64,000 nt of DNA from Tagaea sp. CACIAM 22H2 (GTDB taxonomy: Bacteria; Pseudomonadota; Alphaproteobacteria; CACIAM-22H2), in NCBI GenBank assembly GCA_014444615.1, contig PVXE01000015.1, forward strand, positions 12,124 to 76,123, in the 5' to 3' direction. A program made the position numbers and the translations under genes. Numbering within the stretch: position 1 is the first letter of the stretch; the number at the start of each line of letters is the position of its first letter. The notes beneath the pieces are model-generated. The model was not told where the DNA came from, searched no databases, and was given only the letters and a program-made list of their open reading frames with translations. Positions 1-64,000 of this stretch are shown here, piece after piece.

Positions 1-508
1 CGATGGCGCCGGTGGCGACGACTTCGACCTTCACGTCTTCGATGCGCAAGCCCGCCTTCTTCAGGCCCGCCTGGAGCTGAAGATAATTCGGGCTGCCCAG
101 CGCCGTGACGGCCACGGTCTTGCCCTTCAAGTCGGCATAGGTCTTGATCTTCCCATCGGCCTTGGTCAGCAACGCGCCAATACCGCGCTGATAGGTGGTG
201 TGGATCACCTTCACCGGCAGGCCGTTCGCCTTGGCCGCGATCACCGAATCGCCGTTCGGGAATCCGAAATCGACATTGCCGGCGGCGACGTTGCGCATGA
301 TGTCGGAACCTGCCGCGTAGATGACGTTGAGTTCCAGATTGCGCTTGGCGAAGAAGCCCTTTTCGATGCCGGCATAGATCGGCGCGTAGAACGGCACGGC
401 GGCACCGTCGATCTGCAACGTGACGGCCGTTTTGGCTTGCGCGTGAACAAGGCCCGGTGCGAAAGCCGACGCGGCAGCGGCGGCGAGGATTTGGCGGCGA
501 TTCATCAT
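1..508 (-). CDS. ABC transporter substrate-binding protein, NMT1/THI5-like (NitT/TauT family); only the N-terminal part is in the window
   Basis: Not in the ORF track because there is no stop in the window. My translation from ATG 508 downward reads MMNRRQILAAAAASAFAPGLVHAQAKTAVTLQIDGAAVPFYAPIYAGIEKGFFAKRNLELNVIYAAGSDIMRNVAAGNVDFGFPNGD... It has an RR-type signal peptide followed by an SsuA/NMT1-like sequence. The ATG overlaps the upstream stop (ATGA at 505-508). Confidence 0.7.
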   Translation of the reverse strand, partial: MMNRRQILAAAAASAFAPGLVHAQAKTAVTLQIDGAAVPFYAPIYAGIEKGFFAKRNLELNVIYAAGSDIMRNVAAGNVDFGFPNGDSVIAAKANGLPVKVIHTTYQRGIGALLTKADGKIKTYADLKGKTVAVTALGSPNYLQLQAGLKKAGLRIEDVKVEVVATGAI

Positions 509-1317
509 GGGGAGACTCCCTTTTTGGTGGACGAGAAAAGATCGAGGGCCGCACGCAGCGCGATGCGCACGACGGCTTCTTGGGCGGGTTCGTAATCTTC
601 AAGCCAGCGATCGGTGGTGCGATCGCCATGCACGGCGAGGATGGCGCCGGCTTGCAGACCCAGCGCCGCACCCACCGTCAGGATCGTTTCGGTTTCCATA
701 TCGCAGCCCACGGCGCCTTGCGCGGCGAATTTCGCGATCGGATCGTCGTCGGACGACGGACCGGCGGCGTCGCCGAAAAGTGGGCGCCCTTGGCCGCGAT
801 AGTAGGAATCGGTCGTGGCGACGCGCCCGACGCGATGCGCGGTGCCGTCGTTTTGCGCGGCGTTGGCAAGTGCCGCGACGATCTGCGGCGACGCGTTCAC
901 GGGCCCTTTCGCGCCATAGACGCGCGCGGCCCCCGTGCCGCCGATTGCGTCATCCACGATCAACATGCCGCCCAAAGGCAGGCCGGGCGCGATGGCGCCC
1001 ATGCCGCCGATGCGAACCGCGATCTTGGCGCCAAGATTGGCAAGCTCGACCAGTGCGATCTCGGTCGAGGGGCCGCCGATTCCGGTCGAACACAAAGTGA
1101 CGCCGACGCCGTCCACCGTCGCGCTCGCCATCCGATATTCGCGCCGCTGACCCAGATCGCGGGCATTCGGCAGCAGCTTGGCGGCGAGACCGACGCGCGC
1201 GGGATCCCCCGGCAGCAGCACGATCGGCCCCACATCGCCCGGCGCGCAAGGCAGATGCGGCGGCTTGCCGTCCTTCCACGGAAACGCGGCGCGGCGCTGG
1301 TTCGACTTGTCGTTCAT
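505..1317 (-). CDS. Nucleoside phosphorylase, PNP_UDP_1 family (uridine phosphorylase-like)
   Basis: This is the C-terminal 270 aa of track ORF 505..2007. The segment MNDKSNQRRAAFPWKDG...REYRMASATVDGVGVTLCSTGIGGPSTEIALVELANLGAKIAVRIGGMG...GCDMETETILTVGAALG carries STGIGGPS and EME-type motifs. ATG 1317 overlaps the permease stop (ATGA). The longer 500-aa reading is an Arg-rich run through the permease gene in another frame. Confidence 0.75.
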   Translation of the reverse strand: MNDKSNQRRAAFPWKDGKPPHLPCAPGDVGPIVLLPGDPARVGLAAKLLPNARDLGQRREYRMASATVDGVGVTLCSTGIGGPSTEIALVELANLGAKIAVRIGGMGAIAPGLPLGGMLIVDDAIGGTGAARVYGAKGPVNASPQIVAALANAAQNDGTAHRVGRVATTDSYYRGQGRPLFGDAAGPSSDDDPIAKFAAQGAVGCDMETETILTVGAALGLQAGAILAVHGDRTTDRWLEDYEPAQEAVVRIALRAALDLFSSTKKGVSP

Positions 1318-2096
1318 TGTTTCCACCGCAGCAGACACCGTTCGGCGGCTTCCAGCGATACATGCACGGCAATACCCAGTGCCACGGTCAGCAGCACCGC
1401 GGCGAACAGCAGCGGCGTTTTGTAGGTGGCCGAGGCGAAGGTCATCAAATGGCCGAGGCCGAGCTTGCCCGACATCCACTCGCCCAGGATCGCGCCGACC
1501 ACGGCTTGGACGGCGCCGATGCGCAAGCCGATGAAAATCTCGGGCAGCGCCATCGGCAATTCGACGCGCATCAAACGCTGCCAGGTCGTCAGCTTCAAGA
1601 TACGCGCGAGTTCCAATGCGTTCTGCGGCACGCCGCGCAAACCTACGATCGTCGCGACCAGCACGGGGAACAGCACCAGCGACACGATCAGCACGATCTT
1701 CGACGTCGTGCCGAAGCCGAACCAGATGACGAATAACGGGGCGAGCGCGATCTTGGGTGCGGTTTGCAGCAGCAGGATCGGCCCGTCGAGCCAGCGTTCC
1801 AGCGTGGGCGATTTCGCCAGCACGAAACCCAGCGCGAAACCCGCCAGCGCGCCCAACACCAAACCGAACACGACATTGCCGAAGGTGAAGCCCAGATCGC
1901 GCCATAAGGCGCCGGAGATCGCGAGATCGGCGAGTGCCCCGCCGACAGCACCAGGGGCCGGCAGCATATAGGCCGGCGCGTCCGTCGCCGTCACATAGAC
2001 CTGCCACGCGATCACGATCGCGACGATCCCGGCGAGGTGATCGACGATCGGCGGCACGCGGCGCGGGGCCGACGGAACGGCGACGGCGTCGCTCAT
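1314..2096 (-). CDS. ABC transporter permease (SsuC/TauC-like)
   Basis: Track ORF of 260 aa. It is multi-pass hydrophobic with an EAA-like loop (ALELARILKLTTWQRLMRVELPMALPEIF). There are 4-nt overlaps on both sides. Confidence 0.85.
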   Translation of the reverse strand: MSDAVAVPSAPRRVPPIVDHLAGIVAIVIAWQVYVTATDAPAYMLPAPGAVGGALADLAISGALWRDLGFTFGNVVFGLVLGALAGFALGFVLAKSPTLERWLDGPILLLQTAPKIALAPLFVIWFGFGTTSKIVLIVSLVLFPVLVATIVGLRGVPQNALELARILKLTTWQRLMRVELPMALPEIFIGLRIGAVQAVVGAILGEWMSGKLGLGHLMTFASATYKTPLLFAAVLLTVALGIAVHVSLEAAERCLLRWKQ

Positions 2097-2842
2097 TTCA
2101 GTTCCCGCCGGAACGTCGCCATGAATTGATGGAAGCGCGGATCGAGCTTCGTCGCCTCGCCGCGCGGATGCGGCAGATCGACATCGTGGATCGCGCGCAC
2201 CCGGCCGGGACGCGCGCTCATCACCACCACGCGATCGGAGAGATACGCCGCTTCTTCGACCGAATGGGTGACGAAGACGATCGTCTTTTTCGTCGCGCGC
2301 CAGATCTGGAGCAATTCGTCGTTCATCCGGTCGCGCGTCAGCAGATCCAGCGCGCCGAACGGCTCGTCCATCAGCAGGATCGGCGGATCGTAGGAAAGGG
2401 CGCGCGCGATCGCCGCGCGCTGACGCATGCCGCCGGAAAGCTGGTGCGGCAGCGCATCCTCGAAGCCCTGCAGGCCAACCATCTTGATCAGGCGATGCGC
2501 GGTCGCGTCGGCTTCGGCGCGCGGCACGCCGCCGGTATCGAGCGGAAAGCGGATATTGGCGAGCGTCGAAAGCCAGGGCAGGAGTACGGGCTCCTGAAAC
2601 ACGAAGCCGATCGGCCGCGCCACGCCTGTCGCGGCGATGGTCAGCTTGCCGTCGCTGGGCGTTTCGAGGCCCGCGATGATCCGCAGCAAGGTGGATTTGC
2701 CGCAGCCCGACGGACCGACGATCGACAGGAACTGCCCGGCGGGAATCGTCAAATCCACCGGGGTCAGCGCGTCGACCGGCTCGCCCTTGGGGCCCGCGAA
2801 CCTTTTCGACACGGCTTCAATTGTAATCATACCGCCGTCCAA
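2093..2842 (-). CDS. ABC transporter ATP-binding protein (nitrate/sulfonate/taurine type)
   Basis: Walker A GPSGCGKST, signature LSGGMRQR, Walker B LLMDEPFGALD. The true start may be the internal MITIEAV (about 2830). Confidence 0.9.
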   Translation of the reverse strand: MDGGMITIEAVSKRFAGPKGEPVDALTPVDLTIPAGQFLSIVGPSGCGKSTLLRIIAGLETPSDGKLTIAATGVARPIGFVFQEPVLLPWLSTLANIRFPLDTGGVPRAEADATAHRLIKMVGLQGFEDALPHQLSGGMRQRAAIARALSYDPPILLMDEPFGALDLLTRDRMNDELLQIWRATKKTIVFVTHSVEEAAYLSDRVVVMSARPGRVRAIHDVDLPHPRGEATKLDPRFHQFMATFRRELK

Positions 2843-2881
2843 GCAAATGAACGGCCAGTTATAGGGGAAGTGGGGCGTCCG

Positions 2882-3517
2882 TCAAACCGGCGCTTGCGCC
2901 GTCGCGTAGATCGCGTAGCCGCCGAGAATGTCCCGCGTGCGGGCGTGGAACCCCCGTTCCGCCGCAAGAGACGCGAATACGTCCAGCAGATCGTCGCGCG
3001 GCGCGACATGGAAAGCCGCGAGCCAGGCGCGCAACGCCGCTTTGGCGGGGCCCGGCCAGCGCCGCTGCGTGCCGAAATCGACCACAGCGATCCGCCCGCC
3101 CGGCGCCACGGCATCGAACGCACGGGTCAGGGCCGCACGCCAATCGGGGATCATCGACAGCGTATAGGCGCAGAACACGCGCTCGAAGCCTTTGCGCCCG
3201 AACACGGCTTGCGGATCGAACGTTGCCGCATCGGCCTGCGCCAACGCCGCGCGACGGTCGAGTTTGGCTTCCGCCGCGTCGAGCATCACCCGGCTGATGT
3301 CGAAACCATAGAAGCGCGCGGCTTTATATCGGCTGGCGGCGACGGCGAGATTGCGCCCCGTACCGCAGCCGATCTCCAACACACCGCCGTCCTGGGACGG
3401 GTCAAGTTCCGCGATCAAACGGTCGCGGCCGAGCAGATAATATTTGCGCGTAAGGTCGTAGATCGGCGTCTGCCAGCGATAGACGCCGTCCATCAACCCG
3501 GCATGGGCGGTATTCAC
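2882..3517 (-). CDS. btaB: SAM-dependent N-methyltransferase of betaine-lipid (DGTS) synthesis, BtaB-like
   Basis: MDGVYRWQTPIYDLTRKYYLLGRDRLI...VLEIGCGTGRNL (motif I of class I methyltransferases). It lies directly downstream of the BtaA-like gene. GTG 3517 overlaps the btaA stop (GTGA). The alternative ATG is at 3493. The track ORF extension to 3949 lies inside btaA. Confidence 0.7.
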   Translation of the reverse strand: MNTAHAGLMDGVYRWQTPIYDLTRKYYLLGRDRLIAELDPSQDGGVLEIGCGTGRNLAVAASRYKAARFYGFDISRVMLDAAEAKLDRRAALAQADAATFDPQAVFGRKGFERVFCAYTLSMIPDWRAALTRAFDAVAPGGRIAVVDFGTQRRWPGPAKAALRAWLAAFHVAPRDDLLDVFASLAAERGFHARTRDILGGYAIYATAQAPV

Positions 3518-4773
3518 GCGGCCACTCCGTCGCGCAAGCGATAGAGATGGAACCCGCCATAGATCGCCGAACGATCGCGCAACGTGCCTTCGCGGCTTTC
3601 GGCCTCGGCATAATCCCACATGCCGAGCAGTTCGGGCGCCAAGCGGCCCGGCAGCAGCGAGGGCTCCGCCGCCGTGCGGAAGATGACGCGGGCACCCGGA
3701 CGGGCCGCATGCGCGATCGCGCGCCACAGCCGGTTCAGCGTGGAATCGTCCATCCAATCCTGGGCATCGAGCAGCACGAAGGCGTCGAAGCTGCCGGGCG
3801 CGGCCGCTTCGAAGACGTCGATCATATTGGCTTGGCGCAGTTCGATGCGCGCGGCGCGCGCGCGGAACGTCTCGTAGTTTTCCGCCTTCAAATGCGCCGG
3901 CAACGCCATTGCCGCCGCAGGTGGATAGGCGCGGCCGAAGGCTTGCCAAGCGAAGTAATTCTCCGACAGCGGAAAGCCGCAGGCCAAGCGTTCGAGCCGC
4001 GCTTCCAGCACATCGGCCATCGCCCCGCCTTCGGGGGCCGCTTCCAGCAGCGAGCGATACTGTGCGGGCGGAATACCCAGGCCGTAAAGCGACGCGGGAT
4101 TATCGACGATCTTGCGGAACAATTTGCCCTTCAGGATCGGCCTTATCTCGGCGTCGAAGATGCGCTTTTGGGCGTCGAGCGAATCGGCCTCCAGCAAGCG
4201 GCGCGGGTCGCGGCGATGCAGCTTCGCGAAAATATGCCCCGCCCCGATGAAGCGGCCGAGCAAGCCTTCGCGATAGAGATGGCGTTTGAACGCGCCGATC
4301 CGGCGGCGGCCGCGCCAATCGCGCGCATCCCAATAGTCGCGCGCGTATTCGTCCAGCGCCGGGCGCAGATAGGCGTCGTAAAGCGCCGGATTATCCTTGG
4401 CCGCCGCCGCGCCCAAGAACCGGAAATAGGTCGCATGATCCGGCAAATGTCGCAACGCCGCGATCTTCAGCTTGGCTAGCGCGATATGATGCGCGTTGAG
4501 GTCGATCGCCAGCACGCGTTCGGGATCGGCGGCGAGATAGGCGAGCGCGTTGCACCCGCCCGAGCAAATCGTCGCGATCCGCGCGCCCGGCTTCAGCGCC
4601 AGCGCTTCGAGATCGACATCCGGGTCCTCCCAGATCTGGGCGTAAACGAGACCGGAGAAGAGCAGCGAGAAAAGCCGCTCGCGCAGGCCTTCGGGCGACA
4701 AGGTACGGCTGCGTTTGACCGCTTTCGTCACGTTGCGCAGCGTGGTGGGCGCGGCAATTCCTTGCGAGAGCAT
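3514..4773 (-). CDS. btaA: S-adenosylmethionine:diacylglycerol 3-amino-3-carboxypropyl transferase, BtaA-like (DUF3419)
   Basis: 419 aa. It has the N-terminal YAQIWEDPDVDLEAL motif and the ICSGGCNALAYL Rossmann-like segment that I associate with BtaA/DUF3419. It is paired with a downstream methyltransferase, as in the Rhodobacter btaAB operon. Confidence 0.75.
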   Translation of the reverse strand: MLSQGIAAPTTLRNVTKAVKRSRTLSPEGLRERLFSLLFSGLVYAQIWEDPDVDLEALALKPGARIATICSGGCNALAYLAADPERVLAIDLNAHHIALAKLKIAALRHLPDHATYFRFLGAAAAKDNPALYDAYLRPALDEYARDYWDARDWRGRRRIGAFKRHLYREGLLGRFIGAGHIFAKLHRRDPRRLLEADSLDAQKRIFDAEIRPILKGKLFRKIVDNPASLYGLGIPPAQYRSLLEAAPEGGAMADVLEARLERLACGFPLSENYFAWQAFGRAYPPAAAMALPAHLKAENYETFRARAARIELRQANMIDVFEAAAPGSFDAFVLLDAQDWMDDSTLNRLWRAIAHAARPGARVIFRTAAEPSLLPGRLAPELLGMWDYAEAESREGTLRDRSAIYGGFHLYRLRDGVAA

Positions 4774-4834
4774 CGGCAGCGGAACCTCGTTCGCGTCGAG
4801 TCGGGAAGTCTTCCTCCCTCGATAGGCCGCGCGA

Positions 4835-4863
4835 ATGACGCCCGCGTGATCGCTTCGTGACGG
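4835..4863 (-). promoter_or_regulatory. Pho-box-like triple direct repeat upstream of btaA
   Basis: The minus strand reads CCGTCAC-GAAG-CGATCAC-GCGG-GCGTCAT. These are three 7-mers related to CTGTCAT at exact 11-bp phasing, 62-90 nt upstream of the btaA ATG. Confidence 0.4.
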
Positions 4864-4871
4864 TTACGTTG

Positions 4872-5993
4872 CTAGTGCCGCATCACCACGCGCACCGGCT
4901 CGCGCAGCGGCCGGAACTGGTGGTAGGACCGCACGCGCGACAGCAGCGTATCGGTGATTTCGAATCCGGCTTTCAGCAGAATGCCGCCATCGGCGGCGAC
5001 CGCCAGATCGTCGATCAGGATCAGGCCGGGATAAAGCTCGGCGATTTTCTTGGTGCTGACGTCGCCGCCGCGCGCCGCTTCGCCCTGCAGCAGCGCGTCG
5101 CGGATCGCGGCGAAGATGCCGGGGTCGTATTCCGTGCCGGCGGCGTTGCCGAGCTTGGCGAAAACCAAGCCCAGCGGCATGCCGGTTTCCAGCCCGGCGG
5201 CGACGTCGATCAATACGCGCAAGGCTTTCGCGCCGACGGGCGCGCCGGTCGATGCGGGCGCGCGATGATGGCGCACGATCAGCGCGACCTGCGCGAGGCG
5301 CGGAATTTTGACGAGCATGTCGGCGCCGATGGCCGGCACGCGCGCCGCGTGTTCGCTTTCCGCGGGCTCGAGCTTCGCGCCGCTCGCCAGCTTGGCGCGA
5401 AGATCGGCGGGCAGCGCCGTCAACCCGAGCGGATGGAGCATCGCCGCGAGATCGAGCTCCCACGGGCTGACATCCGGCAAGGCGCCGGCGGCCTGGCGCG
5501 CGAGCCCGCGCGCGCGCATACCGCGCCCGAAAGCGGTGGGGTCCATGCCCATCAACACCTCGACCAGCACGCCGACCGCGCCGCCCAGCGTGCGCTCGAC
5601 CAATTCGCGCTCGGCCGTGATCAGGCGGTGCTGGGCCATCGCGTCGGTCAGCGCGCCGATCACGTCCTCGGGCGCGCAAGGCTTGTTCAGGAAGCGGAAG
5701 ATCGCGCCGCGATTGACGGCGCGCACGGCCGTCTCCTGATCCGCGTTCCCGGTCAGCATCAGGCGCACGATATCCGGCGCTTGTGTGCGCACGCGGGAAA
5801 GAAGCTCCACGCCGTCCATGCCGGGCATGCGCATGTCGGACAACACGATCGCGAAGCCGCTGCCGTCGCCCAGCTTTTCGAGCGCCTGATCGCCGCCGGT
5901 CGCGATGTCGACCTCGAACTTGCCGAACAGCTGGCGGCGCAAGCCCGACAGGACGTTGGGCTCGTCGTCGACCAGAAGGACGCGCGCCGTCAC
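4872..5993 (-). CDS. Response regulator: REC + degenerate HD-GYP-like output domain
   Basis: REC segment: VTARVLLVDDEPNVLSGL...LSDMRMPGMDG...LNKP. The output domain follows the HD-GYP layout, but HD is HP (AAMLHPLG) and HHExxDGxGYP is HHRAPASTGAP. GTG 5993 overlaps the upstream stop (GTGA). The track ORF extension to 6458 lies in the neighbouring gene. Confidence 0.75.
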   Translation of the reverse strand: MTARVLLVDDEPNVLSGLRRQLFGKFEVDIATGGDQALEKLGDGSGFAIVLSDMRMPGMDGVELLSRVRTQAPDIVRLMLTGNADQETAVRAVNRGAIFRFLNKPCAPEDVIGALTDAMAQHRLITAERELVERTLGGAVGVLVEVLMGMDPTAFGRGMRARGLARQAAGALPDVSPWELDLAAMLHPLGLTALPADLRAKLASGAKLEPAESEHAARVPAIGADMLVKIPRLAQVALIVRHHRAPASTGAPVGAKALRVLIDVAAGLETGMPLGLVFAKLGNAAGTEYDPGIFAAIRDALLQGEAARGGDVSTKKIAELYPGLILIDDLAVAADGGILLKAGFEITDTLLSRVRSYHQFRPLREPVRVVMRH

Positions 5994-7189
5994 GACACCA
6001 GATCCTTCGTCGCGTTCTCGAAGGCGAGCCTGTCGCGCCATTGCTGCGTCCAGTCCAGCCGCCCGATATCGTGAAGATAGATTTCGTCGATCTTCATGGC
6101 GAAATCTCCGGGCGTGATAAGCGCATCGGCGATATGCACCACCGAATGGAGACCGAAATCGAGATGGCCGCAGCGCATCGGCTCGTGGTGATAGCTGGCG
6201 GCGGCCGTCAGATTGTCCGGCAGGCCCCAGATCGACAAAAGATGGGCGCCGATCTGGGCGTGCGTCGTGCCGAGATGCTCGCGTTCGACCAGATAGCGCG
6301 GGACTTGCGTGGCTTCGCTCTCCTCGCGGATGCGCGCGTCGAGCTCGGGCCGGATGGCGGCGAGAACGACGGCGCCGATGTCGTGCAGGAAGCCGGCGAC
6401 GAAGGCTTCGTCGGGCGTCGCCTCCGGCGCGCCGACGCTTTCCCACAGGCGGCGGCACAGCGCACCCATGGCGAGGCTATGACGGACGATCTCCTCGATC
6501 GGCGCGGCGTTCAGCCCGGCGGCTTCGAGCTGGGCGAGCAGCCCGGCCTTCAGCACCAGCGCGCGCACGATGTCGAGCCCGAGGAAGTTCATCGCCTGCA
6601 GCGGCGTGGCGATGCTGCGCCCGACGCCGAAGAACGCCGAGTTGGCGATCTGCAGCAGCTTCGCGGTCAGCGCGATGTCGCGGCCGACGATCGCGGCGAC
6701 GTTGGCGATCGACCCATCGGGCTTGCGCAGCTCCGCCACCAGGTCGAGATAGGTCTGCGGCGGGGACGGCAACCGGCGCAGCCCTTCGACGCAGGCGCGC
6801 AGCGTCTTGTCGTTGATCTCGTCGCGCAAGCGCACCGCGCGCTCGACCGTGCCGACGATACGCGTGCTGTCGCAAGGCTTGGACAGGAACACATGCGTGG
6901 GCCCCACCGCGCGCAAAGCCGTCTCGCGGTCGCACTGCCCGGACAGGACGATGCGGATCGTCTCGGGATGGATCGCTTCGATGCGCGAAAGAAGCTCGGC
7001 GCCGTCCATGCCGGGCATGCGCATGTCGGTCACGATCACGTCGGCGGGCTGGCGGTCGAGTTCGCGCAGCGCGTCGTCGCCCCCGCCCGCGAAACGCATG
7101 TTCCAGCTTTCGCGCATCGGGAACAGCATCCGGCGCAGACCCGACAGGACGTTGGGCTCGTCGTCGACGAATAGAACTTCGGTTTTCAT
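5990..7189 (-). CDS. Response regulator: REC + HDOD domain
   Basis: MKTEVLFVDDEPNVLSGLRRML...TDMRMPGMDG...LSKP, then an HDOD signature (IANVAAIVGRDIALTAKLLQIANSAFFG...FLHDIGAVVL). ATG 7189 overlaps the kinase stop (ATGA). Confidence 0.85.
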   Translation of the reverse strand: MKTEVLFVDDEPNVLSGLRRMLFPMRESWNMRFAGGGDDALRELDRQPADVIVTDMRMPGMDGAELLSRIEAIHPETIRIVLSGQCDRETALRAVGPTHVFLSKPCDSTRIVGTVERAVRLRDEINDKTLRACVEGLRRLPSPPQTYLDLVAELRKPDGSIANVAAIVGRDIALTAKLLQIANSAFFGVGRSIATPLQAMNFLGLDIVRALVLKAGLLAQLEAAGLNAAPIEEIVRHSLAMGALCRRLWESVGAPEATPDEAFVAGFLHDIGAVVLAAIRPELDARIREESEATQVPRYLVEREHLGTTHAQIGAHLLSIWGLPDNLTAAASYHHEPMRCGHLDFGLHSVVHIADALITPGDFAMKIDEIYLHDIGRLDWTQQWRDRLAFENATKDLVS

Positions 7190-8781
7190 GTCGCGGTTTC
7201 CTTCGGCTGCGCGGAAGCGGGATTGAGCGGCAAGCGGATCGTGAACTCGGCGCCCCGCCCCGGCTCGGAGCGCAAGCCGAGACTGCCGCCGTGCTTCTTG
7301 ACCACGATGGTGCGGCTGATCGACAGCCCTTGCCCCGTGCCTTTGCCCGGCGGTTTGGTGGTGAAGAAGGGATCGAAGACGCGGCCGGTGTTCTCCGCGG
7401 CGACGCCGGTTCCGGTGTCGGAGACGGTGATTTCCGCCCAATCGCCGTCCTTGCGTGTGGAGATCGTGATCAGGCCGCGCTCGTCGCCTTTCGCCTCGAT
7501 CGCGTGGGCGGCGTTGACGACGAGATTCAGGACGACCTGGTTGATCTCGCCCACATGGCAAGGAACGGGCGGCAGATCGGGCGCGAAGCGTGTTTCGACG
7601 TCGGCGACGTATTTCCACTGGTTGCGGCTGACCGTCAGCGTCGTGTTGATCGCGGCATGCAGATCGGCGGGGGATTTTTCTTTCGCGTCGGGATAGGAGA
7701 ATTCCTTCACCGCCGCGACGATCTGGCGGATGCGCTCGACGCCGTCGAGCGACTGGTCGATCGCCAGCGGCACCTCCGACAGCAGGAATTCGACGTCGGA
7801 TGAGCCCGTGCCGGGCGCGCGGACCGCCGCCGACAGATCGGCGAACGCGGTCTTCAGGAAGCGCACGTTGTCGCCGACATATTGCGTGGGCGTGTTGATT
7901 TCGTGCGCGATGCCGCCCGCCAGCGTGCCCAGCGCATCCAGCTTCTGGCTTTGACGCAGTTCCGTTTCCAGCGACGCGCGCGCGCGTTCGGCTTTGCGGA
8001 TGTCGGTCACGTCGGTCCAAATGACGACGATCCCGCCTTCGCCCGTCCGCCGTTCCGCGATCGTCAGCGCGCGGCCGTCGGGCAGCGCGGCCTCATATGC
8101 GGCTGCGCGCGCGTCCGGCACTTCCCATGCGCGCATGCGCGCGGCCAGAACCGAGGCGCCGAAAGGGGCGACGATTTCCTCGATCCGGCGGCCGAAACCG
8201 GCTTTCGCGCCGGCCGACTGCGCGAGAGCAACGAACGCCCGATTGGACATGACGAAACGGCCGGTCGGATCGAACAGCGCGAAGCCTTCGCTAAGGCTTT
8301 CGACGGCGTCGGTCATGCGGCGCTGCGCGATTTGCACGCGCTGTTCGGCCTTCTCGCGTTCGGTCACGTCCTTGCCGAAACCGGCATAACCCTGGAAGGT
8401 GCCGTCCAGCGCCAGGATCGGCACGCCGCCGATTTCGACATGTCGGATAACCCCGTCGGGCCGCCGCAGCCGGTAGACGAAGCCGTCGAACGGATTGCGC
8501 TGATCCAGATCGGCCAAAAGATCGCTCAGACGATCGCGATCGGTCGACTCGGCGGCGAAGTCGAAACGCGACCGGCCGATCAGCTCTTCGGGCCTCAGCC
8601 CCGTCGAGCGCGCCACGCCCGAGGAGACCCAAGTGAATCGGAACTGCGCGTCGGTTTCCCACGCCCAGTCGTTCGAGGATTCGAGGATCGCCTCGATTCG
8701 GCGCAGCGTCGCGAAACGGCTGCGGCCTTCTTCCTTGTAGTCGCGCTGCGATGCGATTGCGGTTGCGGTTGCGGTTTCCAT
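7186..8781 (-). CDS. Cytoplasmic PAS-PAS sensor histidine kinase
   Basis: 531 aa with no TM segment evident. There are two PAS-like blocks, then an H-box (LAGGIAHEINTP), N-box (LNLVVNAAHAI) and G-boxes (DTGTG, GTGQGLS). Confidence 0.85.
   Translation of the reverse strand: METATATAIASQRDYKEEGRSRFATLRRIEAILESSNDWAWETDAQFRFTWVSSGVARSTGLRPEELIGRSRFDFAAESTDRDRLSDLLADLDQRNPFDGFVYRLRRPDGVIRHVEIGGVPILALDGTFQGYAGFGKDVTEREKAEQRVQIAQRRMTDAVESLSEGFALFDPTGRFVMSNRAFVALAQSAGAKAGFGRRIEEIVAPFGASVLAARMRAWEVPDARAAAYEAALPDGRALTIAERRTGEGGIVVIWTDVTDIRKAERARASLETELRQSQKLDALGTLAGGIAHEINTPTQYVGDNVRFLKTAFADLSAAVRAPGTGSSDVEFLLSEVPLAIDQSLDGVERIRQIVAAVKEFSYPDAKEKSPADLHAAINTTLTVSRNQWKYVADVETRFAPDLPPVPCHVGEINQVVLNLVVNAAHAIEAKGDERGLITISTRKDGDWAEITVSDTGTGVAAENTGRVFDPFFTTKPPGKGTGQGLSISRTIVVKKHGGSLGLRSEPGRGAEFTIRLPLNPASAQPKETAT
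8752..8775 (-). repeat. Hexanucleotide tandem repeat just after the kinase start codon
   Basis: The plus strand has TGCGAT followed by (TGCGGT)x3. This encodes the ATATA run in METATATAIAS. Confidence 0.8.
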
Positions 8782-8917
8782 CGGCCTTCTCCGGCCGTAA
8801 CCATCGCAACTCGCTTGCCAGTCCGGTTGTTTACCAAGTCTTTGATTTTATAGGGCTGTTCCGGGCCAGATCGCCGTGCCGCTGCAAATCGCGACACGAA
8901 ACGCAACGGGTTTCGCG

Positions 8918-10330
8918 TCAGGCGCGCTCGCGGCCTTCCCAGAGCTGCTTTTTGCGATAAATGGTGGACGCGTCGATCTCAAGGAACGCCGCGGCCCGGC
9001 GCACATTGCCTCCGCAAGCGGCGATCGCCGCTTCGATGGCGTCGCGCTCGATCCGCCACATCGGCCGCAACGGCGAACCCGGCGCGCCGGGGGTCACGTC
9101 GTAGGAAGCGTTCGTGTTCGCCGCGGCGGCCAGGCGCGGCATGGCGCCGGGCGCGCGGCCGCGCAGCTTATCGGGCAGCATGCCCGCGTCGATCGCTTCG
9201 GCGTCGTGCAGAACGATCGTGCTGCGCACGGCGTTCTGCAATTCGCGCACGTTGCCGGGCCATGCGTAGCTCGCGAGGATCGATTCCGCCTCCGCCGTAA
9301 AGCCCGTAAAACGCTTGCGCTCCTCGCGCGCGTAGCGCTTCAGCAATTCGTGGGCGATGAGCAGCACATCCCCTTCCCGGTCGCGCAGCGGCGGCAAGGT
9401 GATGGGGATGACGTGCAAGCGATAATACAAATCCTCGCGGAAGCGCCCGGCCGCGACTTCGGCCGCCGGATCGCGGTTCGTGGCGCAGACGATCCGAACG
9501 TCCACGTCCTGCGGCTTCGAATCGCCCACGCGCTGCACAAGCCCCGTTTGCAGGAAGCGCAGCAGCTTGCCCTGCAGGTTCAGATCCATCTCGCAAATTT
9601 CGTCCAGGAACAGCGTGCCGCGATGCGCCTGCAACGCCGCACCCGCGCGATCCGCGGTGGCGCCGGTGAAGGCGCCCTTCACATGGCCGAAAATCTCGCT
9701 TTCCAGCAGGTCTTTCGGGATCGCCGCGCAGTTGAGCGCGACGAAGGGCGCTTTGGCGCGCGGACTGCGCTTGTGGATCGCCTCGGCGCAGACCTCCTTG
9801 CCCGTGCCGCTTTCGCCGGTGACGAAAACGGTCGCCTTGCTTTGGGCGGCCGAATCGATGATGCGATAGACCGCCTGCATGGGCAGCGACGCGCCGACGA
9901 AGCCGTAATAACGGTCGCGGCCGAATTCCTCGCGCATCTCCACGACGGCGTCGGCGAGCTTGCGCCGCTCCAGCGCGTTGCGCAACGTGACCGTCAGGCG
10001 GTCGCGGTCGAACGGCTTGACCAGGAAATCGTACGCGCCTTCGCGCATCGCCTCGACCGCGAGTTTCATCGAGCCCGAAACGGTGACGACGACCGCCTCG
10101 GTCGGCAATCCCTTGGCGCGGATCTCCTTCAGAAGATCGATGCCGCTGCCGTCGGGCAGGCCCACGTCGATCACCACGGCGTCGGGCACGCGCGCTTCCA
10201 TCCGCGTGCGCGCCTGGGCAAGCGAGCCCGCGATCGCCACGTCCCACGCTTCGTCGCGCAGATATTCCTCGTACAGCACCGCCATCGGCAGCGTGTCCTC
10301 GACGATCAAAACGTGACGCTTGGCGCCCAT
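8918..10330 (-). CDS. Sigma54-dependent response regulator (NtrC/LuxO-like enhancer-binding protein)
   Basis: MGAKRHVLIVEDT... REC domain, then an AAA+ domain with Walker A GESGTGKE and GAFTGA (HVKGAFTGA), then a C-terminal Fis-type HTH (NVRRAAAFLEIDASTIYRK). The first 168 aa of track ORF 8918..10834 overlap the kinase gene and were dropped. Confidence 0.9.
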   Translation of the reverse strand: MGAKRHVLIVEDTLPMAVLYEEYLRDEAWDVAIAGSLAQARTRMEARVPDAVVIDVGLPDGSGIDLLKEIRAKGLPTEAVVVTVSGSMKLAVEAMREGAYDFLVKPFDRDRLTVTLRNALERRKLADAVVEMREEFGRDRYYGFVGASLPMQAVYRIIDSAAQSKATVFVTGESGTGKEVCAEAIHKRSPRAKAPFVALNCAAIPKDLLESEIFGHVKGAFTGATADRAGAALQAHRGTLFLDEICEMDLNLQGKLLRFLQTGLVQRVGDSKPQDVDVRIVCATNRDPAAEVAAGRFREDLYYRLHVIPITLPPLRDREGDVLLIAHELLKRYAREERKRFTGFTAEAESILASYAWPGNVRELQNAVRSTIVLHDAEAIDAGMLPDKLRGRAPGAMPRLAAAANTNASYDVTPGAPGSPLRPMWRIERDAIEAAIAACGGNVRRAAAFLEIDASTIYRKKQLWEGRERA

Positions 10331-10340
10331 GATACGGCTC

Positions 10341-12860
10341 CTATTCCGCGATCGACGCGACGGATTCGCGCGCCGCAATCTGCTCGGCCGACCGCGCGAA
10401 CGCCGTTTCGAGTTCGTCCATTTTCTCCGCCATCGTTGCCGCATCATAGCGCGTCGCATCCGCTTCGAACGCGGCCGCGATTCGCCCCAGTTGCAACGCG
10501 CCAACCGAGAGCGCGGAGCCTTTGATCGCGTGCGCCTCGCGCGCCGCGAGCCCCGCGCTTTCCGGCGACATTCCGCGCATCCGCGCGAGGCGCGCACGGA
10601 CATCTTTGGCGAACAGCGCCGCAACCTTGCGCGTCGCTTCCGCGCCGATCTGCGTTTCGATCTCGTCCATGACGCGCGGATCGAACTCGACGGCCGGATC
10701 GGAACCTGCGGACATCGTCCCGGCCGCCGCCGGCGCGGCGTCCGTGTTCCCGGAGTCGTTCGCATGGCGCTGGATCGCGGCGGCCAGCGCCGCCGGATCG
10801 AAAGGCTTGGCCAGAAAACCGTCCATGCCGGCATCGCGGCATTGGCGTTCGTCCTGCGCGAAGGCGTTGGCGGTTAGCGCCACGATCGGCGTGGCGCGCG
10901 CCGGCCCGACAAGATTGCGGATGCGGCGCGTCGCTTCCAGCCCGTCCATCTCGGGCATCTGCACGTCCATCAGGATCAGGTCGTAGGGCAAAGCAGCAGC
11001 AGCCTCCACCGCCTCGCGTCCATTGTTCACGGTGTCGACGCGGTGACCCATCCGGTCGAGATACGACGTCGCGATCAACTGATTGGACAGGTTATCCTCG
11101 GCGAGCAGGATGCGCAGCCGGCGGCCCCGTGTCGGCGTGATCGGCGCGGCCGCCGGTCCCGGCTGGCGCAAGGTCATCGGCAATTCGATCGCGAAGGTGA
11201 AGACCGAGCCGATGCCGGGTTCGCTGGTCACGGCGATCGTTCCGCCCATGCGTTCGGCCAGAACTCGGCAGATCGAAAGCCCCAGCCCGGTGCCGCCGAA
11301 TTTCCGCGCCGTCGATTTGTCGAGCTGGGAGAACTCGCGGAACATTTCCGGCAAGCGGGATGCCGGGATACCTACGCCGGTATCTTCGACCTTCAATTCC
11401 ACACCCGCGCGACCGCCCGCCACCGGACGCACGCGCGCACGCAACGTGACCTCGCCCACCGCCGTGAATTTGATCGCGTTGGACAGAAGGTTGTTGGCGA
11501 TCTGGCGCAACCGTGCGGGATCGCCGATCAGCACCGCACCCTCCGGAATGTCGGCATCCAATCGATAGCGCAGCCCCTTGGCTTCGGCGCGCGGGCGCAT
11601 CAATTCGAAAGTGCGGTTCAGCATTTGACGGAAATCGAACTCCACCGCCTCGATGTCCATCTTGCCGGCCTCGAGCTTCGAGAAGTCGAGCACATCGTTC
11701 AGAATCTGCGTCAGCAGCTGCGAAGTATCGCGCAGCACATCGACGAATTTGCGCTGCTCGCGCGGCAGGTCCATATCGGCCAGCAGTCCCGCGACGCCGA
11801 CGATGCCATTGAGCGGCGTGCGGATCTCGTGACTCATCATCGCAAGAAACCGCGACTTCGCCTCGCTGGCGGCTTCGGCGTGCGACCGCGCGCTTTCCGC
11901 GCGGCGCATCTGGCGATCCAAGACCGTCGCGAATGTCAGGATCAGTAACGTGAACAGCGTCGCGGCGCCAAAATCGGTGAACGCGCGGAACCGCAGGCCG
12001 GCATAAACTTCGTTTTCGGCGAAACCGACGCTGACGAACATCGGCACACCCGAAACGGCGCGATAGCCTTCGACGCGGCGGAGCCCATCCGTCGCGCTGG
12101 GCCCGGTCCAGACGCCGGTCGGCTCGGTCCGCGCGAGACGGACGAACGGATGCTCGGCGAAATCGCGCTCGAGCATGCCGGCCGTGACGCCCGTACGCGA
12201 GCGCAGGCGCCCGTCGAAACCGAAGATCGCGCTGACGGCGCCCGAATTATCGCCGAGCACTTTCGCCAAGCCGCCAAAATCATACGCGTCGACGGATGCG
12301 ACCAGCACGCCCGCAAACTCGCCGTTCGGGCCGTCGACGCGCCGCGTGAGCTGGACGGACCAGCGTTGCGACACGCGCCCAAAGACCGGCTTGCTGATGA
12401 ACAGGCCCGCCGTGCCGTCGGCATGGACCAGAAAATGTTCGCGGTCGGCGATGCTGACAGGCGTCGGCGCGAGAGGCAGATTGGACTGCAGGATCACGCC
12501 ATCGGCGCCCGCGAAGGCGAACTGCACGATATCGTCGATCGGAATCGCTTTGCGGCGCACGAGTTCGTCGATCGACGCATTCACCGGGTCGCGTTCGAAA
12601 ACGAATTTGGCCGTGCGCAGCGCTTGGTCGATCCGGCCAATGAAGTTGGCGGATTGCTCGGCCAGGGCTAACGCCAACGTGCGCGCTTCGCTTTCCGCCT
12701 GATAGCGGGTGCTGGTATGCGCCGAGGTCTGCACGGCCAGGGCGATCGCCCAGACGCCGGCGACGAACAACGCGACGGCAGCCCACGCGATCGGCGGCAA
12801 ACCACCCGGGCGGCGGGCTTCGTTCGGACCTTCGGCGGCGGTCAGGGTGCGCATCGGCAT
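10341..12860 (-). CDS. Hybrid sensor histidine kinase: dCache-like periplasmic domain, HisKA, HATPase, REC, C-terminal Hpt
   Basis: 839 aa. Two TM segments flank a Cache-like segment ([28 protein letters not shown]). H-box [24 protein letters not shown]...[10 protein letters not shown]. Hpt [19 protein letters not shown] sits directly against ATG 12860, so ATG 12854 may be the real start. Confidence 0.9.
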
Positions 12861-12930
12861 CTCCTCTTCCGCCTAAATACATTCGCGGGCTTAACCGGTT
12901 CTGAAAAGCGCAACCGCAATTCGCAACGCC

Positions 12931-12949
12931 GTGTCGCCGATTGCGACAC
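12931..12949. promoter_or_regulatory. Perfect 7-bp inverted repeat, candidate enhancer (UAS) for the sigma54 promoter
   Basis: GTGTCGC-CGATT-GCGACAC (TGT-N11-ACA core). It lies about 85-100 bp upstream of the -24/-12 element at 13034. Confidence 0.3.
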
Positions 12950-13033
12950 GGATCGCGGCGCCGTCGCGTACTGCCACGCACCGCCGCTCCGAAAAACCGA
13001 ACGATTCCAGCGCGACGATGCCGCGGCGGCACT

Positions 13034-13048
13034 TGGCGCGGCAGTTGC
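13034..13048 (+). promoter_or_regulatory. Sigma54 (-24/-12) promoter upstream of flagellin
   Basis: TGGCGC-GGCAG-TTGC matches TGGCAC-N5-TTGC with exact spacing. It lies 87 nt upstream of the flagellin ATG. Confidence 0.55.
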
Positions 13049-13134
13049 GGAACAGGGGATTGCGGATGCGGCGCTGCTCAACGCGCGGCAGGACCGCAAA
13101 ACTGAATATCGCACTCCAGAAGGGAGTAGGGACC

Positions 13135-13953
13135 ATGTCGCTTTCGGTGAACACCAATATGGGCGCGATGCGCGCCCTCGCCAGCCTGCGCACGACCGGC
13201 GAGACGCTCGGCGTCTATTCGAAACAACTCCAGACCGGTTATCGCGTCGCCGATGCGATGGACGACGCGTCGACCTTCTCGGTCGCGCAAGGAATCCGCG
13301 CCAATCTGCAGGCCTACTCGGCGGTGCAGAATTCGCTGGCAGGCGGCGTCGGCATGGGCTCCGTGACGCAATCGTCGCTCAGCAACATCTCCGATCTCGT
13401 CGGCAACATGCAGGCGAAGCTGACGCAGCTCGCCGACGGATCGATCGGCGCGTCGCAGCGCACGATCTACGCCGCCGACTTCAACGCGATGACCAGCCAG
13501 GTTTCGACCTTCATCGCGATGGCGAACTACAACGGCGTGAATCTTCTGTCGAACGCGTCGGCCGCGCGCACCTTCATGGCCGATACCAGCGGCACGACGC
13601 TGACCATGGCGTCGCAGTCGGGCGTTTCGGCCGCCTTCACGACCTTTGCGACGTCCAGCGTGTCGTCGGCGACGGCGGCGACGGCCGCCCTCACCTCGCT
13701 GACCACGTTCCAGACGGCGGTCGGCACGGCGATCGGCCAGAACGCGACGGATACGCGTTCGCTGCAATTGCAGTCGAAATTCGTCGACGCGATTTCAGAC
13801 GCGACGACGACCGGCCTCGGCCAGATGATCGACGCGGATATCGGCAAGGCCGCAGCGCAAGTGCAGTCGCAGCAGGTCCGCCAGCAATTGGCGGTGCAGC
13901 AGCTGTCGATGGCCAACCAGCAGCCGGCCATCCTGCTTTCGTTGATGCGCTAG
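13135..13953 (+). CDS. Flagellin (short alphaproteobacterial type)
   Basis: MSLSVNTNMGAMRALASLRTTGETL... N-terminal D0/D1 segment and the C-terminal QVRQQLAVQQLSMANQQPAILLSLMR. GGGAG sits about 9 nt upstream of ATG 13135. The track ORF start at 12931 adds an implausible Arg-rich extension. Confidence 0.9.
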   Translation: MSLSVNTNMGAMRALASLRTTGETLGVYSKQLQTGYRVADAMDDASTFSVAQGIRANLQAYSAVQNSLAGGVGMGSVTQSSLSNISDLVGNMQAKLTQLADGSIGASQRTIYAADFNAMTSQVSTFIAMANYNGVNLLSNASAARTFMADTSGTTLTMASQSGVSAAFTTFATSSVSSATAATAALTSLTTFQTAVGTAIGQNATDTRSLQLQSKFVDAISDATTTGLGQMIDADIGKAAAQVQSQQVRQQLAVQQLSMANQQPAILLSLMR

Positions 13954-13976
13954 GAACAGGGGCGCGCATAGCGGGT

Positions 13977-14018
13977 CCGGCGCGGATTTTCGGCCGAAAA
14001 GCCGTCCGTCCGCGCCGG
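13977..14018. terminator. Hairpin between convergent flagellin and XRE genes
   Basis: CCGGCGCGGA (13977-13986) pairs perfectly with TCCGCGCCGG (14009-14018). The loop contains an inner palindrome, TTTTCGGCCGAAAA. Confidence 0.5.
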
Positions 14019-14028
14019 CACTCGCGCG

Positions 14029-14535
14029 TCAGCGCGCTTTCTTCGGCGGCCGGCCGCGTCGCGGCCGGTCGTGGATCGGCGAGCCGCCGTCGGTGCGGGC
14101 AAGCGCGCGCATCGTGCCGACGATCTGCTGGCGAACCTTACGGTCGCGGATGCCGTAATAGGCGCCGACCATGTCGAGCGTCTCGCGCTTCAGCGCGGGA
14201 TCGTCGATCTGCGACGGCAGCGGATGCGTGACGGCGGAAGCCACCGCTTTGCGCTTCGCCGAGTCGAACTCCGCCGACAAGCCTTCGAAGAAATATCCGA
14301 CCGGCACGTCGAGCGCGCGGGCGGTTTCATAGAGACGCGACGCGGACAGACGGTTGACGCCGCGTTCGTTCTTCTGCAACTGCTGGAACGTGATGCCGAT
14401 CAATCGGCCAAGCTCCTGTTGCGACATGTTCAGTTCGATACGCCGCGCCTTAACCCGTTCGCCGACATGCACGTCCACGTCCGAGGGGCCGCCCTTCGTC
14501 CGCCGGCCGGCCCGCTTCGTCGATTTCGCCGCCAC
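14029..14535 (-). CDS. XRE-family helix-turn-helix transcriptional regulator
   Basis: HVGERVKARRIELNMSQQELGRLIGITFQQLQKNERGVNRLSASRLYETA is a classic Cro/C1 HTH. GTG 14535 is preceded by AGGAGG with a 5-nt spacer. The upstream part of track ORF 14029..14697 looks non-coding. Confidence 0.8.
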   Translation of the reverse strand: MAAKSTKRAGRRTKGGPSDVDVHVGERVKARRIELNMSQQELGRLIGITFQQLQKNERGVNRLSASRLYETARALDVPVGYFFEGLSAEFDSAKRKAVASAVTHPLPSQIDDPALKRETLDMVGAYYGIRDRKVRQQIVGTMRALARTDGGSPIHDRPRRGRPPKKAR

Positions 14536-14794
14536 TTCGTCCTCCTGATCGCGCTGATTACTACGATTGTACGCGAAAGCGGCGCATTCTACGCGACGCC
14601 GACGGCACGTCAAATATTGTACGCACAAAATAGCGAATAACGCCTTCCACGCGAGAATTTGTAAATCTGATCGCGAGCGTTTTATGGCGGCGCGCATGGC
14701 TGTATCGATTTAGACGCGCCGCGCGGCGCCGCTTCCGTTGTTTCGTGTCCTCTTTCGTTCCTTGCAATGCCCAGAAATGCCGCGCGCCGCGCGT

Positions 14795-16324
14795 TCAGAT
14801 GCCCAGCGCCGCGAAAAATTCTGCCGCAGCCATGCGTAGCGCCTTGCGTTCCGCCGGCTGCATCGCGAGAAGCGCGCGATAGGGCATCGCGAGTCGGGGA
14901 TTGCGCGTGAGTTTGGATTCGTTCTCGATCAAAAAATTCCAGTAGAGGAAATTGAACGGACAAGCGCCCTCGCCCGTGCGCTTGCGCCGATCATGAGCGC
15001 ACTTCCCGCAGTAATCCGACATGCGATCGATATAGGCGCCCGACGCGGCATAGGGTTTGGAACCCAGCACGCCGCCATCAGCATGCAGCACCATACCGTG
15101 GACGTTCGGCAGCTCGACCCATTCATAGGCGTCGGCATAGACGATCAGATACCATTCTTCGATTTCGGCCGGTGCGACGCCCGCAAGCAGCGCGAAATTG
15201 CCCGCGACCATCAAACGCTGGATGTGATGCGCATAGGCGGTGCGGCGCGTGACGCCGATGGTTTCGCGCAAACAATTCATTTTCGTTTCGCCGGTCCAGA
15301 AGAAATCGGGCAGCCGGCGCGTCGCATCGAGGAAGTTCGTCGCGGCGTAATCGGGCATGCGCGTCCAATAGATGCCGCGCACGAATTCGCGCCAGCCCAG
15401 GATTTGCCGCAAAAACCCCTCGACGGCGTTGAGCGGCGCCGTGCCGTCGCGCCAAGCGTTGACGGCCGCATCGCACACTTCGCGCGCGGTCAACAGTCCG
15501 GCATTGAGATAGGGGGAGATCGCGGCGTGATAGATGAAATCCTCGCCCGATTTCATCGCGTCTTGATAGTCGCCGAACAGATGCAAGCGCTCGGCGACGA
15601 ATTCGCGCAAGGCCGCCAGCGCGCCCTCGCGCGTCGTCGCCCAAACGAAGGGCTCAAGATCGCCGAAATGATCGCCGAACTGCGCGGCGACCAGATCGAG
15701 CACCGCGCGCAGTTCCGGCCCGGCCGCCGGGCGCCGCCGTACGGCGACGCGATGGCCGCGCGGCAAGGCCTTGCGATTCTGGGAATCGAAGTTCCACGTC
15801 GCGCCCGCGGGCGCGTCGCCTTGCATCAAGTAACCCGTCTTGCGCCGCATCTCCCGGTAGAAGAATTCCATCCGCATAGATTTACGGTCTTTCGCCCAGG
15901 CGGCGAATTCGGCGCGCGAACAGAAGAAACGGTCGTCGTCGCGGATCTCGACCGGCAAACCGCTCATGCCCGCCCAAGCGCGCATCATGTCGAGAACCCG
16001 GTACTCGCCGGGCTCGGTCGCGACGATCCGCGCGGGCTTATGCCGCGCGATCGCGCGCTTCAATTCGCCGGTGAAGCTCTGCGTGTTCGCGGGATCGTCG
16101 AGCTTCACGTAATCGACGCGGATTCCTTCCTTTTCCAGCGCCTTGGCGAATCCCCGCATCGCCGCCAGCACGAAGGCGATTTTCTGCTTGTGATGCCGGA
16201 CATAAGTCGCCTCTTCGACGACTTCGGCCATCAATACGACGTCGCGCGCAGGATCGAGATCGCGCAGCGACGCGACATTGCGGGTCAATTGGTCGCCCAG
16301 GACGAAACGGAGGGTCTGGATCAT
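14795..16324 (-). CDS. Cryptochrome/photolyase family protein, FeS-BCP type (PhrB/CryB-like, probable (6-4) photolyase)
   Basis: MIQTLRFVLGDQL...HHKQKIAFVLAAMR... The C-terminal Cys set NC...YCGKC-X12-C has the C-X2-C-X12-C spacing that I recall for the PhrB 4Fe-4S ligands. ATG 16324 is preferred over 16390. Confidence 0.8.
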   Translation of the reverse strand: MIQTLRFVLGDQLTRNVASLRDLDPARDVVLMAEVVEEATYVRHHKQKIAFVLAAMRGFAKALEKEGIRVDYVKLDDPANTQSFTGELKRAIARHKPARIVATEPGEYRVLDMMRAWAGMSGLPVEIRDDDRFFCSRAEFAAWAKDRKSMRMEFFYREMRRKTGYLMQGDAPAGATWNFDSQNRKALPRGHRVAVRRRPAAGPELRAVLDLVAAQFGDHFGDLEPFVWATTREGALAALREFVAERLHLFGDYQDAMKSGEDFIYHAAISPYLNAGLLTAREVCDAAVNAWRDGTAPLNAVEGFLRQILGWREFVRGIYWTRMPDYAATNFLDATRRLPDFFWTGETKMNCLRETIGVTRRTAYAHHIQRLMVAGNFALLAGVAPAEIEEWYLIVYADAYEWVELPNVHGMVLHADGGVLGSKPYAASGAYIDRMSDYCGKCAHDRRKRTGEGACPFNFLYWNFLIENESKLTRNPRLAMPYRALLAMQPAERKALRMAAAEFFAALGI

Positions 16325-16395
16325 CGGAACCGGCGGGTTGTAGAAGGACGTTTCGCGTATCGTTACGCCCGGCCGGCGCCGCCGGTTCATTTCGG

Positions 16396-17139
16396 ATGGG
16401 AATCGTGGTGAACGCTGCGAAAGTCACGCTTTCGACGATCGGCCGGACCGCGGCGCAAGCCACGGGACCGCTGTGCGTGTTCGCGCGGTTCGAGAACTCG
16501 CTTTATGCGCGGGATTCGGCGGGCCGGATCGTCTGCGTGGTCGCGGCGGGTCTGGGCGACGGAACGTTGCAGGCGCGCCTGCCGGGGGCGCTGCCCGATC
16601 TGCCCGATAGCATCGCGCTCGCAGCCGCGCCGATTTGGACGCCACCGCCCCTTCCCGAATGGCGCAACGCCGATCTCGCGGCCGGGCTGGCGCGCGCAAC
16701 GGCGACGCGACCGGCGAGACCGCAAGGCGTGGGGGACGCAGCTTTGGCCGCCGGTCTTTCAGCGCTGAACCGATGGGCCAGCGGGACGGAAACGCTCGAA
16801 TCGTGTCGCGACCTGATCGGACTTGGACCGGGCTTGACGCCGTCGGGCGACGACGCGCTGGGCGGTGCCGCGATATCGCTGCGCGCTTTCGGCCGGGCGA
16901 TGCTGGCGGGCGAACTTGGCGCGTTCATCCGCAAGCACGCGCCGAATCGTACAAGCGCCATTTCATGCGCGCATCTGCACGCCGCCGCCGACGGCGAAGG
17001 CTCGGCCGCATTCCACGACGCGTTGCGCGATCTGGTGACGAATGGCGATTTCACGTCGCTCGCCCGGATCGGCGCGTCGTCGGGCTGGGACGCGATGGAC
17101 GGCGCAATCGCCGTCCTATCGCCTATCGCCCGGCGATAG
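16396..17139 (+). CDS. DUF2877 (YlbF/AllH-like) protein
   Basis: 247 aa with LIGLGPGLTPSGDDALGG and a C-terminal GASSGWD. I associate these with DUF2877, the partner of FdrA and DUF1116. Confidence 0.6.
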   Translation: MGIVVNAAKVTLSTIGRTAAQATGPLCVFARFENSLYARDSAGRIVCVVAAGLGDGTLQARLPGALPDLPDSIALAAAPIWTPPPLPEWRNADLAAGLARATATRPARPQGVGDAALAAGLSALNRWASGTETLESCRDLIGLGPGLTPSGDDALGGAAISLRAFGRAMLAGELGAFIRKHAPNRTSAISCAHLHAAADGEGSAAFHDALRDLVTNGDFTSLARIGASSGWDAMDGAIAVLSPIARR

Positions 17140-18616
17140 CGACCGCGAGGCGCGCGGCCGCCGCATTCGACGGCGCCACCACAATCCCGGCTTCCGCCAG
17201 CGTGCGCACTTGTGCCGCGCGATTCTGCGCGTCGAGATCGGTACCGGTGACGCAGGCGATGACGATCGCGTCGCGCGACTTCGCCGCCGCGACCGCATTG
17301 GCGGCGTGTTCGGCCGGATCGTCGTTCGCACCCGTGCCGATCACGATATCGACGAGGATCGCGGCGACATTCTGATCGTCGAGCCCCGCGACGATACCGG
17401 CGTCGCGCAAAGTCGGGTCGATCATCGGATGCGGCCGGCCCAGCGTGTATTCGTCGGCGCCGTAATCGATCAACACATGCCCGGAAGCGGGTTTGTCTTT
17501 AAGTGCGCCAGGGATCGGTGCGTTCGACCAGAACGCGGCACCAGCCTTGCGCAGAATCGTTTGTGCTTCGGCGCACAGCGTGCCGCCGGAATAAACGCCG
17601 CGCACGAAACGGCGCGATGCGGACAAACGCTTCTTCCATTCGGCGGCGATCGCGGCCGCATCGAACCCGTCGGTCACGGGGGCCGCCGCCAGCGCCGCAG
17701 CTTCTTCCAGCGTCGCGGCGAGACGCGCGTTCTTCGGCATGTCGAGCGCGTCGGCGCCCAGGAAACAGATCACATGCGGCTTGGGGCTTTTGGCCACGCG
17801 TTCCAGCACCGTCTTGGCGACCGATGCGGCGGGCGGCTTCGACACGATCACGATGCGCTTCGTCGCCGGATCGGCGTCGAGCGCGTCGAGTGCGGCCAGC
17901 GTCGTCAACGCGCCGACTTTCTCCGACAGGTCGCGCCCGCCAGTACCAATGCCATGCGACACGCCGAACCCGGCGCGCGCGATCAGCGTGGCGACTTCCT
18001 GCAAACCGGTGCCCGACGCGGCGACGATCCCGATCTCGCCTTGCGGCACGGCATTGGCAAAGGCGAGCGGCACGCCCGCGATCATCGCCGTGCCGCAATC
18101 CGGGCCCATCACCAGCAAGCCTTTGTCGCGCGCGAACAGCTTCAGCGCGCGTTCCTCCTCCACCGGCATGTTGTCGGAGAAGATCATCACGTTGAGACCG
18201 CGCGACAGCGCCTTGCGCGCTTCCGAACCGGCGAAGACGCCGGGCACGGAGATCAACGCGAGATTGGCGCCGCCCAAGGCCGCGATCGCGGCGTCCATCG
18301 AGCGCGGATTGCGAGCACCCTTCGGCCCCGCTTGTTCTTGCGGGCGCGACAGCAATTTGTCCGCGCCGTCGAGGGCGGCCTTCGCTTCGTCGGCCGAACC
18401 CGCGCGCAACGCCACAACCAGATCGTTGGGCCCGGCCTTACGCCCGTCGGCATCGAGCAAGCCCGCCTCGTCGAGGATGCGCAGATTGCTGGGCGTGCCG
18501 ATCATCATCGCGGCACTGGCGACACCCGGCAGCGACGACACCGACTGCGACAAGCGCATCAAAGCGACCGAGTCGAGATAGAAGCCCTTGCGCACGCGAT
18601 TGGCGAGAACGCTCAT
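17123..18616 (-). CDS. fdrA: FdrA-family protein (succinyl-CoA synthetase alpha-like fold)
   Basis: MSVLANRVRKGFYLDSVALMRLS...ALISVPG...MGPDCGTA...ASGTGLQEV...GIGTGGRD. ATG 18616 shares one nt with the upstream TAA. Track ORF 17123..20182 is a run-on in an alternative frame of the neighbouring gene. Confidence 0.8.
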   Translation of the reverse strand: MSVLANRVRKGFYLDSVALMRLSQSVSSLPGVASAAMMIGTPSNLRILDEAGLLDADGRKAGPNDLVVALRAGSADEAKAALDGADKLLSRPQEQAGPKGARNPRSMDAAIAALGGANLALISVPGVFAGSEARKALSRGLNVMIFSDNMPVEEERALKLFARDKGLLVMGPDCGTAMIAGVPLAFANAVPQGEIGIVAASGTGLQEVATLIARAGFGVSHGIGTGGRDLSEKVGALTTLAALDALDADPATKRIVIVSKPPAASVAKTVLERVAKSPKPHVICFLGADALDMPKNARLAATLEEAAALAAAPVTDGFDAAAIAAEWKKRLSASRRFVRGVYSGGTLCAEAQTILRKAGAAFWSNAPIPGALKDKPASGHVLIDYGADEYTLGRPHPMIDPTLRDAGIVAGLDDQNVAAILVDIVIGTGANDDPAEHAANAVAAAKSRDAIVIACVTGTDLDAQNRAAQVRTLAEAGIVVAPSNAAAARLAVAIAGR

Positions 18617-20025
18617 TATTTGCCCTCCGCCAGCGCTTCCAGCGCTTGCACGAAACACGCGAGGGGTGCCCGCACCGTACCGGCCCCGACTTGGCCAATA
18701 CCGGGCTTGCGATGCGCGATCCCCGTGTTGATCAGGGGCGCAATGCCCGTCTCGACAACGCGGCGCACATCGATGCCGACGGGCACGCCCGCGAAATCGA
18801 GACCGGGGATCGTCCAATCGGGATTGCGGCCGGCGCTGATGTCGACCATCGAACGGGTGATGTCGAGCGCTTCCGATGCGGAGCCCGCACCCACGAAACC
18901 CGCGACGGCGGGCGACGCCGCCATGGCGAAACCGCCCAGGCCGATCGTTTCGACGATCGCGGAATCGCCGATATCGGGATTGGCGTCGGCTTCGGTATAG
19001 CCGGGGAAATAAAGCCCGCGCGGCTGTTCGACGGGGGCGACGTACCAGCGATCGCCGGTCGCGGCGACGCGAATGCCGAAATCCGTGCCGTTGCGGCACA
19101 TCGCGGTGACGAGCGTGGAATGCGCCACACCCTTCACCGGATCGGCGATCGACTTGCCCATCGCCATCGCGACGTTCAGGAAGAACTGATCGTTGCCGCC
19201 GCAGAATTCGAGGATCTTGGCAAGCTTCTCGGAATCCGGCACGGCGCGCGCCAGCCACGGCGCCATCGTGCGCACGAACAGGCTGGTGCAGGCGACGTTG
19301 CGCTGATGCATCTCGTCGCCCATCGACAATCCGCGCGCGATGATCGGCTTCAGCGCCAAACCGCCCGACAGCTTCAACGCGGCGGCGAGGGCAGGCCCCA
19401 AATCCGACGCGAGCCAGCGCAAGCGCGCCAGCACGCTTTCGTCGTTGCCGCCGAAGCGCATGACCTTGCCCAGGCCCTCGTTCAGCGTGCAGTAGGCGCG
19501 ATTGCCGAAGCCGCGATTCTCGACGACCATCACGGGCATCGATCGCGTGATCATGCCGGTCATCGGGCCGACGGCGCCGAAATGATGATTGGGCGCGAAT
19601 TTGATTCCGCCCGACGCTGCGAGCTTCTCGGCCGCGTCCAGATCCGGCGCCCAGCCTTCGAGCACGATCGCGCCTTGAATGGCGCCGCGCAACGGCCCGC
19701 ACATCCGATCCCATTCGATCGGCGGACCGGCATGCAGGATCGTGCGATCGCCCAAGCCTTGCAGCACCGTATCGGCGCGCACGACGTCGATCAGCACGGG
19801 CTCCGCCTTCAGAAAGCGCGCAAGCGCTTCCTTGTTGGCGGTGTCGATCGCGGGATCGCCGTCGAGCTTGGCAAGCAGCCCCGCCAAACGTGCATCGCCC
19901 TTGGCGGGCGGCGCCCAATCGACATGGGAAACGGGAACACCGGCGCGGGAAAGATCGCGCGCGAAACCGTCGAGCCCGACATTGACGATTCGAAGGCCCG
20001 ACGCGAGCAAAGATTGACCTGACAT
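18616..20025 (-). CDS. DUF1116 (YlbE/AllG-like) protein
   Basis: 469 aa. Typical DUF1116 length and sequence character (NHHFGAVGPMTGMIT, GLGGFAMAASPA). It lies immediately upstream of fdrA. Confidence 0.7.
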   Translation of the reverse strand: MSGQSLLASGLRIVNVGLDGFARDLSRAGVPVSHVDWAPPAKGDARLAGLLAKLDGDPAIDTANKEALARFLKAEPVLIDVVRADTVLQGLGDRTILHAGPPIEWDRMCGPLRGAIQGAIVLEGWAPDLDAAEKLAASGGIKFAPNHHFGAVGPMTGMITRSMPVMVVENRGFGNRAYCTLNEGLGKVMRFGGNDESVLARLRWLASDLGPALAAALKLSGGLALKPIIARGLSMGDEMHQRNVACTSLFVRTMAPWLARAVPDSEKLAKILEFCGGNDQFFLNVAMAMGKSIADPVKGVAHSTLVTAMCRNGTDFGIRVAATGDRWYVAPVEQPRGLYFPGYTEADANPDIGDSAIVETIGLGGFAMAASPAVAGFVGAGSASEALDITRSMVDISAGRNPDWTIPGLDFAGVPVGIDVRRVVETGIAPLINTGIAHRKPGIGQVGAGTVRAPLACFVQALEALAEGK

Positions 20026-20058
20026 GAGGCCGGATAAGACCCTGTCCGGACCGGGTTT

Positions 20059-21651
20059 TCAAGCCCCGCGGGACAGATTCCGGCGGATTTCCGCCAGCAA
20101 TTTCGCGCGCGCGGTATCGTCTGGGGCGGCCTCCAGCGCCTTGCGCACGGCCAGGATCGTACCCGCATAGTCGTTGTGCCAATCGCGGCCCGCTTTGGCC
20201 GCCGCGCGCAGATCGCGCCCGTCCCCGGCGGGGTCGAGCCGCCAGCCCGGACCGTCGGCCGCAAGCGAATCGTCGAGACCGGGAATCGCGATCCGTGCAT
20301 GATCGATCCCCGCGGCGGCGAGTGCGCCGCGCAAGGCGTCAAGCTGATCGGGCTCGCCATGCACCAGCGCCACTTGGGTCGCGGGCCCGATCGCCGCTTG
20401 CGCCCAGCGCACCAGATCGCCCTGCCCCGCATGGCCCGAATAGGAATCGAGATCACGGATACGCGCGCGCACCGCGATCTCCTCGCCATGGATGCGCACG
20501 GGGTCCACGCCGTCGCGGATCAGACGGCCGAGCGTGCCCGGCGCCTGATAGCCGACGAACAGCACGGTCGATTCCGCGCGCCAGAGATGATCCTTCAAGT
20601 GATGCTTGATCCGCCCGGCTTCGCACATGCCCGAACCGGCGATCAGAATGGCGCCGCCGCGCACGCGCGCCAGCGCCTTGCTCTCCGCCACCGATTCGAC
20701 GGCGCGCAAATGCGGCGCGTTGAAATGCGCGCCGCCGTCGGGGACGGGCTCCAGCGTCGACGCATAGCGCGCGAAAACTTCCGTCGCGCGCTGGGCGAGC
20801 GGCGAGTCGAGATAGATCGGCATCGCGGGAATGCGGCTTTCGCGCGCCAGCAGCAGCAGATCGTGGATCAGCTCCTGCGTACGCTCGACCGCGAAGGCCG
20901 GAATCAACAGATTGCCGCCCGCGCGATGCGCGTCGAGCACTTCAGCGGCGAGCTTGGCGCGGCGCGAGTCTTCGTCCTCCGCCGGGCGTTCGCGTCCGCC
21001 ATAGGTCGATTCCATCACCAGCAGATCGGCCTTGGGCGGCAAAGCCGCATCGTGCTGCAAGGTTTTGCCGCGCGGGCCCAGATCGCCGGAGAACACCAGG
21101 CGCCGGCCCGCGATCTCGATCGCCGCCCAAGCGGCCCCCAGAATATGGCCCGCATGACCGAAACGCGCTTTGGCACCCGCAACGGGCGAAAATTCCTTGT
21201 CGAGCGGAACGGGCCGCAATTGCGCCAGTGCCGCTTCGGCATGCGCGCGCGTATAGAGCGGCGGCAGGATATCGCCTTGCCCGCGCCGATGCAGGCGAGT
21301 CGCGGCGCGATCGGTTTCCATTTCCTGGATCGCGGCCGCATCGCGCAACATCCATTGCAGCAGATCGCAAGTCGCCGGCGTGGCGAAGATCGGGCCGAAG
21401 AATCCTTCGGCCGCCAAGCGCGGCAGCAAACCCGAATGATCGATATGCGCGTGGGTCAGCACCACCGCGCCGAGCTTGTCGGGCGCGAAGGGAAAGACGC
21501 GGCGGTTGAGGCCCTGCAGAGTTTTGGGCCCTTGCACCATGCCGCAATCGACGAGGAAGGGCTTCGCCCCGCCATCGACTTGAAAACACGAACCGGTCAC
21601 GGTGCCCGCGGCCCCGTGAAAGCGAATGACGGGCGAAGAATCGTTGTTCAT
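20059..21651 (-). CDS. MBL-fold metallo-hydrolase with beta-CASP/RNA-specificity domain
   Basis: Carries THAHIDHSG (HxHxDH), a beta-CASP region, and a C-terminal YSGHAG motif. Confidence 0.8.
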   Translation of the reverse strand: MNNDSSPVIRFHGAAGTVTGSCFQVDGGAKPFLVDCGMVQGPKTLQGLNRRVFPFAPDKLGAVVLTHAHIDHSGLLPRLAAEGFFGPIFATPATCDLLQWMLRDAAAIQEMETDRAATRLHRRGQGDILPPLYTRAHAEAALAQLRPVPLDKEFSPVAGAKARFGHAGHILGAAWAAIEIAGRRLVFSGDLGPRGKTLQHDAALPPKADLLVMESTYGGRERPAEDEDSRRAKLAAEVLDAHRAGGNLLIPAFAVERTQELIHDLLLLARESRIPAMPIYLDSPLAQRATEVFARYASTLEPVPDGGAHFNAPHLRAVESVAESKALARVRGGAILIAGSGMCEAGRIKHHLKDHLWRAESTVLFVGYQAPGTLGRLIRDGVDPVRIHGEEIAVRARIRDLDSYSGHAGQGDLVRWAQAAIGPATQVALVHGEPDQLDALRGALAAAGIDHARIAIPGLDDSLAADGPGWRLDPAGDGRDLRAAAKAGRDWHNDYAGTILAVRKALEAAPDDTARAKLLAEIRRNLSRGA

Positions 21652-21684
21652 CGGCGCGAGTGTAGCGCCAAACGCGAAAGGCCG

Positions 21685-24600
21685 TTAACGCCCGCCCCAG
21701 GCCAGCGGGAAATTGCCCGAAATGCCGGGCGTGCCCGTCGCGGTCGCCGTCGGGATCGCGGGCGGCGTCAGGTTCAGCAAGCCCGGCAAAATCGTGACCG
21801 GCGCGCCGCCGCCCACAGGCGTCACGGTGATCGACTGCACCGCACCGCCCGAAGTGTTGATCGTGATCGTGGTGCCCGCCGCGAACGTGCCCGCCCCCGC
21901 CGACGGGGTAGGCGTGCTGGATTGCGCGCCGCCGGTCTGCGGCGTGCTACCGGCCGTTTGGGGATTATTGCCTTCGCCGCTGCCTTGTTGCCCCCCGCCC
22001 GTGCTGCCGGCGGGCGACGCGGCCTCGGTTAGGATCGCGATCAGCATCGCCTGCACCGCCGCCGGGCTGACCGGGTTGACGTTCGCCGCGTCGGTCGTGC
22101 CGGTCGTCGACGACGACGGCTGCACGACCGTCGAGGTCAGGATCTGGGTGATGATCTGCGCCAGCGTCTCGGTCGTGACCGTGTTGGTCGTGGTGCCTTC
22201 GGTCGGCGTCGATGGCGGCGGCGCCGAGCTCGAAACCGTCGCGCCGCCGAAGGTGAAGCTGCCACTGGATGCCGTCACCGCCGGCGCGGCTGCCGCGCCC
22301 GAATTGCCGTTGACCGTGCCGTCGAGCGCGCCGCCGGTACCCGTCAACGACAACGACGTGCCGAAATCGTTGCCGCTTTCGGTCAGCGTCATCGTGCCCG
22401 TCGCCGACAAGCTGGTCGAGCCGGCGCTGAAGAAGCTCGCGCCCAATTGCGTGAGGGCGCCGCCCGCCGTCACCGTCAAGGCGCCGCCGACCGTCATATC
22501 GCCCAATGTCAGCGCGCCGGAATTAGTGACCGACGCCGAACCCGCCGTCGCCGTCAGCGACAACGCGCCGCCGAAGGCGTTCGAGGCGTTGGTCAGCGTG
22601 ATGCTGCCGCCCGTCGTCGTGAAGCTCGACGTGCCCGTGACCGTTGCGGCGCCAACTTGGGAGATCGAGCCGCCGGTGACGACGGTCAACCCGTTCCCGG
22701 CCGTGACGCCGCCCAAAGTCAAATTGCCGGGATTGGTGACCGATACCGCACCGGCCGCCGTCGATATCGACAGCGCGCCGCCGAAGGCGTTCGACGCGTT
22801 GGTCAAGATGATGTCGCCGCCGGCCGTGAAGCTCGACGCGCCCGCGACCGTCGCCGCGCCGACCTGGCTGATCGATCCGCCGGTCACGCTGACATTCAGC
22901 GTGCCCGCCGACGAGATCGAGCCGATGGTCATGCCGCCGGACTGCACCCAATCGATATCGCCGGCCGTCGTCGTCAGCGACGTATTGCCGCCGGCGGCGA
23001 CGGTGCCCGTTTGCCCGGCGATGTTGCCCGAAATCGCGTTCAGCGTCAGCGCACCCCCACTATTGATGCTGCCGCTGTCGAGATAGACGGCGTGGTTGTT
23101 GGTGCCGCCACCCGTGCCGCCGGTCGCCGTAATCGATATGCCCGCGACTTGGGTAGCGATCCCGCCGCCCGAACCGACGATGATGCCGTACCGGTTGCTA
23201 TCGCCCGAGGCGCCGCCGGCCGTCGCGGTGATCGAGACGCTGCCGGTGCCGGTCGCGCCGATCGTGCCGAGTTGGCCCACGCCCGACTGGTTCACGCCGA
23301 CTTCCAAGCCACGGCTTTGAATGCCGCTGTCGTTGGCGCCGCCGCCCGTGGCGTTGATCGTCAGATTGCCATCGACCGTCGTGATGCTCGTCGTGCCGCC
23401 GCCGCCGACATGCACGCCCACGCTGGCCAAACCGCCGCCCGCGCCGGTCACGGTGACGGCACCCGTTCCGGTCGCACGGATTGCACCCGTCGCCAGCGCT
23501 ACGCCGATATTCCCGGAACCATTGGCGCCACCCGTCCCCGTCACGGTCAAGACGCCATGTTGGGTCTGCGCATAGGCGCCGCTCGCGTAAAACTCAACGC
23601 CCGCCGCACCGCCGCCGGCGCTATTGCCGCCTTGGCCCTCGATCGTAAGCGTGCCCGTGCCAGATGTGAGCACGCCCGCACCGTTGCGGATCGTCACGCC
23701 GTGGGAGCCGCCAGCCCCGCTACCGCCCGCACCCTTGATGAAGATATCGCCGCCGCCGGCATCGACAAGGGCCGAAGCGCTGTCGATGCTCACGCCGAAA
23801 ACCGCGGTGCTCGATGCGCCGAACGCGCCGCCGCCCGGCGCGTTGCCGTAAAGATTGATGTTGCCGCCCGTGGTCGTGATGCTCGACGTGATCGTCAGAC
23901 CGTCGGCGGCATCGGCGGTGAAACTTCCGCCATGCGTGTTCACGGTATCGAGCGTCATCGTGCCGGATGTCGCGATCGACGCGTTGCCGTAATTGTCGAT
24001 CGAGATCGTGCCGCCGAACGCGTTGTTCAGATTATTCAGCGCCACAGCGCCGGTACCGCCGTCGAAGGTAGCGCCGGCACCGGACCTGACCACGGCGCTG
24101 TTAAGCGCGATACCGTTATTAGAGATCATCCCGATCTGACCGGTCGTCGCTTCGACGGTCGCGGTGCCGACGGCGATGATGCCGGTACCGCCGTTCGCGG
24201 CTTGGCCGTTGAACGTCACATAGACGCCGGCGGCGTTGACGATCGCGGCCGCACCGTCGACCGAGATTCCGTGCGCGGTCGCGCTATTGGCGCCGCCGTA
24301 ACCGTAAAGCTCGATATAGCCGGATTGGGTTTCGATCTGGCTGCCGCCCGCGACGATGATGCCTTGCGCGCCCGCCCCCGTGCCGGCGCCGCCGCGTCCG
24401 CCGAGGACGATGTTGCCCGACGTGGTTTCGATCCGGCCGCCACTGAGCATCACGATGCCATGCTGACCCGTGCCGTTGTCGGTCGAGCCCTTGCCGATGA
24501 TCATGACATTGCCCGATCCGGCCGACAAAATCGCGGAAGCGCCGTCGATGCGCACGCCCCACGCCGTGCCGGCATTGGTCCCGGCATTGTTGTCGCCACC

Positions 24601-27600
24601 CGGCGCGTTGCCCCACACATTGATGTTGCCGCCGTCGGTGTCGATGCCCGCATTGGCGAACCACGCCGTCTCCTCGGCATCGATGAAGAAGGTGGCACCG
24701 CCCGTTCCTGACGATTTGACCAAATTGCCGCCGACCAAGACGTTGCCCGCGGTCGAGGTCAAATTCACGTTCTGCGAAACGCCGCGCGTGAAATTCTGCT
24801 GCCCCGTGATCTGGAGCGATCCGCCTTGGATCGAAACCGTCGCGCCGGTGAATTCGTTTGTCTGGCTGAGGATGATCGTTCCGGTCGAATTGATCGTGAC
24901 GCTGCCGCCATTCGCGTCCTGCACCAGCGCGCCGGTTTGCGTGATCCCGGCGGTGGCGTTCAAGCTGAGCGAGCCGCTGCCCATCGTCGACGCGGCGAGC
25001 GTCATCGACCCCGACGAGGCCAGCGTCACGTTGGCCGTCGTACCGGACTTATCGAGCGCGATCGCGTCCGCGACGATATTCGCGGCCGTCACGTCGCCCT
25101 GCCCCGACAACGTGGCGGTCGTGGCGCCCAGGATCGTCGTGGAAGCCGCACCGCCGGCGTCGATCGTGACGGCCTGGCCGCTGAACTCCATCGTGTTGGA
25201 AACAAACGTCCCCTGCGTCTGGAACGCGAAATGGGAAACGCCCGAGGCGAGGCTCCAAAACTGCGTGTTGTCGACTTGGATCGAGCCGAGCTGCCCGGCC
25301 GAACCGAGCATCAGCGTATCGAACCCGGAAATGCCGCCCAGAATACCGGCGGTGATCGCAATGCCACCGCTCGCGAAGCCACCATTGACGCCGATGCCGA
25401 GCGACGAGTCCACGTTCTCGAACTGGATTGTCCCGCCGCCCGATTGGCGCGACAGCGTCAACGTCGATACGGACGACGCGAGCGAAGTCGCGGTGAAGTG
25501 AAGATCGCCCTGGAACGACGCGCCGCCGATCACCACGGTCGTCGAAGCGCCGTCGTAGCTGTCGCGCAGATCAATACCCGTTCCGGTGCCGATGGGCGTG
25601 AGGCCGGAAAGAAGGATAGATCCCGTGCCCGTTGACGTTACCGACGCACCGGCGATCTCGATCGAATCGCTGTTCGAACCCGCCCCGCCCGTTCCTGTGA
25701 TGGCGACGTCACCGTTCGTCGCGGACACCGTCGCACGCGCGATGCGCACGCCGATATTGGACCCGCCGGTCCCGGTCAAGGCGCCGTAGCCGGTAATGGT
25801 TATGCCACCGCTGCCCGAGACCAAAGCCGTACCGGGCGAATACACGGAGCTAAGAAACGTATCGCCGTTGATATACACGCCGACTTGTTCGGCACCACCA
25901 GCCGACGCGCCGCCCTTGCCCGTGACTTCGATGGCGCCAGTACCGGATGTCTGCACGACGACGCCGTCGATCAAAACGCCGTGACTATAGGTGCCGCCAT
26001 TGCCGCCCGCACCGGCGATCGAAATATCGCCGCCGCCCGCGTCGATGGTGACCGCCGTCGCGCTCGTGCGCTGGAGGTTCACGCCGACATTGAGGCCGGC
26101 GCTTGGCGTAGCGCTCGGCGTGCCGCCGGGCGCGTTGCCCCAGATGCTGATATCGCCGCCGAAGGTTTCGATTCCGGCGTTGATCGTCGCCTTCGTGCCA
26201 GCGACGAGCGAAACATTGCCGCCCTCGGTGACGATCTTGCCGCCGAGCGTCAGCGTGTCCGCCGCCTGGGCGCTGAAATTCAGCATGCCGCCGGCCGTGG
26301 CGCCGATCGCGACCGTCGATGGCGTGCCTTGGATATTGATGTTGCCGTCCGAAATCAGCGACACGTTGCGCGTGCCGGTCGCCGACGTCGTGGTGATCGT
26401 GCCGCCGGCGCTAACGACGATGTCGGCGGCAGCGCCCGTGCCATTAAAAACCAAATTTACGGCGTCACCCGCGAGGGTGATGGCGCCGCTGAGATTGATG
26501 GCATTCCCGCCGGAACCGCCTTCGCCGGAGATGTCGATGGTGCCGCTGCCGGCCGAAAAAACGATTCCGTCCAAGCCCACGCCCGCGGCACCGGCGCCCA
26601 CGCTGGTGCCGCCGACCGTCAACGTGCTGTTGGCGACGCGCCAATCCGCGCCCGGCATCGCCAATATGCCGTATTCGACGACCGATGTGCCGATGATCGA
26701 CGAACCGGCGCCCGAGCCCGCGTCGATCACGCCAAGGCTCCAAACGCCGCGCGAAAAGCCGCTGCCGACCGAACCGCCGTTCAACGTCAGCGTGCCGGAT
26801 CCGGTCTCGATCTCGCTGAAATATGCCGCGAGAATACCGTGCGAACTGGCGCCGCTGCCCGACGTGCCGCTGACGGTGATATTGCCGGTCGTCGTCTGCA
26901 GCGTCGCGGTATTGATCCCCGAATTGCCCTGCATGAACACGCCGCTGCCGTCGTTGCCGAAGCCGCCCGTGCCGTTGATGTTGATATTGCCCGCCCCGGC
27001 CGAGATCGTGACGGCCCCGCCCGCCGCGGTCGTATAGAGATAGATCCCGGCGGGCGCCGTGCCGCTCGTGGCACCCCGGCCGCGCGCGAAGAAATTGCCG
27101 CCATCGGTCGTGATGGTGACGCTGCGCGCCGTGCCGTCGTTGTAGCCCTGGATCGAAATGCCCTGGTCGATGCCGCCGCCGCCGATCGCCGCCTGCGCCG
27201 CGCCCGGCAAGGCATTCGTCAGGCTACCCGTGCCGCCGCCCATGACGATGTAGCCGCCATTGGTATCGATGACGATGTCGCTGTTGGTCGGTTGGATATC
27301 GATATAGCCGGTGGCGCCGCCGCCCGAACGCGCGTTGAAGATCATGTTCATCGAGCCGGCGCCGGTCGCGATCAGGCTCTTGTCGATGACGATATTGCTG
27401 GTCGAAATGAGGTTGAGATTGGCCGACGTCGCGATATTGAAGCTCTGGTTGGCCGTGACGTTGATCGCGTCGGCCAGCACGGTCACGTCGCCGGTAAAGA
27501 CGTTCGCTTGGGACAGGGTGACGATGCCACTATTGCCCTGGATCGTGAAGCTGTCGGCCAGCGCATCTTGAGTGATCGTGCCGGTCTGCGCGAAGCCCAC

Positions 27601-29634
27601 ACCCGACAGATAGAAGCTGCCCGTGCCCAAGGTGGAGGTCTGAACGATCGGCGTGGACGAGTTGACCAGCGACACGTCGGTCGTCGTTCCCGTGCGGTTC
27701 AGCGTGATATTGATCAACGCATTCGTGGACTCGTTCAACGTGACGGCGCCGGTCCCGCCGATCACCAGATTGGCCCCGCCCGTAATGGCGTAGGTTTGCG
27801 TGACCGCACCGCCCGCGTTCAACGTGACGGTCCCGGACGTCGTCACCCCGCTATTGAAACTGATACCGCCGGTCGTATTGAGCGTCAGTGCGCCCGTCCC
27901 CAACGAGATCGAACCGCTGTTGAAGTTTTGGAAGCTTCCGCCGAGCGCCCCGACGCCGTCGCGGCCTTGGGTCAACAAATAACCATTATTCGTCGTGATC
28001 GCGGACGTGATCGAGACGTTTCCGCCCGCCTGCAGGACGAGATTGAGGGCGCCGTTCGTCGCGGTGATCGTCTCGTCGAGATTGATCGTGCCGACGGCAT
28101 TGAACGTCAGCGTACGCGCCGCCGCACCGGTATAGGTGATGGCGTCGCTGACATTGATGTGTCCCGATCCTGCGGTCGCGCCGGTATTCGAATCGATGGT
28201 GATGTCGTTGGTCGCCAACAGGCCGACCAACACGGCTGCCGACATATCGGCGCCAAACGGCGCGATGTTGAATTCGTTCGGGTCGATCAGCAGCATGCCG
28301 TCGCGGCCGTTGAAGGCGCGCGTATCGACCGCCACCGTGTTGGCGAAGGTGATGCGGTTCTTGCCGGAGGTTTCGACGAAGCCGCCGTCGCCCGCGATCG
28401 TGCCGCCGCGCGCCGTGATCGTGCCTTCCATGCGCGTCGTGTCGTCGGCCCACAGCACGACCTTGCCGCCCTTGCCGTTGAGCGTGGCGTTGGCGTCGAT
28501 GACCGCCGCCGCATCCATGTAAAGAGTCCGCGCGTTGTAGGCGGTACCTTGGCCGTGCTGCCCACCGCCGGCCAGCACCGTGCCGCCGCCCGCTTCGCCC
28601 GACGCGCGGATATCCGTCCCCGCCGCGAGTTCGACGCGCCCGCCAAGCACGGTGACGTTGCCGCCCTTCGCGTCGGCTTCGTTGCCCGACACGTCCAAGC
28701 GGCCCGCAATGACGGTCGTGCCGTTCTCGCCGCCGTCGATGACGATCTCGCCGTTCTCGATGCGCGCCGAGCGCGCCTCGACGATGCCCGTCACGTTGAT
28801 CACGTTGTTGATCACGTCGCGCGCCGCGCGCGCGGTCATCAGCACGCGCCCGCCATTCGCCTGGACCGTGCCGCTGTTCTCGACCAGCGCGTTGGCGCCG
28901 GCGGGTGCTTGATTGACCGTGCCGGTCGACGCGAATTTAAGCAAACCGTCGCCGAAGAAATCCAGCGTAAACGTCGGCGTGCCCGCCAGCACCACCGTGC
29001 CGCCTTGCGCGACGATCGTGCCCTTGTTCTCCACGGCCGCCGCCGACAGCACCGCGAAGCCGCCTTGGGCCACGTTGACGAAGCCTTCGTTGATCACCCG
29101 CGCGTTGACGTCGCCCGCGATCGAGAAGTTGAGATTGCCGGCCAGGAAATCCGCCTGGTTCATCCGCGACGTGGTCGCGACCAGGCCGTTCACGTCGACC
29201 ATCGCCGACGGCCCGAAATAGATCCCCGCCGGGTTCATGATCACGACCCGGCCATTGGCTTGGATCGAGCCGAAGATCATCGACGGATCGGGGCCGATCA
29301 CCCGATTGAGGGCGAGCGAACTGCTATCGGGCTGGATGAAGCGGACGATGTTCCCGGCACCCACCGAGAAGCTTTGCCAGTCGATCGACAGCGTCGCGCT
29401 GTTCTGATTGATGGTGAGCTGGTTGGCGCTGGTTTGCGAGATCGTGCCCGAGCCGCCGACCACATTGCCGCCGGTCGGCAGCGCCTGCGACTTCGCTTGA
29501 TCGGCGGGCAGCACCGCAAACGGCAAACCCAGCGCCGCAGCCCCCAAACCCCAGCGGCGAAAACGCCCCCAGCGCGCGCGACGGCGATATGCCGCGCGAC
29601 GTTCCGGAACGTTGACTTCGCGCGAGGGGCGCAT
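21685..29634 (-). CDS. Two-partner-secretion exoprotein (TpsA, filamentous haemagglutinin family), about 2650 aa
   Basis: Signal peptide, then a TPS domain: LPTGGNVVGGSGTISQ...LTINQNSATLSIDWQSFSVGAGNIVRFIQP...LNRVIGPDPSMIFGSIQANGRVVIMNPAGIYFG. This is followed by more than 2000 aa of G/T/S/A-rich beta-helix-like repeats and an S/T/P/G-rich tail. The ORF opens at 29688. ATG 29634 is preferred because a hairpin lies at 29664-29682. Confidence 0.9.
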   Translation of the reverse strand: MRPSREVNVPERRAAYRRRARWGRFRRWGLGAAALGLPFAVLPADQAKSQALPTGGNVVGGSGTISQTSANQLTINQNSATLSIDWQSFSVGAGNIVRFIQPDSSSLALNRVIGPDPSMIFGSIQANGRVVIMNPAGIYFGPSAMVDVNGLVATTSRMNQADFLAGNLNFSIAGDVNARVINEGFVNVAQGGFAVLSAAAVENKGTIVAQGGTVVLAGTPTFTLDFFGDGLLKFASTGTVNQAPAGANALVENSGTVQANGGRVLMTARAARDVINNVINVTGIVEARSARIENGEIVIDGGENGTTVIAGRLDVSGNEADAKGGNVTVLGGRVELAAGTDIRASGEAGGGTVLAGGGQHGQGTAYNARTLYMDAAAVIDANATLNGKGGKVVLWADDTTRMEGTITARGGTIAGDGGFVETSGKNRITFANTVAVDTRAFNGRDGMLLIDPNEFNIAPFGADMSAAVLVGLLATNDITIDSNTGATAGSGHINVSDAITYTGAAARTLTFNAVGTINLDETITATNGALNLVLQAGGNVSITSAITTNNGYLLTQGRDGVGALGGSFQNFNSGSISLGTGALTLNTTGGISFNSGVTTSGTVTLNAGGAVTQTYAITGGANLVIGGTGAVTLNESTNALINITLNRTGTTTDVSLVNSSTPIVQTSTLGTGSFYLSGVGFAQTGTITQDALADSFTIQGNSGIVTLSQANVFTGDVTVLADAINVTANQSFNIATSANLNLISTSNIVIDKSLIATGAGSMNMIFNARSGGGATGYIDIQPTNSDIVIDTNGGYIVMGGGTGSLTNALPGAAQAAIGGGGIDQGISIQGYNDGTARSVTITTDGGNFFARGRGATSGTAPAGIYLYTTAAGGAVTISAGAGNININGTGGFGNDGSGVFMQGNSGINTATLQTTTGNITVSGTSGSGASSHGILAAYFSEIETGSGTLTLNGGSVGSGFSRGVWSLGVIDAGSGAGSSIIGTSVVEYGILAMPGADWRVANSTLTVGGTSVGAGAAGVGLDGIVFSAGSGTIDISGEGGSGGNAINLSGAITLAGDAVNLVFNGTGAAADIVVSAGGTITTTSATGTRNVSLISDGNINIQGTPSTVAIGATAGGMLNFSAQAADTLTLGGKIVTEGGNVSLVAGTKATINAGIETFGGDISIWGNAPGGTPSATPSAGLNVGVNLQRTSATAVTIDAGGGDISIAGAGGNGGTYSHGVLIDGVVVQTSGTGAIEVTGKGGASAGGAEQVGVYINGDTFLSSVYSPGTALVSGSGGITITGYGALTGTGGSNIGVRIARATVSATNGDVAITGTGGAGSNSDSIEIAGASVTSTGTGSILLSGLTPIGTGTGIDLRDSYDGASTTVVIGGASFQGDLHFTATSLASSVSTLTLSRQSGGGTIQFENVDSSLGIGVNGGFASGGIAITAGILGGISGFDTLMLGSAGQLGSIQVDNTQFWSLASGVSHFAFQTQGTFVSNTMEFSGQAVTIDAGGAASTTILGATTATLSGQGDVTAANIVADAIALDKSGTTANVTLASSGSMTLAASTMGSGSLSLNATAGITQTGALVQDANGGSVTINSTGTIILSQTNEFTGATVSIQGGSLQITGQQNFTRGVSQNVNLTSTAGNVLVGGNLVKSSGTGGATFFIDAEETAWFANAGIDTDGGNINVWGNAPGGDNNAGTNAGTAWGVRIDGASAILSAGSGNVMIIGKGSTDNGTGQHGIVMLSGGRIETTSGNIVLGGRGGAGTGAGAQGIIVAGGSQIETQSGYIELYGYGGANSATAHGISVDGAAAIVNAAGVYVTFNGQAANGGTGIIAVGTATVEATTGQIGMISNNGIALNSAVVRSGAGATFDGGTGAVALNNLNNAFGGTISIDNYGNASIATSGTMTLDTVNTHGGSFTADAADGLTITSSITTTGGNINLYGNAPGGGAFGASSTAVFGVSIDSASALVDAGGGDIFIKGAGGSGAGGSHGVTIRNGAGVLTSGTGTLTIEGQGGNSAGGGAAGVEFYASGAYAQTQHGVLTVTGTGGANGSGNIGVALATGAIRATGTGAVTVTGAGGGLASVGVHVGGGGTTSITTVDGNLTINATGGGANDSGIQSRGLEVGVNQSGVGQLGTIGATGTGSVSITATAGGASGDSNRYGIIVGSGGGIATQVAGISITATGGTGGGTNNHAVYLDSGSINSGGALTLNAISGNIAGQTGTVAAGGNTSLTTTAGDIDWVQSGGMTIGSISSAGTLNVSVTGGSISQVGAATVAGASSFTAGGDIILTNASNAFGGALSISTAAGAVSVTNPGNLTLGGVTAGNGLTVVTGGSISQVGAATVTGTSSFTTTGGSITLTNASNAFGGALSLTATAGSASVTNSGALTLGDMTVGGALTVTAGGALTQLGASFFSAGSTSLSATGTMTLTESGNDFGTSLSLTGTGGALDGTVNGNSGAAAAPAVTASSGSFTFGGATVSSSAPPPSTPTEGTTTNTVTTETLAQIITQILTSTVVQPSSSTTGTTDAANVNPVSPAAVQAMLIAILTEAASPAGSTGGGQQGSGEGNNPQTAGSTPQTGGAQSSTPTPSAGAGTFAAGTTITINTSGGAVQSITVTPVGGGAPVTILPGLLNLTPPAIPTATATGTPGISGNFPLAWGGR
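22465..22881 (-). repeat. Two tandem 207/210-nt (69/70-aa) repeats inside tpsA
   Basis: The protein has GGSISQVGAATV[AT]G[AT]SSFT...LTNASNAFGGALS[IL]...TLG...LTV twice in a row. The DNA block GCGCCGCCGAAGGCGTTCGA(G/C)GCGTTGGTCA recurs at 22564 and 22774. Confidence 0.8.
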
Positions 29635-29748
29635 CCGCAAAAACACCAAGATTTGTCCGGGTAATCCGCAAATAGTGCGGATCCTCAAGAACAGAAAGTT
29701 TAATAGTAGCGAGGGGTCTTTGCAAAGCGCTCAAATGTGCTCGAGCGC

Positions 29749-29770
29749 AAAAAAACACGCTAAAAGCGTG
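29749..29770 (-). terminator. Short hairpin plus T7 run at the tpsB stop codon
   Basis: The minus strand reads CACGC-TTTTA-GCGTG-TTTTTTT. The tpsB TAG spans the loop/3'-arm junction. A second hairpin, GCGCTC-N10-GAGCGC, follows at 29727-29748. Confidence 0.4.
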
Positions 29771-31433
29771 CCGATACGTCCATCAGAACGCGCCAAGGAT
29801 GCTCACCCTCGGCTTGGCCGGGCGGGCGAGTCAAAGGCTTGGCAAATTCCAGCCCGCCGGAAATCCAGCTATCCGGTTGAACGCGCACGCCCAACCCGGC
29901 CGACGACAAAAATTGCGTCTGCGAGGCGCCACCCGTCCGGCGATTCCACGCCCAGCCCGCGTCGTAAAACACGTAAGGCTGCCACCCGTCGCCGGCCAGA
30001 TCGCCGTAGCGCAGATCGACACCCTGGCCGAACGCATTGCGCCCCGTCAGCTCCGACGGATCGTAGCCGCGCCCGAAGCGCGAACCGCCCAGCGAGAATT
30101 CCTCGCCCGCGAACAAGACCGACGATGTCGCCTGTCCGCTGCCGACCCATTGCAGGCTGAACTTCTCCGGCAGGATTTGGATGCGGCGCAATTCGGCCGT
30201 CCATTTGCTGAAATTCGGGTTGGCGCCGGCGCGCGACAACAGGCTGTTGCCTTCTTCGGTCGAAGCAATTCCCAACCCCCGCGTGTATCCGAGCGACATC
30301 ACCGTCGCCCCTTGGAGGAAGCCGACATGCGTGTAGGTCGCGCGCATGTCGCCCGCGGTGTATTGCTCGTTGGTCTGCAGCGTGGCGCCGACCAGCGTGC
30401 GCGTCGTCGCGAAAAACAACGAGGAATCGAGCGTCAGATTCTCGCGCCGCGAGCGGATCAGCGGATAGGACAAGCGCGGGCCCGCGCGCCACGCCACCGT
30501 GTTGACGCGCAGCGATTTCAGCGTGTGGCCGGGCCAGCCCCAGGAATAGGTCGTATCCCAGCCCAGCGTCAGCCCGTCGCCGCCGATCGGCTGGCTGTAG
30601 CGCAGCGCCGCCTGGCGCATCTCGCGCGTGTCGTTGGGCACCGTGGTCAGCGTCATGCCGATCTGCTCGGTAAGCCCCAACAGACCGCTGTAACTGACAT
30701 CGCCCGACAGCGACCACGGGCCCTGGAATTTCGAGCCGCGATTGCCGAGCGTGACGCCGGCGGAAATCGGCTTCTCGGCGATCTTGACGTTAAGATCGGA
30801 AGCCCCCGGCGTATCGCCGGGGGCGAGCGTGCCCGCCGCGACGACGCCCGACAAATCGCCCGCCAGCAGCAAGCCACGCTCGATCCACTTGACGTTGACC
30901 GGCCGCCCGTCGAAGGCGCGGCGCATATAGGCGGTGATGCGCTCGCGCACCGGCTCGCTGCCGCCGTCGAACAAGATGCGGCCCAGGAAGCCTTCGACGA
31001 TCTGAATGCGGAACGTGCCGTCACCCACACGCTGCGGCGGCACGAATGCGCGCGTCAGCACGTAGCCGTCGGCGCGATAGCGCGCTTCGATCTTCTCCGC
31101 CGCCTCGACGATCGAAGACAACCCTACGGTGTCGCCGATCAGCGCGCCGTAATCCTGCGCCAGCACGTCGGCGGGATAGACCGTGCCGCCTTCGACGACG
31201 ATGCGCGTCACGGGAAAGCGCAGCTCGTCGACCGCGCGGCGTTCGGGTGCGCGCGGCTGGGCGGGAATGGTGAGTTCGAGATCGGCCTGCGGGACCGGTA
31301 TTTCGCGCGGGCCCAGTCGCGGCTCGGCGGAGGGCGGGATGACGACGCCGGAATTCTGACCGAACGCCGACGTCCCCGCCAAAAATGTGGCAAGGCACGC
31401 CCCTACGATCGCCTGCCGAACCGCGTGCGACAT
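29760..31433 (-). CDS. TpsB outer-membrane transporter (ShlB/FhaC/HecB family)
   Basis: MSHAVRQAIVGACLATFLAGTSAFGQ signal peptide, POTRA-like segments (VTRIVVEGGTVYP, FRIQIVEGFLG), a beta-barrel region and a terminal F (DVSARF). ATG 31433 is preferred over 31532, which would leave only 6 bp to the divergent gene. Confidence 0.9.
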   Translation of the reverse strand: MSHAVRQAIVGACLATFLAGTSAFGQNSGVVIPPSAEPRLGPREIPVPQADLELTIPAQPRAPERRAVDELRFPVTRIVVEGGTVYPADVLAQDYGALIGDTVGLSSIVEAAEKIEARYRADGYVLTRAFVPPQRVGDGTFRIQIVEGFLGRILFDGGSEPVRERITAYMRRAFDGRPVNVKWIERGLLLAGDLSGVVAAGTLAPGDTPGASDLNVKIAEKPISAGVTLGNRGSKFQGPWSLSGDVSYSGLLGLTEQIGMTLTTVPNDTREMRQAALRYSQPIGGDGLTLGWDTTYSWGWPGHTLKSLRVNTVAWRAGPRLSYPLIRSRRENLTLDSSLFFATTRTLVGATLQTNEQYTAGDMRATYTHVGFLQGATVMSLGYTRGLGIASTEEGNSLLSRAGANPNFSKWTAELRRIQILPEKFSLQWVGSGQATSSVLFAGEEFSLGGSRFGRGYDPSELTGRNAFGQGVDLRYGDLAGDGWQPYVFYDAGWAWNRRTGGASQTQFLSSAGLGVRVQPDSWISGGLEFAKPLTRPPGQAEGEHPWRVLMDVSARF

Positions 31434-31475
31434 CTTAACGAAGCGTTTATACTGATTCGGAATGGAGGAGAATCC

Positions 31476-31490
31476 CCTTGTTACACAAGG
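31476..31490. promoter_or_regulatory. Palindrome in the tpsB / CHAT-operon divergent region
   Basis: CCTTGT-TAC-ACAAGG, flanked by the direct repeats GGAGGAGAATC and GGAGGAATC. The local sequence is noticeably AT-richer than its surroundings. Confidence 0.3.
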
Positions 31491-31538
31491 AGGAATCAAC
31501 CATCCTCTGATCAGCGAGGCAGATTGGGTCATTCATCG

Positions 31539-32207
31539 ATGCGGCAATTTTTTCGGCTGCTGTCCCTGACAACGGCAATTTTTACGGTTTTGGCATATCC
31601 GGTGCTGGCCCAGCAACAGCAGGTGCCAACCGCACGCCCGGCGGCACCCGCCGCGACCGACGAATTCAAGTTGAACGGATTCCGCAGCGCCAATTTCGGC
31701 ATGACCGCCGACCAAGTGCGCCAAGCGATCCGGCGCGACTTCGCCGCCGCCGCCGACAAGATCGAAACGGTCGAAAACGCGGTCGAGCGGACGACCGTTT
31801 TATCTATTCAGGTCAATGACTTGTTGCCGAATACGGGAACCGGCGTCGTGGCCTATGTCATCGGCTATCGCACCAAGCAGCTGGTTCAAGTGACGGTCAC
31901 TTGGGGTGGTGGAATCAACCCGAATTTCAAACCGGAACAGGCGCTTGGCGCCGCGCGCCAATTGCAGGCCTATTTCGCCGGCCAAGGTTACAAAGCCGAT
32001 ACGGTCGTCACCAACGCCCAGCAGCGCGACGGCTCGATCATCGTTTTCGCGGGCGACGATGCCCAACGCCGGCGCACCCTGCTGGTCTTGGGCAACGTGA
32101 CCGGGCAGGACGGCAAGCCGCCGGAAGGTCCGCCGGTCCTGCAATTGTCGTATATTCGCGATCCTCAGAACCCGGACGTGTTTCAAATCCGCCGGGGCGA
32201 TTTTTAA
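31539..32207 (+). CDS. Secreted hypothetical protein (222 aa)
   Basis: MRQFFRLLSLTTAIFTVLAYPVLA|QQQQ signal peptide. This is the C-terminal part of artefactual track ORF 29799..32207. I recognise no family. Confidence 0.7.
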   Translation: MRQFFRLLSLTTAIFTVLAYPVLAQQQQVPTARPAAPAATDEFKLNGFRSANFGMTADQVRQAIRRDFAAAADKIETVENAVERTTVLSIQVNDLLPNTGTGVVAYVIGYRTKQLVQVTVTWGGGINPNFKPEQALGAARQLQAYFAGQGYKADTVVTNAQQRDGSIIVFAGDDAQRRRTLLVLGNVTGQDGKPPEGPPVLQLSYIRDPQNPDVFQIRRGDF

Positions 32208-32219
32208 GCCGTAGCCCCC

Positions 32220-32738
32220 ATGCACAAGCGAACCTTCAAGAAAGGCCAGCCGATCTTCAAAGAGGGCGATCGCGGCCTGGAAGCCTTCTTGATCGAAACG
32301 GGCAAGGTTCTGATTCTGAAAAAAGGCGCCGCGGCACCGGTGATCGTCGCCGCATTGCCGAACGGCGCGTTGTTCGGCGAGATGGCGATTCTCGACGGCA
32401 GTCCGCGCATGGCGACGGCGGTGGCCGGCGAAGACACGGTCTGCGTCGTCATCAATTCAATGCAGCTGCAACAGAAGCTGATGTCGCTGCCGCCGGATAT
32501 TCTGCGGATCATGACCGCGTTGATGGAATATGTGCGCGCGGTCGTGCCGTTCGATCAGCGATCGAAGGTCGGTCAGGGCCCCGAGCCCACGCAGCGCGAC
32601 CAGCAGGCGCGCATGATGCTGCCCAGCCCCCAAGTGCTGGAAGGATTCGGCGTCACCGATCCGATGTTGAAGGCGCTGCTGCGCATGTTGTGCGACTATA
32701 CGCGCCGGCGCTTGCCGCCCGAATTGCTCAAAACCTGA
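32220..32738 (+). CDS. Stand-alone cyclic-nucleotide-binding domain protein (172 aa)
   Basis: FKEGDRGLEAFLIETGKVLI...GALFGEMAILDGSPRMATAVA shows a beta-roll with a phosphate-binding cassette (FGE...PR-x-A). I see no HTH or other output domain. Confidence 0.8.
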   Translation: MHKRTFKKGQPIFKEGDRGLEAFLIETGKVLILKKGAAAPVIVAALPNGALFGEMAILDGSPRMATAVAGEDTVCVVINSMQLQQKLMSLPPDILRIMTALMEYVRAVVPFDQRSKVGQGPEPTQRDQQARMMLPSPQVLEGFGVTDPMLKALLRMLCDYTRRRLPPELLKT

Positions 32739-32742
32739 AAGG

Positions 32743-35742
32743 TTGCCGACGTTGCGCGTTTCCTTGGCCGTTCTGTCGCTGATGCTGTTGGCGGGCTGCC
32801 AGACCGCCAACACCAATGCGGGCGGCAGCAACGCGCCCAGCGTCGGGCTTTCCAGCGCCAACGAAACCTGCCGCGCGCAAACGCGCAGTTCGGGTGCGCG
32901 CACCGACACGCCGGTCTGGGACGTGCTGTGCGGCGCTTCCGAACGGCCCGTCGGCGCCGTGCACTCGGCGATCGATATGCGCCGGGCGGAGCCTGCGCGC
33001 GCCTTCGCCGATTCGAACGCCTATCGCTCGCTGACCGCGCGCGCCAATTGCCCCGCCCCCGAAACGCTGCGCTTGCCCGATGCGGGCGACATGCTGATCG
33101 CGACTTGCGCGTTGAACGACGGCGGCTGGCCGTGGATCGCCGCCGCTTTGTCGGCCGACGGCAAGCTCGCGGTCGGCGAAGGCACGCCCGGTGCCGCCCC
33201 CGCTTTCGCCGAAGGCATCGCGAACGAGCTGGGCAAGCAAAGCTTCACCGCCAACGACCGGCGCGCCTTGCTGACCGACTTACAGCGCCGCTTGGGTGCC
33301 GAAGCGCTTGCCGCCGGTGCCGCCGCCGGGCGCTATCAGGATTTCGTCGAACTCGCGCGCGTGCAAAACAGCGTGGGCAACCATGCGGGCGCGGAGAAGG
33401 CCTATCGCCAAGCGCTGGATCTGCAAATCCGCGCGATGGGCGCCGAGCACGCGGGCATCGGCACGACGACGACGCTGCTGGCGGTCGAGATTTCCAATCA
33501 AGGCCGCGTCGAGGAAGCCGACGAGTATTTCCGCCGCGCCGAGGCGCTGGTGCTGAAGGCGACCGATCCGGGCGAATATCCGCGCTATCTCACCTATCTG
33601 GGCCTTCACGCCGCCAACCGGCGCGATTGGGGCCGCGCGCTGACCATCGCGCGCGATGCGATCGGGCGCCGGCGCGCGCTGATCGAACAGGCAGGCGGGG
33701 GCATTCCCGCAGCACTCGACACTGCGGGCGATGCCGCGTCGATCTTCGGGTCGACCGTGTTCCTGCAAGCCGAACTCGCGCACGCGCTGATGTTCGCTTC
33801 CGCCATGGCGCAGCGAAACGGCGATCTTGCCTCGGCCGAAACCTATGCGATCGAAGCGCGCCGCATCGTCGAGCAGACGCCGGGCTTGCCTGCCTGGTGG
33901 CGCCCGCAAGCCTGGGGGCAGCTCGGCACCGTGCTTGCCCTGCGCGGCGATTTCCGCGGCGCCGAGCGCTTACTTGCCAACGCGGCCGCCGAGCGCACGC
34001 GGATTTTCGGCGCGACTTGGCCCACCGCCCAAGCGCTGATGGATCTGGGCCGCGCGCAATCCGACGAGGGCCGCTACGCCGAAGCGATCGGCAATTACCG
34101 TCAGGCCTTCGCCATTGCCGCGAACGAAACGCCGGCGCGCGCGCTGACCTTCGAACAGATCCAGCCTTTCCTGGCCGCGGCCGAAGCGCGGGCGCGCGCC
34201 ACCGCCGAGGAACGCGCCACGCTTTACGCCGAAATGTTCGCCGCCGTGCAGATGCTGCGCGACGGGACGCGCGGCCAAGCGGTTACGCGCATGACCGAGC
34301 GCATCGCCGAAGGCGGCGGACGCGCGGGCGAACTCGCGCGGCTGATCGGCGACGCGGCCCAGCGCCGCGACCGTTTGCAGATCGAATTGGCGGTCGAACC
34401 CGGCCGCCAGCGCGACGTGCGGCGCGAAACCAAAGCGCGCGAGGAATTGACGCAGATCCGCGCGACGATCGCGTCGCTCGAATCCGACATGGAACGCGAA
34501 GCGCCAGGCTATGCGCGCTTGGCCAGCGCCAAGCCGGTGGAACCGGGCCGCCTTGCCCAGGCGTTGCGCCCCGGCGAAACGCTGATCAGCTATGTGTCCG
34601 GCCCGGAAGGCGCCTACGCGTTCCTGGTCACCTCGGCCGGCTTGCGCGCCGCGCGTCTCGACACCGACGAAGCCAAACTCGCCGAAGACGTCGCGTCGTT
34701 GCGCGAAGCCTTCAAGGTCACGGACCGCAGCGTGAAGCCGTTCGACCTCGCGCTGTCGCATCGCCTTTATCGTACGCTGCTGTCGCCGTTCGAGGCGGAG
34801 CTGGCCAAGACCGACCAGTTATTCGTCGTCGGCACGGGCCCGCTCGCCAGCTTGCCGTTCGCGGTGCTGACGACCGCGCCTTCGGCACCCAACGATTACG
34901 CGCGGGCACCTTGGCTCGCGCGGCGCATGGCGATTTCCTCGCCGCCCACCGTGCGCGCGTTCCTGGATATGCGCGCGCTCGCCGCCAAGCCCTCCGCACC
35001 CCAGCCGCTGCTCGCCGTCGCCAATCCGGTTTTCGCGGGCGCAGGCGACGGGCTCGGCAAGCTTGCCGATGTTTGCCGCAGCCAAGGTTCCGTGCCCAAC
35101 GCGATGATCCGCGGTCTTGCACCCTTGCCCGAAACCGCCGACGAGGTGCGCCGCGTGGCGACCAGCCTGCGCGCGGGTCCCGACGCGCTGCTGCTGGGGC
35201 CGGACGCCAATGCGGGCAATCTGCGCGCGCGCAATCTGGCCGACTACCGCGTGCTCTATTTCGCCACGCATGGCTTGCTGCCGGGCGAGTTGCGCTGCCA
35301 GGGCCAGCCCGGTTTGGCGCTGACCCCGCCGGCGGCCGAAGCGGCCGACCCCGCCGATGACGGCCTGCTCGAAGCCGCCGAAATCGCCGCGCTGCGGCTC
35401 GACGCCGATCTGGTCGTGCTGTCGGCGTGCAATACGGCCGCGTCGGGCGACCGCTTGGGCGGGGAATCGCTCTCCGGCCTCGCCGAGGCCTTTTTCGCGG
35501 CCGGGGCGCGCGGGCTTCTGGTCACGCATTGGCAAGTGCCCAGCCTCCAAACCGTGACGCTGACGACCGGCATGTTCGACCGGCTGGGCGGCGATTTGAA
35601 ACGCGGCATCGCCCCGGCCCTGCAGGCCGCCCAAATGCGCCTCGCCGACGATCCCGCCACCGCGCACCCCTATTTCTGGGGCGCTTTCGTCCTGCAAGGC
35701 GACGGCGCTTCGCGGGATGCCAAAACCGCCCAAGCACGCTAA
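32743..35742 (+). CDS. Exported TPR-repeat CHAT-domain (caspase-like) lipoprotein
   Basis: Lipobox LLAGC (Cys codon at 32797-32799). The central region is TPR-like (YRQALDLQ..., YFRRAEAL..., NYRQAFAI...). The C-terminal CHAT domain has YFATHG (His codon at 35269-35271) and VLSACNTA (Cys codon at 35428-35430). Start is TTG 32743, or TTG 32752. Confidence 0.85.
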   Translation: MPTLRVSLAVLSLMLLAGCQTANTNAGGSNAPSVGLSSANETCRAQTRSSGARTDTPVWDVLCGASERPVGAVHSAIDMRRAEPARAFADSNAYRSLTARANCPAPETLRLPDAGDMLIATCALNDGGWPWIAAALSADGKLAVGEGTPGAAPAFAEGIANELGKQSFTANDRRALLTDLQRRLGAEALAAGAAAGRYQDFVELARVQNSVGNHAGAEKAYRQALDLQIRAMGAEHAGIGTTTTLLAVEISNQGRVEEADEYFRRAEALVLKATDPGEYPRYLTYLGLHAANRRDWGRALTIARDAIGRRRALIEQAGGGIPAALDTAGDAASIFGSTVFLQAELAHALMFASAMAQRNGDLASAETYAIEARRIVEQTPGLPAWWRPQAWGQLGTVLALRGDFRGAERLLANAAAERTRIFGATWPTAQALMDLGRAQSDEGRYAEAIGNYRQAFAIAANETPARALTFEQIQPFLAAAEARARATAEERATLYAEMFAAVQMLRDGTRGQAVTRMTERIAEGGGRAGELARLIGDAAQRRDRLQIELAVEPGRQRDVRRETKAREELTQIRATIASLESDMEREAPGYARLASAKPVEPGRLAQALRPGETLISYVSGPEGAYAFLVTSAGLRAARLDTDEAKLAEDVASLREAFKVTDRSVKPFDLALSHRLYRTLLSPFEAELAKTDQLFVVGTGPLASLPFAVLTTAPSAPNDYARAPWLARRMAISSPPTVRAFLDMRALAAKPSAPQPLLAVANPVFAGAGDGLGKLADVCRSQGSVPNAMIRGLAPLPETADEVRRVATSLRAGPDALLLGPDANAGNLRARNLADYRVLYFATHGLLPGELRCQGQPGLALTPPAAEAADPADDGLLEAAEIAALRLDADLVVLSACNTAASGDRLGGESLSGLAEAFFAAGARGLLVTHWQVPSLQTVTLTTGMFDRLGGDLKRGIAPALQAAQMRLADDPATAHPYFWGAFVLQGDGASRDAKTAQAR

Positions 35743-35751
35743 GATACGGCC

Positions 35752-36456
35752 ATGCGTTTCGGACCCGCCCTGGCCCTCGCCGCCGCTTTGTTCCTGGCCG
35801 CCCCGCTTGCGGGCGCCAATGAATTGGTCGTGCTGGATGCCAAGGGCGTGGATCTGACGCCCGGCGCCAAGCTCGACGGCAAAGCGAAGCTGACCCTCGC
35901 GGCGGGTGCCCGCCTGACGCTGGTCGCCGCCGACGGCCGCACGATCAAGCTCAAAGGCCCTTACGACGACAGCCCCGCCCCCGGCCAAGCCGAGCAGGCG
36001 AATATGGGCGACGCGCTCAAAAACCTGATGAGCCAGCGCGGTTCCGGCACGGCCCAGCTCGGTGTGGTGCGCGCGGGCGGCGAAGGGGCCGATCTGCCCG
36101 AGCCTTGGGTGCTCGACGTCGCGCGCTCGGGCCCGCGCTGCTTGCCCGCCAATGTGGCGCCGGTGTTGTGGGGCCCGCGTTTCGGCGAAGCGACCGAACT
36201 CAAGATCGAGCCCGCCGACCGGTCCTGGCGCGCCAAGGGCAGCTGGCCGATCGATCAGGATCGTCTGGCGCTGCCGCCCAGCATTCCCATTTCCGACGGC
36301 ACGACCTATCAGGTCGATGTCGGCGGCAACCCGGCAGCCATCGTCGTGTTCCGCATTCCCGCCGCCCTGGCCGATCCGGTCGCGCAAGCCGCCTGGATGC
36401 TCGAAAAGGGCTGCGAGGATCAGGTACGCGCGCTGGCGCGCGTGGCGTCCCGCTAA
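35752..36456 (+). CDS. Secreted hypothetical protein (234 aa), weakly FecR-like
   Basis: Signal peptide MRFGPALALAAALFLAAPLAGA|NE. The segment VLDAKGVDLTPGAKLDGKAKLTLAAGARLTLVAADGRTIKL resembles FecR-domain beta strands. This is a weak impression only. Confidence 0.65.
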   Translation: MRFGPALALAAALFLAAPLAGANELVVLDAKGVDLTPGAKLDGKAKLTLAAGARLTLVAADGRTIKLKGPYDDSPAPGQAEQANMGDALKNLMSQRGSGTAQLGVVRAGGEGADLPEPWVLDVARSGPRCLPANVAPVLWGPRFGEATELKIEPADRSWRAKGSWPIDQDRLALPPSIPISDGTTYQVDVGGNPAAIVVFRIPAALADPVAQAAWMLEKGCEDQVRALARVASR

Positions 36457-36489
36457 CCGCACTCTCCCTGGACCGGAAATAAGAGCGAC

Positions 36490-38490
36490 ATGGCGCTGGG
36501 TGAAAACGCGAAGCGTGTCGTCGCCTCGCTGCTGATCGCGGCATTCGCGACGATCGCAACCTACGGGGTCTTCCAGCTTTTCCCGTTCCTCGCGACGGCC
36601 GAACGCTGGACGATCGATTTCCGTATTTCGAACCTGTCGCCGCCCGAGCCGCAGCACCCGGACATCGTGCTGGCCGCGATCACGGAAGAATCGCTGGCGC
36701 AATTCCCCTATCGCTCGCCCGTCGACCGCGAATTCCTGGCCAAGACGCTGCGCATCCTGGAGGCCAAGGGCGCCAAAGCGCTGCTGATCGACGTGCTCTT
36801 CGATCAGGAGACGGAGCCCGAGAAGGACGACATGCTGCGCGAGACCCTCGCGGCGCTGAAAATCCCCTTCGCGATCAGCTATTCGGACTCGCCGCTCTAC
36901 GTGACCGAGGAGCAGCTCGAATATCTCAACGATTTCGTGAAGCCGGAATGGCGCGGGCTCGCGGATATCGAACCCGATATCCGCGACGGCATCATCCGCT
37001 TCGTTCCGCCCGCGCGCGATTTGAAGGAAGGCATCAACGTTCCCAACGTCGCCGCGCGCGTCGCCGAACGCTTGGGCGTCACCATTCCGCGCGATCAACG
37101 CCGCATCGCCTGGCGCGGCGAGCCCGATATGGAAACGCCGTCGTTCCGCTCCTTCCCCAGCCATGCGGCGGCGGTGCTGCCCGACGCCTGGTTCAAGGAC
37201 AAGATCGTGCTGGTGGGTGCCGATCTGTCGCTGACCGACCGCTATCGCACGCCGTTCTCCATCGGCCGCGATCGCGGCGATAACCGCATGGCGGGGGTGA
37301 TCATCCAGGCGCATATCCTGGCGCAAATGCTGGAAGGCCGCGTCTCGGCCGAAGACCGGTTGTTCTGGCCGCTGGTGATCACCTTGTCGGTCCTCGCCTT
37401 GATCGGCGCCGGCCTTGGCAATACCGGCGTGCCGATCTGGGCCCGTCTTGTCGGCGGTGCCGGCGCCGTCGTCGCGTTGTGGGCCGTGGGCTGGACGCTG
37501 TTTATCGGCAATTATCCGCTCGCCGATTGGGTCGAAGCGTGGATCGGCGGCAAGTCGATCATCATTCCGCTGACCGAGCCAATCGTGGCGCTGGGCCTCG
37601 CCATGTGGCTCAACGACGCGTGGTCGGGGCGCGCGGAACGCCAGCAGAAGAAATTCGTCGAAGGCGTGTTCAGCAAATACGTGTCGGGCGAATTGCTGAA
37701 GGAAATCGTCAAGGACCCGAGCAAGCTCGAACTCACCGCCAGCCGGCGGCCCATGTCGCTGCTTTTCACCGACGTCGCGGGTTTCACCACGCTGTCGGAG
37801 AAGATCACGCCCCAGCACCTCGCCGATCTGCTCAACCGCTATCTCGACGGCGCGTGCAAGGAGCTGTGGAAATACGGCGGCACGGTCAACCAGTTCACCG
37901 GCGACGCGATCTACGCGATGTATAACGCGCCGCGCGAGCAGCCCGACCATCCGCGGATGGCGCTGCTGTCCGCGCTCGACATCGACGCGTTCTCCGAACG
38001 CTTCCGCGCCGAGGAACGCGCCAAGGGTGTGGATTTCGGCGTGACGCGCATCGGCGTGCACACGGCCGAGGCGAACGTGGGCAACTTCGGTTCGACCGAG
38101 CGTTTCGAATTCAAGGCGCTGGGCGACGCGGTCAACACCGCCTCGCGCCTGGAAGGCCTCAACAAGTATTTCGGCACGCGCATCCTGGTCACGCAGCAGA
38201 CCAAGGATTTCTGTTCCGACATTCCGTTCCGCAAAGTCGGCGGCGTGATCGTGAAGGGCAAGACCGAGCCCATTCACGTGTACGAGCCGCTCAGCGCCGA
38301 ACGCGCCAACGACGCGCAGACGCAAAGCTACAACGCCGCCTATGCGTTGATGCGCGACAAAAGCCCCGAGGCGCTCGCCGCGTTCGAGAAGCATTGCGCC
38401 GAATTCCCCGAAGACAGCCTCGCGCAATACCATGTCGAACGCCTGCGCGAAGGCGAGAACGGCGACGTCTTCGCGATGGCGGAGAAGTAA
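36490..38490 (+). CDS. CHASE2 sensor-domain class III adenylate/guanylate cyclase
   Basis: N-terminal TM, then an extracytoplasmic CHASE2 domain (ITEESLAQFPYRSPVDREFLAKTL...LIDVLFDQ), then 3 TM segments, then a cyclase domain (LLFTDVAGFTTLSE, GGTVNQFTGDAIYAMY, GDAVNTASRLEG). Confidence 0.9.
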   Translation: MALGENAKRVVASLLIAAFATIATYGVFQLFPFLATAERWTIDFRISNLSPPEPQHPDIVLAAITEESLAQFPYRSPVDREFLAKTLRILEAKGAKALLIDVLFDQETEPEKDDMLRETLAALKIPFAISYSDSPLYVTEEQLEYLNDFVKPEWRGLADIEPDIRDGIIRFVPPARDLKEGINVPNVAARVAERLGVTIPRDQRRIAWRGEPDMETPSFRSFPSHAAAVLPDAWFKDKIVLVGADLSLTDRYRTPFSIGRDRGDNRMAGVIIQAHILAQMLEGRVSAEDRLFWPLVITLSVLALIGAGLGNTGVPIWARLVGGAGAVVALWAVGWTLFIGNYPLADWVEAWIGGKSIIIPLTEPIVALGLAMWLNDAWSGRAERQQKKFVEGVFSKYVSGELLKEIVKDPSKLELTASRRPMSLLFTDVAGFTTLSEKITPQHLADLLNRYLDGACKELWKYGGTVNQFTGDAIYAMYNAPREQPDHPRMALLSALDIDAFSERFRAEERAKGVDFGVTRIGVHTAEANVGNFGSTERFEFKALGDAVNTASRLEGLNKYFGTRILVTQQTKDFCSDIPFRKVGGVIVKGKTEPIHVYEPLSAERANDAQTQSYNAAYALMRDKSPEALAAFEKHCAEFPEDSLAQYHVERLREGENGDVFAMAEK

Positions 38491-38493
38491 GGC

Positions 38494-39207
38494 CTAAGCC
38501 TTCAAACGCCAGGGGCGCGAATCGGTTCCGCGCACCACGCCGAACAGTTTGTCGAACGCGGCCATGCCCGATGGCGTGACGCTGAGCGCGCGGCTGTCGC
38601 GCGACCGGCGCACCCAGCCTTGATCCAGGCAATGGCGGCAGAGTGCCGCCCCCAAGCGCCCGGCGAGATGGGAGCGGCGCTCGCTCCAATCCAGGCAAGG
38701 CCGGCAAGTGAGCGGAGTCTCGTCCGGTGCGTTAAGGCCCAATCGCGCGAAGAACGCGGCGCCCGAATTCGTCAGCGTCGCGGATTCGTCGTCGAGCACG
38801 ACATGGCCGCGTTCGACCAGCGAATCCGCCAGCGCCACGCCCAAACGCCCGGCGATATGGTCGTAGCAGGTGCGCGCCGCACGCAAATTCGCATCACGCG
38901 GGCCGGTGCGCAAAGCAGACGCGCCGCGCGATTCCGCCGCGACCTTCATCAGGCTTTCGAGCATTTCGGCGATCCGCGCCGAGGCGAGGCGATGATAGCG
39001 GTGCCGCCCTTGCGCGCGGATCGTCACCAGCCCCGCCTTGGCGAGCTTGGCCAAATGCCCGCTGGCGGTCTGCGGCGCCACGTTGGCGGCGCGCGCCAAT
39101 TCACCCGACGTTAGCGCGCGCCCGTCCATCAATTCGAGCAGCATCGACGCGCGCGCGGGATCGCCAGCGAGCGACGCGATTTCGGCAACGGAAGCGATGG
39201 TCACCAT
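38494..39207 (-). CDS. ArsR/SmtB-family winged-helix regulator with a C-terminal extension
   Basis: LAGDPARASMLLELMDGRALTSGELARAANVAPQTASGHLAKLAKAGLV. Confidence 0.8.
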   Translation of the reverse strand: MVTIASVAEIASLAGDPARASMLLELMDGRALTSGELARAANVAPQTASGHLAKLAKAGLVTIRAQGRHRYHRLASARIAEMLESLMKVAAESRGASALRTGPRDANLRAARTCYDHIAGRLGVALADSLVERGHVVLDDESATLTNSGAAFFARLGLNAPDETPLTCRPCLDWSERRSHLAGRLGAALCRHCLDQGWVRRSRDSRALSVTPSGMAAFDKLFGVVRGTDSRPWRLKA

Positions 39208-39279
39208 GCGCCCAATCTAGCACGAGGACGGGCGCGATAGTTCGGCGGCGGCCGTAACGTTCCCGGCCCGAACGCGGCG

Positions 39280-40524
39280 ATGGTGGCCCCCATGAAAACG
39301 ATCTTTTATGGCTGGCGCGTCGTCGCCGGCGCGTTCGTCGTCGCGATGTTCGGCTGGGGCATCGGCTTCTACGCGCCGTCGGTCTATCTGCAGGCGACGA
39401 TCGAAAAGCATGGCTGGCCGATCAGCCTCGTCTCCGCCGCCATCACGTTTCATTTCGCGTTGGGCGCTTTGGCGGTCGCGCAGCTGCCGCGCCTGCACAA
39501 GCGCTTCGGCGTCGCGCGCGTCACGCTGGCCGGTGCCGTGTCGCTCGCCGTCGGCGTAATCGGCTGGGCGCATGCCGACGCGCCTTGGCATGTGTTCGCC
39601 GCCGCGATTCTATCGGGTACTGGCTGGGTCGCGTTGGGGGCGGCGGGCGTCAACGCCATCGTATCGCCGTGGTTCGAACGGCGCCGGCCGGCGGCTTTGT
39701 CCACCGCCTATAACGGGGCCAGCGTCGGCGGCACGTTATTCACGCCGCTTTGGGTCGCCGCCATCGCCGCCTTCGGCTTCGCCGCCGCGTCGATCGGGAT
39801 CGGCATCGCGATGGTCGCGATCATCGCGGCTCTGGCCGCAACGGTGCTGCGCGCGACACCCGCGGCGATGGGGTTGCGCCCGGACGGCGACGACGCGGCG
39901 CAGGCGGCACAAGCCGCCAAGCGGACCGAGCCTGCGCGCGTCGTAAGCTTCCGCCACGACCGCGCTTTCGTGACCCTCGCCGCCGGTATGGCGCTGGGCC
40001 TGTTCGCGCAGATCGGCCTGATTGCGCATCTATACTCGCTGCTCGTCCCCGCCTTGGGCGCACAGATGGCGGCCTTCGCGGCGGCGCTGTCGACCGTTTG
40101 CGCCATTCTGGGCCGTACCGCGATGGGCTGGTTGATGACGCCCGCCACCGACCGGCGCGCGGCCGCCGCCGCGAACTACGCGATGCAGTGCTTGGGCTGC
40201 GTCGCGTTCCTAGTGGCGCAAGGCGACAGCGTCGTCTGGCTGTTCGCGGGCGTGATGCTGGTCGGATTTGGCATCGGCAACACCACGTCGTTGCCGCCGC
40301 TGATCGCGCAGATCGAATTCGCCAAAGCCGATGTCGCGAAGGCCGTGGCGTTGTCGGTCGCCATCGGCCAAGGCGCCTATGCGTTCGCACCTTTCGCTTT
40401 CGGCCTGCTGCGCGAGATGGGCGGCGATTGGCGCGTGTTCGCCGTCGCCATCGCGATCTATCTGGTCGCGGCTGGCTGCTATCTCGCCGGACGCGCTAGC
40501 GCGCCCAGACGCGGTCGAGCTTGA
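39280..40524 (+). CDS. MFS transporter
   Basis: 414 aa with about 12 hydrophobic spans. It is divergent from the ArsR gene. The alternative start is MKT at 39292. Confidence 0.8.
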   Translation: MVAPMKTIFYGWRVVAGAFVVAMFGWGIGFYAPSVYLQATIEKHGWPISLVSAAITFHFALGALAVAQLPRLHKRFGVARVTLAGAVSLAVGVIGWAHADAPWHVFAAAILSGTGWVALGAAGVNAIVSPWFERRRPAALSTAYNGASVGGTLFTPLWVAAIAAFGFAAASIGIGIAMVAIIAALAATVLRATPAAMGLRPDGDDAAQAAQAAKRTEPARVVSFRHDRAFVTLAAGMALGLFAQIGLIAHLYSLLVPALGAQMAAFAAALSTVCAILGRTAMGWLMTPATDRRAAAAANYAMQCLGCVAFLVAQGDSVVWLFAGVMLVGFGIGNTTSLPPLIAQIEFAKADVAKAVALSVAIGQGAYAFAPFAFGLLREMGGDWRVFAVAIAIYLVAAGCYLAGRASAPRRGRA

Positions 40525-42214
40525 CGAAGCGGTTGACGATCGCCAGCAACGCCACCGTGCCGACGATGGTGAGCGCCGAGATCGCATGCACCGTCGGCTC
40601 CAGGCTGAACGACGCTTCGGCGTAGATGCGTACCGGCAGCGTCTGCATGCGCGCGGTCGTCAGGAACGACGTCACCGTCACCTCGCCGAACGAGATGAGG
40701 AAGGCGAGTATGCCCGCGACCGCCAGGCCCGGCGCTAAGTTCGGCAGAATCGTCGTGACGAAGACGAGGCCGCGCGTGGCGCCCAGCGACGAAGCCGCTT
40801 CTTCCAAGCTGCGGTCGAGTTGCAGCACCGAGGTGCGCAACATCGAAATGCAGAAGGGCAGAATCACGACCACATGCACCATCACCAAGCCCCAGAAAGG
40901 CGGGATGGCGATGAACCATTGCAGCAGGCGCAGCATGCCCACCGCGATGGCGACATGCGGCAAGGCCAAAGGCAGCATCCAAAACGCGGCGACGGTGCTT
41001 TTGCCCGGAAACTCCGCGCGCACCAGCGCGAACGCGGCGGGCAAGGCGAGCGCCAGCGCGATCAGCATCGAGATCAGCGCGAGTTCCAGCGAATTCCGTG
41101 CATCGCGCAAATAGGTCGAGGCATCGAATGCCGCCGCGTACCATTTGAACGTGAAGGCGCGGAACCCCGCGACGCTCGCTTGCGGCACGTCGTTGAACGA
41201 CTGCACGACCACCAGCGTCAGCGGGAAGATCAGCAGGAAGATCGCGAGGCCGAGCAATACGCGCGCGACGATCCCGCCCGCCGCATCACCCAGCGCCACC
41301 AGCTTGCGCGCGAGTTCCGGCGGCAATTCGAAAGCGAGCGGCTTCGCCCCCGCCTTTTGCAGCCACGGCGTCAGCGCGCGCACCACGCGTTCGGCCAGCA
41401 CCGCGAAGGCAATGCCCCAGACCAGCATGATGACCGCCATCGCGGCGGCGGTCGGCGCGTTGAGATTGGTCAGCGCTTCCTGCCACACGATCATGCCGGC
41501 GACCCAAACCTTCTTGCCGCCCAGAATGGTCGCCGAAACATAGGCCGTCGAGGCGAGCAGGAAGACGATGGTGAGCCCGGCGCGCAAACCCGGCAGCGAC
41601 AAGGGCAGCGTGACCGCGAAGAAGCGCCGGATGCGCGAAGCGCCCAACGACGCGGCCGCTTCGTCCAAGCGCTTGTCGGCCTGCACGAGGGAGTCGTACA
41701 GCGCCAGCACCATGAACGGCAGAAAGACCTGCGTGAGTGCCAAGCCCACCGCAAAATGCGTGAACAGCCAGCCTTGCGGGCGGCCGAGGCCGAGCGGCGA
41801 CAGCAGCCCGTTCACCAACCCGTCGGGGGCGAGCAGCAGCACGATGCCGAGCGAACGCACGACCACGTTGGTCAGCAGCGGGATCAACACGATAGCAAAG
41901 GCGTAAGGCCGCCATTGGGCGGGCAGGCGCGCGAGCCACAAAGCGAGCGGATAGCCGAGCGTGGCGGCGGCGAGCGTCACGCCCAAGCCCAGCAGGATCG
42001 TGCTCGCGATCGTCTCGATATAGTAGCTGTCGCCCAGGATTGTCGCGAACTGCGCGAGGCTGGGCATCAACGAAATGGGCGCGAACGGATCGGGCGATTC
42101 CTGTACCGCCAGCAGCAGCACGATCGCCATCGGGGCCGCGAAAGCGACCAGCAACCACAAAGTGGCCGGGACGGCGAGCGCCATCCCGGCCAGTGTTTGA
42201 CGAACCGTGTTCAC
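40496..42214 (-). CDS. ABC transporter permease, fused double permease (PotB/PotC-like)
   Basis: 572 aa with two repeated permease halves. Each half has an EAA-type loop (DEAAASLGASRIRRFFAVTLPL and EEAASSLGATRGLVFVTTILP). Confidence 0.85.
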   Translation of the reverse strand: MNTVRQTLAGMALAVPATLWLLVAFAAPMAIVLLLAVQESPDPFAPISLMPSLAQFATILGDSYYIETIASTILLGLGVTLAAATLGYPLALWLARLPAQWRPYAFAIVLIPLLTNVVVRSLGIVLLLAPDGLVNGLLSPLGLGRPQGWLFTHFAVGLALTQVFLPFMVLALYDSLVQADKRLDEAAASLGASRIRRFFAVTLPLSLPGLRAGLTIVFLLASTAYVSATILGGKKVWVAGMIVWQEALTNLNAPTAAAMAVIMLVWGIAFAVLAERVVRALTPWLQKAGAKPLAFELPPELARKLVALGDAAGGIVARVLLGLAIFLLIFPLTLVVVQSFNDVPQASVAGFRAFTFKWYAAAFDASTYLRDARNSLELALISMLIALALALPAAFALVRAEFPGKSTVAAFWMLPLALPHVAIAVGMLRLLQWFIAIPPFWGLVMVHVVVILPFCISMLRTSVLQLDRSLEEAASSLGATRGLVFVTTILPNLAPGLAVAGILAFLISFGEVTVTSFLTTARMQTLPVRIYAEASFSLEPTVHAISALTIVGTVALLAIVNRFVKLDRVWAR

Positions 42215-42229
42215 GTCGTGCGGGTCGAA

Positions 42230-43267
42230 TCAGCCCGCGATTTCGCGGTTGAAGCGCGACGTCCACGCCGCCTGCTGCGCGATCACGTGGTCCCAATCGA
42301 AGTCGACCAGCTTGTTCACGTCGGCCCCCAGCACCAGCTTGGGCGCCAGATCGGCCGGGATGTTTAAGCCCGATACGGTCGGCGAATAATAGATGTCGCG
42401 CGCGTATTGCATCTGGCAGGCTTCCGACAGATGCAGGTCGATGAACGCTTCGACCAGCGCCTGATTCTTGGTGCCGACCGTCGGGCAGGCGACGTTGGTC
42501 GCGATGACCTGGCCTTCGACCGGATTGGCGATGGCGATGTTCGGGTTGCGGCTTTCGGCGTAGGAGCGCGTGAAGGAACCGAACTCAATCGAGATATCGG
42601 CCACACCCTGATCGAACATCGTATAGAGCTGGTCCTGGCTGCCCTGGATCGCGGCGAAGGGCTTGAGCTCGCGGATTTTCGCGAAGCCCGGATCGATCGC
42701 GCGCTCGGAGCCGCCGAACAGCTTGGCGACCATCAACAGCGCCGCCGTGCCCTGGGCGCCCGGATAGGACGGCCACGCGATGCGGCCCTTCCATTCCGGC
42801 TTCCACAAATCCTTCCACGACGTCACTTCGCCCTTGCGCTTGTCGTAGACGACCGTGACCGGATTGAACGCGACGCCATAGCCGCCGAGCTTGGCGGATT
42901 CGTAGAGATTCTTGGCGTTGGGCACGCGGTCGATCGCCGGGGCTTGCGTCACACCGTCGCGCACCGCCTGACGGCTCTCGAAGATGTTCAGATAGATGAG
43001 ATCGAAGGACGGACGGCCGCGCTCTTGATAGGCGCGCGCGCGCCGTTCCGGCGTGCCGCCGAGAACGTAGTTGATCTTGACGCCGTATTTCTCCTCCAGC
43101 GGCCGCACGATGTGCTGGCGGGTGATGCGTTCTTGCGCGCCGCCCCAAATGCCGACGACCAGTTCATCGCCGCGGCGGATCTGCGCGACGGCGTTGAGCC
43201 CGAAGATCGCGGGCGAAGCGAGCGTGGCGCCGGCGGTGGCGGCCAACAGGCGGCGGCGGGAAATCAT
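42230..43267 (-). CDS. ABC transporter substrate-binding protein (PotD/PotF-like) with Tat-type signal
   Basis: MISRRRLLAATAGATLASPAIFG... ATG 43267 overlaps the ATPase stop (ATGA). The track ORF extension to 43672 was discarded. Confidence 0.8.
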   Translation of the reverse strand: MISRRRLLAATAGATLASPAIFGLNAVAQIRRGDELVVGIWGGAQERITRQHIVRPLEEKYGVKINYVLGGTPERRARAYQERGRPSFDLIYLNIFESRQAVRDGVTQAPAIDRVPNAKNLYESAKLGGYGVAFNPVTVVYDKRKGEVTSWKDLWKPEWKGRIAWPSYPGAQGTAALLMVAKLFGGSERAIDPGFAKIRELKPFAAIQGSQDQLYTMFDQGVADISIEFGSFTRSYAESRNPNIAIANPVEGQVIATNVACPTVGTKNQALVEAFIDLHLSEACQMQYARDIYYSPTVSGLNIPADLAPKLVLGADVNKLVDFDWDHVIAQQAAWTSRFNREIAG

Positions 43268-44334
43268 GCGGAAGCTCCTTGGTTGAGGTCGATGGAACGG
43301 GAAATCCAGGCGATCGCGTCGTCGTCGCCGGCGAGGAAACATTCTTCGCCCAAAGCGGGGATCGCCTCGCTCGAGGGGCGGATGACACGGATCGAAGCAC
43401 CGGCGGCGTCGATCGCCAGATCGTGGAAATCGCCGAGATAGGCGACGTCGCGCACGATCCCGCGCGCGAGGAAACGCCCCGCGCCCAAAGCGCGGCTCAC
43501 GCGCAGCCTTGCGGCGCGCAGCACGATCAACTCGGCGTCTTCGGGCGTGTCGGGCCCGACCGCGCAGCGCGCGCCGTCGGGCAACGCGAACAAGCCGCCC
43601 GCGCGCGCGCCCTTGATGACGGTGCGCGCCCCCAGAAATTCGGCGGTGAAGCGATGCCGGGGCGCGTCGCACAAGGCTTGCGGATCGGCGACTTCGACCA
43701 AGCGGCCGTGATCCATCACGGCGATGCGATCGGACATGGCCAGCGCTTCGGCCTGATCATGGGTCACGAACACCGTGGTGATCGACAAGCGGCGCTGCAG
43801 CGCACGGATTTCGTTGCGCATCTCGGCGCGCAACGCGGCGTCGAGATTCGACAAGGGCTCGTCGAGCAGCAGCACGTCGGGCTCGATCACCAACGCGCGC
43901 GCCAACGCCACGCGCTGCTGCTGGCCGCCGGAAAGCTGGGCAGGATAACGCTCGGCCAAATGCGCGAGGCCGACGAGTTCCAGCGCCGCTTTCACGCGTG
44001 TCGCGCGATCGGGCTTGTTCACGAAGCGCATGCGCAGGCCGAAGCCGACATTGTCCGCGACCGTCAGATGCGGGAACAGCGCGTAATTCTGGAAGACGTA
44101 GCCGATATTGCGCCGATGGGGGGCGGCGTTCTGGACTTCCCGGCCGCCGACGCGGATGGCGCCGGACACGGGCGTCACGAACCCCGCGATCATGCGCAGC
44201 GTGGTGGTTTTCCCGCAGCCCGAGGGGCCCAGGATGGACAGCAATTCGCCCTTCCCGGCGGTCAGCGTCAGATCGTTGACGACCGGCGTTTTCCCGTATT
44301 GGGCGCAAACATTGGCGATTTCCAGAAACGGCAT
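43264..44334 (-). CDS. ABC transporter ATP-binding protein (PotA/MalK-like)
   Basis: GPSGCGKTT, LSGGQQQRVALARAL and LLLDEPLSNLD, plus a C-terminal regulatory-type domain. Confidence 0.9.
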   Translation of the reverse strand: MPFLEIANVCAQYGKTPVVNDLTLTAGKGELLSILGPSGCGKTTTLRMIAGFVTPVSGAIRVGGREVQNAAPHRRNIGYVFQNYALFPHLTVADNVGFGLRMRFVNKPDRATRVKAALELVGLAHLAERYPAQLSGGQQQRVALARALVIEPDVLLLDEPLSNLDAALRAEMRNEIRALQRRLSITTVFVTHDQAEALAMSDRIAVMDHGRLVEVADPQALCDAPRHRFTAEFLGARTVIKGARAGGLFALPDGARCAVGPDTPEDAELIVLRAARLRVSRALGAGRFLARGIVRDVAYLGDFHDLAIDAAGASIRVIRPSSEAIPALGEECFLAGDDDAIAWISRSIDLNQGASA

Positions 44335-44370
44335 TCGGCAAACCTCGACGAGCGCCTTTTACAGCAATCG

Positions 44371-45480
44371 CTATGCCAATACAGCCAAAGACCCCAGAAT
44401 CGTGCGCGCTTCGACCGAAGCCCAATCCCATTCGATACCCAGACCCGGCAAAGCCGACGCCTGGGCCATGCCGCCGGTGATTTTGACCCGGCTGGCGGCG
44501 ATTTGATCGAGCTGGGGAATGTATTCAAGCCACAGCGAATTGGGCACCGCGCAGCACAAGGCGAGGTGCAGCTCCATCAGGAAATGCGGCGCCACGTTCA
44601 CATTCGCGCATTCGGCCATATGGGCGACTTTGAGCCACGGCGTGATCCCGCCGATGCGCGCCACATCGACCTGCACCAGACCGCAAGCGTTGCGCTTCAG
44701 GTACTCGGCAAAATGGCCGGGTGAATACAGTGATTCGCCCACCGCGATCGGCAGGCTGGTCCCGGCCTGCAGGCGGACATGTCCGTCGATATCGTCGGCG
44801 GGCAGCGGCTCCTCGAACCAGTCGAGATCGACGCGCTCGTAGAGTTTCGCGCGACGCAGCGCCTCGGCCGCGGTGAAGCGCTGATTGGCGTCGACCATCA
44901 GCGCGAAGCCACGCCCCGTGGCCTGGCGCACCGCCTGTAGGCGTTCGAGGTCCTCGCCGCCGGTCGGCTTGCCGACTTTGACCTTGGCGCCCTTGAAGCC
45001 TTCTTCCTTCGCTTTGACCGCTTCGGCGACCAGCAATTCGGTCGAATGATGGAGCCAGCCGCCTTCGGTCGTATAGACGGGGATTGCGTCCTTCGCCCCG
45101 CCCGCTTCGACGTGTAAAGGCCGCCCGGCCTTGCGGCAGCGCAGATCCCACAGCGCGGTGTCGATCGCGGCCATCGCCAGCGCCGTGATCGCCCCCACCG
45201 TCGTCGCATGGGTGTGGAACAACATGCCGTTCCACAACCGCTCGACGAACGCCGCGTCCTTGCCCAGCAGAAACGGCCCCAGATGATCGCGCAGCAATGC
45301 GACGACCGACGAGCCGCCGGTGCCGATCGTGTAGCTGTAGCCCGTACCGACCGCGCCATCGGCGTCCCAGATACGCACGATCGGCGTTTCCTGACGCACG
45401 AAGCTTTGAATGGCGTCGGTGCGCACAACGGGCGGCATGAGATCGACCTGACGTATCTCCACGCGCACGATTTTGGCCAT
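44371..45480 (-). CDS. Enolase-superfamily enzyme, mandelate racemase/muconate lactonizing subgroup
   Basis: KxK (GAKVKVGKP), metal ligands in MVDANQRF / WFEEPL / AVGESL, and APHF. It is the first gene of the ABC transporter operon. Confidence 0.85.
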   Translation of the reverse strand: MAKIVRVEIRQVDLMPPVVRTDAIQSFVRQETPIVRIWDADGAVGTGYSYTIGTGGSSVVALLRDHLGPFLLGKDAAFVERLWNGMLFHTHATTVGAITALAMAAIDTALWDLRCRKAGRPLHVEAGGAKDAIPVYTTEGGWLHHSTELLVAEAVKAKEEGFKGAKVKVGKPTGGEDLERLQAVRQATGRGFALMVDANQRFTAAEALRRAKLYERVDLDWFEEPLPADDIDGHVRLQAGTSLPIAVGESLYSPGHFAEYLKRNACGLVQVDVARIGGITPWLKVAHMAECANVNVAPHFLMELHLALCCAVPNSLWLEYIPQLDQIAASRVKITGGMAQASALPGLGIEWDWASVEARTILGSLAVLA

Positions 45481-45566
45481 TTCATTCCCCCCGAATTTCC
45501 GGTTACATTAACCGCACAATTGCGGATCGGGAACGCCTGACCGCGCAAAAACAGGGGGTTACGCAT

Positions 45567-46568
45567 ATGAACGTCGCGAAATTTTCCCGCGTGGCGGGCG
45601 CTTTGGCGCTGGCGGCGCTGCTCTTCGGTCCCGGCTCGGCGGATGCGCAGCAGCGCCTGAAATGGGCCCATGTCTACGAGACGAACGAGCCCTATCACAC
45701 CGAAGCGGTGTGGGCAGCGCAGGAAATTCAGCGCCGGACCAATAACCGTTACGCGATCGACGTTCACGCCGCGTCGGCGCTGGGCAACGAACAACAGATC
45801 AATCAGGCGCTGCCGCTGGGCACGATCGACATCATCTATACGGGTGCCGCCTTCGCCGGCGCTTCGTTCCCGCCGATCGCGATTTCCAACGCGCCCTACA
45901 TGTTCCGCGACTTCGACCACTGGAAGGCGTATTCGGAATCGCCGCTGTTCCAGGAATTGTCGAAGGGCTACAACGACAAGACGCGCAATCAGATCGTCGC
46001 CTTCACCTATTACGGCGCGCGCCACACGACCGCCAACAAGGCGATCAATACGCCCGCCGATATGCGCGCGATGAAGCTGCGCGTGCCCCAAGCGCCGCTT
46101 TACCTGATGTACGCCAAGGCCGTGGGCGCCAACGCCACGCCGATCGCGTTCGCGGAGGTGTATCTCGCCCTGCAGAACAAGACGGTCGACGGCCAGGAAA
46201 ATCCGCTGCCGACGATCCAGGCGAAGAAGTTCTACGAAGTGCAGACCCATATCAACCTGACGAGCCATATCTTCGAATCGCTCGTCACGGTGATCGGGCC
46301 GTCGACCTGGGGCCGACTGTCGGCCGACGACAAGAAGACGTTCGAAACGGTGCTGAAGGAAGCCGCCGCCCGCGCGACGACGGCGATCCGCACGGCCGAA
46401 TTGCAGCTGCCCGAGTGGTTCAAGCAGCAGGGCAAGACGGTCGTGACGCCCAACACCGCCGCCTTCATCGAAGCCGCCAAGCCGCTGCATAACGACGCGT
46501 CGGCGGGTGCGGGCTGGACGAAGGACCATTACGACCGCCTGCAGGCGCTTGGCCGCCGCGGGAGCTGA
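45567..46568 (+). CDS. dctP: TRAP transporter substrate-binding protein
   Basis: Signal peptide, then the DctP-family sequence (LKWAHVYETNEPYH..., LRVPQAPLY). Confidence 0.85.
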   Translation: MNVAKFSRVAGALALAALLFGPGSADAQQRLKWAHVYETNEPYHTEAVWAAQEIQRRTNNRYAIDVHAASALGNEQQINQALPLGTIDIIYTGAAFAGASFPPIAISNAPYMFRDFDHWKAYSESPLFQELSKGYNDKTRNQIVAFTYYGARHTTANKAINTPADMRAMKLRVPQAPLYLMYAKAVGANATPIAFAEVYLALQNKTVDGQENPLPTIQAKKFYEVQTHINLTSHIFESLVTVIGPSTWGRLSADDKKTFETVLKEAAARATTAIRTAELQLPEWFKQQGKTVVTPNTAAFIEAAKPLHNDASAGAGWTKDHYDRLQALGRRGS

Positions 46569-46589
46569 AGTTTCGACACGATCGAGGGC

Positions 46590-46625
46590 GGGGGCCCGGC
46601 CGTTGCGGGCCCCCGTTTCGTTTTA
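46590..46625 (+). terminator. Intrinsic terminator/attenuator between dctP and dctQ
   Basis: GGGGGCCCG-GCCGTTG-CGGGCCCCC is a perfect 9-bp GC stem. It is followed by GTTTCGTTTTA. Confidence 0.6.
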
Positions 46626-46651
46626 GACGTATCGCCGGGAGCATTTCACAC

Positions 46652-47215
46652 GTGAGCCAAGCCAATAACGGACCCGATCTGGGCGATCCTACGATCGGCC
46701 ATTCGGACGATGTTCCCGTCGATCTGCGCGACTACGGCCCCGAGGATTGGGCGGCTTTCGCGCTGTTCTGGGCCCTCGCCTTCGTCGTCTTCCTGCAATT
46801 CTTCTCGCGCTACGTCCTGAACGATTCCGTCGCCTGGACCGAGGAAATCGCGCGCTATCTGCTGATGACCGTGACCTTCGTGGGCGGCGGCATGGCCGTT
46901 CGCAAGATGACGCATATCCATGTCGAGTTCCTTTACGTCTACATGCCGCGAAACGTCGCCCGCGCCGCATCGGTCATGGTCGACCTGATCCGCATCGGCT
47001 TCTTCGCCTACGCCACCTATCTTTCGTGGTTCGTGACCGAAATCATGATGAACCAGCGCATGGTGGTCATCGACCTGCCGATGGCCTGGATCTACGCGCC
47101 CTGCATGATCGGCATCGGCATCATGACCCTGCGTTCCGTTCAAGTCGCCTTGCGCCATTGGCGCGAAGGCGACAGCCCGCTCACCCGCGTCAGCATCGAG
47201 GGCCGCCATCAATGA
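46652..47215 (+). CDS. dctQ: TRAP transporter small permease
   Basis: 187 aa with 4 TM segments and a GTG start. The stop overlaps the dctM ATG (ATGA). Confidence 0.8.
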   Translation: MSQANNGPDLGDPTIGHSDDVPVDLRDYGPEDWAAFALFWALAFVVFLQFFSRYVLNDSVAWTEEIARYLLMTVTFVGGGMAVRKMTHIHVEFLYVYMPRNVARAASVMVDLIRIGFFAYATYLSWFVTEIMMNQRMVVIDLPMAWIYAPCMIGIGIMTLRSVQVALRHWREGDSPLTRVSIEGRHQ

Positions 47216-48489
47216 TCGCAGCCCTGCTCCTTTCCTTCGCCGTCCTGCTATGCGTGGGCGTGCCCGTCGCGATCGCGCTGGGTGGCGCGTCGCTGCTCTA
47301 TATCGTGCTCGAGGGCACGACCCCGCATCTGGTGGTCATCTACCGCATGATGGCGGGCGTCGATTCCTTCCCGCTGCTGGCGATTCCGTTCTTCATCATG
47401 GCGGGATCGCTGATGAACTCGGCGGGCATCACCGAGCGTATCTATGACTTCGCGATGGCGCTGGTCGGCTGGCTGAAGGGCGGCTTGGGCCATGTCAACG
47501 TCGTCGGCTCGGTCATTTTCGCGGGCATGTCGGGCACGGCGGTCGCCGATGCGGGCGGGCTTGGCAATATCGAGATCCGCGCGATGCGCGATCACGGCTA
47601 CGACGTCGATTTCGCCGTCGGCATCACCGGCGCGTCGTCGACCGTCGGGCCGATCATTCCCCCGTCGTTGCCGCTGGTCATCTATGGCGTCATGGCCAAC
47701 GCGTCGATCGGCCAGCTGTTCGCCGCCGGATTGCTGCCGGGCCTGTTCATGGCCGCGACGATGATGGCGATGGTCGCGTGGTACGCGCATGTGCGCGGTT
47801 TCAACGCCGACGCGGTGTTCTCGTGGGCGGTGCTTGCCCACACCTCCAAGCGCGCCTTCCTGCCGCTGATGACGCCCGTGCTGCTGATCGGCGGCATGAC
47901 GACCGGCGTGTTCACGCCGACCGAAGCGGCGATCGCCGCCACCGCCTATGCGCTGTTCCTGGGCATGGTCGTCTATCGCACGCTGACGTGGCGCGGCTTG
48001 ATCCGCGTTTCGATGGAAACCATCGAGACGACGGCGATCGTGCTGCTGATCGTCGCGGGCGCGTCGATCTTCGGCTACATCATCACCACGACGCGCGTGA
48101 CCGACGAGATCGCCACGCTGGTGCTGTCGGTGACCAGCGAGCCTTGGGCGGTTTTGATGCTGGTCAACATCTTCCTGCTGATCGTCGGCTGCTTCATGGA
48201 AACGATCGCCGCGATCACCATTCTGGTGCCGGTGCTGTTGCCGTTGATGGAGAAGATCGGCGTCGATCCCGTGCATTTCGGCATCATCATGGTGCTGAAC
48301 CTGATGATCGGGCTGCTGACGCCGCCCGTCGGCATGGTGCTCTACATCCTGGCGCGCGTCGCGAATATCAGCTTCGAGCGCACGACCAAGGCCTGCGCGC
48401 CGTTCCTGATCCCGCTGGTGATATCGCTGCTGGTCGTGACCTATTGGCCGGAAATGGTGCTGTTCCTGCCCAACTACTTCTACCGCTAA
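47212..48489 (+). CDS. dctM: TRAP transporter large permease
   Basis: MIAALLLSFAVLLCVGVPVAIALGG... 425 aa and polytopic. It is the C-terminal part of track ORF 46747..48489. Confidence 0.9.
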   Translation: MIAALLLSFAVLLCVGVPVAIALGGASLLYIVLEGTTPHLVVIYRMMAGVDSFPLLAIPFFIMAGSLMNSAGITERIYDFAMALVGWLKGGLGHVNVVGSVIFAGMSGTAVADAGGLGNIEIRAMRDHGYDVDFAVGITGASSTVGPIIPPSLPLVIYGVMANASIGQLFAAGLLPGLFMAATMMAMVAWYAHVRGFNADAVFSWAVLAHTSKRAFLPLMTPVLLIGGMTTGVFTPTEAAIAATAYALFLGMVVYRTLTWRGLIRVSMETIETTAIVLLIVAGASIFGYIITTTRVTDEIATLVLSVTSEPWAVLMLVNIFLLIVGCFMETIAAITILVPVLLPLMEKIGVDPVHFGIIMVLNLMIGLLTPPVGMVLYILARVANISFERTTKACAPFLIPLVISLLVVTYWPEMVLFLPNYFYR

Positions 48490-48501
48490 GGGCGCCGGAC
48501 G

Positions 48502-49182
48502 TTACTTCGCCGCTTTGGGCGCCAGCTTGTAGCCGAGACCGCGCTGCGTTTCGATGCCGCAATCCGCACCGGCTTCGGCCAAGCGTTTGCGCAGCGCCGA
48601 AACGTAGACTTCGATCGCGTTGGACGCGATTTCGTCGCCGAAGCCGTAAAGCGCGTCTTCGAGCTGGGCGCGGCTGACGATCTGGCCGGGCCGGCGGGCG
48701 AGCGCCCCCAGCACACCCAATTCGCGCCGGGTGAGTTTGAGATCCTTGCCGTCGACCTTCGCCACCTGACCTTCGATTTCGACCTTCAGATTGCCAAGGC
48801 CGAGCGTGGCACCGGCCATGGCCGCAGGCCGGCGCAGCAGCGCCTGCACGCGCGCCACCAGCTCCTCCACGTCAAACGGCTTGGCGAGGTAGTCGTCCGC
48901 GCCCGCCTTCAATCCGGCGACGCGCTGATCGGCACGGCCACGCGCCGACAGAATTAGCACCGGAAACTGGCGTTTGGCGCGGCGCAGTTCGGAAAGGAAA
49001 TTCAGACCGTCGCCGTCGGGCAGGCTCAAATCGAGCACGAGCGCGTCGTAAGAGACGCCCGCGAGCGCCGAGCGCGCGGCTTCCACGTCGCCCGCAGTAT
49101 CGGCGGCATACCCCGCCCGGCGGAGTTGCGCGCGGGCCAGTTCGGCTACGTCTTCGTCGTCGTCGATAATCAGGATGCGCAT
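48502..49182 (-). CDS. OmpR-family DNA-binding response regulator
   Basis: MRILIIDDDED...LDLSLPDGDG...LAKPF, then a winged-helix domain (LTRRELGVLGALARRPGQIVSRAQL...VYVSALRKRL). Confidence 0.9.
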   Translation of the reverse strand: MRILIIDDDEDVAELARAQLRRAGYAADTAGDVEAARSALAGVSYDALVLDLSLPDGDGLNFLSELRRAKRQFPVLILSARGRADQRVAGLKAGADDYLAKPFDVEELVARVQALLRRPAAMAGATLGLGNLKVEIEGQVAKVDGKDLKLTRRELGVLGALARRPGQIVSRAQLEDALYGFGDEIASNAIEVYVSALRKRLAEAGADCGIETQRGLGYKLAPKAAK

Positions 49183-49292
49183 AACGGCCGATTATATATC
49201 ACGATTCGCGTAATGTTTATCGGGCTTTGGGCCCGAAATGGGCCGTCCGGCGGTTCCAACCGGCGCGGAAACGCTCTAGGCTTGCCGCCGGA

Positions 49293-51005
49293 ATGTTCAA
49301 TCCGCGCAAATGGCTCGGCGACCGCAGCGCCGCCTTGACCCTGGCGGCCCTGGCCCTGCCCGGTCTGGCGGCGTTGTGGATCGGGATCCAGATCCATCAC
49401 GAAACGCGCGCGGCGGCAGAGTCGGCGCGCGCGGGCTTCGCCCGCCTGATGGCGGCCGAGGACCTGCAAGGCCGCACGCAAGCCGCCGCGCTGGCCTTGC
49501 GCGACGGTTTGAGCGATCCAGGCCCGCGCGCCTGGGACCGCTTCGACGAAGCCATCGCGCGGCTGCAAGTGGCGCTGCAAGACCTGCGCGATCTGACCCC
49601 GCCGGGCGACACGTCGATCCAGCCGCTGGCGCAGATGATCGTGCGCGGTATCGAAATCTGGCGCGAGTTTCGCGAACTCGACCGGCTGGACCGCACGCAG
49701 GAAGCGCTGGACCGGATGGCCCAAAGCGATTATCGCGCCAACGGCGCGCGGGTCGTGGCAGCGGTCCGGCAATTGATCGCGGACGAGCGCGCGGCGGCCA
49801 TCGCCCGTCAGAATGCGCACGAGTCCAATATCGATCGGCTGCTTGCGGTGCTGGCGGTTTCGGGCACCGCGCTGGCGGGGCTTCTCGTTCTCGCCTTGCG
49901 AATGAACGCGCGCGACGCCGCGAAGCGCGCGGCGGAATCCCAACGCTGGCGGCTGGCGCTCGACTCGATGTCGGACGGGTTGTTGTACTACGACGCGGAT
50001 GGGCTGCTTGCGATGTCCAATCCGCGCGTCCACACGATGTTTCCGCAGATCGCCGATATTTTCGTGCCCGGCACGCATTTCGCCGCGGTCCTGCGCCGCG
50101 CGAATGCGGTGGGTATCTTGACCGACCCGGCCGGCATCGAAGCGCATATCGAGCGCCGCGTGAAGGAACGGCAAACCCCCGTCCAGCGCCGCGAACTGGC
50201 GCTGACCGACGGGCGCACGATCCTGATCCGCGAGGCGAACACCTCCGACGGCGGGCGCCTTCTGGTGCTGTCGGACGTGACGGCCGAAAAATCCGCCGAC
50301 CGCGCGAAAGCCGATTTCGTGTCGACCGTCAGCCACGAGTTGCGCACGCCCCTCACCTCGATCTCGGGTGCGCTGGCGCTGGTCGGCGCCGGGGCGGCCG
50401 GCGACATGCCGCCCAAAGCGCGCCAGCTGGTCGACATCGCCAACCGCAACGCCGAACGTCTTGCGCGTCTCGTCGACGATCTGCTCCAGGTCCAGCGTCT
50501 GGAAGCGCCGATCGACGATCTCAAGCTCGTGCCCGTGCCGCTCGACGCGCTGCTTGAGCGCGCAGCACGCGAGATCGGGCCGATGGCGTTGAAGCGCGGC
50601 GTGCATGTGGCGCGCACGGGCCAGGTACCGGGCGACGCGCTGGTGTGGGGCGACGAACATCGCCTGATCCAAGTGCTGCATAATCTTCTTTCCAACGCGG
50701 TCAAATTCTCGCCAGCGGGCGAGCGCGTGGAACTCGCCGCGCGGCGCGGCAGCGACCATTGGCGCATCGCCGTTTCCGATCGCGGCCCCGGCATCCCGCC
50801 CGCGTTCCGGGCGCAGGTTTTCCAGCGCTTCGCCCAGGCCGATAGCGGCGACACGCGCGCGCGCGGCGGCACGGGGCTGGGCCTATCCATCGCCAAAGCG
50901 ATCGTCGATAAATTGGGCGGGCGCATCTCGTTCGAAACCGAGATGGGAACCGGAACCACGTTCACGATCGAAATTTCGGCCGCCGAACCGGAGAGATCGG
51001 CATGA
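49293..51005 (+). CDS. Sensor histidine kinase (two TM segments around a helical periplasmic domain, PAS, HisKA, HATPase)
   Basis: H-box VSHELRTPLTSI, N-box LLSNAVKFS, G-boxes DRGPGI and [11 protein letters not shown] 49293 is preferred over TTG 49227. Confidence 0.85.
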   Translation: MFNPRKWLGDRSAALTLAALALPGLAALWIGIQIHHETRAAAESARAGFARLMAAEDLQGRTQAAALALRDGLSDPGPRAWDRFDEAIARLQVALQDLRDLTPPGDTSIQPLAQMIVRGIEIWREFRELDRLDRTQEALDRMAQSDYRANGARVVAAVRQLIADERAAAIARQNAHESNIDRLLAVLAVSGTALAGLLVLALRMNARDAAKRAAESQRWRLALDSMSDGLLYYDADGLLAMSNPRVHTMFPQIADIFVPGTHFAAVLRRANAVGILTDPAGIEAHIERRVKERQTPVQRRELALTDGRTILIREANTSDGGRLLVLSDVTAEKSADRAKADFVSTVSHELRTPLTSISGALALVGAGAAGDMPPKARQLVDIANRNAERLARLVDDLLQVQRLEAPIDDLKLVPVPLDALLERAAREIGPMALKRGVHVARTGQVPGDALVWGDEHRLIQVLHNLLSNAVKFSPAGERVELAARRGSDHWRIAVSDRGPGIPPAFRAQVFQRFAQADSGDTRARGGTGLGLSIAKAIVDKLGGRISFETEMGTGTTFTIEISAAEPERSA

Positions 51006-51394
51006 ACAAGACGCCGCTGAATAAGGTCATGCTGGTCGAGGACGATCCCGACATCCGCGAGATCGCCGAGATGGCGCTGGGCACGGTCGGCGGCTTCGAG
51101 TTGATGGCCTGCGCGTCGGGCGGCGAAGCCTTGCGCCGGGTCGACGCCTTCGCGCCGCAGCTCGCCGTTATCGACGTGATGATGCCCGCGATGGACGGAC
51201 CCACGCTGTTCGCGAGTTTGCGCGCCCGCCCCGCCACGGCGAAAATGCCGATCGTGTTCATGACCGCGAAGGTCCAGCCCGAGGAGATCGAACGCTGGCG
51301 CGCGTTGGGCGCGGCCGACGTGATCGCCAAACCATTCGATCCGCTGGCGCTCGCCAACCGGCTGCGCACGGTTTGGGGGAAGCTCGATGTCTGA
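51002..51394 (+). CDS. Single-domain (CheY-like) response regulator
   Basis: VMLVEDDPDIREI...IDVMMPAMDG...AKPF. 130 aa. The ATG overlaps the kinase stop (ATGA). Confidence 0.85.
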   Translation: MNKTPLNKVMLVEDDPDIREIAEMALGTVGGFELMACASGGEALRRVDAFAPQLAVIDVMMPAMDGPTLFASLRARPATAKMPIVFMTAKVQPEEIERWRALGAADVIAKPFDPLALANRLRTVWGKLDV

Positions 51395-51665
51395 CTCGGG
51401 ATTCGATTCGGGCGATCCCGTCGCCGCGGCGATCGCGCGTTTCCACCAGCGTTATCCCGCGCGTATCGACGAGATCGAGGCCGCGTGGAAAGCCGGCGAC
51501 TACGCCGCCGCCGAAACCGCTGCCCACCGTCTGAAAGGGGCGGGCGGCACGTTCGGCATGGAAGAAGCGAGTACGATCGCCTATCGCCTGGAACGCGCTT
51601 TCGCCGAGAATCGGCTCGACGGCGTCGCGGCCGACATCGCGGCCTTGCGCGCTTTGGGGAAGTAG
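51387..51665 (+). CDS. Hpt-domain phosphotransfer protein
   Basis: 92 aa with AAHRLKGAGGTFG (HxxKG phospho-His motif). It overlaps the REC gene by 8 nt. Confidence 0.7.
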   Translation: MSDSGFDSGDPVAAAIARFHQRYPARIDEIEAAWKAGDYAAAETAAHRLKGAGGTFGMEEASTIAYRLERAFAENRLDGVAADIAALRALGK

Positions 51666-51667
51666 CT

Positions 51668-52537
51668 TTGGAGATCGTCCTTCTGGGCACGGGCTGCCCG
51701 CAATGCGACCCCGATCGCCGGGGGCCTGCGAGTCTCGCGATCGGCGGCGGCGCGCGCATCCTGATCGACTGCGGATCGGGGGTGACGCAGCGTTTGGTCG
51801 AAGCGGGCACATCGGGTGCGGCCATCGACGCGCTGTTTTTGACCCATCTGCACAGCGACCATCTGGTCGATTTCTATCAGCTGGTGATTTCCAGCTGGCA
51901 TCAAGGCCGCGACCGGCCGCAACGCGTGTTCGGGCCGCCGGGCACGCGCGACTTCGTCGACGGCACGATGGCGTTGTGGGCGGCGGAGCGCGCGCAGCGC
52001 GTGGCGCACGAGAAGCGCGCCTCGACCGAGGCCTTCAAGATCGAAACGACCGAGCTGGTCGCGGGCGACGTTATCGCGATCGGGGACGCGCGCGTGCGCG
52101 TCGTGCCCGTCGCGCATCAACCCGTGAAACACGCCTTCGGCTTCGTGATCGAAGCGGACGACCAGAAAGCCGCCTTCAGCGGCGACACCGCCTATTGCCC
52201 GGCATTGATCGCCGCGGCGAAGGGGGCGGATGTTCTGGTCCACGAATGCTTCCTGCACGCGGAGATGAAGCCCGTTCCCGGCGTGCGCTCCGCCGCGACG
52301 ATCGACGCGGTGCGCTCCTATCACACGCCGCCCGAAGATGTCGGTCGCGTCGCCAAAGAAGCGGACGTCGCATGCCTGCTGCTCAACCATTTCGTGCCGG
52401 TGCGCTTCGACCGGAATGCGGCCCTGGATTCGGTGCGCCAAGCCTATAAGGGCCCCGCGGTCGTCGGCGAAGATCTGATGCGCTACGACATCGCGGCCAG
52501 ACGGCTGTTCCATCGCGGCGGATTGATCGGGTTTTGA
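51668..52537 (+). CDS. MBL-fold metallo-hydrolase (RNase Z/BN-like)
   Basis: LEIVLLGTGCP...LFLTHLHSDHLVD (HxHxDH). TTG 51668 lies 2 nt after the Hpt stop. The N-terminal part of the track ORF overlaps the Hpt gene. Confidence 0.75.
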   Translation: MEIVLLGTGCPQCDPDRRGPASLAIGGGARILIDCGSGVTQRLVEAGTSGAAIDALFLTHLHSDHLVDFYQLVISSWHQGRDRPQRVFGPPGTRDFVDGTMALWAAERAQRVAHEKRASTEAFKIETTELVAGDVIAIGDARVRVVPVAHQPVKHAFGFVIEADDQKAAFSGDTAYCPALIAAAKGADVLVHECFLHAEMKPVPGVRSAATIDAVRSYHTPPEDVGRVAKEADVACLLLNHFVPVRFDRNAALDSVRQAYKGPAVVGEDLMRYDIAARRLFHRGGLIGF

Positions 52538-53403
52538 GCATGGATTCCGGCGGATTTCAGCGCCCCGAACCGGGCACGCTCGCGATCGATCACATCGCGC
52601 ATTGGGTGCCCGATCGCGTGGCGGCCTTCGACGAATTGACGCGGCTGGGCTTCGCGCCCACGCCGTTTTCCGAGCAGTTCACCCGCACCAATCCCGACGC
52701 GCCGCCCGTTTCGGCCGGCACGGGCAATCATTGCGCGATGCTGGAACGCGGCTATCTCGAGTTCCTCGCCCCCATCGCCGACACGCCGAACGCCGCGACC
52801 TTGCACGCCGGTATCGCGCGCTATACCGGCGTGCATCTGATCGCCTTCGGCACGGTCGAACCCGAGGCGCAGCATGCGCGTCTCGCGCGCGAGGGTTTTG
52901 CGCCGCTCGATCCCGTCGCCCTGCAGCGCGCGATCGAGACGCCGGATGGCATGCGCACCGCGCGGTTTACCGTCGTGCGCACGGCGGCCGGAACGATGCC
53001 GGAAGGCCGGGTGCAATTCGTCGAGCACAAGACGCCCGAGCTTTTGTGGCAGTCGCGCTGGATTTCGCATCCGAACACGGCGTTCGCGCTGAAACGCGTC
53101 CATCTATGCGTCGCCGATCCGACCGAGGCGGTCGCGCGTTTCGCGCGCTATACCGGTCTTTCCGCGACAACAATTGAAGGCGTGCCCGGCATCGCCAGCG
53201 CGCGCGGCGATATGGTTTTCCGCGACGTCGCCGCCACGAAGGCCGCGTTCGGCATCGATCCGCCGGCTTTGCCTTGGATCGCGGGTTATACGCTGTCCTG
53301 CCGCGATTTGACGCAAACGCCCGCCGGACACGAAACCGCGCGCGGACGCATTGTCGTGCCCTCGCTTGCCTTGGGCGGCGTCATCGTGTTCGAAGCGGCG
53401 TAG
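52534..53403 (+). CDS. VOC/glyoxalase-like domain protein
   Basis: IDHIAHWVPD...GTGNHCAMLERGYLEFLAP... glyoxalase-like fold. The start is TTG 52534 or ATG 52540. Confidence 0.6.
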   Translation: MSMDSGGFQRPEPGTLAIDHIAHWVPDRVAAFDELTRLGFAPTPFSEQFTRTNPDAPPVSAGTGNHCAMLERGYLEFLAPIADTPNAATLHAGIARYTGVHLIAFGTVEPEAQHARLAREGFAPLDPVALQRAIETPDGMRTARFTVVRTAAGTMPEGRVQFVEHKTPELLWQSRWISHPNTAFALKRVHLCVADPTEAVARFARYTGLSATTIEGVPGIASARGDMVFRDVAATKAAFGIDPPALPWIAGYTLSCRDLTQTPAGHETARGRIVVPSLALGGVIVFEAA

Positions 53404-53775
53404 TTACGCCGACGCCTTGTTGACGTATTCGAGCGGGATCAGCGCGTCGGTCGCCGGGCGTTCGAGTTGCACGACGAAGGCGATCCGCCCTTCGACGAAG
53501 CGCAATTCCTTGCGCGCGCGCATCGGCAAGGGAATGCCCGTGCCCTTGCAATGGCGGATCATCGCCTGCGACAGCGCCGACGCGTCGAACTCGACATGCT
53601 TGGGCGTTTCGCCCTTTTTGGCGTAGACGAGCTTCACCGCGAAAGTTTCGCGGTCGACAGCCATTTTAATCACGCGCCCCGGCGGCAATTTCATGCCTTG
53701 GGTGCGCGCATGTTCGATCAGCGCCAGGACAATCTCCCGGTCCTCGAAGAAGACGATGCGATACTCGCTGCTCAC
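53404..53775 (-). CDS. Hypothetical protein (123 aa)
   Basis: Clean ORF with coding-like composition. I recognise no motif. It abuts the convergent VOC gene with no gap. Confidence 0.5.
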   Translation of the reverse strand: MSSEYRIVFFEDREIVLALIEHARTQGMKLPPGRVIKMAVDRETFAVKLVYAKKGETPKHVEFDASALSQAMIRHCKGTGIPLPMRARKELRFVEGRIAFVVQLERPATDALIPLEYVNKASA

Positions 53776-53812
53776 GTTAAAAACGAACCCTAATACGAAC
53801 GCCGCAAACGGG

Positions 53813-53833
53813 CCGAAGATACGCCATCTTCGG
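53813..53833 (-). terminator. Hairpin directly after the gloB stop
   Basis: CCGAAGAT-ACGCC-ATCTTCGG is a perfect 8-bp stem. The T-tract is weak on the minus strand (CCCGTTT) and reads TTT on the plus strand. Confidence 0.4.
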
Positions 53834-53834
53834 T

Positions 53835-54593
53835 TTAGAATCGATCCTTGGCGGCACGAATGGCCGCGAAAACCGTGACTGGATCGCGGCCCGCGAGACC
53901 ATAAGCCGCCGCCAAGGCCGGATCGTCGGCTCGCAAGAAGGGATTCGTGGCTTTCTCGACACCCAGCAGCGAGGGCACGGTGGCCTCGCCCTTGGCGCGC
54001 ATCGCGTCGATCTCCGCCGCCCGAGCCGCGAGCCTGGTATTCCCCGGATCGGCGGTTACGGCGAAGCGCGCGTTGGACTGGGTGTATTCATGCGCGCAGC
54101 AGACCAGCGTCTCGTCCGGCATGGCCCTGAGTTTCAGCAGCGAATTCCACATCTGATCTGGCGTTCCTTCGAACAGCCGGCCGCAGCCCAAGGCGAACAG
54201 CGTGTCGCCGCAAAACAACGCCTTTTCGTCCGCGAACCAGAAGGCGATATGGCCCCGGGTATGTCCGGGCACATCGAAGACCTTCGCCGTCGCATCGCCC
54301 AAGGTGATCGCATCGCCTTCCGCCAGCGCCAGATCGATGCCCGGAATCCGGTCGCGATCGGCCAGCGGCCCGACGATCTTGCAGCCATAGCGCGCTTTCA
54401 AAGCCAAATTCGCGCCGACATGGTCGTTATGGTGATGGGTGTTGAGGATATGGGTGAGCCGCCGCCCGGTACGGTCCAGTTCCGCGACGACCGGCCCCTC
54501 GACGGCCGGATCGACCACGGCGACCGTCATGCCGCTGTGCAGCAGCCAAACATAGTTATCCTTCAAAACCGGGATCCGGATTATCTCGAGCAT
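53835..54593 (-). CDS. gloB: Hydroxyacylglutathione hydrolase (glyoxalase II)
   Basis: MLEIIRIPVLKDNYVWLL...THHHNDHVG...VPGHTRGH...CAHEYT. ATG 54593 is preferred over TTG 54602. Confidence 0.9.
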   Translation of the reverse strand: MLEIIRIPVLKDNYVWLLHSGMTVAVVDPAVEGPVVAELDRTGRRLTHILNTHHHNDHVGANLALKARYGCKIVGPLADRDRIPGIDLALAEGDAITLGDATAKVFDVPGHTRGHIAFWFADEKALFCGDTLFALGCGRLFEGTPDQMWNSLLKLRAMPDETLVCCAHEYTQSNARFAVTADPGNTRLAARAAEIDAMRAKGEATVPSLLGVEKATNPFLRADDPALAAAYGLAGRDPVTVFAAIRAAKDRF

Positions 54594-54694
54594 TCTCCGC
54601 AAATTTTCCCGTTCTATGAATTTCCAACCCCAACATTTTACTGCCGGATGCCGGGCCGGTAATATCCCTTTCGGCGTTCCGGGACCGCGTAACG

Positions 54695-56461
54695 ATGTTC
54701 AAATCCGAAAGCTTCGAAATCCACTGCCTGCGCGACAACCGCTGGATGATTGAGACCAGTATCGGCTCCCAGTCGGAGGCCGAAGCCTTCGCGCGGAAGA
54801 TGCTGGAGAAAAAGGACGTTTTCGGCGTCAAGGTCGTCCGGGAACGCAAGGGCTCGTCCGGCAACACCTCCGAATCGGTCGTCTTTTCCAAGACCAAGGA
54901 AAAGCGCGAGGAGAAGGTCCAGATCGTGCCGGTGGACGCCGCACCGATGTGCGAGGAAGCCGAAGACTGCTACGGCATCGCCTCGCGCATGGTGCTGAAC
55001 CGGCTGTTCCGCCAGTACTTCGACAAGCAAAACATCACCCCGATGGAGGTGATGCACAACTATCGCGAGTTCAAACGCCTGCAGGATTCCGACACGCTGA
55101 TGACCAGCGCCATTGGCATGCTGGCGACGCTGCAGGCCCAGGCCGGCGGCATGAACGCAACCCAGCGGCGCGACACGCTCTATAAATTCCTCAAGGAAAT
55201 GTCGGACCGCGTGCGCGATATCGAATCGTCGCCGCTGCCGTCGATCAAGCTGCTCGGCGTCGACGAGGTGATGAAGAAGATCGCGCCCAAGGCGGGCGAG
55301 GACAAAGGCAACGCCGAGTTCCTGTTCCGCGCCGCCGTCAGCCGCGACTTGATCGACATCCGCAGCTTCATCGGCAAGCTCGACCGCGCGCTGATGTGGG
55401 CCGACGACAGCCAGGACGAGGAAGCCGCCCAGCTGCTCGACGATTTCGTCTGCGACGTGCTGGGAGCGGCCGAAGTCGTTCAAGAACTGCTCGGCGACCA
55501 GCCCAATCTTTTCGCCGCCTTGACGCGTCTGCTCGATCTGGCCGAAGGCAAATGGGATGCGCCCCCGCCCGGTGCGGCCGTCGCCAGCGTCGATGGCCCC
55601 AAAGCCGCAGCGGCGGCCGAGGCCGACGCCGCCGAGGAGGATCGCGCCGTCAAGATCGGTCGGCTGATCGTCAACGGCAAATTGCCCAATACCGGCCGCG
55701 TGCTGATGGAACGCGTGCGCCTGCAATTGCAGGGGACCAACCCGCTGATGCGCAGCGATCCGGAACAGGAAGTGCCCTGCTTCCGCCAATTGCTCGACCG
55801 GCTGGTGCCGGAGAACGGCAAGATCGTCGGCGGCACCGACATGATCGAGGCGCTGGTCCAGCGCAAATCGCGGATTTTGAATCGCGGCGGCAGCGCCGGG
55901 TTCCGCGCGGCGGCCGGCTGGATCGCGATGATCATGCTGAACCCGGCGCGCAAGGCGCGCTTCTGCATCGCGTTGACGCAAACGCCGACGGGCAAGCAGT
56001 ATCCGAACGAATCTTTCGGCCTGATCGACGACATGTTCGTAAAGGTCGAATCGATCGCCGATATCGCCAAGGCGCGCGTTCCCCCGAACGAGCGCATGGC
56101 CGCGATCACGCAGGTATGGAACGAGTTCCGCGCCGCCCCCATTCCGCTGGAATACGCCGAGCGCGTTTGCACGCGGCTCGACGATTTGCTGCTGCACTAC
56201 ATCAAGAGCGAGCGCATCCTCGAGAAGATCGACGATCCCTCGCGCCCCTTGCGTTTGCGCACGATGATGCTGATGAAGCTGTGCCTGCCCACGTCGCTGC
56301 CGCCGGGCAAGGCGTCGGAACTCGCGCGCGGCATCATCATCGACAAGCTGAAACGCCCGAATTTCGAAGGCGAAGTCGTCGCCGACATCTCCGATCCGAA
56401 CGAGAAGGCGAAGGCCCAGCGCGACATCTTCCTGCTGATGCGCCAAGCCGGGTTCATGTGA
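54695..56461 (+). CDS. Conserved-looking hypothetical protein (588 aa), cytoplasmic, acidic
   Basis: Long clean ORF with no TM segment or signal peptide and no motif I recognise. The stop overlaps the start of the MmcB-like gene (ATGTGA). Confidence 0.7.
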   Translation: MFKSESFEIHCLRDNRWMIETSIGSQSEAEAFARKMLEKKDVFGVKVVRERKGSSGNTSESVVFSKTKEKREEKVQIVPVDAAPMCEEAEDCYGIASRMVLNRLFRQYFDKQNITPMEVMHNYREFKRLQDSDTLMTSAIGMLATLQAQAGGMNATQRRDTLYKFLKEMSDRVRDIESSPLPSIKLLGVDEVMKKIAPKAGEDKGNAEFLFRAAVSRDLIDIRSFIGKLDRALMWADDSQDEEAAQLLDDFVCDVLGAAEVVQELLGDQPNLFAALTRLLDLAEGKWDAPPPGAAVASVDGPKAAAAAEADAAEEDRAVKIGRLIVNGKLPNTGRVLMERVRLQLQGTNPLMRSDPEQEVPCFRQLLDRLVPENGKIVGGTDMIEALVQRKSRILNRGGSAGFRAAAGWIAMIMLNPARKARFCIALTQTPTGKQYPNESFGLIDDMFVKVESIADIAKARVPPNERMAAITQVWNEFRAAPIPLEYAERVCTRLDDLLLHYIKSERILEKIDDPSRPLRLRTMMLMKLCLPTSLPPGKASELARGIIIDKLKRPNFEGEVVADISDPNEKAKAQRDIFLLMRQAGFM

Positions 56462-56913
56462 GCGGCCCGGAAGTTCCGCCGACCGAAGACGAACTCCTCG
56501 CCCGTCGCATCGCGCGCGGGCTTGCCCGCGCGCTGGGGCGCGAAGGCTGGACCAGCCTCGCCGAATTTCCGCTGGCCAGCGGCCGGCGCGCCGATCTGAT
56601 GGCACTGTCCGACGACGGGCGCTTCCTGCTGATCGAGATCAAATCCTCGGCGCAGGATTTCCGCACCGACCGCAAATGGCCCGAGTATCTCGAATGGTGC
56701 GACCTGTTCGCCTTCGCGGTCGCCGAGGATTTTCCGTTCGATCTGCTGCCGCCCGAACCGGGGCTTTACGTCGCCGACGCCTACGACGCCGCCTTGCGCC
56801 GGCCGCTGCAGGAAACGCCGAAGCTTGCACCCGCGCGCCGAAAAGCGCTGACCTTGCGCTTCGCGCGCCTCGCCGCCGACCGTTTGCGGCGCACCCTCGA
56901 TCCCGGCGTTTAG
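56458..56913 (+). CDS. mmcB: MmcB-family DNA repair protein (PD-(D/E)XK nuclease-like)
   Basis: VSGPEVPPTEDELLARRI...SGRRADLMALSDDGRFLLIEIKSSAQDFRTDRKWPEYLEWCDLFAFAV. GTG 56458 is coupled as GTGA to the upstream gene. Confidence 0.65.
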   Translation: MSGPEVPPTEDELLARRIARGLARALGREGWTSLAEFPLASGRRADLMALSDDGRFLLIEIKSSAQDFRTDRKWPEYLEWCDLFAFAVAEDFPFDLLPPEPGLYVADAYDAALRRPLQETPKLAPARRKALTLRFARLAADRLRRTLDPGV

Positions 56914-58373
56914 CGCGAAATTTTCTTCAGCGTGTTGGTCGTGCTTTGGCCTTCGATCAGCCGCGCGAGCACGACGCGCCCGCCCCAGCTTTCGACCTCG
57001 GCGGCACCGACCACCTTGTCCTTGGTGTAGTCGGCACCTTTCACCAGCACATCCGGGCGGATCGCCTTGATCAACTCGATCGGCGTGTCCTCGGCGAAGA
57101 TCGCGACCAAATCGACATTGCCGAGCGAGGCGAGAACGGCGGCGCGCGCGGCTTCGGTCTGCACGGGCCGCGCCGGGCCTTTGAGGCGCTTCACGGACGA
57201 GTCCGCGTTGAGACCGACGATCAACTTGTCGCAAGCGGCGCGCGCCTGGCCGATCAGCGACACGTGGCCGGGATGCAGCAGATCGAAACACCCGTTGGTG
57301 AAGCCGACCTTCAAGCCTTGGCGGCGCCAGCGTTCGGCCTGATCTTGCGCTTGATCCAACGTGGCGAGTTTGTTTTCGCCGGTCGCGAGATCGTCATGGC
57401 GCAATACGCGCACAAGATCGGCGCCATAAGCGACGGCCGTGCCCACTTTCGCGACCACGACCGAGGCGGCGACGGAAGCCAAACGCGCCGCTTCGAGCGG
57501 CGTAAGGCCCGCGGCGATGCCGGTCGCGAGTGTGGCGACGACCGTGTCGCCCGCCCCCGAAACGTCGTAGACCTCGCGCGCCAAGGCCGGCAGATGATGC
57601 ACCTTGCCGCGCGCGGGGATCAGGCTCATTCCCTCCGCACCGCGCGTGACGAGCACGTAGTCGCATTCGACGGTCTTGATGATCTTCTTGGCCGCGCGCT
57701 CGACTTGGCCGTCGTCGTCGCAGGGCATACCCGTCGCGTCGGCAAGTTCGCGCCGATTGGGGGTCAGGATCGTGGCGCCCTTGTAGCGCGTATAGTCGCG
57801 GCCCTTGGGATCGACGATCGACACGCGCTTGGCTTTGCGCGCCGCCATGATGATCGTCTGCACCGCGCGCGGGACGAGCACGCCCTTGGCGTAGTCGGAA
57901 ATCGCGACGACGGAACATTCCTTCAGCGCCTGACAAACCAAACGCGCCGCATCCTCGGCCGTCGAATCGTTGATCGGGGCCGCGGTTTCCTGGTCGGCGC
58001 GCAACATCTGCTGATGCCCGGCGACGAAACGCGTTTTGATCGTCGTAACACGGCCGCGCTCGTTCAGCAGATGGGGCTCCACACCCTCGATCCCGCCGAC
58101 CAGCGACATGATCTCGCGCCCGGCGGGGTCTTGGCCCACGACCGAGACGAATTCGGGCACGCCGCCCAACCCCGCGATATTGCGCACGACGTTGCCCGCC
58201 CCGCCCAGCATCGCGACTTCGCGTTCGATGCGTAAGACCGGGATCGGCGCTTCGGGCGAAATGCGCTCGGCCGAACCGTAGACGAAACGGTCGAGCATCA
58301 CGTCGCCCACGCAAACGACGCGCGCCCCCTTCAGCTTGGGCACAAGGGCGGCGAGATCGGCGTTCGCGGTCAC
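56910..58373 (-). CDS. hldE: Bifunctional D-beta-D-heptose 7-phosphate kinase / heptose 1-phosphate adenylyltransferase
   Basis: The kinase half has GDVMLDRFVYG...PEAPIPV...GGAGNV...DVSGAGDT. The cytidylyltransferase half has GFTNGCFDLLHPGH. GTG 58373 overlaps the gmhA stop (GTGA). Confidence 0.9.
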   Translation of the reverse strand: MTANADLAALVPKLKGARVVCVGDVMLDRFVYGSAERISPEAPIPVLRIEREVAMLGGAGNVVRNIAGLGGVPEFVSVVGQDPAGREIMSLVGGIEGVEPHLLNERGRVTTIKTRFVAGHQQMLRADQETAAPINDSTAEDAARLVCQALKECSVVAISDYAKGVLVPRAVQTIIMAARKAKRVSIVDPKGRDYTRYKGATILTPNRRELADATGMPCDDDGQVERAAKKIIKTVECDYVLVTRGAEGMSLIPARGKVHHLPALAREVYDVSGAGDTVVATLATGIAAGLTPLEAARLASVAASVVVAKVGTAVAYGADLVRVLRHDDLATGENKLATLDQAQDQAERWRRQGLKVGFTNGCFDLLHPGHVSLIGQARAACDKLIVGLNADSSVKRLKGPARPVQTEAARAAVLASLGNVDLVAIFAEDTPIELIKAIRPDVLVKGADYTKDKVVGAAEVESWGGRVVLARLIEGQSTTNTLKKISR

Positions 58374-58990
58374 GACGAATGCGTCTGATGCGTGGCGGGG
58401 CCGTCGGCGATGCCCAGCGCCAATTCCAAACCGCCGCACAGCATCTGGCCGAGCGTGATGTGCATTTCCTGGATGCGCCCCGTGGTGTTCGACGGCACGA
58501 CCAGCGCGATATCGGCATGTTCCAGCGCCGGGCCGCCGCCCTTGCCGCCGAACAGCACCGCGGTGATGCCCATCTTTCGCGCGATCTTGAACGCTTCGAT
58601 CACGTTGGGGGAACTGCCCGACGTCGAAATCCCGATCAGCAGATCGCCCTGCTTGCCGATCGCTTCGATCTGGCGCGAGAACAGATATTCGAACCCGATA
58701 TCGTTGCCGATCGCGGTCAACGCCGAGGTATCGGTCGTCAACGCGATCGCGGCGATCGCCGGGCGATTCTTGATGTAGCGGACGGTCAGCTCGGTCGCCA
58801 GATGCTGCGCGTCGGACGCCGAGCCGCCATTGCCGCAGAACAGGATTTTGCCGCCGTTGCGGATCGTCGCGACCGATTGCGCGAGCAGGCGGCCGAAGGA
58901 TTCCTCCAGCGCGCGATGCGTCGCTTCCGCGACGGCGCGATGCTCGACGAATTCCGATTGATAGAAGCTTTTGGGATCGAAACCGGTCAT
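58370..58990 (-). CDS. gmhA: D-sedoheptulose 7-phosphate isomerase
   Basis: SIS domain: ILFCGNGGSASDAQHLATEL...GISTSGSSPNV. ATG 58990 overlaps the upstream stop (ATGA). Confidence 0.9.
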   Translation of the reverse strand: MTGFDPKSFYQSEFVEHRAVAEATHRALEESFGRLLAQSVATIRNGGKILFCGNGGSASDAQHLATELTVRYIKNRPAIAAIALTTDTSALTAIGNDIGFEYLFSRQIEAIGKQGDLLIGISTSGSSPNVIEAFKIARKMGITAVLFGGKGGGPALEHADIALVVPSNTTGRIQEMHITLGQMLCGGLELALGIADGPATHQTHSS

Positions 58991-60165
58991 GGCTTGGCGC
59001 GAACCACACCCTTCAAAATCGCCTCGAATCGGGCGGATATCGTCGCAATATCGAAGGTTCGCCGCGCGTAGTCCAGCGCTTTGGCGCCCATCGCCGCCCG
59101 CGTTTCCGGGTTCGCGGCCAAGGACTTGGCGCCATCCAGGAACGAAGCCCGATCGGCCTGGTTGGCGACCAGCCCCGCCCCTTCGCGCACCAGGATGCGC
59201 GCCGACAGGTTCTCGGGCGGAATCGCCGCCAGGATGGGCCGCCCGGCGCAAAGATAGGTCAGCACCTTCGACGGCACGGAGAAGATGCCCGCATCGGGTT
59301 CCAGCACGGCAACCAGCACGTCGGCGCTGGCGAGCGTTTCGCCCAAACGCGCGAAATTCTGGAACGGCAGGACGCGCAGATTGGAAAGGCTTTGCGCCTT
59401 CAACCAATCCGCCCCCGGCCCTTCGGAAATCACCAGCATGATCGCATCGGGCAAACGCGCGGCCAGATCGCGCAGCAAGCTCGGGTCGTGCTTCAGGCCC
59501 AGCGTGCCGGAATAGAGGAACACGGTTTTACCGATAAGACCCTGTTCGCGCGCGAAGGCGTTGTCGCGCGGCGCGATTTTGATGTCCTCGCGCGCGGCCC
59601 AATTCTCGATCGTGTGGATTTTCTGCACGTGCCAGGATTTCAGCAGCGGCTCGAAATCCGCCGTGATCGCGACGACCGCATCGGCGCGGCGCAGCAGGCG
59701 CGCTTCCATCGCTTCGTAATAAATTCCGATCGCATCGCCCGCGATCGGAATCTTGCGGCTGAGAATTTTGCGGATCGCGATGCCGACAAGATCCTGCAAC
59801 CAATAGACGAAGCCCGCCCCGACATCGCGCGCGCCGGCGAAGGCGCCGGCCTGCGGGTCGAGGGGCGCATTGCCCGCCAGCACGGCGTCGGGCTTCCAGC
59901 GCTTTATGTCCTCGCGCACCAACGCGCCAAGCCGGCGTTCTTGCGACCAGCGCTTGACGAAGGAATGCTTCGCGAACGGTTCGTCCAGCTCGGTGAAGCC
60001 GAGCTCGAAATTCGACGGATCGTCTTCGCGCCGTTCCAGCGGACCCTTGGGGGCCTGGAACGCCTTGAAGCAGACATGGCGCACGTCATGCCCGCGCGCG
60101 GCCAGTGCGCGCGACAACTGCACGGGAAACGCGTGGCCGGGATAGTCGTAGATATAGACGCGCAT
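58987..60165 (-). CDS. Glycosyltransferase family 4 (WbuB-like)
   Basis: MRVYIYDYPGHAFPVQLSRALAARGHDV... The C-terminal part carries a GT-B EX7E-like region (FSVPSKVLTYLCAGRPILA). Confidence 0.8.
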   Translation of the reverse strand: MRVYIYDYPGHAFPVQLSRALAARGHDVRHVCFKAFQAPKGPLERREDDPSNFELGFTELDEPFAKHSFVKRWSQERRLGALVREDIKRWKPDAVLAGNAPLDPQAGAFAGARDVGAGFVYWLQDLVGIAIRKILSRKIPIAGDAIGIYYEAMEARLLRRADAVVAITADFEPLLKSWHVQKIHTIENWAAREDIKIAPRDNAFAREQGLIGKTVFLYSGTLGLKHDPSLLRDLAARLPDAIMLVISEGPGADWLKAQSLSNLRVLPFQNFARLGETLASADVLVAVLEPDAGIFSVPSKVLTYLCAGRPILAAIPPENLSARILVREGAGLVANQADRASFLDGAKSLAANPETRAAMGAKALDYARRTFDIATISARFEAILKGVVRAKP

Positions 60166-61097
60166 CAAACGGCCTTCGCGCGGAAGATCAGGCAATCGCC
60201 GCGCCCGGTGCGGTTCCAATGCCACAGCAGCGGGAACAGCACGAAACGCGCGATCAGCATGGCGCCCGCAACCAACGGCGCCTTGCGCTGCAAGCGCACG
60301 ACGTCCGCCATGTTCTTGCGCCAGCGATGCGCAATCCAGCTTTGCGCCACCCACAAAGCGGGCGTAATCGCTTTGCTCTCGACGATCTCGAATCCCGTTT
60401 CGGTCAGCAGGCGGCGCAACCGGCTTTCGGAGAAATGCACGATATGGAAGGGCACGTGCCAATTCACCCAATCGCGGCCATAACGCTTGGCGAGGGCGGA
60501 ATCGATATTCGGCAGGCTGATCCACACCTGCCCGTCCGGCTTCAGGATGCGCTTCACGTGTTTGAGCGCGTCGCGCGGGTCGAGCGTGTGCTCGAGCACG
60601 TTCGACAGCACGGCAACGTCGTATTTCTCGGCCGGTTCGAAATCTTCGACCAGCTTTTCGTGGACCGCGAAGCCGCGCGCGCGCGCCGTCGCGGCGGCGT
60701 TGGAATTGAGCTCCAACCCTTCCGCGGCGAAACCGTTGCGCGTGTAGAGCGCCAAGCCCCGCCCTTCGTTGCAGCCGATATCGAGAAGACGGCCCGTTCC
60801 CATGCGTCCATGGAACGAGATGTCGCCATCGATCGCGAGCAACAATTTGTAGAACGGCGAAAACAAGAATTTCTCGCGCGCCGAAGCGTAGTTACCGTCG
60901 GTTTTGCCGCCGTAATTGTAATGCGCTTCGTAAAGCCGCTTCAGCGTGGCCCCGTCGGGGCGCGGGCTTGTTTGCCGTCCGCCGCACGCGTCGCAGGCGC
61001 GGACATGCCACACGCCCGGCGCGCCGAAGCGGTTATCGACCACGTCGTCGAGATAAGGCCGCGTCGCGGCGCCGCAGAACAGGCAAGGTTCGGTCAT
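60165..61097 (-). CDS. Class I SAM-dependent methyltransferase with an N-terminal CxxC...CxxC zinc-ribbon-like segment
   Basis: CLFCGA...CDACGG, then LLDIGCNEGRG (motif I). ATG 61097 overlaps the upstream stop (ATGA). Confidence 0.8.
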   Translation of the reverse strand: MTEPCLFCGAATRPYLDDVVDNRFGAPGVWHVRACDACGGRQTSPRPDGATLKRLYEAHYNYGGKTDGNYASAREKFLFSPFYKLLLAIDGDISFHGRMGTGRLLDIGCNEGRGLALYTRNGFAAEGLELNSNAAATARARGFAVHEKLVEDFEPAEKYDVAVLSNVLEHTLDPRDALKHVKRILKPDGQVWISLPNIDSALAKRYGRDWVNWHVPFHIVHFSESRLRRLLTETGFEIVESKAITPALWVAQSWIAHRWRKNMADVVRLQRKAPLVAGAMLIARFVLFPLLWHWNRTGRGDCLIFRAKAV

Positions 61098-61930
61098 TTG
61101 CGGCTCATCGCTTTGCGCCGCTCGTAGAGCTTCGCGTCGATCAGGAAGCGGAACCACAGGGTTTGCAGCACGTAGAAAATCAGCCCTTCCTTGCCGTCGA
61201 GGAAGCCGAGCTTCACCACGTAGCGATAGAAGAACAGCAGGAAGGCGCGCAGGAACAAGGGTGCGCGATAATACCAGCCGCGCGCGCGGCGCTTTTCCGC
61301 GACCGGATCGCCGGAGCCCGCCTGGATCACGCCATCGCCGCCGGGATTGAGGATTTCGTCGACTTCCGCATCCGCCCAGCGATTATGGCGCGCGGTCCAT
61401 TCGGTCAGCGACAGGCGGATATCGTCGATCATCGGGTGTGCGAGATTGCGCGTCGCCCCGTCGACGAAGAAATGCTGATCGTATTTGCGATCTTCGCAGC
61501 GCCCCTTGCCAGTGCGGAACAAGCGCATGTGATAGATCGGGTACATGCCGCCATGGCGCAACGGCTTTTCGTGAAAATGCACGAGGCGCGGCACGTAGAA
61601 ACCCGAAATCGCGGGATCGACCGGTGCCGCGAGCAGCGCTGCGATCTCCGCCTTCAATTCCGGCGTCAAACGCTCGTCGGCGTCGAGATGCAATTGCCAT
61701 TCGTGGCGCAAGGGCAGGTTGGCGATCGCCCAGTTACGCTGCGAGCCGTAATTCTCGAACGGGTGATGGACGAGCTGCGCGCCCGACGCGGCGACGATGT
61801 CGTGCGTGTTGTCAGTCGAGCCCGAATCGACGACATGCACATCGTTGGTGAGCCCCGTGAGCGACTGCAACGTCGCGCCGATCGTGGCTTCGGAATTGAA
61901 GGTGAGGATGACGACCGAGACGGGGGTCAT
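61094..61930 (-). CDS. Glycosyltransferase family 2
   Basis: MTPVSVVILTFNSEATIGATLQS...VVDSGSTDNT...LDADE (DxD). ATG 61930 overlaps the upstream stop (ATGA). Confidence 0.85.
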   Translation of the reverse strand: MTPVSVVILTFNSEATIGATLQSLTGLTNDVHVVDSGSTDNTHDIVAASGAQLVHHPFENYGSQRNWAIANLPLRHEWQLHLDADERLTPELKAEIAALLAAPVDPAISGFYVPRLVHFHEKPLRHGGMYPIYHMRLFRTGKGRCEDRKYDQHFFVDGATRNLAHPMIDDIRLSLTEWTARHNRWADAEVDEILNPGGDGVIQAGSGDPVAEKRRARGWYYRAPLFLRAFLLFFYRYVVKLGFLDGKEGLIFYVLQTLWFRFLIDAKLYERRKAMSRK

Positions 61931-63030
61931 GCGCCCGCGATCTCCCGATAGATGGTTTCGAGTTGCGCGCCGATCTTCGCCCAATCGTAGCGGTCGGTCG
62001 CGAGTTTGCGGCCCGCCGCGCCCATGCGCTTGGCGCGCGCGGGGTCGTTGGCGAGCAGCAGGAGATGCGCGGCGACGGAGTCGATTTCGGGCGGCGAGAC
62101 GAGCCCCGCCCCTGCACCCTCGATTTCGCGCCAAATATTGACGCGATCGGAAATGACCACGGGGGCGCCGCAGGCCATTGCCTCGACGATGGCGATGCCG
62201 AAATTCTCCGACCAGGACGGCAAGGCGAACAGCGCGCAATCGACGAAAGCGGCGAGCTTGTCGCGGCCCGTGAGCATGCCGAGCCAGACCGTCGCATCGT
62301 CGAGCTTGTGTTGCGAAACCAGTGCGCGCGCCGCCGCTTCGTAGCCGTCGTCGGGCCCGGCGATGACCAGGCGCAACGCGGGATCGGCATCCAGCGCCTT
62401 GCGGAAAGCCGGGATCAAAACGTCGAGACCCTTTTTGAAATTGAGTCGCGACAGGAACAGCACGGGCTTCGTGCCCGCAAGTTCCGGGTGCTTGGCGAAG
62501 AACGCGCCGGACGGCGGCAGATCGGCATAGTCGCCGATATCGATGCCGTTGGGCACAACCACGCCTTTGGCCCCGCGCGAATAGGGGGCGGCGAGTTCCA
62601 TTTCTTCGGCGGCCGTCCAATGCAGCGCGGCGGCGTGGTCGATCACGCGATCCTGGAAGAGGGTTTCGATGAACGCTTTTCGCAAACGATGGCGCTTCCA
62701 CAAAAACGGATCGAGCGTGCCATGCGGGCGCAAGAGATAAGGCTTGCCCGCCTTGCGCGCGACGCGCGCGGCATACCAGACATGGAAAAGATACAGCGAG
62801 TGGATATGCACCACATCCGCCGCCGGGATCGCCTTATCGAGCGCGCGCGCCAGCGGCCACGAGACGGCGAGCATGGCGGGCACGCCTTGCTTGTGGACAT
62901 GAATCGTCACGCCGCGATCGACGACGGGCGATGCGTAGTGCTTCTTCTCAGCGTCGCTCATCGCGCGATCGGTCGTCTGGATTTCGACCGTATGCCCACG
63001 CGCCGCGACGGCACGCGCCATATCCAGCAC
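61927..63030 (-). CDS. Glycosyltransferase family 4. The N-terminus probably extends to 63090.
   Basis: GT-B fold with PSWSENFGIAIVEAMACGAPVV (EX7E). The frame stays open upstream of GTG 63030 and encodes IRIVHVIASIASRTGGPAKA, the usual GT4 N-terminus, but it has no ATG/GTG/TTG. See findings. Confidence 0.8.
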   Translation of the reverse strand: MLDMARAVAARGHTVEIQTTDRAMSDAEKKHYASPVVDRGVTIHVHKQGVPAMLAVSWPLARALDKAIPAADVVHIHSLYLFHVWYAARVARKAGKPYLLRPHGTLDPFLWKRHRLRKAFIETLFQDRVIDHAAALHWTAAEEMELAAPYSRGAKGVVVPNGIDIGDYADLPPSGAFFAKHPELAGTKPVLFLSRLNFKKGLDVLIPAFRKALDADPALRLVIAGPDDGYEAAARALVSQHKLDDATVWLGMLTGRDKLAAFVDCALFALPSWSENFGIAIVEAMACGAPVVISDRVNIWREIEGAGAGLVSPPEIDSVAAHLLLLANDPARAKRMGAAGRKLATDRYDWAKIGAQLETIYREIAGA

Positions 63031-63130
63031 GGCCTTGGCGGGGCCGCCGGTGCGCGAGGCGATCGATGCGATGACGTGAACGATACGAATGGAACGGACC
63101 CCGACGAGGCGAACCTAGCTTAAACGTCCG

Positions 63131-63940
63131 GTGTTCTTCGCAAATTCCAGCCGCCGGGGCAAATGCGCCGGGGCCGCCTTGACAGGAAGGCCGGTCCCGG
63201 CCCCATCATCGGCGGACGGAAAGGCTCGCCCGCTGGAAACGGCCCCGCAACGCTTCTCGCGCCGCCACGTCGTCCGGGGTTTGGCCCTGAGCGCGGCCGC
63301 TGCGCCGTTCCCCGCCACCACCGCGACCGGCACTTCGCGCCCTGTCGATGTCGCCCTGGTTCTGGCCGTCGATTGTTCCAGTTCGATCGACGCGGGCGAA
63401 TTCCGGCTCCAATCGCAAGGTTATGCGGAGGCTTTCCGCACCGAACGCGTGCAACGCGCCGTGCTGGGCGGCCGGTATCGGGCGATCGCCGTCGCGATGA
63501 CCCATTGGGGCGGACAGATCGCCCAGCAAGTCGTGGCGGACTGGACCCTGCTCGACAGCCCGGCGGCGATGCTCCGTTTCGCGGATCTGTTGGCCGGCAT
63601 GCCCCGCGAGGTGGCGGACGACGCGACCGCGATCGGGGCGGCGATCGACCATGCGCGGGGTCTGTTCGACCGGGTGCCTTTTCGGCCCGAGCGGCAGGTG
63701 ATCGACGTTTCGGGCGACGGTATGAACAACCAGGGCCGATTCCCGAGCTACGCGCGCGACGCGGCGGTCGCGGCGGGAATCGGCATCAACGGTCTGGCGA
63801 TCCTGACCGATCACGCCACGCTCGACCGCTATTTCCGCGCCGAGGTGATCGGCGGGCCCGGCGCCTTTGTGATGCCCGCACGCCGTTTCGCCGATTTCGG
63901 CCCCGCCATCGCCAACAAGATCGCCCAGGAACTGTCCTAG
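63131..63940 (+). CDS. DUF1194 (vWA-like) domain protein with a Tat-like signal
   Basis: RFSRRHVVRGLALSAAAAPF, then VDVALVLAVDCSSSID...IDVSGDGMNNQG...INGLAI. The start codon is uncertain. Confidence 0.7.
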   Translation: MFFANSSRRGKCAGAALTGRPVPAPSSADGKARPLETAPQRFSRRHVVRGLALSAAAAPFPATTATGTSRPVDVALVLAVDCSSSIDAGEFRLQSQGYAEAFRTERVQRAVLGGRYRAIAVAMTHWGGQIAQQVVADWTLLDSPAAMLRFADLLAGMPREVADDATAIGAAIDHARGLFDRVPFRPERQVIDVSGDGMNNQGRFPSYARDAAVAAGIGINGLAILTDHATLDRYFRAEVIGGPGAFVMPARRFADFGPAIANKIAQELS

Positions 63941-64000
63941 CGCCCCAACGCGGCCGCCCAATGCGCGCGCTTGTCGTCGAAGCTCATCCCCGCATGGGCC

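What the first reader, a model, noticed from the sequence alone, without database searches (positions are those of the whole stretch)
21685..38490. Candidate envelope signalling island: two-partner secretion + exported TPR-CHAT protease + CHASE2 cyclase + cNMP receptor
Seven genes form two tightly packed divergent units that share a 105-bp AT-rich control region. On the minus strand are tpsB (31433 to 29760) and a giant tpsA (29634 to 21685). On the plus strand are a secreted 222-aa protein, a stand-alone cNMP-binding protein, a TPR-CHAT lipoprotein, a secreted 234-aa protein and a CHASE2-class III cyclase. The internal gaps on the plus strand are only 12, 4, 9 and 33 nt. Six of the seven products carry an export signal or membrane anchor. 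The caspase-like His/Cys dyad of the CHAT domain is intact. The operon encodes both a second-messenger synthase and a matching receptor. From memory, CHASE2 sensors, CHAT proteins, FecR-like proteins and ShlB/FhaC-type transporters recur as neighbours in proteobacterial and cyanobacterial genomes, and I know of no assigned function. The ligand of CHASE2 is, to my knowledge, still unknown. Working hypothesis: an extracytoplasmic proteolytic event (the CHAT protease acting on or with the secreted proteins or TpsA) is read by the CHASE2 ectodomain, converted to a cyclic nucleotide, and bound by the 172-aa receptor.
Basis: partly seen in the sequence, partly recalled or inferred. Interest (0 to 1): 0.8.

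Follow-up and report, generated by a model that had tools for sequence, protein, structure and literature searches.

The report
Conserved envelope protease–cyclase signalling module
Seven neighbouring genes form one copy of a widespread but unstudied bacterial envelope module that links a secretion pair and an exported caspase-like protease to a membrane enzyme making a cyclic-nucleotide signal, which gives a concrete way to test what the CHASE2 sensor domain detects.

Summary
All seven genes, their spacing, domains, catalytic residues and export signals are as described, in a Tagaea-like alphaproteobacterium.

Comparative genomics shows the cluster is not a chance neighbourhood. In 18 further distinct loci from Alpha- and Betaproteobacteria, an exported TPR-CHAT protease, a 230-260 aa periplasmic protein (the "p234" family, no Pfam model, about 1,700 representative clusters) and a CHASE2 class III cyclase sit in the same order. 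A TpsB/ShlB barrel is present in 13 of the 18, a TpsA-type exoprotein in 8, and a cNMP-binding gene in 13. One relative packs TpsA-CHAT-p234-cyclase-TpsB into a single operon with 4-nt overlaps.

- p234 is not FecR-like. FecR-TPR-barrel partners belong to other CHASE2 cyclases, such as S. meliloti NsrA-CyaK.
- TpsA is missing in the nearest non-Tagaea relatives, although TpsB is kept.
- The cyclase carries Gln/Lys instead of the usual Lys/Thr specificity pair, so its product is uncertain.

A sister module replaces CHAT with an exported caspase (C14) protein. An invariant G-x-x-R motif lies in the only disordered loop of p234 and is a candidate cleavage site. The proteolysis-to-CHASE2 mechanism is plausible but remains inferred.

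The parts
21685..29634 (-). tpsA: 2649-aa Gly/Thr/Ala/Ser-rich exoprotein. It has an extended signal peptide, an N-terminal TPS domain (with an NPAGI motif) and DUF5649 repeats. No toxin domain was detected.
   Evidence: Pfam TPS 5.9e-32 and DUF5649 1.8e-37; NCBIfam adhes_NPXG; sequence read. It is 82% identical to the Tagaea MAG, against 90-96% for the other genes. It is absent in L087, L088 and L092.
29754..29772 (-). Terminator-like hairpin plus T-run at the tpsB stop codon. It lies at the tpsB-proximal edge of the 125-nt, 46% GC gap between tpsB and tpsA.
   Evidence: The total count of such sites in the region does not exceed shuffles, so this is weak evidence.
29760..31433 (-). tpsB: Omp85-family outer-membrane transporter with a signal peptide, POTRA_2, a ShlB barrel and an RGY loop-6 motif (FGRGYD).
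   Evidence: Pfam; sequence. It is orthologous at 58-62% in L087/L088, which lack TpsA.
31434..31538 (.). 105-bp divergent intergenic region at 46.7% GC. It contains the palindrome CCTTGT-TAC-ACAAGG at 31476-31490.
   Evidence: The palindrome is conserved in the Tagaea MAG L004 and only partly in L087. No sigma-70 consensus was found there.
31539..32207 (+). p222: secreted 222-aa protein of an unnamed family with an alpha+beta duplicated fold.
   Evidence: No Pfam or NCBIfam hit. It has 78 homologues, all 'hypothetical'. AF2 pLDDT is 84 with no PDB fold match. Distant members still sit in the module (L083, L084, L087, L088, L092).
32220..32738 (+). Stand-alone cytoplasmic cNMP-binding protein of 172 aa. 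The phosphate-binding cassette FGEMAILDGSPRMATAVA is intact, and the C-terminal tail DPMLKAL..MLCDYTRRRLPP is conserved.
   Evidence: Pfam PF00027 1e-17. The best PDB matches are PKG/PKA CNB domains. It is present in every examined locus whose cyclase has the Q/K pair (L004, L086, L087, L088, L092).
32743..35742 (+). TPR-CHAT lipoprotein of 999 aa. It has a lipobox LLAG|C, a Cys-containing N-terminal domain, TPR repeats, and a C-terminal CHAT caspase-fold domain with H843/C896.
   Evidence: Pfam. The dyad is invariant in 15 homologues, all with signal peptides, some with lipoboxes.
35752..36456 (+). p234: periplasmic 234-aa protein with two beta-sandwich domains plus helices. C130 and C221 are invariant, as are G104 and R107 in the only disordered loop (residues 101-109).
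   Evidence: No Pfam hit. Alignment A2. AF2 pLDDT 86.8. No PDB fold match at E<1e-3. The family has 1,694 representative clusters. It sits next to CHASE2 cyclases in 18 of 50 sampled loci.
36490..38490 (+). CHASE2 class III nucleotide cyclase of 666 aa. Order: TM, periplasmic CHASE2, three hydrophobic segments, cytoplasmic cyclase. Catalytic residues are intact, but the specificity pair is Q468/K542.
   Evidence: Pfam; hydropathy; residue census. The closest solved cyclase domain is P. aeruginosa CyaB, and no solved CHASE2 was found by sequence.

Best explanation
The seven genes are one copy of a conserved envelope-spanning signalling module.

Shown:
- The core is an exported TPR-CHAT cysteine protease, a small periplasmic protein (p234) and an inner-membrane CHASE2 class III cyclase, encoded in that order.
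- A TpsB-type outer-membrane barrel nearly always accompanies the core. A TpsA exoprotein and a cNMP-binding protein often do.

Inferred mechanism:
1. TpsB exports TpsA where it is present. TpsB may also serve as the outer-membrane end of the relay.
2. The TPR-CHAT protease, tethered to a membrane by its lipid anchor, monitors a surface or periplasmic event such as TpsA secretion or engagement, or a bound ligand.
3. The protease acts on p234. The candidate site is the invariant G-x-x-R in p234's one disordered loop.
4. p234 is the partner of the CHASE2 ectodomain. Its state relieves or imposes CHASE2 inhibition of the cyclase.
5. The cyclic nucleotide produced is bound by the co-encoded 172-aa CNB protein. 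In other lineages this protein is replaced by CNB-gated MscS channels, a SulP transporter or a GGDEF enzyme.

The nucleotide is probably cAMP, but this is uncertain because the specificity pair is Gln/Lys.
For: Domains, catalytic residues and export signals are intact.

Synteny:
- CHAT-p234-cyclase occurs in 18 further distinct loci, including Phenylobacterium, Sphingomonas, Sphingorhabdus, Rhizomicrobium, Niveispirillum, Paramagnetospirillum and a Burkholderiaceae MAG.
- L090 has TPS-CHAT-p234-cyclase-ShlB as one operon with 4-nt overlaps.
- L091 has ShlB-TPS-CHAT-p234-cyclase followed by four CNB genes.
- TpsB stays orthologous (58-62%) where TpsA is absent, so it belongs to the module.

Protease and p234:
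- A sister module has an exported Peptidase_C14-FGE protein in CHAT's place, again with a p234 homologue next to the cyclase (L009, L014, L015).
- p234's G104/R107 are invariant in both module types and lie in the only low-confidence loop.
- p234 is the common denominator. It occurs with the cyclase alone (L008, L010, L011), with protease plus cyclase, and with TPS plus CHAT without a cyclase (L089).

Precedent:
- S. meliloti CHASE2 cyclases need NsrA, which is encoded directly upstream of cyaK and is a FecR-TPR-barrel protein (PMC7529298, PMC13001267).
- Deleting CHASE2 makes CyaD1 constitutive (PMC5498481, figure 2 legend).

Co-regulation: Caulobacter genes annotated CHASE2 receptor / hypothetical / TPR / hemopexin-binding (TpsA-like), CCNA_00635-00639, respond together to sRNA AbnZ (PMC11724286, Table 1).
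Against: - There is no experimental evidence for this module. The direction of information flow and the protease substrate are inferred.
- Parts occur apart: p234 plus cyclase without a protease (L008, L010, L011), and TPS-CHAT-p234 without a cyclase (L089).
- TpsA is absent in the closest non-Tagaea relatives. A terminator-like hairpin separates tpsB from tpsA.
- No protein-complex prediction could be run.
- The Caulobacter genes were matched by annotation only, not by sequence.
- The CNB protein has no effector domain, so the output is unknown.
- The locus sample was chosen by similarity to this cyclase. It is not an unbiased census of CHASE2 proteins.
Confidence: 0.5

Rival explanations
1. 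Adhesin-control (Lap-like) reading. The main job of the TPR-CHAT protease is to process or release the TpsA exoprotein in the periplasm or at the surface. p234 and the CHASE2 cyclase regulate or report that proteolysis, for example by sequestering the protease. The module would then control surface attachment rather than sense an external ligand.
For: - TpsA-type genes lie directly upstream of CHAT, on the same strand, in L007, L013, L033, L082, L089, L090 and L091.
- L089 has TPS-CHAT-p234 with no cyclase.
- CHAT is a lipoprotein.
- Precedent: the periplasmic cysteine protease LapG cleaves the TpsA-type adhesin CdrA under control of the inner-membrane c-di-GMP receptor LapD (PMC4694147, PMC5231407).
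Against: - L084, L086, L087, L088 and L092 keep TpsB, CHAT, p234 and the cyclase without any TpsA in the flanks.
- The C14-type sister module has neither TpsA nor TpsB.
- The inner-membrane partner is a messenger synthase, not a receptor, which fits outside-in flow better.
Confidence: 0.25
2. p234 and p222 are ligand-binding co-receptors for the CHASE2 domain. TPR-CHAT acts mainly as a scaffold or quality-control protease, and proteolysis is not the signal.
For: - p234 plus cyclase pairs exist without any nearby protease (L008, L010, L011).
- Other CHASE2 proteins have non-protease secreted partners: LysM-FecR in Burkholderia (PMC5192318), FecR-TPR-barrel NsrA, and DUF928 (PMC5587647).
Against: - The CHAT dyad is invariant.
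- CHAT is replaced by another caspase-fold enzyme (C14), not by a non-enzyme.
- Both points argue that catalysis matters.
Confidence: 0.15
3. Two unrelated units are adjacent by chance: an ordinary tpsBA adhesin or haemolysin secretion pair, and a separate sensor operon.
For: - The units are divergently oriented.
- TpsA is absent in the nearest relatives.
- There is a hairpin after tpsB.
- TpsA diverges faster, at 82% against 90-96%.
Against: - TpsB accompanies the core in 13 of 18 loci, in several orientations.
- TpsB is inside the same overlapping operon in L090 and is retained without TpsA.
Confidence: 0.06
4. An anti-phage or conflict system of the Pycsar or CHAT-protease kind: a cyclase makes a nucleotide alarm that activates a CNB-containing effector.
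For: PADLOC gives PycC-type hits for the cyclase domain (9.3e-23) and PycTIR-type hits for the CNB domain. The specificity residues are unusual.
Against: - The hits cover only generic cyclase and CNB domains.
- The CNB protein has no TIR, TM or other killing domain.
- Six of the seven products are exported or membrane-anchored.
- The sensor domain is periplasmic.
- Flanking genes are housekeeping and vary between lineages apart from shared synteny among close relatives; an integrase was seen only in L091.
Confidence: 0.03

Closest known systems
Sinorhizobium meliloti NsrA - CyaK/CyaD1/CyaD2 - Clr pathway
   Same: - Both use an inner-membrane CHASE2 class III cyclase whose activation needs an envelope partner encoded next to it.
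- That partner carries TPR repeats and an outer-membrane barrel.
- The signal is proteinaceous and extracellular.
- A cNMP receptor reads the output (PMC7529298, PMC13001267).
   Different: - The partner there is one 1190-aa FecR-TPR-barrel protein. It has no BLAST similarity to p234 or TpsB.
- That system has no protease, no p234 and no TPS pair.
- Its receptor is a Crp-type transcription factor, not a stand-alone CNB domain.
- Its cyclases have the usual specificity residues, whereas the window has Q/K.
LapD-LapG control of LapA/CdrA adhesins (Pseudomonas)
   Same: A periplasmic cysteine protease, a giant surface protein (CdrA is a TpsA exported by a TpsB) and an inner-membrane second-messenger protein form one functional unit (PMC4694147, PMC5231407).
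   Different: - LapG has a transglutaminase-like fold, not CHAT.
- LapD binds c-di-GMP (inside-out signalling), whereas this protein synthesises a cNMP.
- No homology was found or tested beyond the logic.
Two-partner (type Vb) secretion systems such as FhaC/FHA and ShlB/ShlA
   Same: TpsB has POTRA_2, a ShlB barrel and an RGY motif. TpsA has an N-terminal TPS domain and a repetitive passenger.
   Different: - TpsB here is conserved with a signalling operon even where no TpsA is encoded nearby.
- No toxin or known adhesin end-domain was detected.
TPR-CHAT protease Csx29 of type III-E CRISPR 'Craspase' (recalled from memory, not tested)
   Same: Both have a TPR array fused to a CHAT caspase-fold protease. 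In Csx29 this acts as a partner-activated, site-specific protease.
   Different: - Csx29 is cytoplasmic and RNA-guided.
- No sequence match to any solved CHAT protein was found. Only the TPR region matched PDB entries.
- The protein here is an exported lipoprotein.
Burkholderia 'BiofilmReg' operon / P. aeruginosa PA4035-4036 type (LysM-FecR protein plus CHASE2 histidine kinase)
   Same: A secreted partner protein is encoded immediately upstream of a CHASE2 sensor (PMC5192318).
   Different: The output is a histidine kinase. The partner is LysM-FecR. There is no protease or TPS pair.

Membership tests
Two-partner secretion (type Vb) | TpsB with POTRA domain(s) and an Omp85/ShlB barrel carrying the loop-6 RGY motif | tested here: met
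   POTRA_2 2.7e-18, ShlB 4.7e-25; FGRGYD in the sequence
Two-partner secretion (type Vb) | TpsA substrate with an N-terminal TPS domain, encoded next to TpsB | tested here: met
   TPS 5.9e-32 at residues 50-304 and adhes_NPXG, 125 nt downstream of tpsB. However, it is absent in relatives L087, L088 and L092.
Two-partner secretion (type Vb) | TpsB-dependent secretion of TpsA | not testable with these tools
   Needs experiment
CHAT / clan CD cysteine proteases | CHAT domain with a conserved His-Cys catalytic dyad | tested here: met
   PF12770 1.4e-55. H843 (YFATHG) and C896 (LSACNT) are invariant in 15 homologues.
CHAT / clan CD cysteine proteases | Proteolytic activity and substrate | not testable with these tools
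   The G-x-x-R loop of p234 is only a candidate site.
CHASE2 sensor proteins | CHASE2 domain between an N-terminal TM segment and further TM segments, followed by a cytoplasmic output domain | tested here: met
   PF05226 1.6e-31 at residues 26-306. Hydrophobic segments at about 9-35 and 290-376.
Class III nucleotide cyclases | Two metal-binding Asp residues plus transition-state Asn and Arg | tested here: met
   D428, D472, N549 and R553 are conserved in 190 of 191 aligned sequences.
Class III adenylate cyclases (cAMP-forming) | Substrate-specifying Lys plus Asp/Thr pair | tested here: not met
   The window and 21 close homologues have Q468/K542, against K/T in 154 of 191. The product is therefore undetermined.
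Cyclic-nucleotide-binding (CNB) proteins | CNB beta-barrel with a phosphate-binding cassette (G-E ... R-x-A) | tested here: met
   PF00027 1e-17. FGEMA...PRMATAVA aligns to PKG/PKA cassettes. G53, E54, R63 and A65 are invariant.
FecR-domain periplasmic sensors (PF04773), for the 234-aa protein | Match to the FecR domain by sequence or fold | tested here: not met
   No Pfam hit at E<=10. No BLAST match to NsrA. No PDB fold match at E<1e-3.
DUF928 (PF06051), for the 234-aa protein | Profile similarity to DUF928 | tested here: not met
   hhalign probability 0.3% against the DUF928 protein that occupies the same place in L083.
NsrA-CyaK-Clr type pathway | FecR-TPR-barrel partner and a Crp-type cNMP-dependent transcription factor | tested here: not met
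   The partners here are TPR-CHAT, p234 and TpsB. The CNB protein has no HTH. Only the CHASE2 cyclase is shared.
Pycsar anti-phage systems | Cytoplasmic pyrimidine cyclase plus a CNB-fused killing effector (TIR or TM) | tested here: not met
   Only generic cyclase and CNB domain hits. No effector domain. The sensor is periplasmic.

The most novel reading that the evidence does not exclude
Regulated periplasmic proteolysis by a caspase-fold enzyme is the physiological input of CHASE2 domains in this clade. TPR-CHAT (or an exported C14 caspase in sister modules) cuts p234 at its invariant G-x-x-R loop, and the cleaved or released p234 is the actual 'ligand' that switches the CHASE2 cyclase. In addition, in the Tagaea clade the Gln/Lys specificity pair and the co-inherited stand-alone CNB protein with a conserved tail would mark a private, non-canonical cyclic-nucleotide channel.
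Probability: 0.2. Interest if true: 0.85.

Novelty: new variant of a known kind. Interest (0 to 1): 0.66.

Why it matters
CHASE2 was defined in 2003. The papers retrieved here still describe its ligand as unknown. The only genetics comes from S. meliloti, where an outer-membrane partner and a protein signal are needed.

This locus and its relatives show that CHASE2 cyclases typically come with dedicated exported partner proteins. One large clade pairs CHASE2 with a caspase-like protease, a family of about 1,700 unnamed periplasmic proteins and a type Vb secretion pair. That turns 'what does CHASE2 sense?' into concrete binding and cleavage experiments.

It would also give a first physiological role to exported CHAT proteases, and to TpsB barrels that lack a TpsA. 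Probable counterparts exist in tractable organisms such as Caulobacter crescentus and Paramagnetospirillum.

Tried and rejected
- **FecR-like identity of p234.** Rejected.
- **DUF928 identity of p234.** Rejected by hhalign, although DUF928 fills the same slot in L083.
- **Fold assignment of p234 and p222 against the PDB.** Both models are confident, but no match reached E<1e-3.
- **Homology of TpsB or p234 to NsrA.** None found.
- **Defence-system reading.** PADLOC gives only generic domain hits.
- **Promoter and terminator scan.** No sigma-70 consensus in the divergent gap, and terminator-like sites are no more frequent than in shuffles.
- **Footprinting of the divergent region.** Conservation extends only to the 95%-identical Tagaea MAG.
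- **Literature searches for CHAT+CHASE2, DUF928 or TPS combinations.** No paper describing the module was found. Garnerone 2018 (PMC5952392) is not held.
- **Further families recurring around the sampled CHASE2-cyclase loci** (DUF3307, molybdopterin oxidoreductase, NAD-binding dehydrogenase, a small TPR protein, DUF2779, MFS). Most are ordinary synteny rather than module parts; the small TPR protein belongs to a different, TPR-partner type of CHASE2-cyclase locus.

Full report
**1.

The ORF list and translations reproduce all seven genes at the stated coordinates. Pfam gives the following:

| Coordinates | Strand | Pfam result |
|---|---|---|
| 21685-29634 | - | TPS + DUF5649 (TpsA) |
| 29760-31433 | - | POTRA_2 + ShlB (TpsB) |
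| 32220-32738 | + | a lone cNMP_binding domain |
| 32743-35742 | + | TPR + CHAT |
| 36490-38490 | + | CHASE2 + Guanylate_cyc |

The 222-aa and 234-aa proteins match nothing in Pfam or NCBIfam, even at E<=10.

The plus-strand gaps are 12, 4, 9 and 33 nt. The divergent gap is 105 bp at 46.7% GC in a 65.9% GC window.

Signal peptides were read by eye. TpsA, TpsB, p222 and p234 each have one. CHAT has a lipobox (LLAG|C). The cyclase has one N-terminal and three later hydrophobic segments around CHASE2.

The flanking genes are unrelated: a beta-CASP RNase, an ArsR/MarR-type regulator and an MFS transporter.

The best genome match is a Tagaea sp. MAG (Rhodospirillales). Six of the seven proteins are 90-96% identical to it, and TpsA is 82% identical.

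**2. The cluster is a conserved module**

I collected 80 genome loci around relatives of the cyclase, plus loci around relatives of p222, p234 and the cyclase and two plasmid records. I clustered their ORFs, named the clusters with Pfam, and re-searched them with profiles built from the clusters.

TPR-CHAT, p234 and the CHASE2 cyclase occur together, in that order, in 18 further distinct loci: L002, 003, 004, 005, 006, 007, 013, 029, 033, 082, 084, 086, 087, 088, 090, 091, 092 and 093. These include Phenylobacterium, Sphingomonas, Sphingorhabdus, Rhizomicrobium, Niveispirillum, Paramagnetospirillum and a Burkholderiaceae MAG.

Within the DNA held for these 18 loci:
- A ShlB-type barrel is present in 13.
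- A TPS-domain or TpsA-like repeat protein (DUF5649, MBG_2 or YDG repeats) is present in 8.
- A cNMP-binding gene is present in 13.

Two loci are especially telling:
- L090 encodes TPS-CHAT-p234-cyclase-ShlB on one strand with 4-nt overlaps at four junctions.
- L091 (Paramagnetospirillum magnetotacticum) encodes ShlB-TPS-CHAT-p234-cyclase followed by four CNB genes, one of them fused to PAS-GGDEF.

In the 50 sampled loci whose match covers the CHASE2 part, the counts were as follows:

| Neighbour | Loci (of 50) |
|---|---|
| p234 | 18 |
| FecR domain | 16 |
| CHAT | 11 |
| cNMP-binding | 10 |
| ShlB | 8 |
| Peptidase_C14 | 4 |
| At least one of p234, FecR, CHAT or C14 | 36 |

The sample was chosen by similarity to this cyclase, so these are not unbiased frequencies.

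**3. What each part adds**

*TPR-CHAT.* The His843/Cys896 dyad is invariant in 15 homologues. All are exported, some as lipoproteins and some with ordinary signal peptides.

*p234.*
- The family is large. A profile search of 1.84 billion representatives finds 1,694 at E<=1e-3 and 1,107 at E<=1e-10. Nearly all of the 150 best hits listed are stand-alone proteins of 230-260 aa. Every source name I saw is 'hypothetical', apart from one evident mis-annotation.
- Its AlphaFold model is confident (pLDDT 86.8) and shows two beta-sandwich domains plus helices. C130 and C221 are invariant. No PDB fold match reaches E<1e-3.
- The only disordered stretch, residues 101-109, holds two of the family's invariant residues, G104 and R107 ('GVVR'). 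The motif is kept in the sister module too.

*Sister module.* In L009, L014 and L015 the position beside the cyclase is taken by a Peptidase_C14 (caspase) + FGE-sulfatase protein, with a p234 homologue on the other side of the cyclase. The L015 protein has a clear signal peptide. Two different caspase-fold enzymes in the same genomic role argue that catalysis matters.

*p234 as the common denominator.* It occurs with the cyclase alone (L008, L010, L011), with protease plus cyclase, and with TPS plus CHAT but no cyclase (L089).

*p222.* This is a narrower family of 78 homologues. Even its distant members sit in the module. Its model is confident and has no known fold match.

**4. The TPS pair**

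TpsB has the loop-6 RGY motif. TpsA has a regular TPS domain and a Gly/Thr/Ala/Ser-rich passenger with no recognised end domain.

In L087, L088 and L092 (cyclase 70-74% identical) the layout is the same as in the window: TpsB divergent from p222-CNB-CHAT-p234-cyclase. There is no TpsA in those loci. TpsB is followed directly by ABC-transporter genes.

TpsB identity in L087 and L088 (58-62%) tracks the other components. TpsB is therefore a module member in its own right. The giant TpsA is an accessory in this lineage, although TpsA genes are integral in L090, L091 and others.

A hairpin plus T-run sits at the tpsB stop codon. Such sites are no more frequent here than in shuffled sequence.

**5. 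The cyclase and its reader**

The metal-binding Asp residues and the Asn and Arg are intact. The two positions that set substrate choice are Gln468 and Lys542. Across 191 aligned CHASE2 cyclases the pairs are:

| Pair | Sequences |
|---|---|
| Lys/Thr | 154 |
| Gln/Lys (window and close relatives, >=52% identity) | 22 |
| Glu/Gly (guanylate-like) | 2 |

From memory, mycobacterial Rv0386 has a Gln at the Lys position and shows mixed AC/GC activity. I did not check this here. The product therefore cannot be assumed to be cAMP.

Every examined locus with a Gln/Lys cyclase (L004, L086, L087, L088, L092) also encodes the same small CNB protein. This protein has an intact phosphate-binding cassette and a conserved tail, DPMLKAL..MLCDYTRRRLPP.

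Lys/Thr or Gln/Thr loci carry other CNB proteins, or none:
- MscS-CNB channels (L005-7, L013; L006 is Gln/Thr).
- A different small CNB protein (L082).

A SulP-STAS-CNB transporter follows the Gln/Lys cyclase in L093. A CNB-PAS-GGDEF gene lies near the cyclase in L091, whose specificity pair was not checked.

The 'synthase plus local receptor' logic is thus well supported. The downstream target of the 172-aa protein is unknown.

**6. Comparison with what is known**

*S. meliloti NsrA-CyaK/CyaD-Clr.* This is the only CHASE2 cyclase pathway with genetics that I found.
- CyaK, CyaD1 and CyaD2 need the outer-membrane protein NsrA to respond to a proteinaceous signal (uL2), and Clr reads the cAMP (PMC7529298, PMC13001267).
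- The gene directly upstream of cyaK on pSymB encodes an 1190-aa FecR + TPR + C-terminal barrel protein. This matches the published description of NsrA, whose barrel spans residues 600-1200.
- Similar FecR-TPR proteins flank 16 other sampled cyclases, including Firmicutes versions.
- A CyaD1 lacking CHASE2 makes cAMP constitutively (PMC5498481), so CHASE2 is inhibitory.
- NsrA shows no sequence similarity to p234 or TpsB.

The window therefore works like the NsrA system, with a TPR-bearing envelope partner, an outer-membrane barrel and a CHASE2 cyclase. It is not a member of it.

*LapD-LapG-CdrA.* This second analogy involves a periplasmic cysteine protease that cleaves a TpsA-type adhesin under control of an inner-membrane second-messenger protein (PMC4694147, PMC5231407). 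It motivates the main rival reading, in which CHAT processes TpsA.

*Other links.*
- Caspase-CHASE2 fusion proteins have been noted in cyanobacteria (PMC2853523) and in EACC2-caspase conflict-system proteins (PMC8195603).
- CHASE2/DUF928 neighbours have been noted in Nostoc (PMC5587647).
- LysM-FecR + CHASE2 kinase operons have been noted in Burkholderia (PMC5192318).
- No paper describing the CHAT-p234-CHASE2-TPS module turned up.

*Caulobacter crescentus.* One incidental data point is worth recording. CCNA_00635 (CHASE2 receptor), 00636 (hypothetical), 00637 (TPR protein) and 00638/00639 (hemopexin-binding, that is HxuA/TpsA-like) all fall 2.3-3.4-fold together on pulse expression of the sRNA AbnZ (PMC11724286). 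By annotation and order this looks like the same module in a model organism. I could not verify it by sequence.

**7. Mechanism and verdict**

Shown:
- A conserved, co-inherited gene set with intact catalytic residues.
- Export of all parts except the CNB protein.
- Interchangeable caspase-fold proteases and interchangeable CNB readers.

Inferred:
- TPR-CHAT responds to a surface or periplasmic event, possibly linked to TpsA or TpsB.
- It acts on p234, probably at the G-x-x-R loop.
- p234 sets the state of the inhibitory CHASE2 domain.
- The resulting nucleotide is read by the CNB protein.

Estimated probabilities:

| Reading | Probability |
|---|---|
| Outside-in proteolytic relay | about 0.5 |
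| Lap-like adhesin-control | about 0.25 |
| Co-receptor, non-proteolytic | about 0.15 |
| Chance adjacency or a defence system | unlikely |

Corrections are needed on FecR, on TpsA and on the nucleotide product.

It is a new variant of a known kind, namely CHASE2 receptor cyclases with envelope partners. It offers a realistic route to the long-open question of what CHASE2 senses.

Noticed in passing
window 36490-38490 (residues 468 and 542 of the cyclase): The substrate-specificity pair is Gln/Lys in the window and 21 close homologues. It is Lys/Thr in 154 of 191 CHASE2 cyclases. Rarer variants are Gln/Thr, Gln/Ile, Glu/Gly and Arg/Thr. The Gln/Lys clade always co-occurs with the small CNB protein that has the CDYTRRRLPP tail.
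   Followed up: partly
window 31476-31490: A perfect palindrome, CCTTGT-TAC-ACAAGG, lies in the 105-bp divergent intergenic region. It is conserved in the Tagaea MAG (L004) and only partly in L087. It is a possible regulator site.
   Followed up: partly
window 29754-29772 (minus strand): A terminator-like hairpin plus T-run sits exactly at the tpsB stop codon, ahead of a 125-nt, 46% GC gap before tpsA. This hints that tpsA may have its own promoter.
   Followed up: no
L081:5249-8821 (S. meliloti pSymB, upstream of cyaK): The protein fitting NsrA is FecR + TPR + a C-terminal barrel, and it overlaps cyaK by 1 nt. Similar FecR-TPR proteins flank 16 sampled CHASE2 cyclases, including shorter versions in Paenibacillus and Cohnella (L027, L028, L034, L061).
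   Followed up: partly
L009, L014, L015 (also L008, L010, L011): A sister module: an exported Peptidase_C14 + FGE-sulfatase protein, then the CHASE2 cyclase, then a p234 homologue. It occurs in Stappia, Minwuia and other Alphaproteobacteria. Some loci have only the cyclase plus p234.
   Followed up: partly
L005, L006, L007, L013 (downstream of the cyclase); L093:6402-8657; L091:12807-17283: cNMP-binding domains fused to MscS-type channels, a SulP-STAS transporter and a PAS-GGDEF enzyme lie next to the module. This suggests ion or solute flux and c-di-GMP as outputs in other lineages.
   Followed up: partly
L089:1379-10702: TPS (1845 aa), TPR-CHAT and p234 occur together without any CHASE2 cyclase or ShlB in the 10-kb flanks. 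The protease/p234 pair can therefore work apart from the cyclase.
   Followed up: no
L083:1892-2647: A DUF928 protein occupies the p234 slot in a ShlB / DUF928 / TPR-CHAT / CHASE2-cyclase / TPS / p222 cluster. There is no detectable profile similarity between DUF928 and p234.
   Followed up: partly
L084:2026-2754, L086:4438-5175, L088:12852-13679, L092:10291-10998: A SapC-family gene (PF07277) recurs beside the module in four relatives. It is not present in the window.
   Followed up: no
Caulobacter crescentus CCNA_00635-00639 (literature only): Genes annotated CHASE2 receptor, hypothetical, TPR protein and two hemopexin-binding (TpsA-like) proteins are repressed together by the sRNA AbnZ, which also targets TamA (PMC11724286). 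CC_0600 also drops under iron limitation (PMC3751524). Homology to the window was not checked by sequence.
   Followed up: partly
L019, L023, L031, L032, L037, L046: Another partner type: TPR-rich proteins of about 960-1720 aa beside CHASE2 cyclases in Gallionellaceae, Sideroxydans, Flavobacteriales and others, placed upstream or downstream of the cyclase. Some loci also have a small TPR protein of about 240 aa between the two.
   Followed up: no
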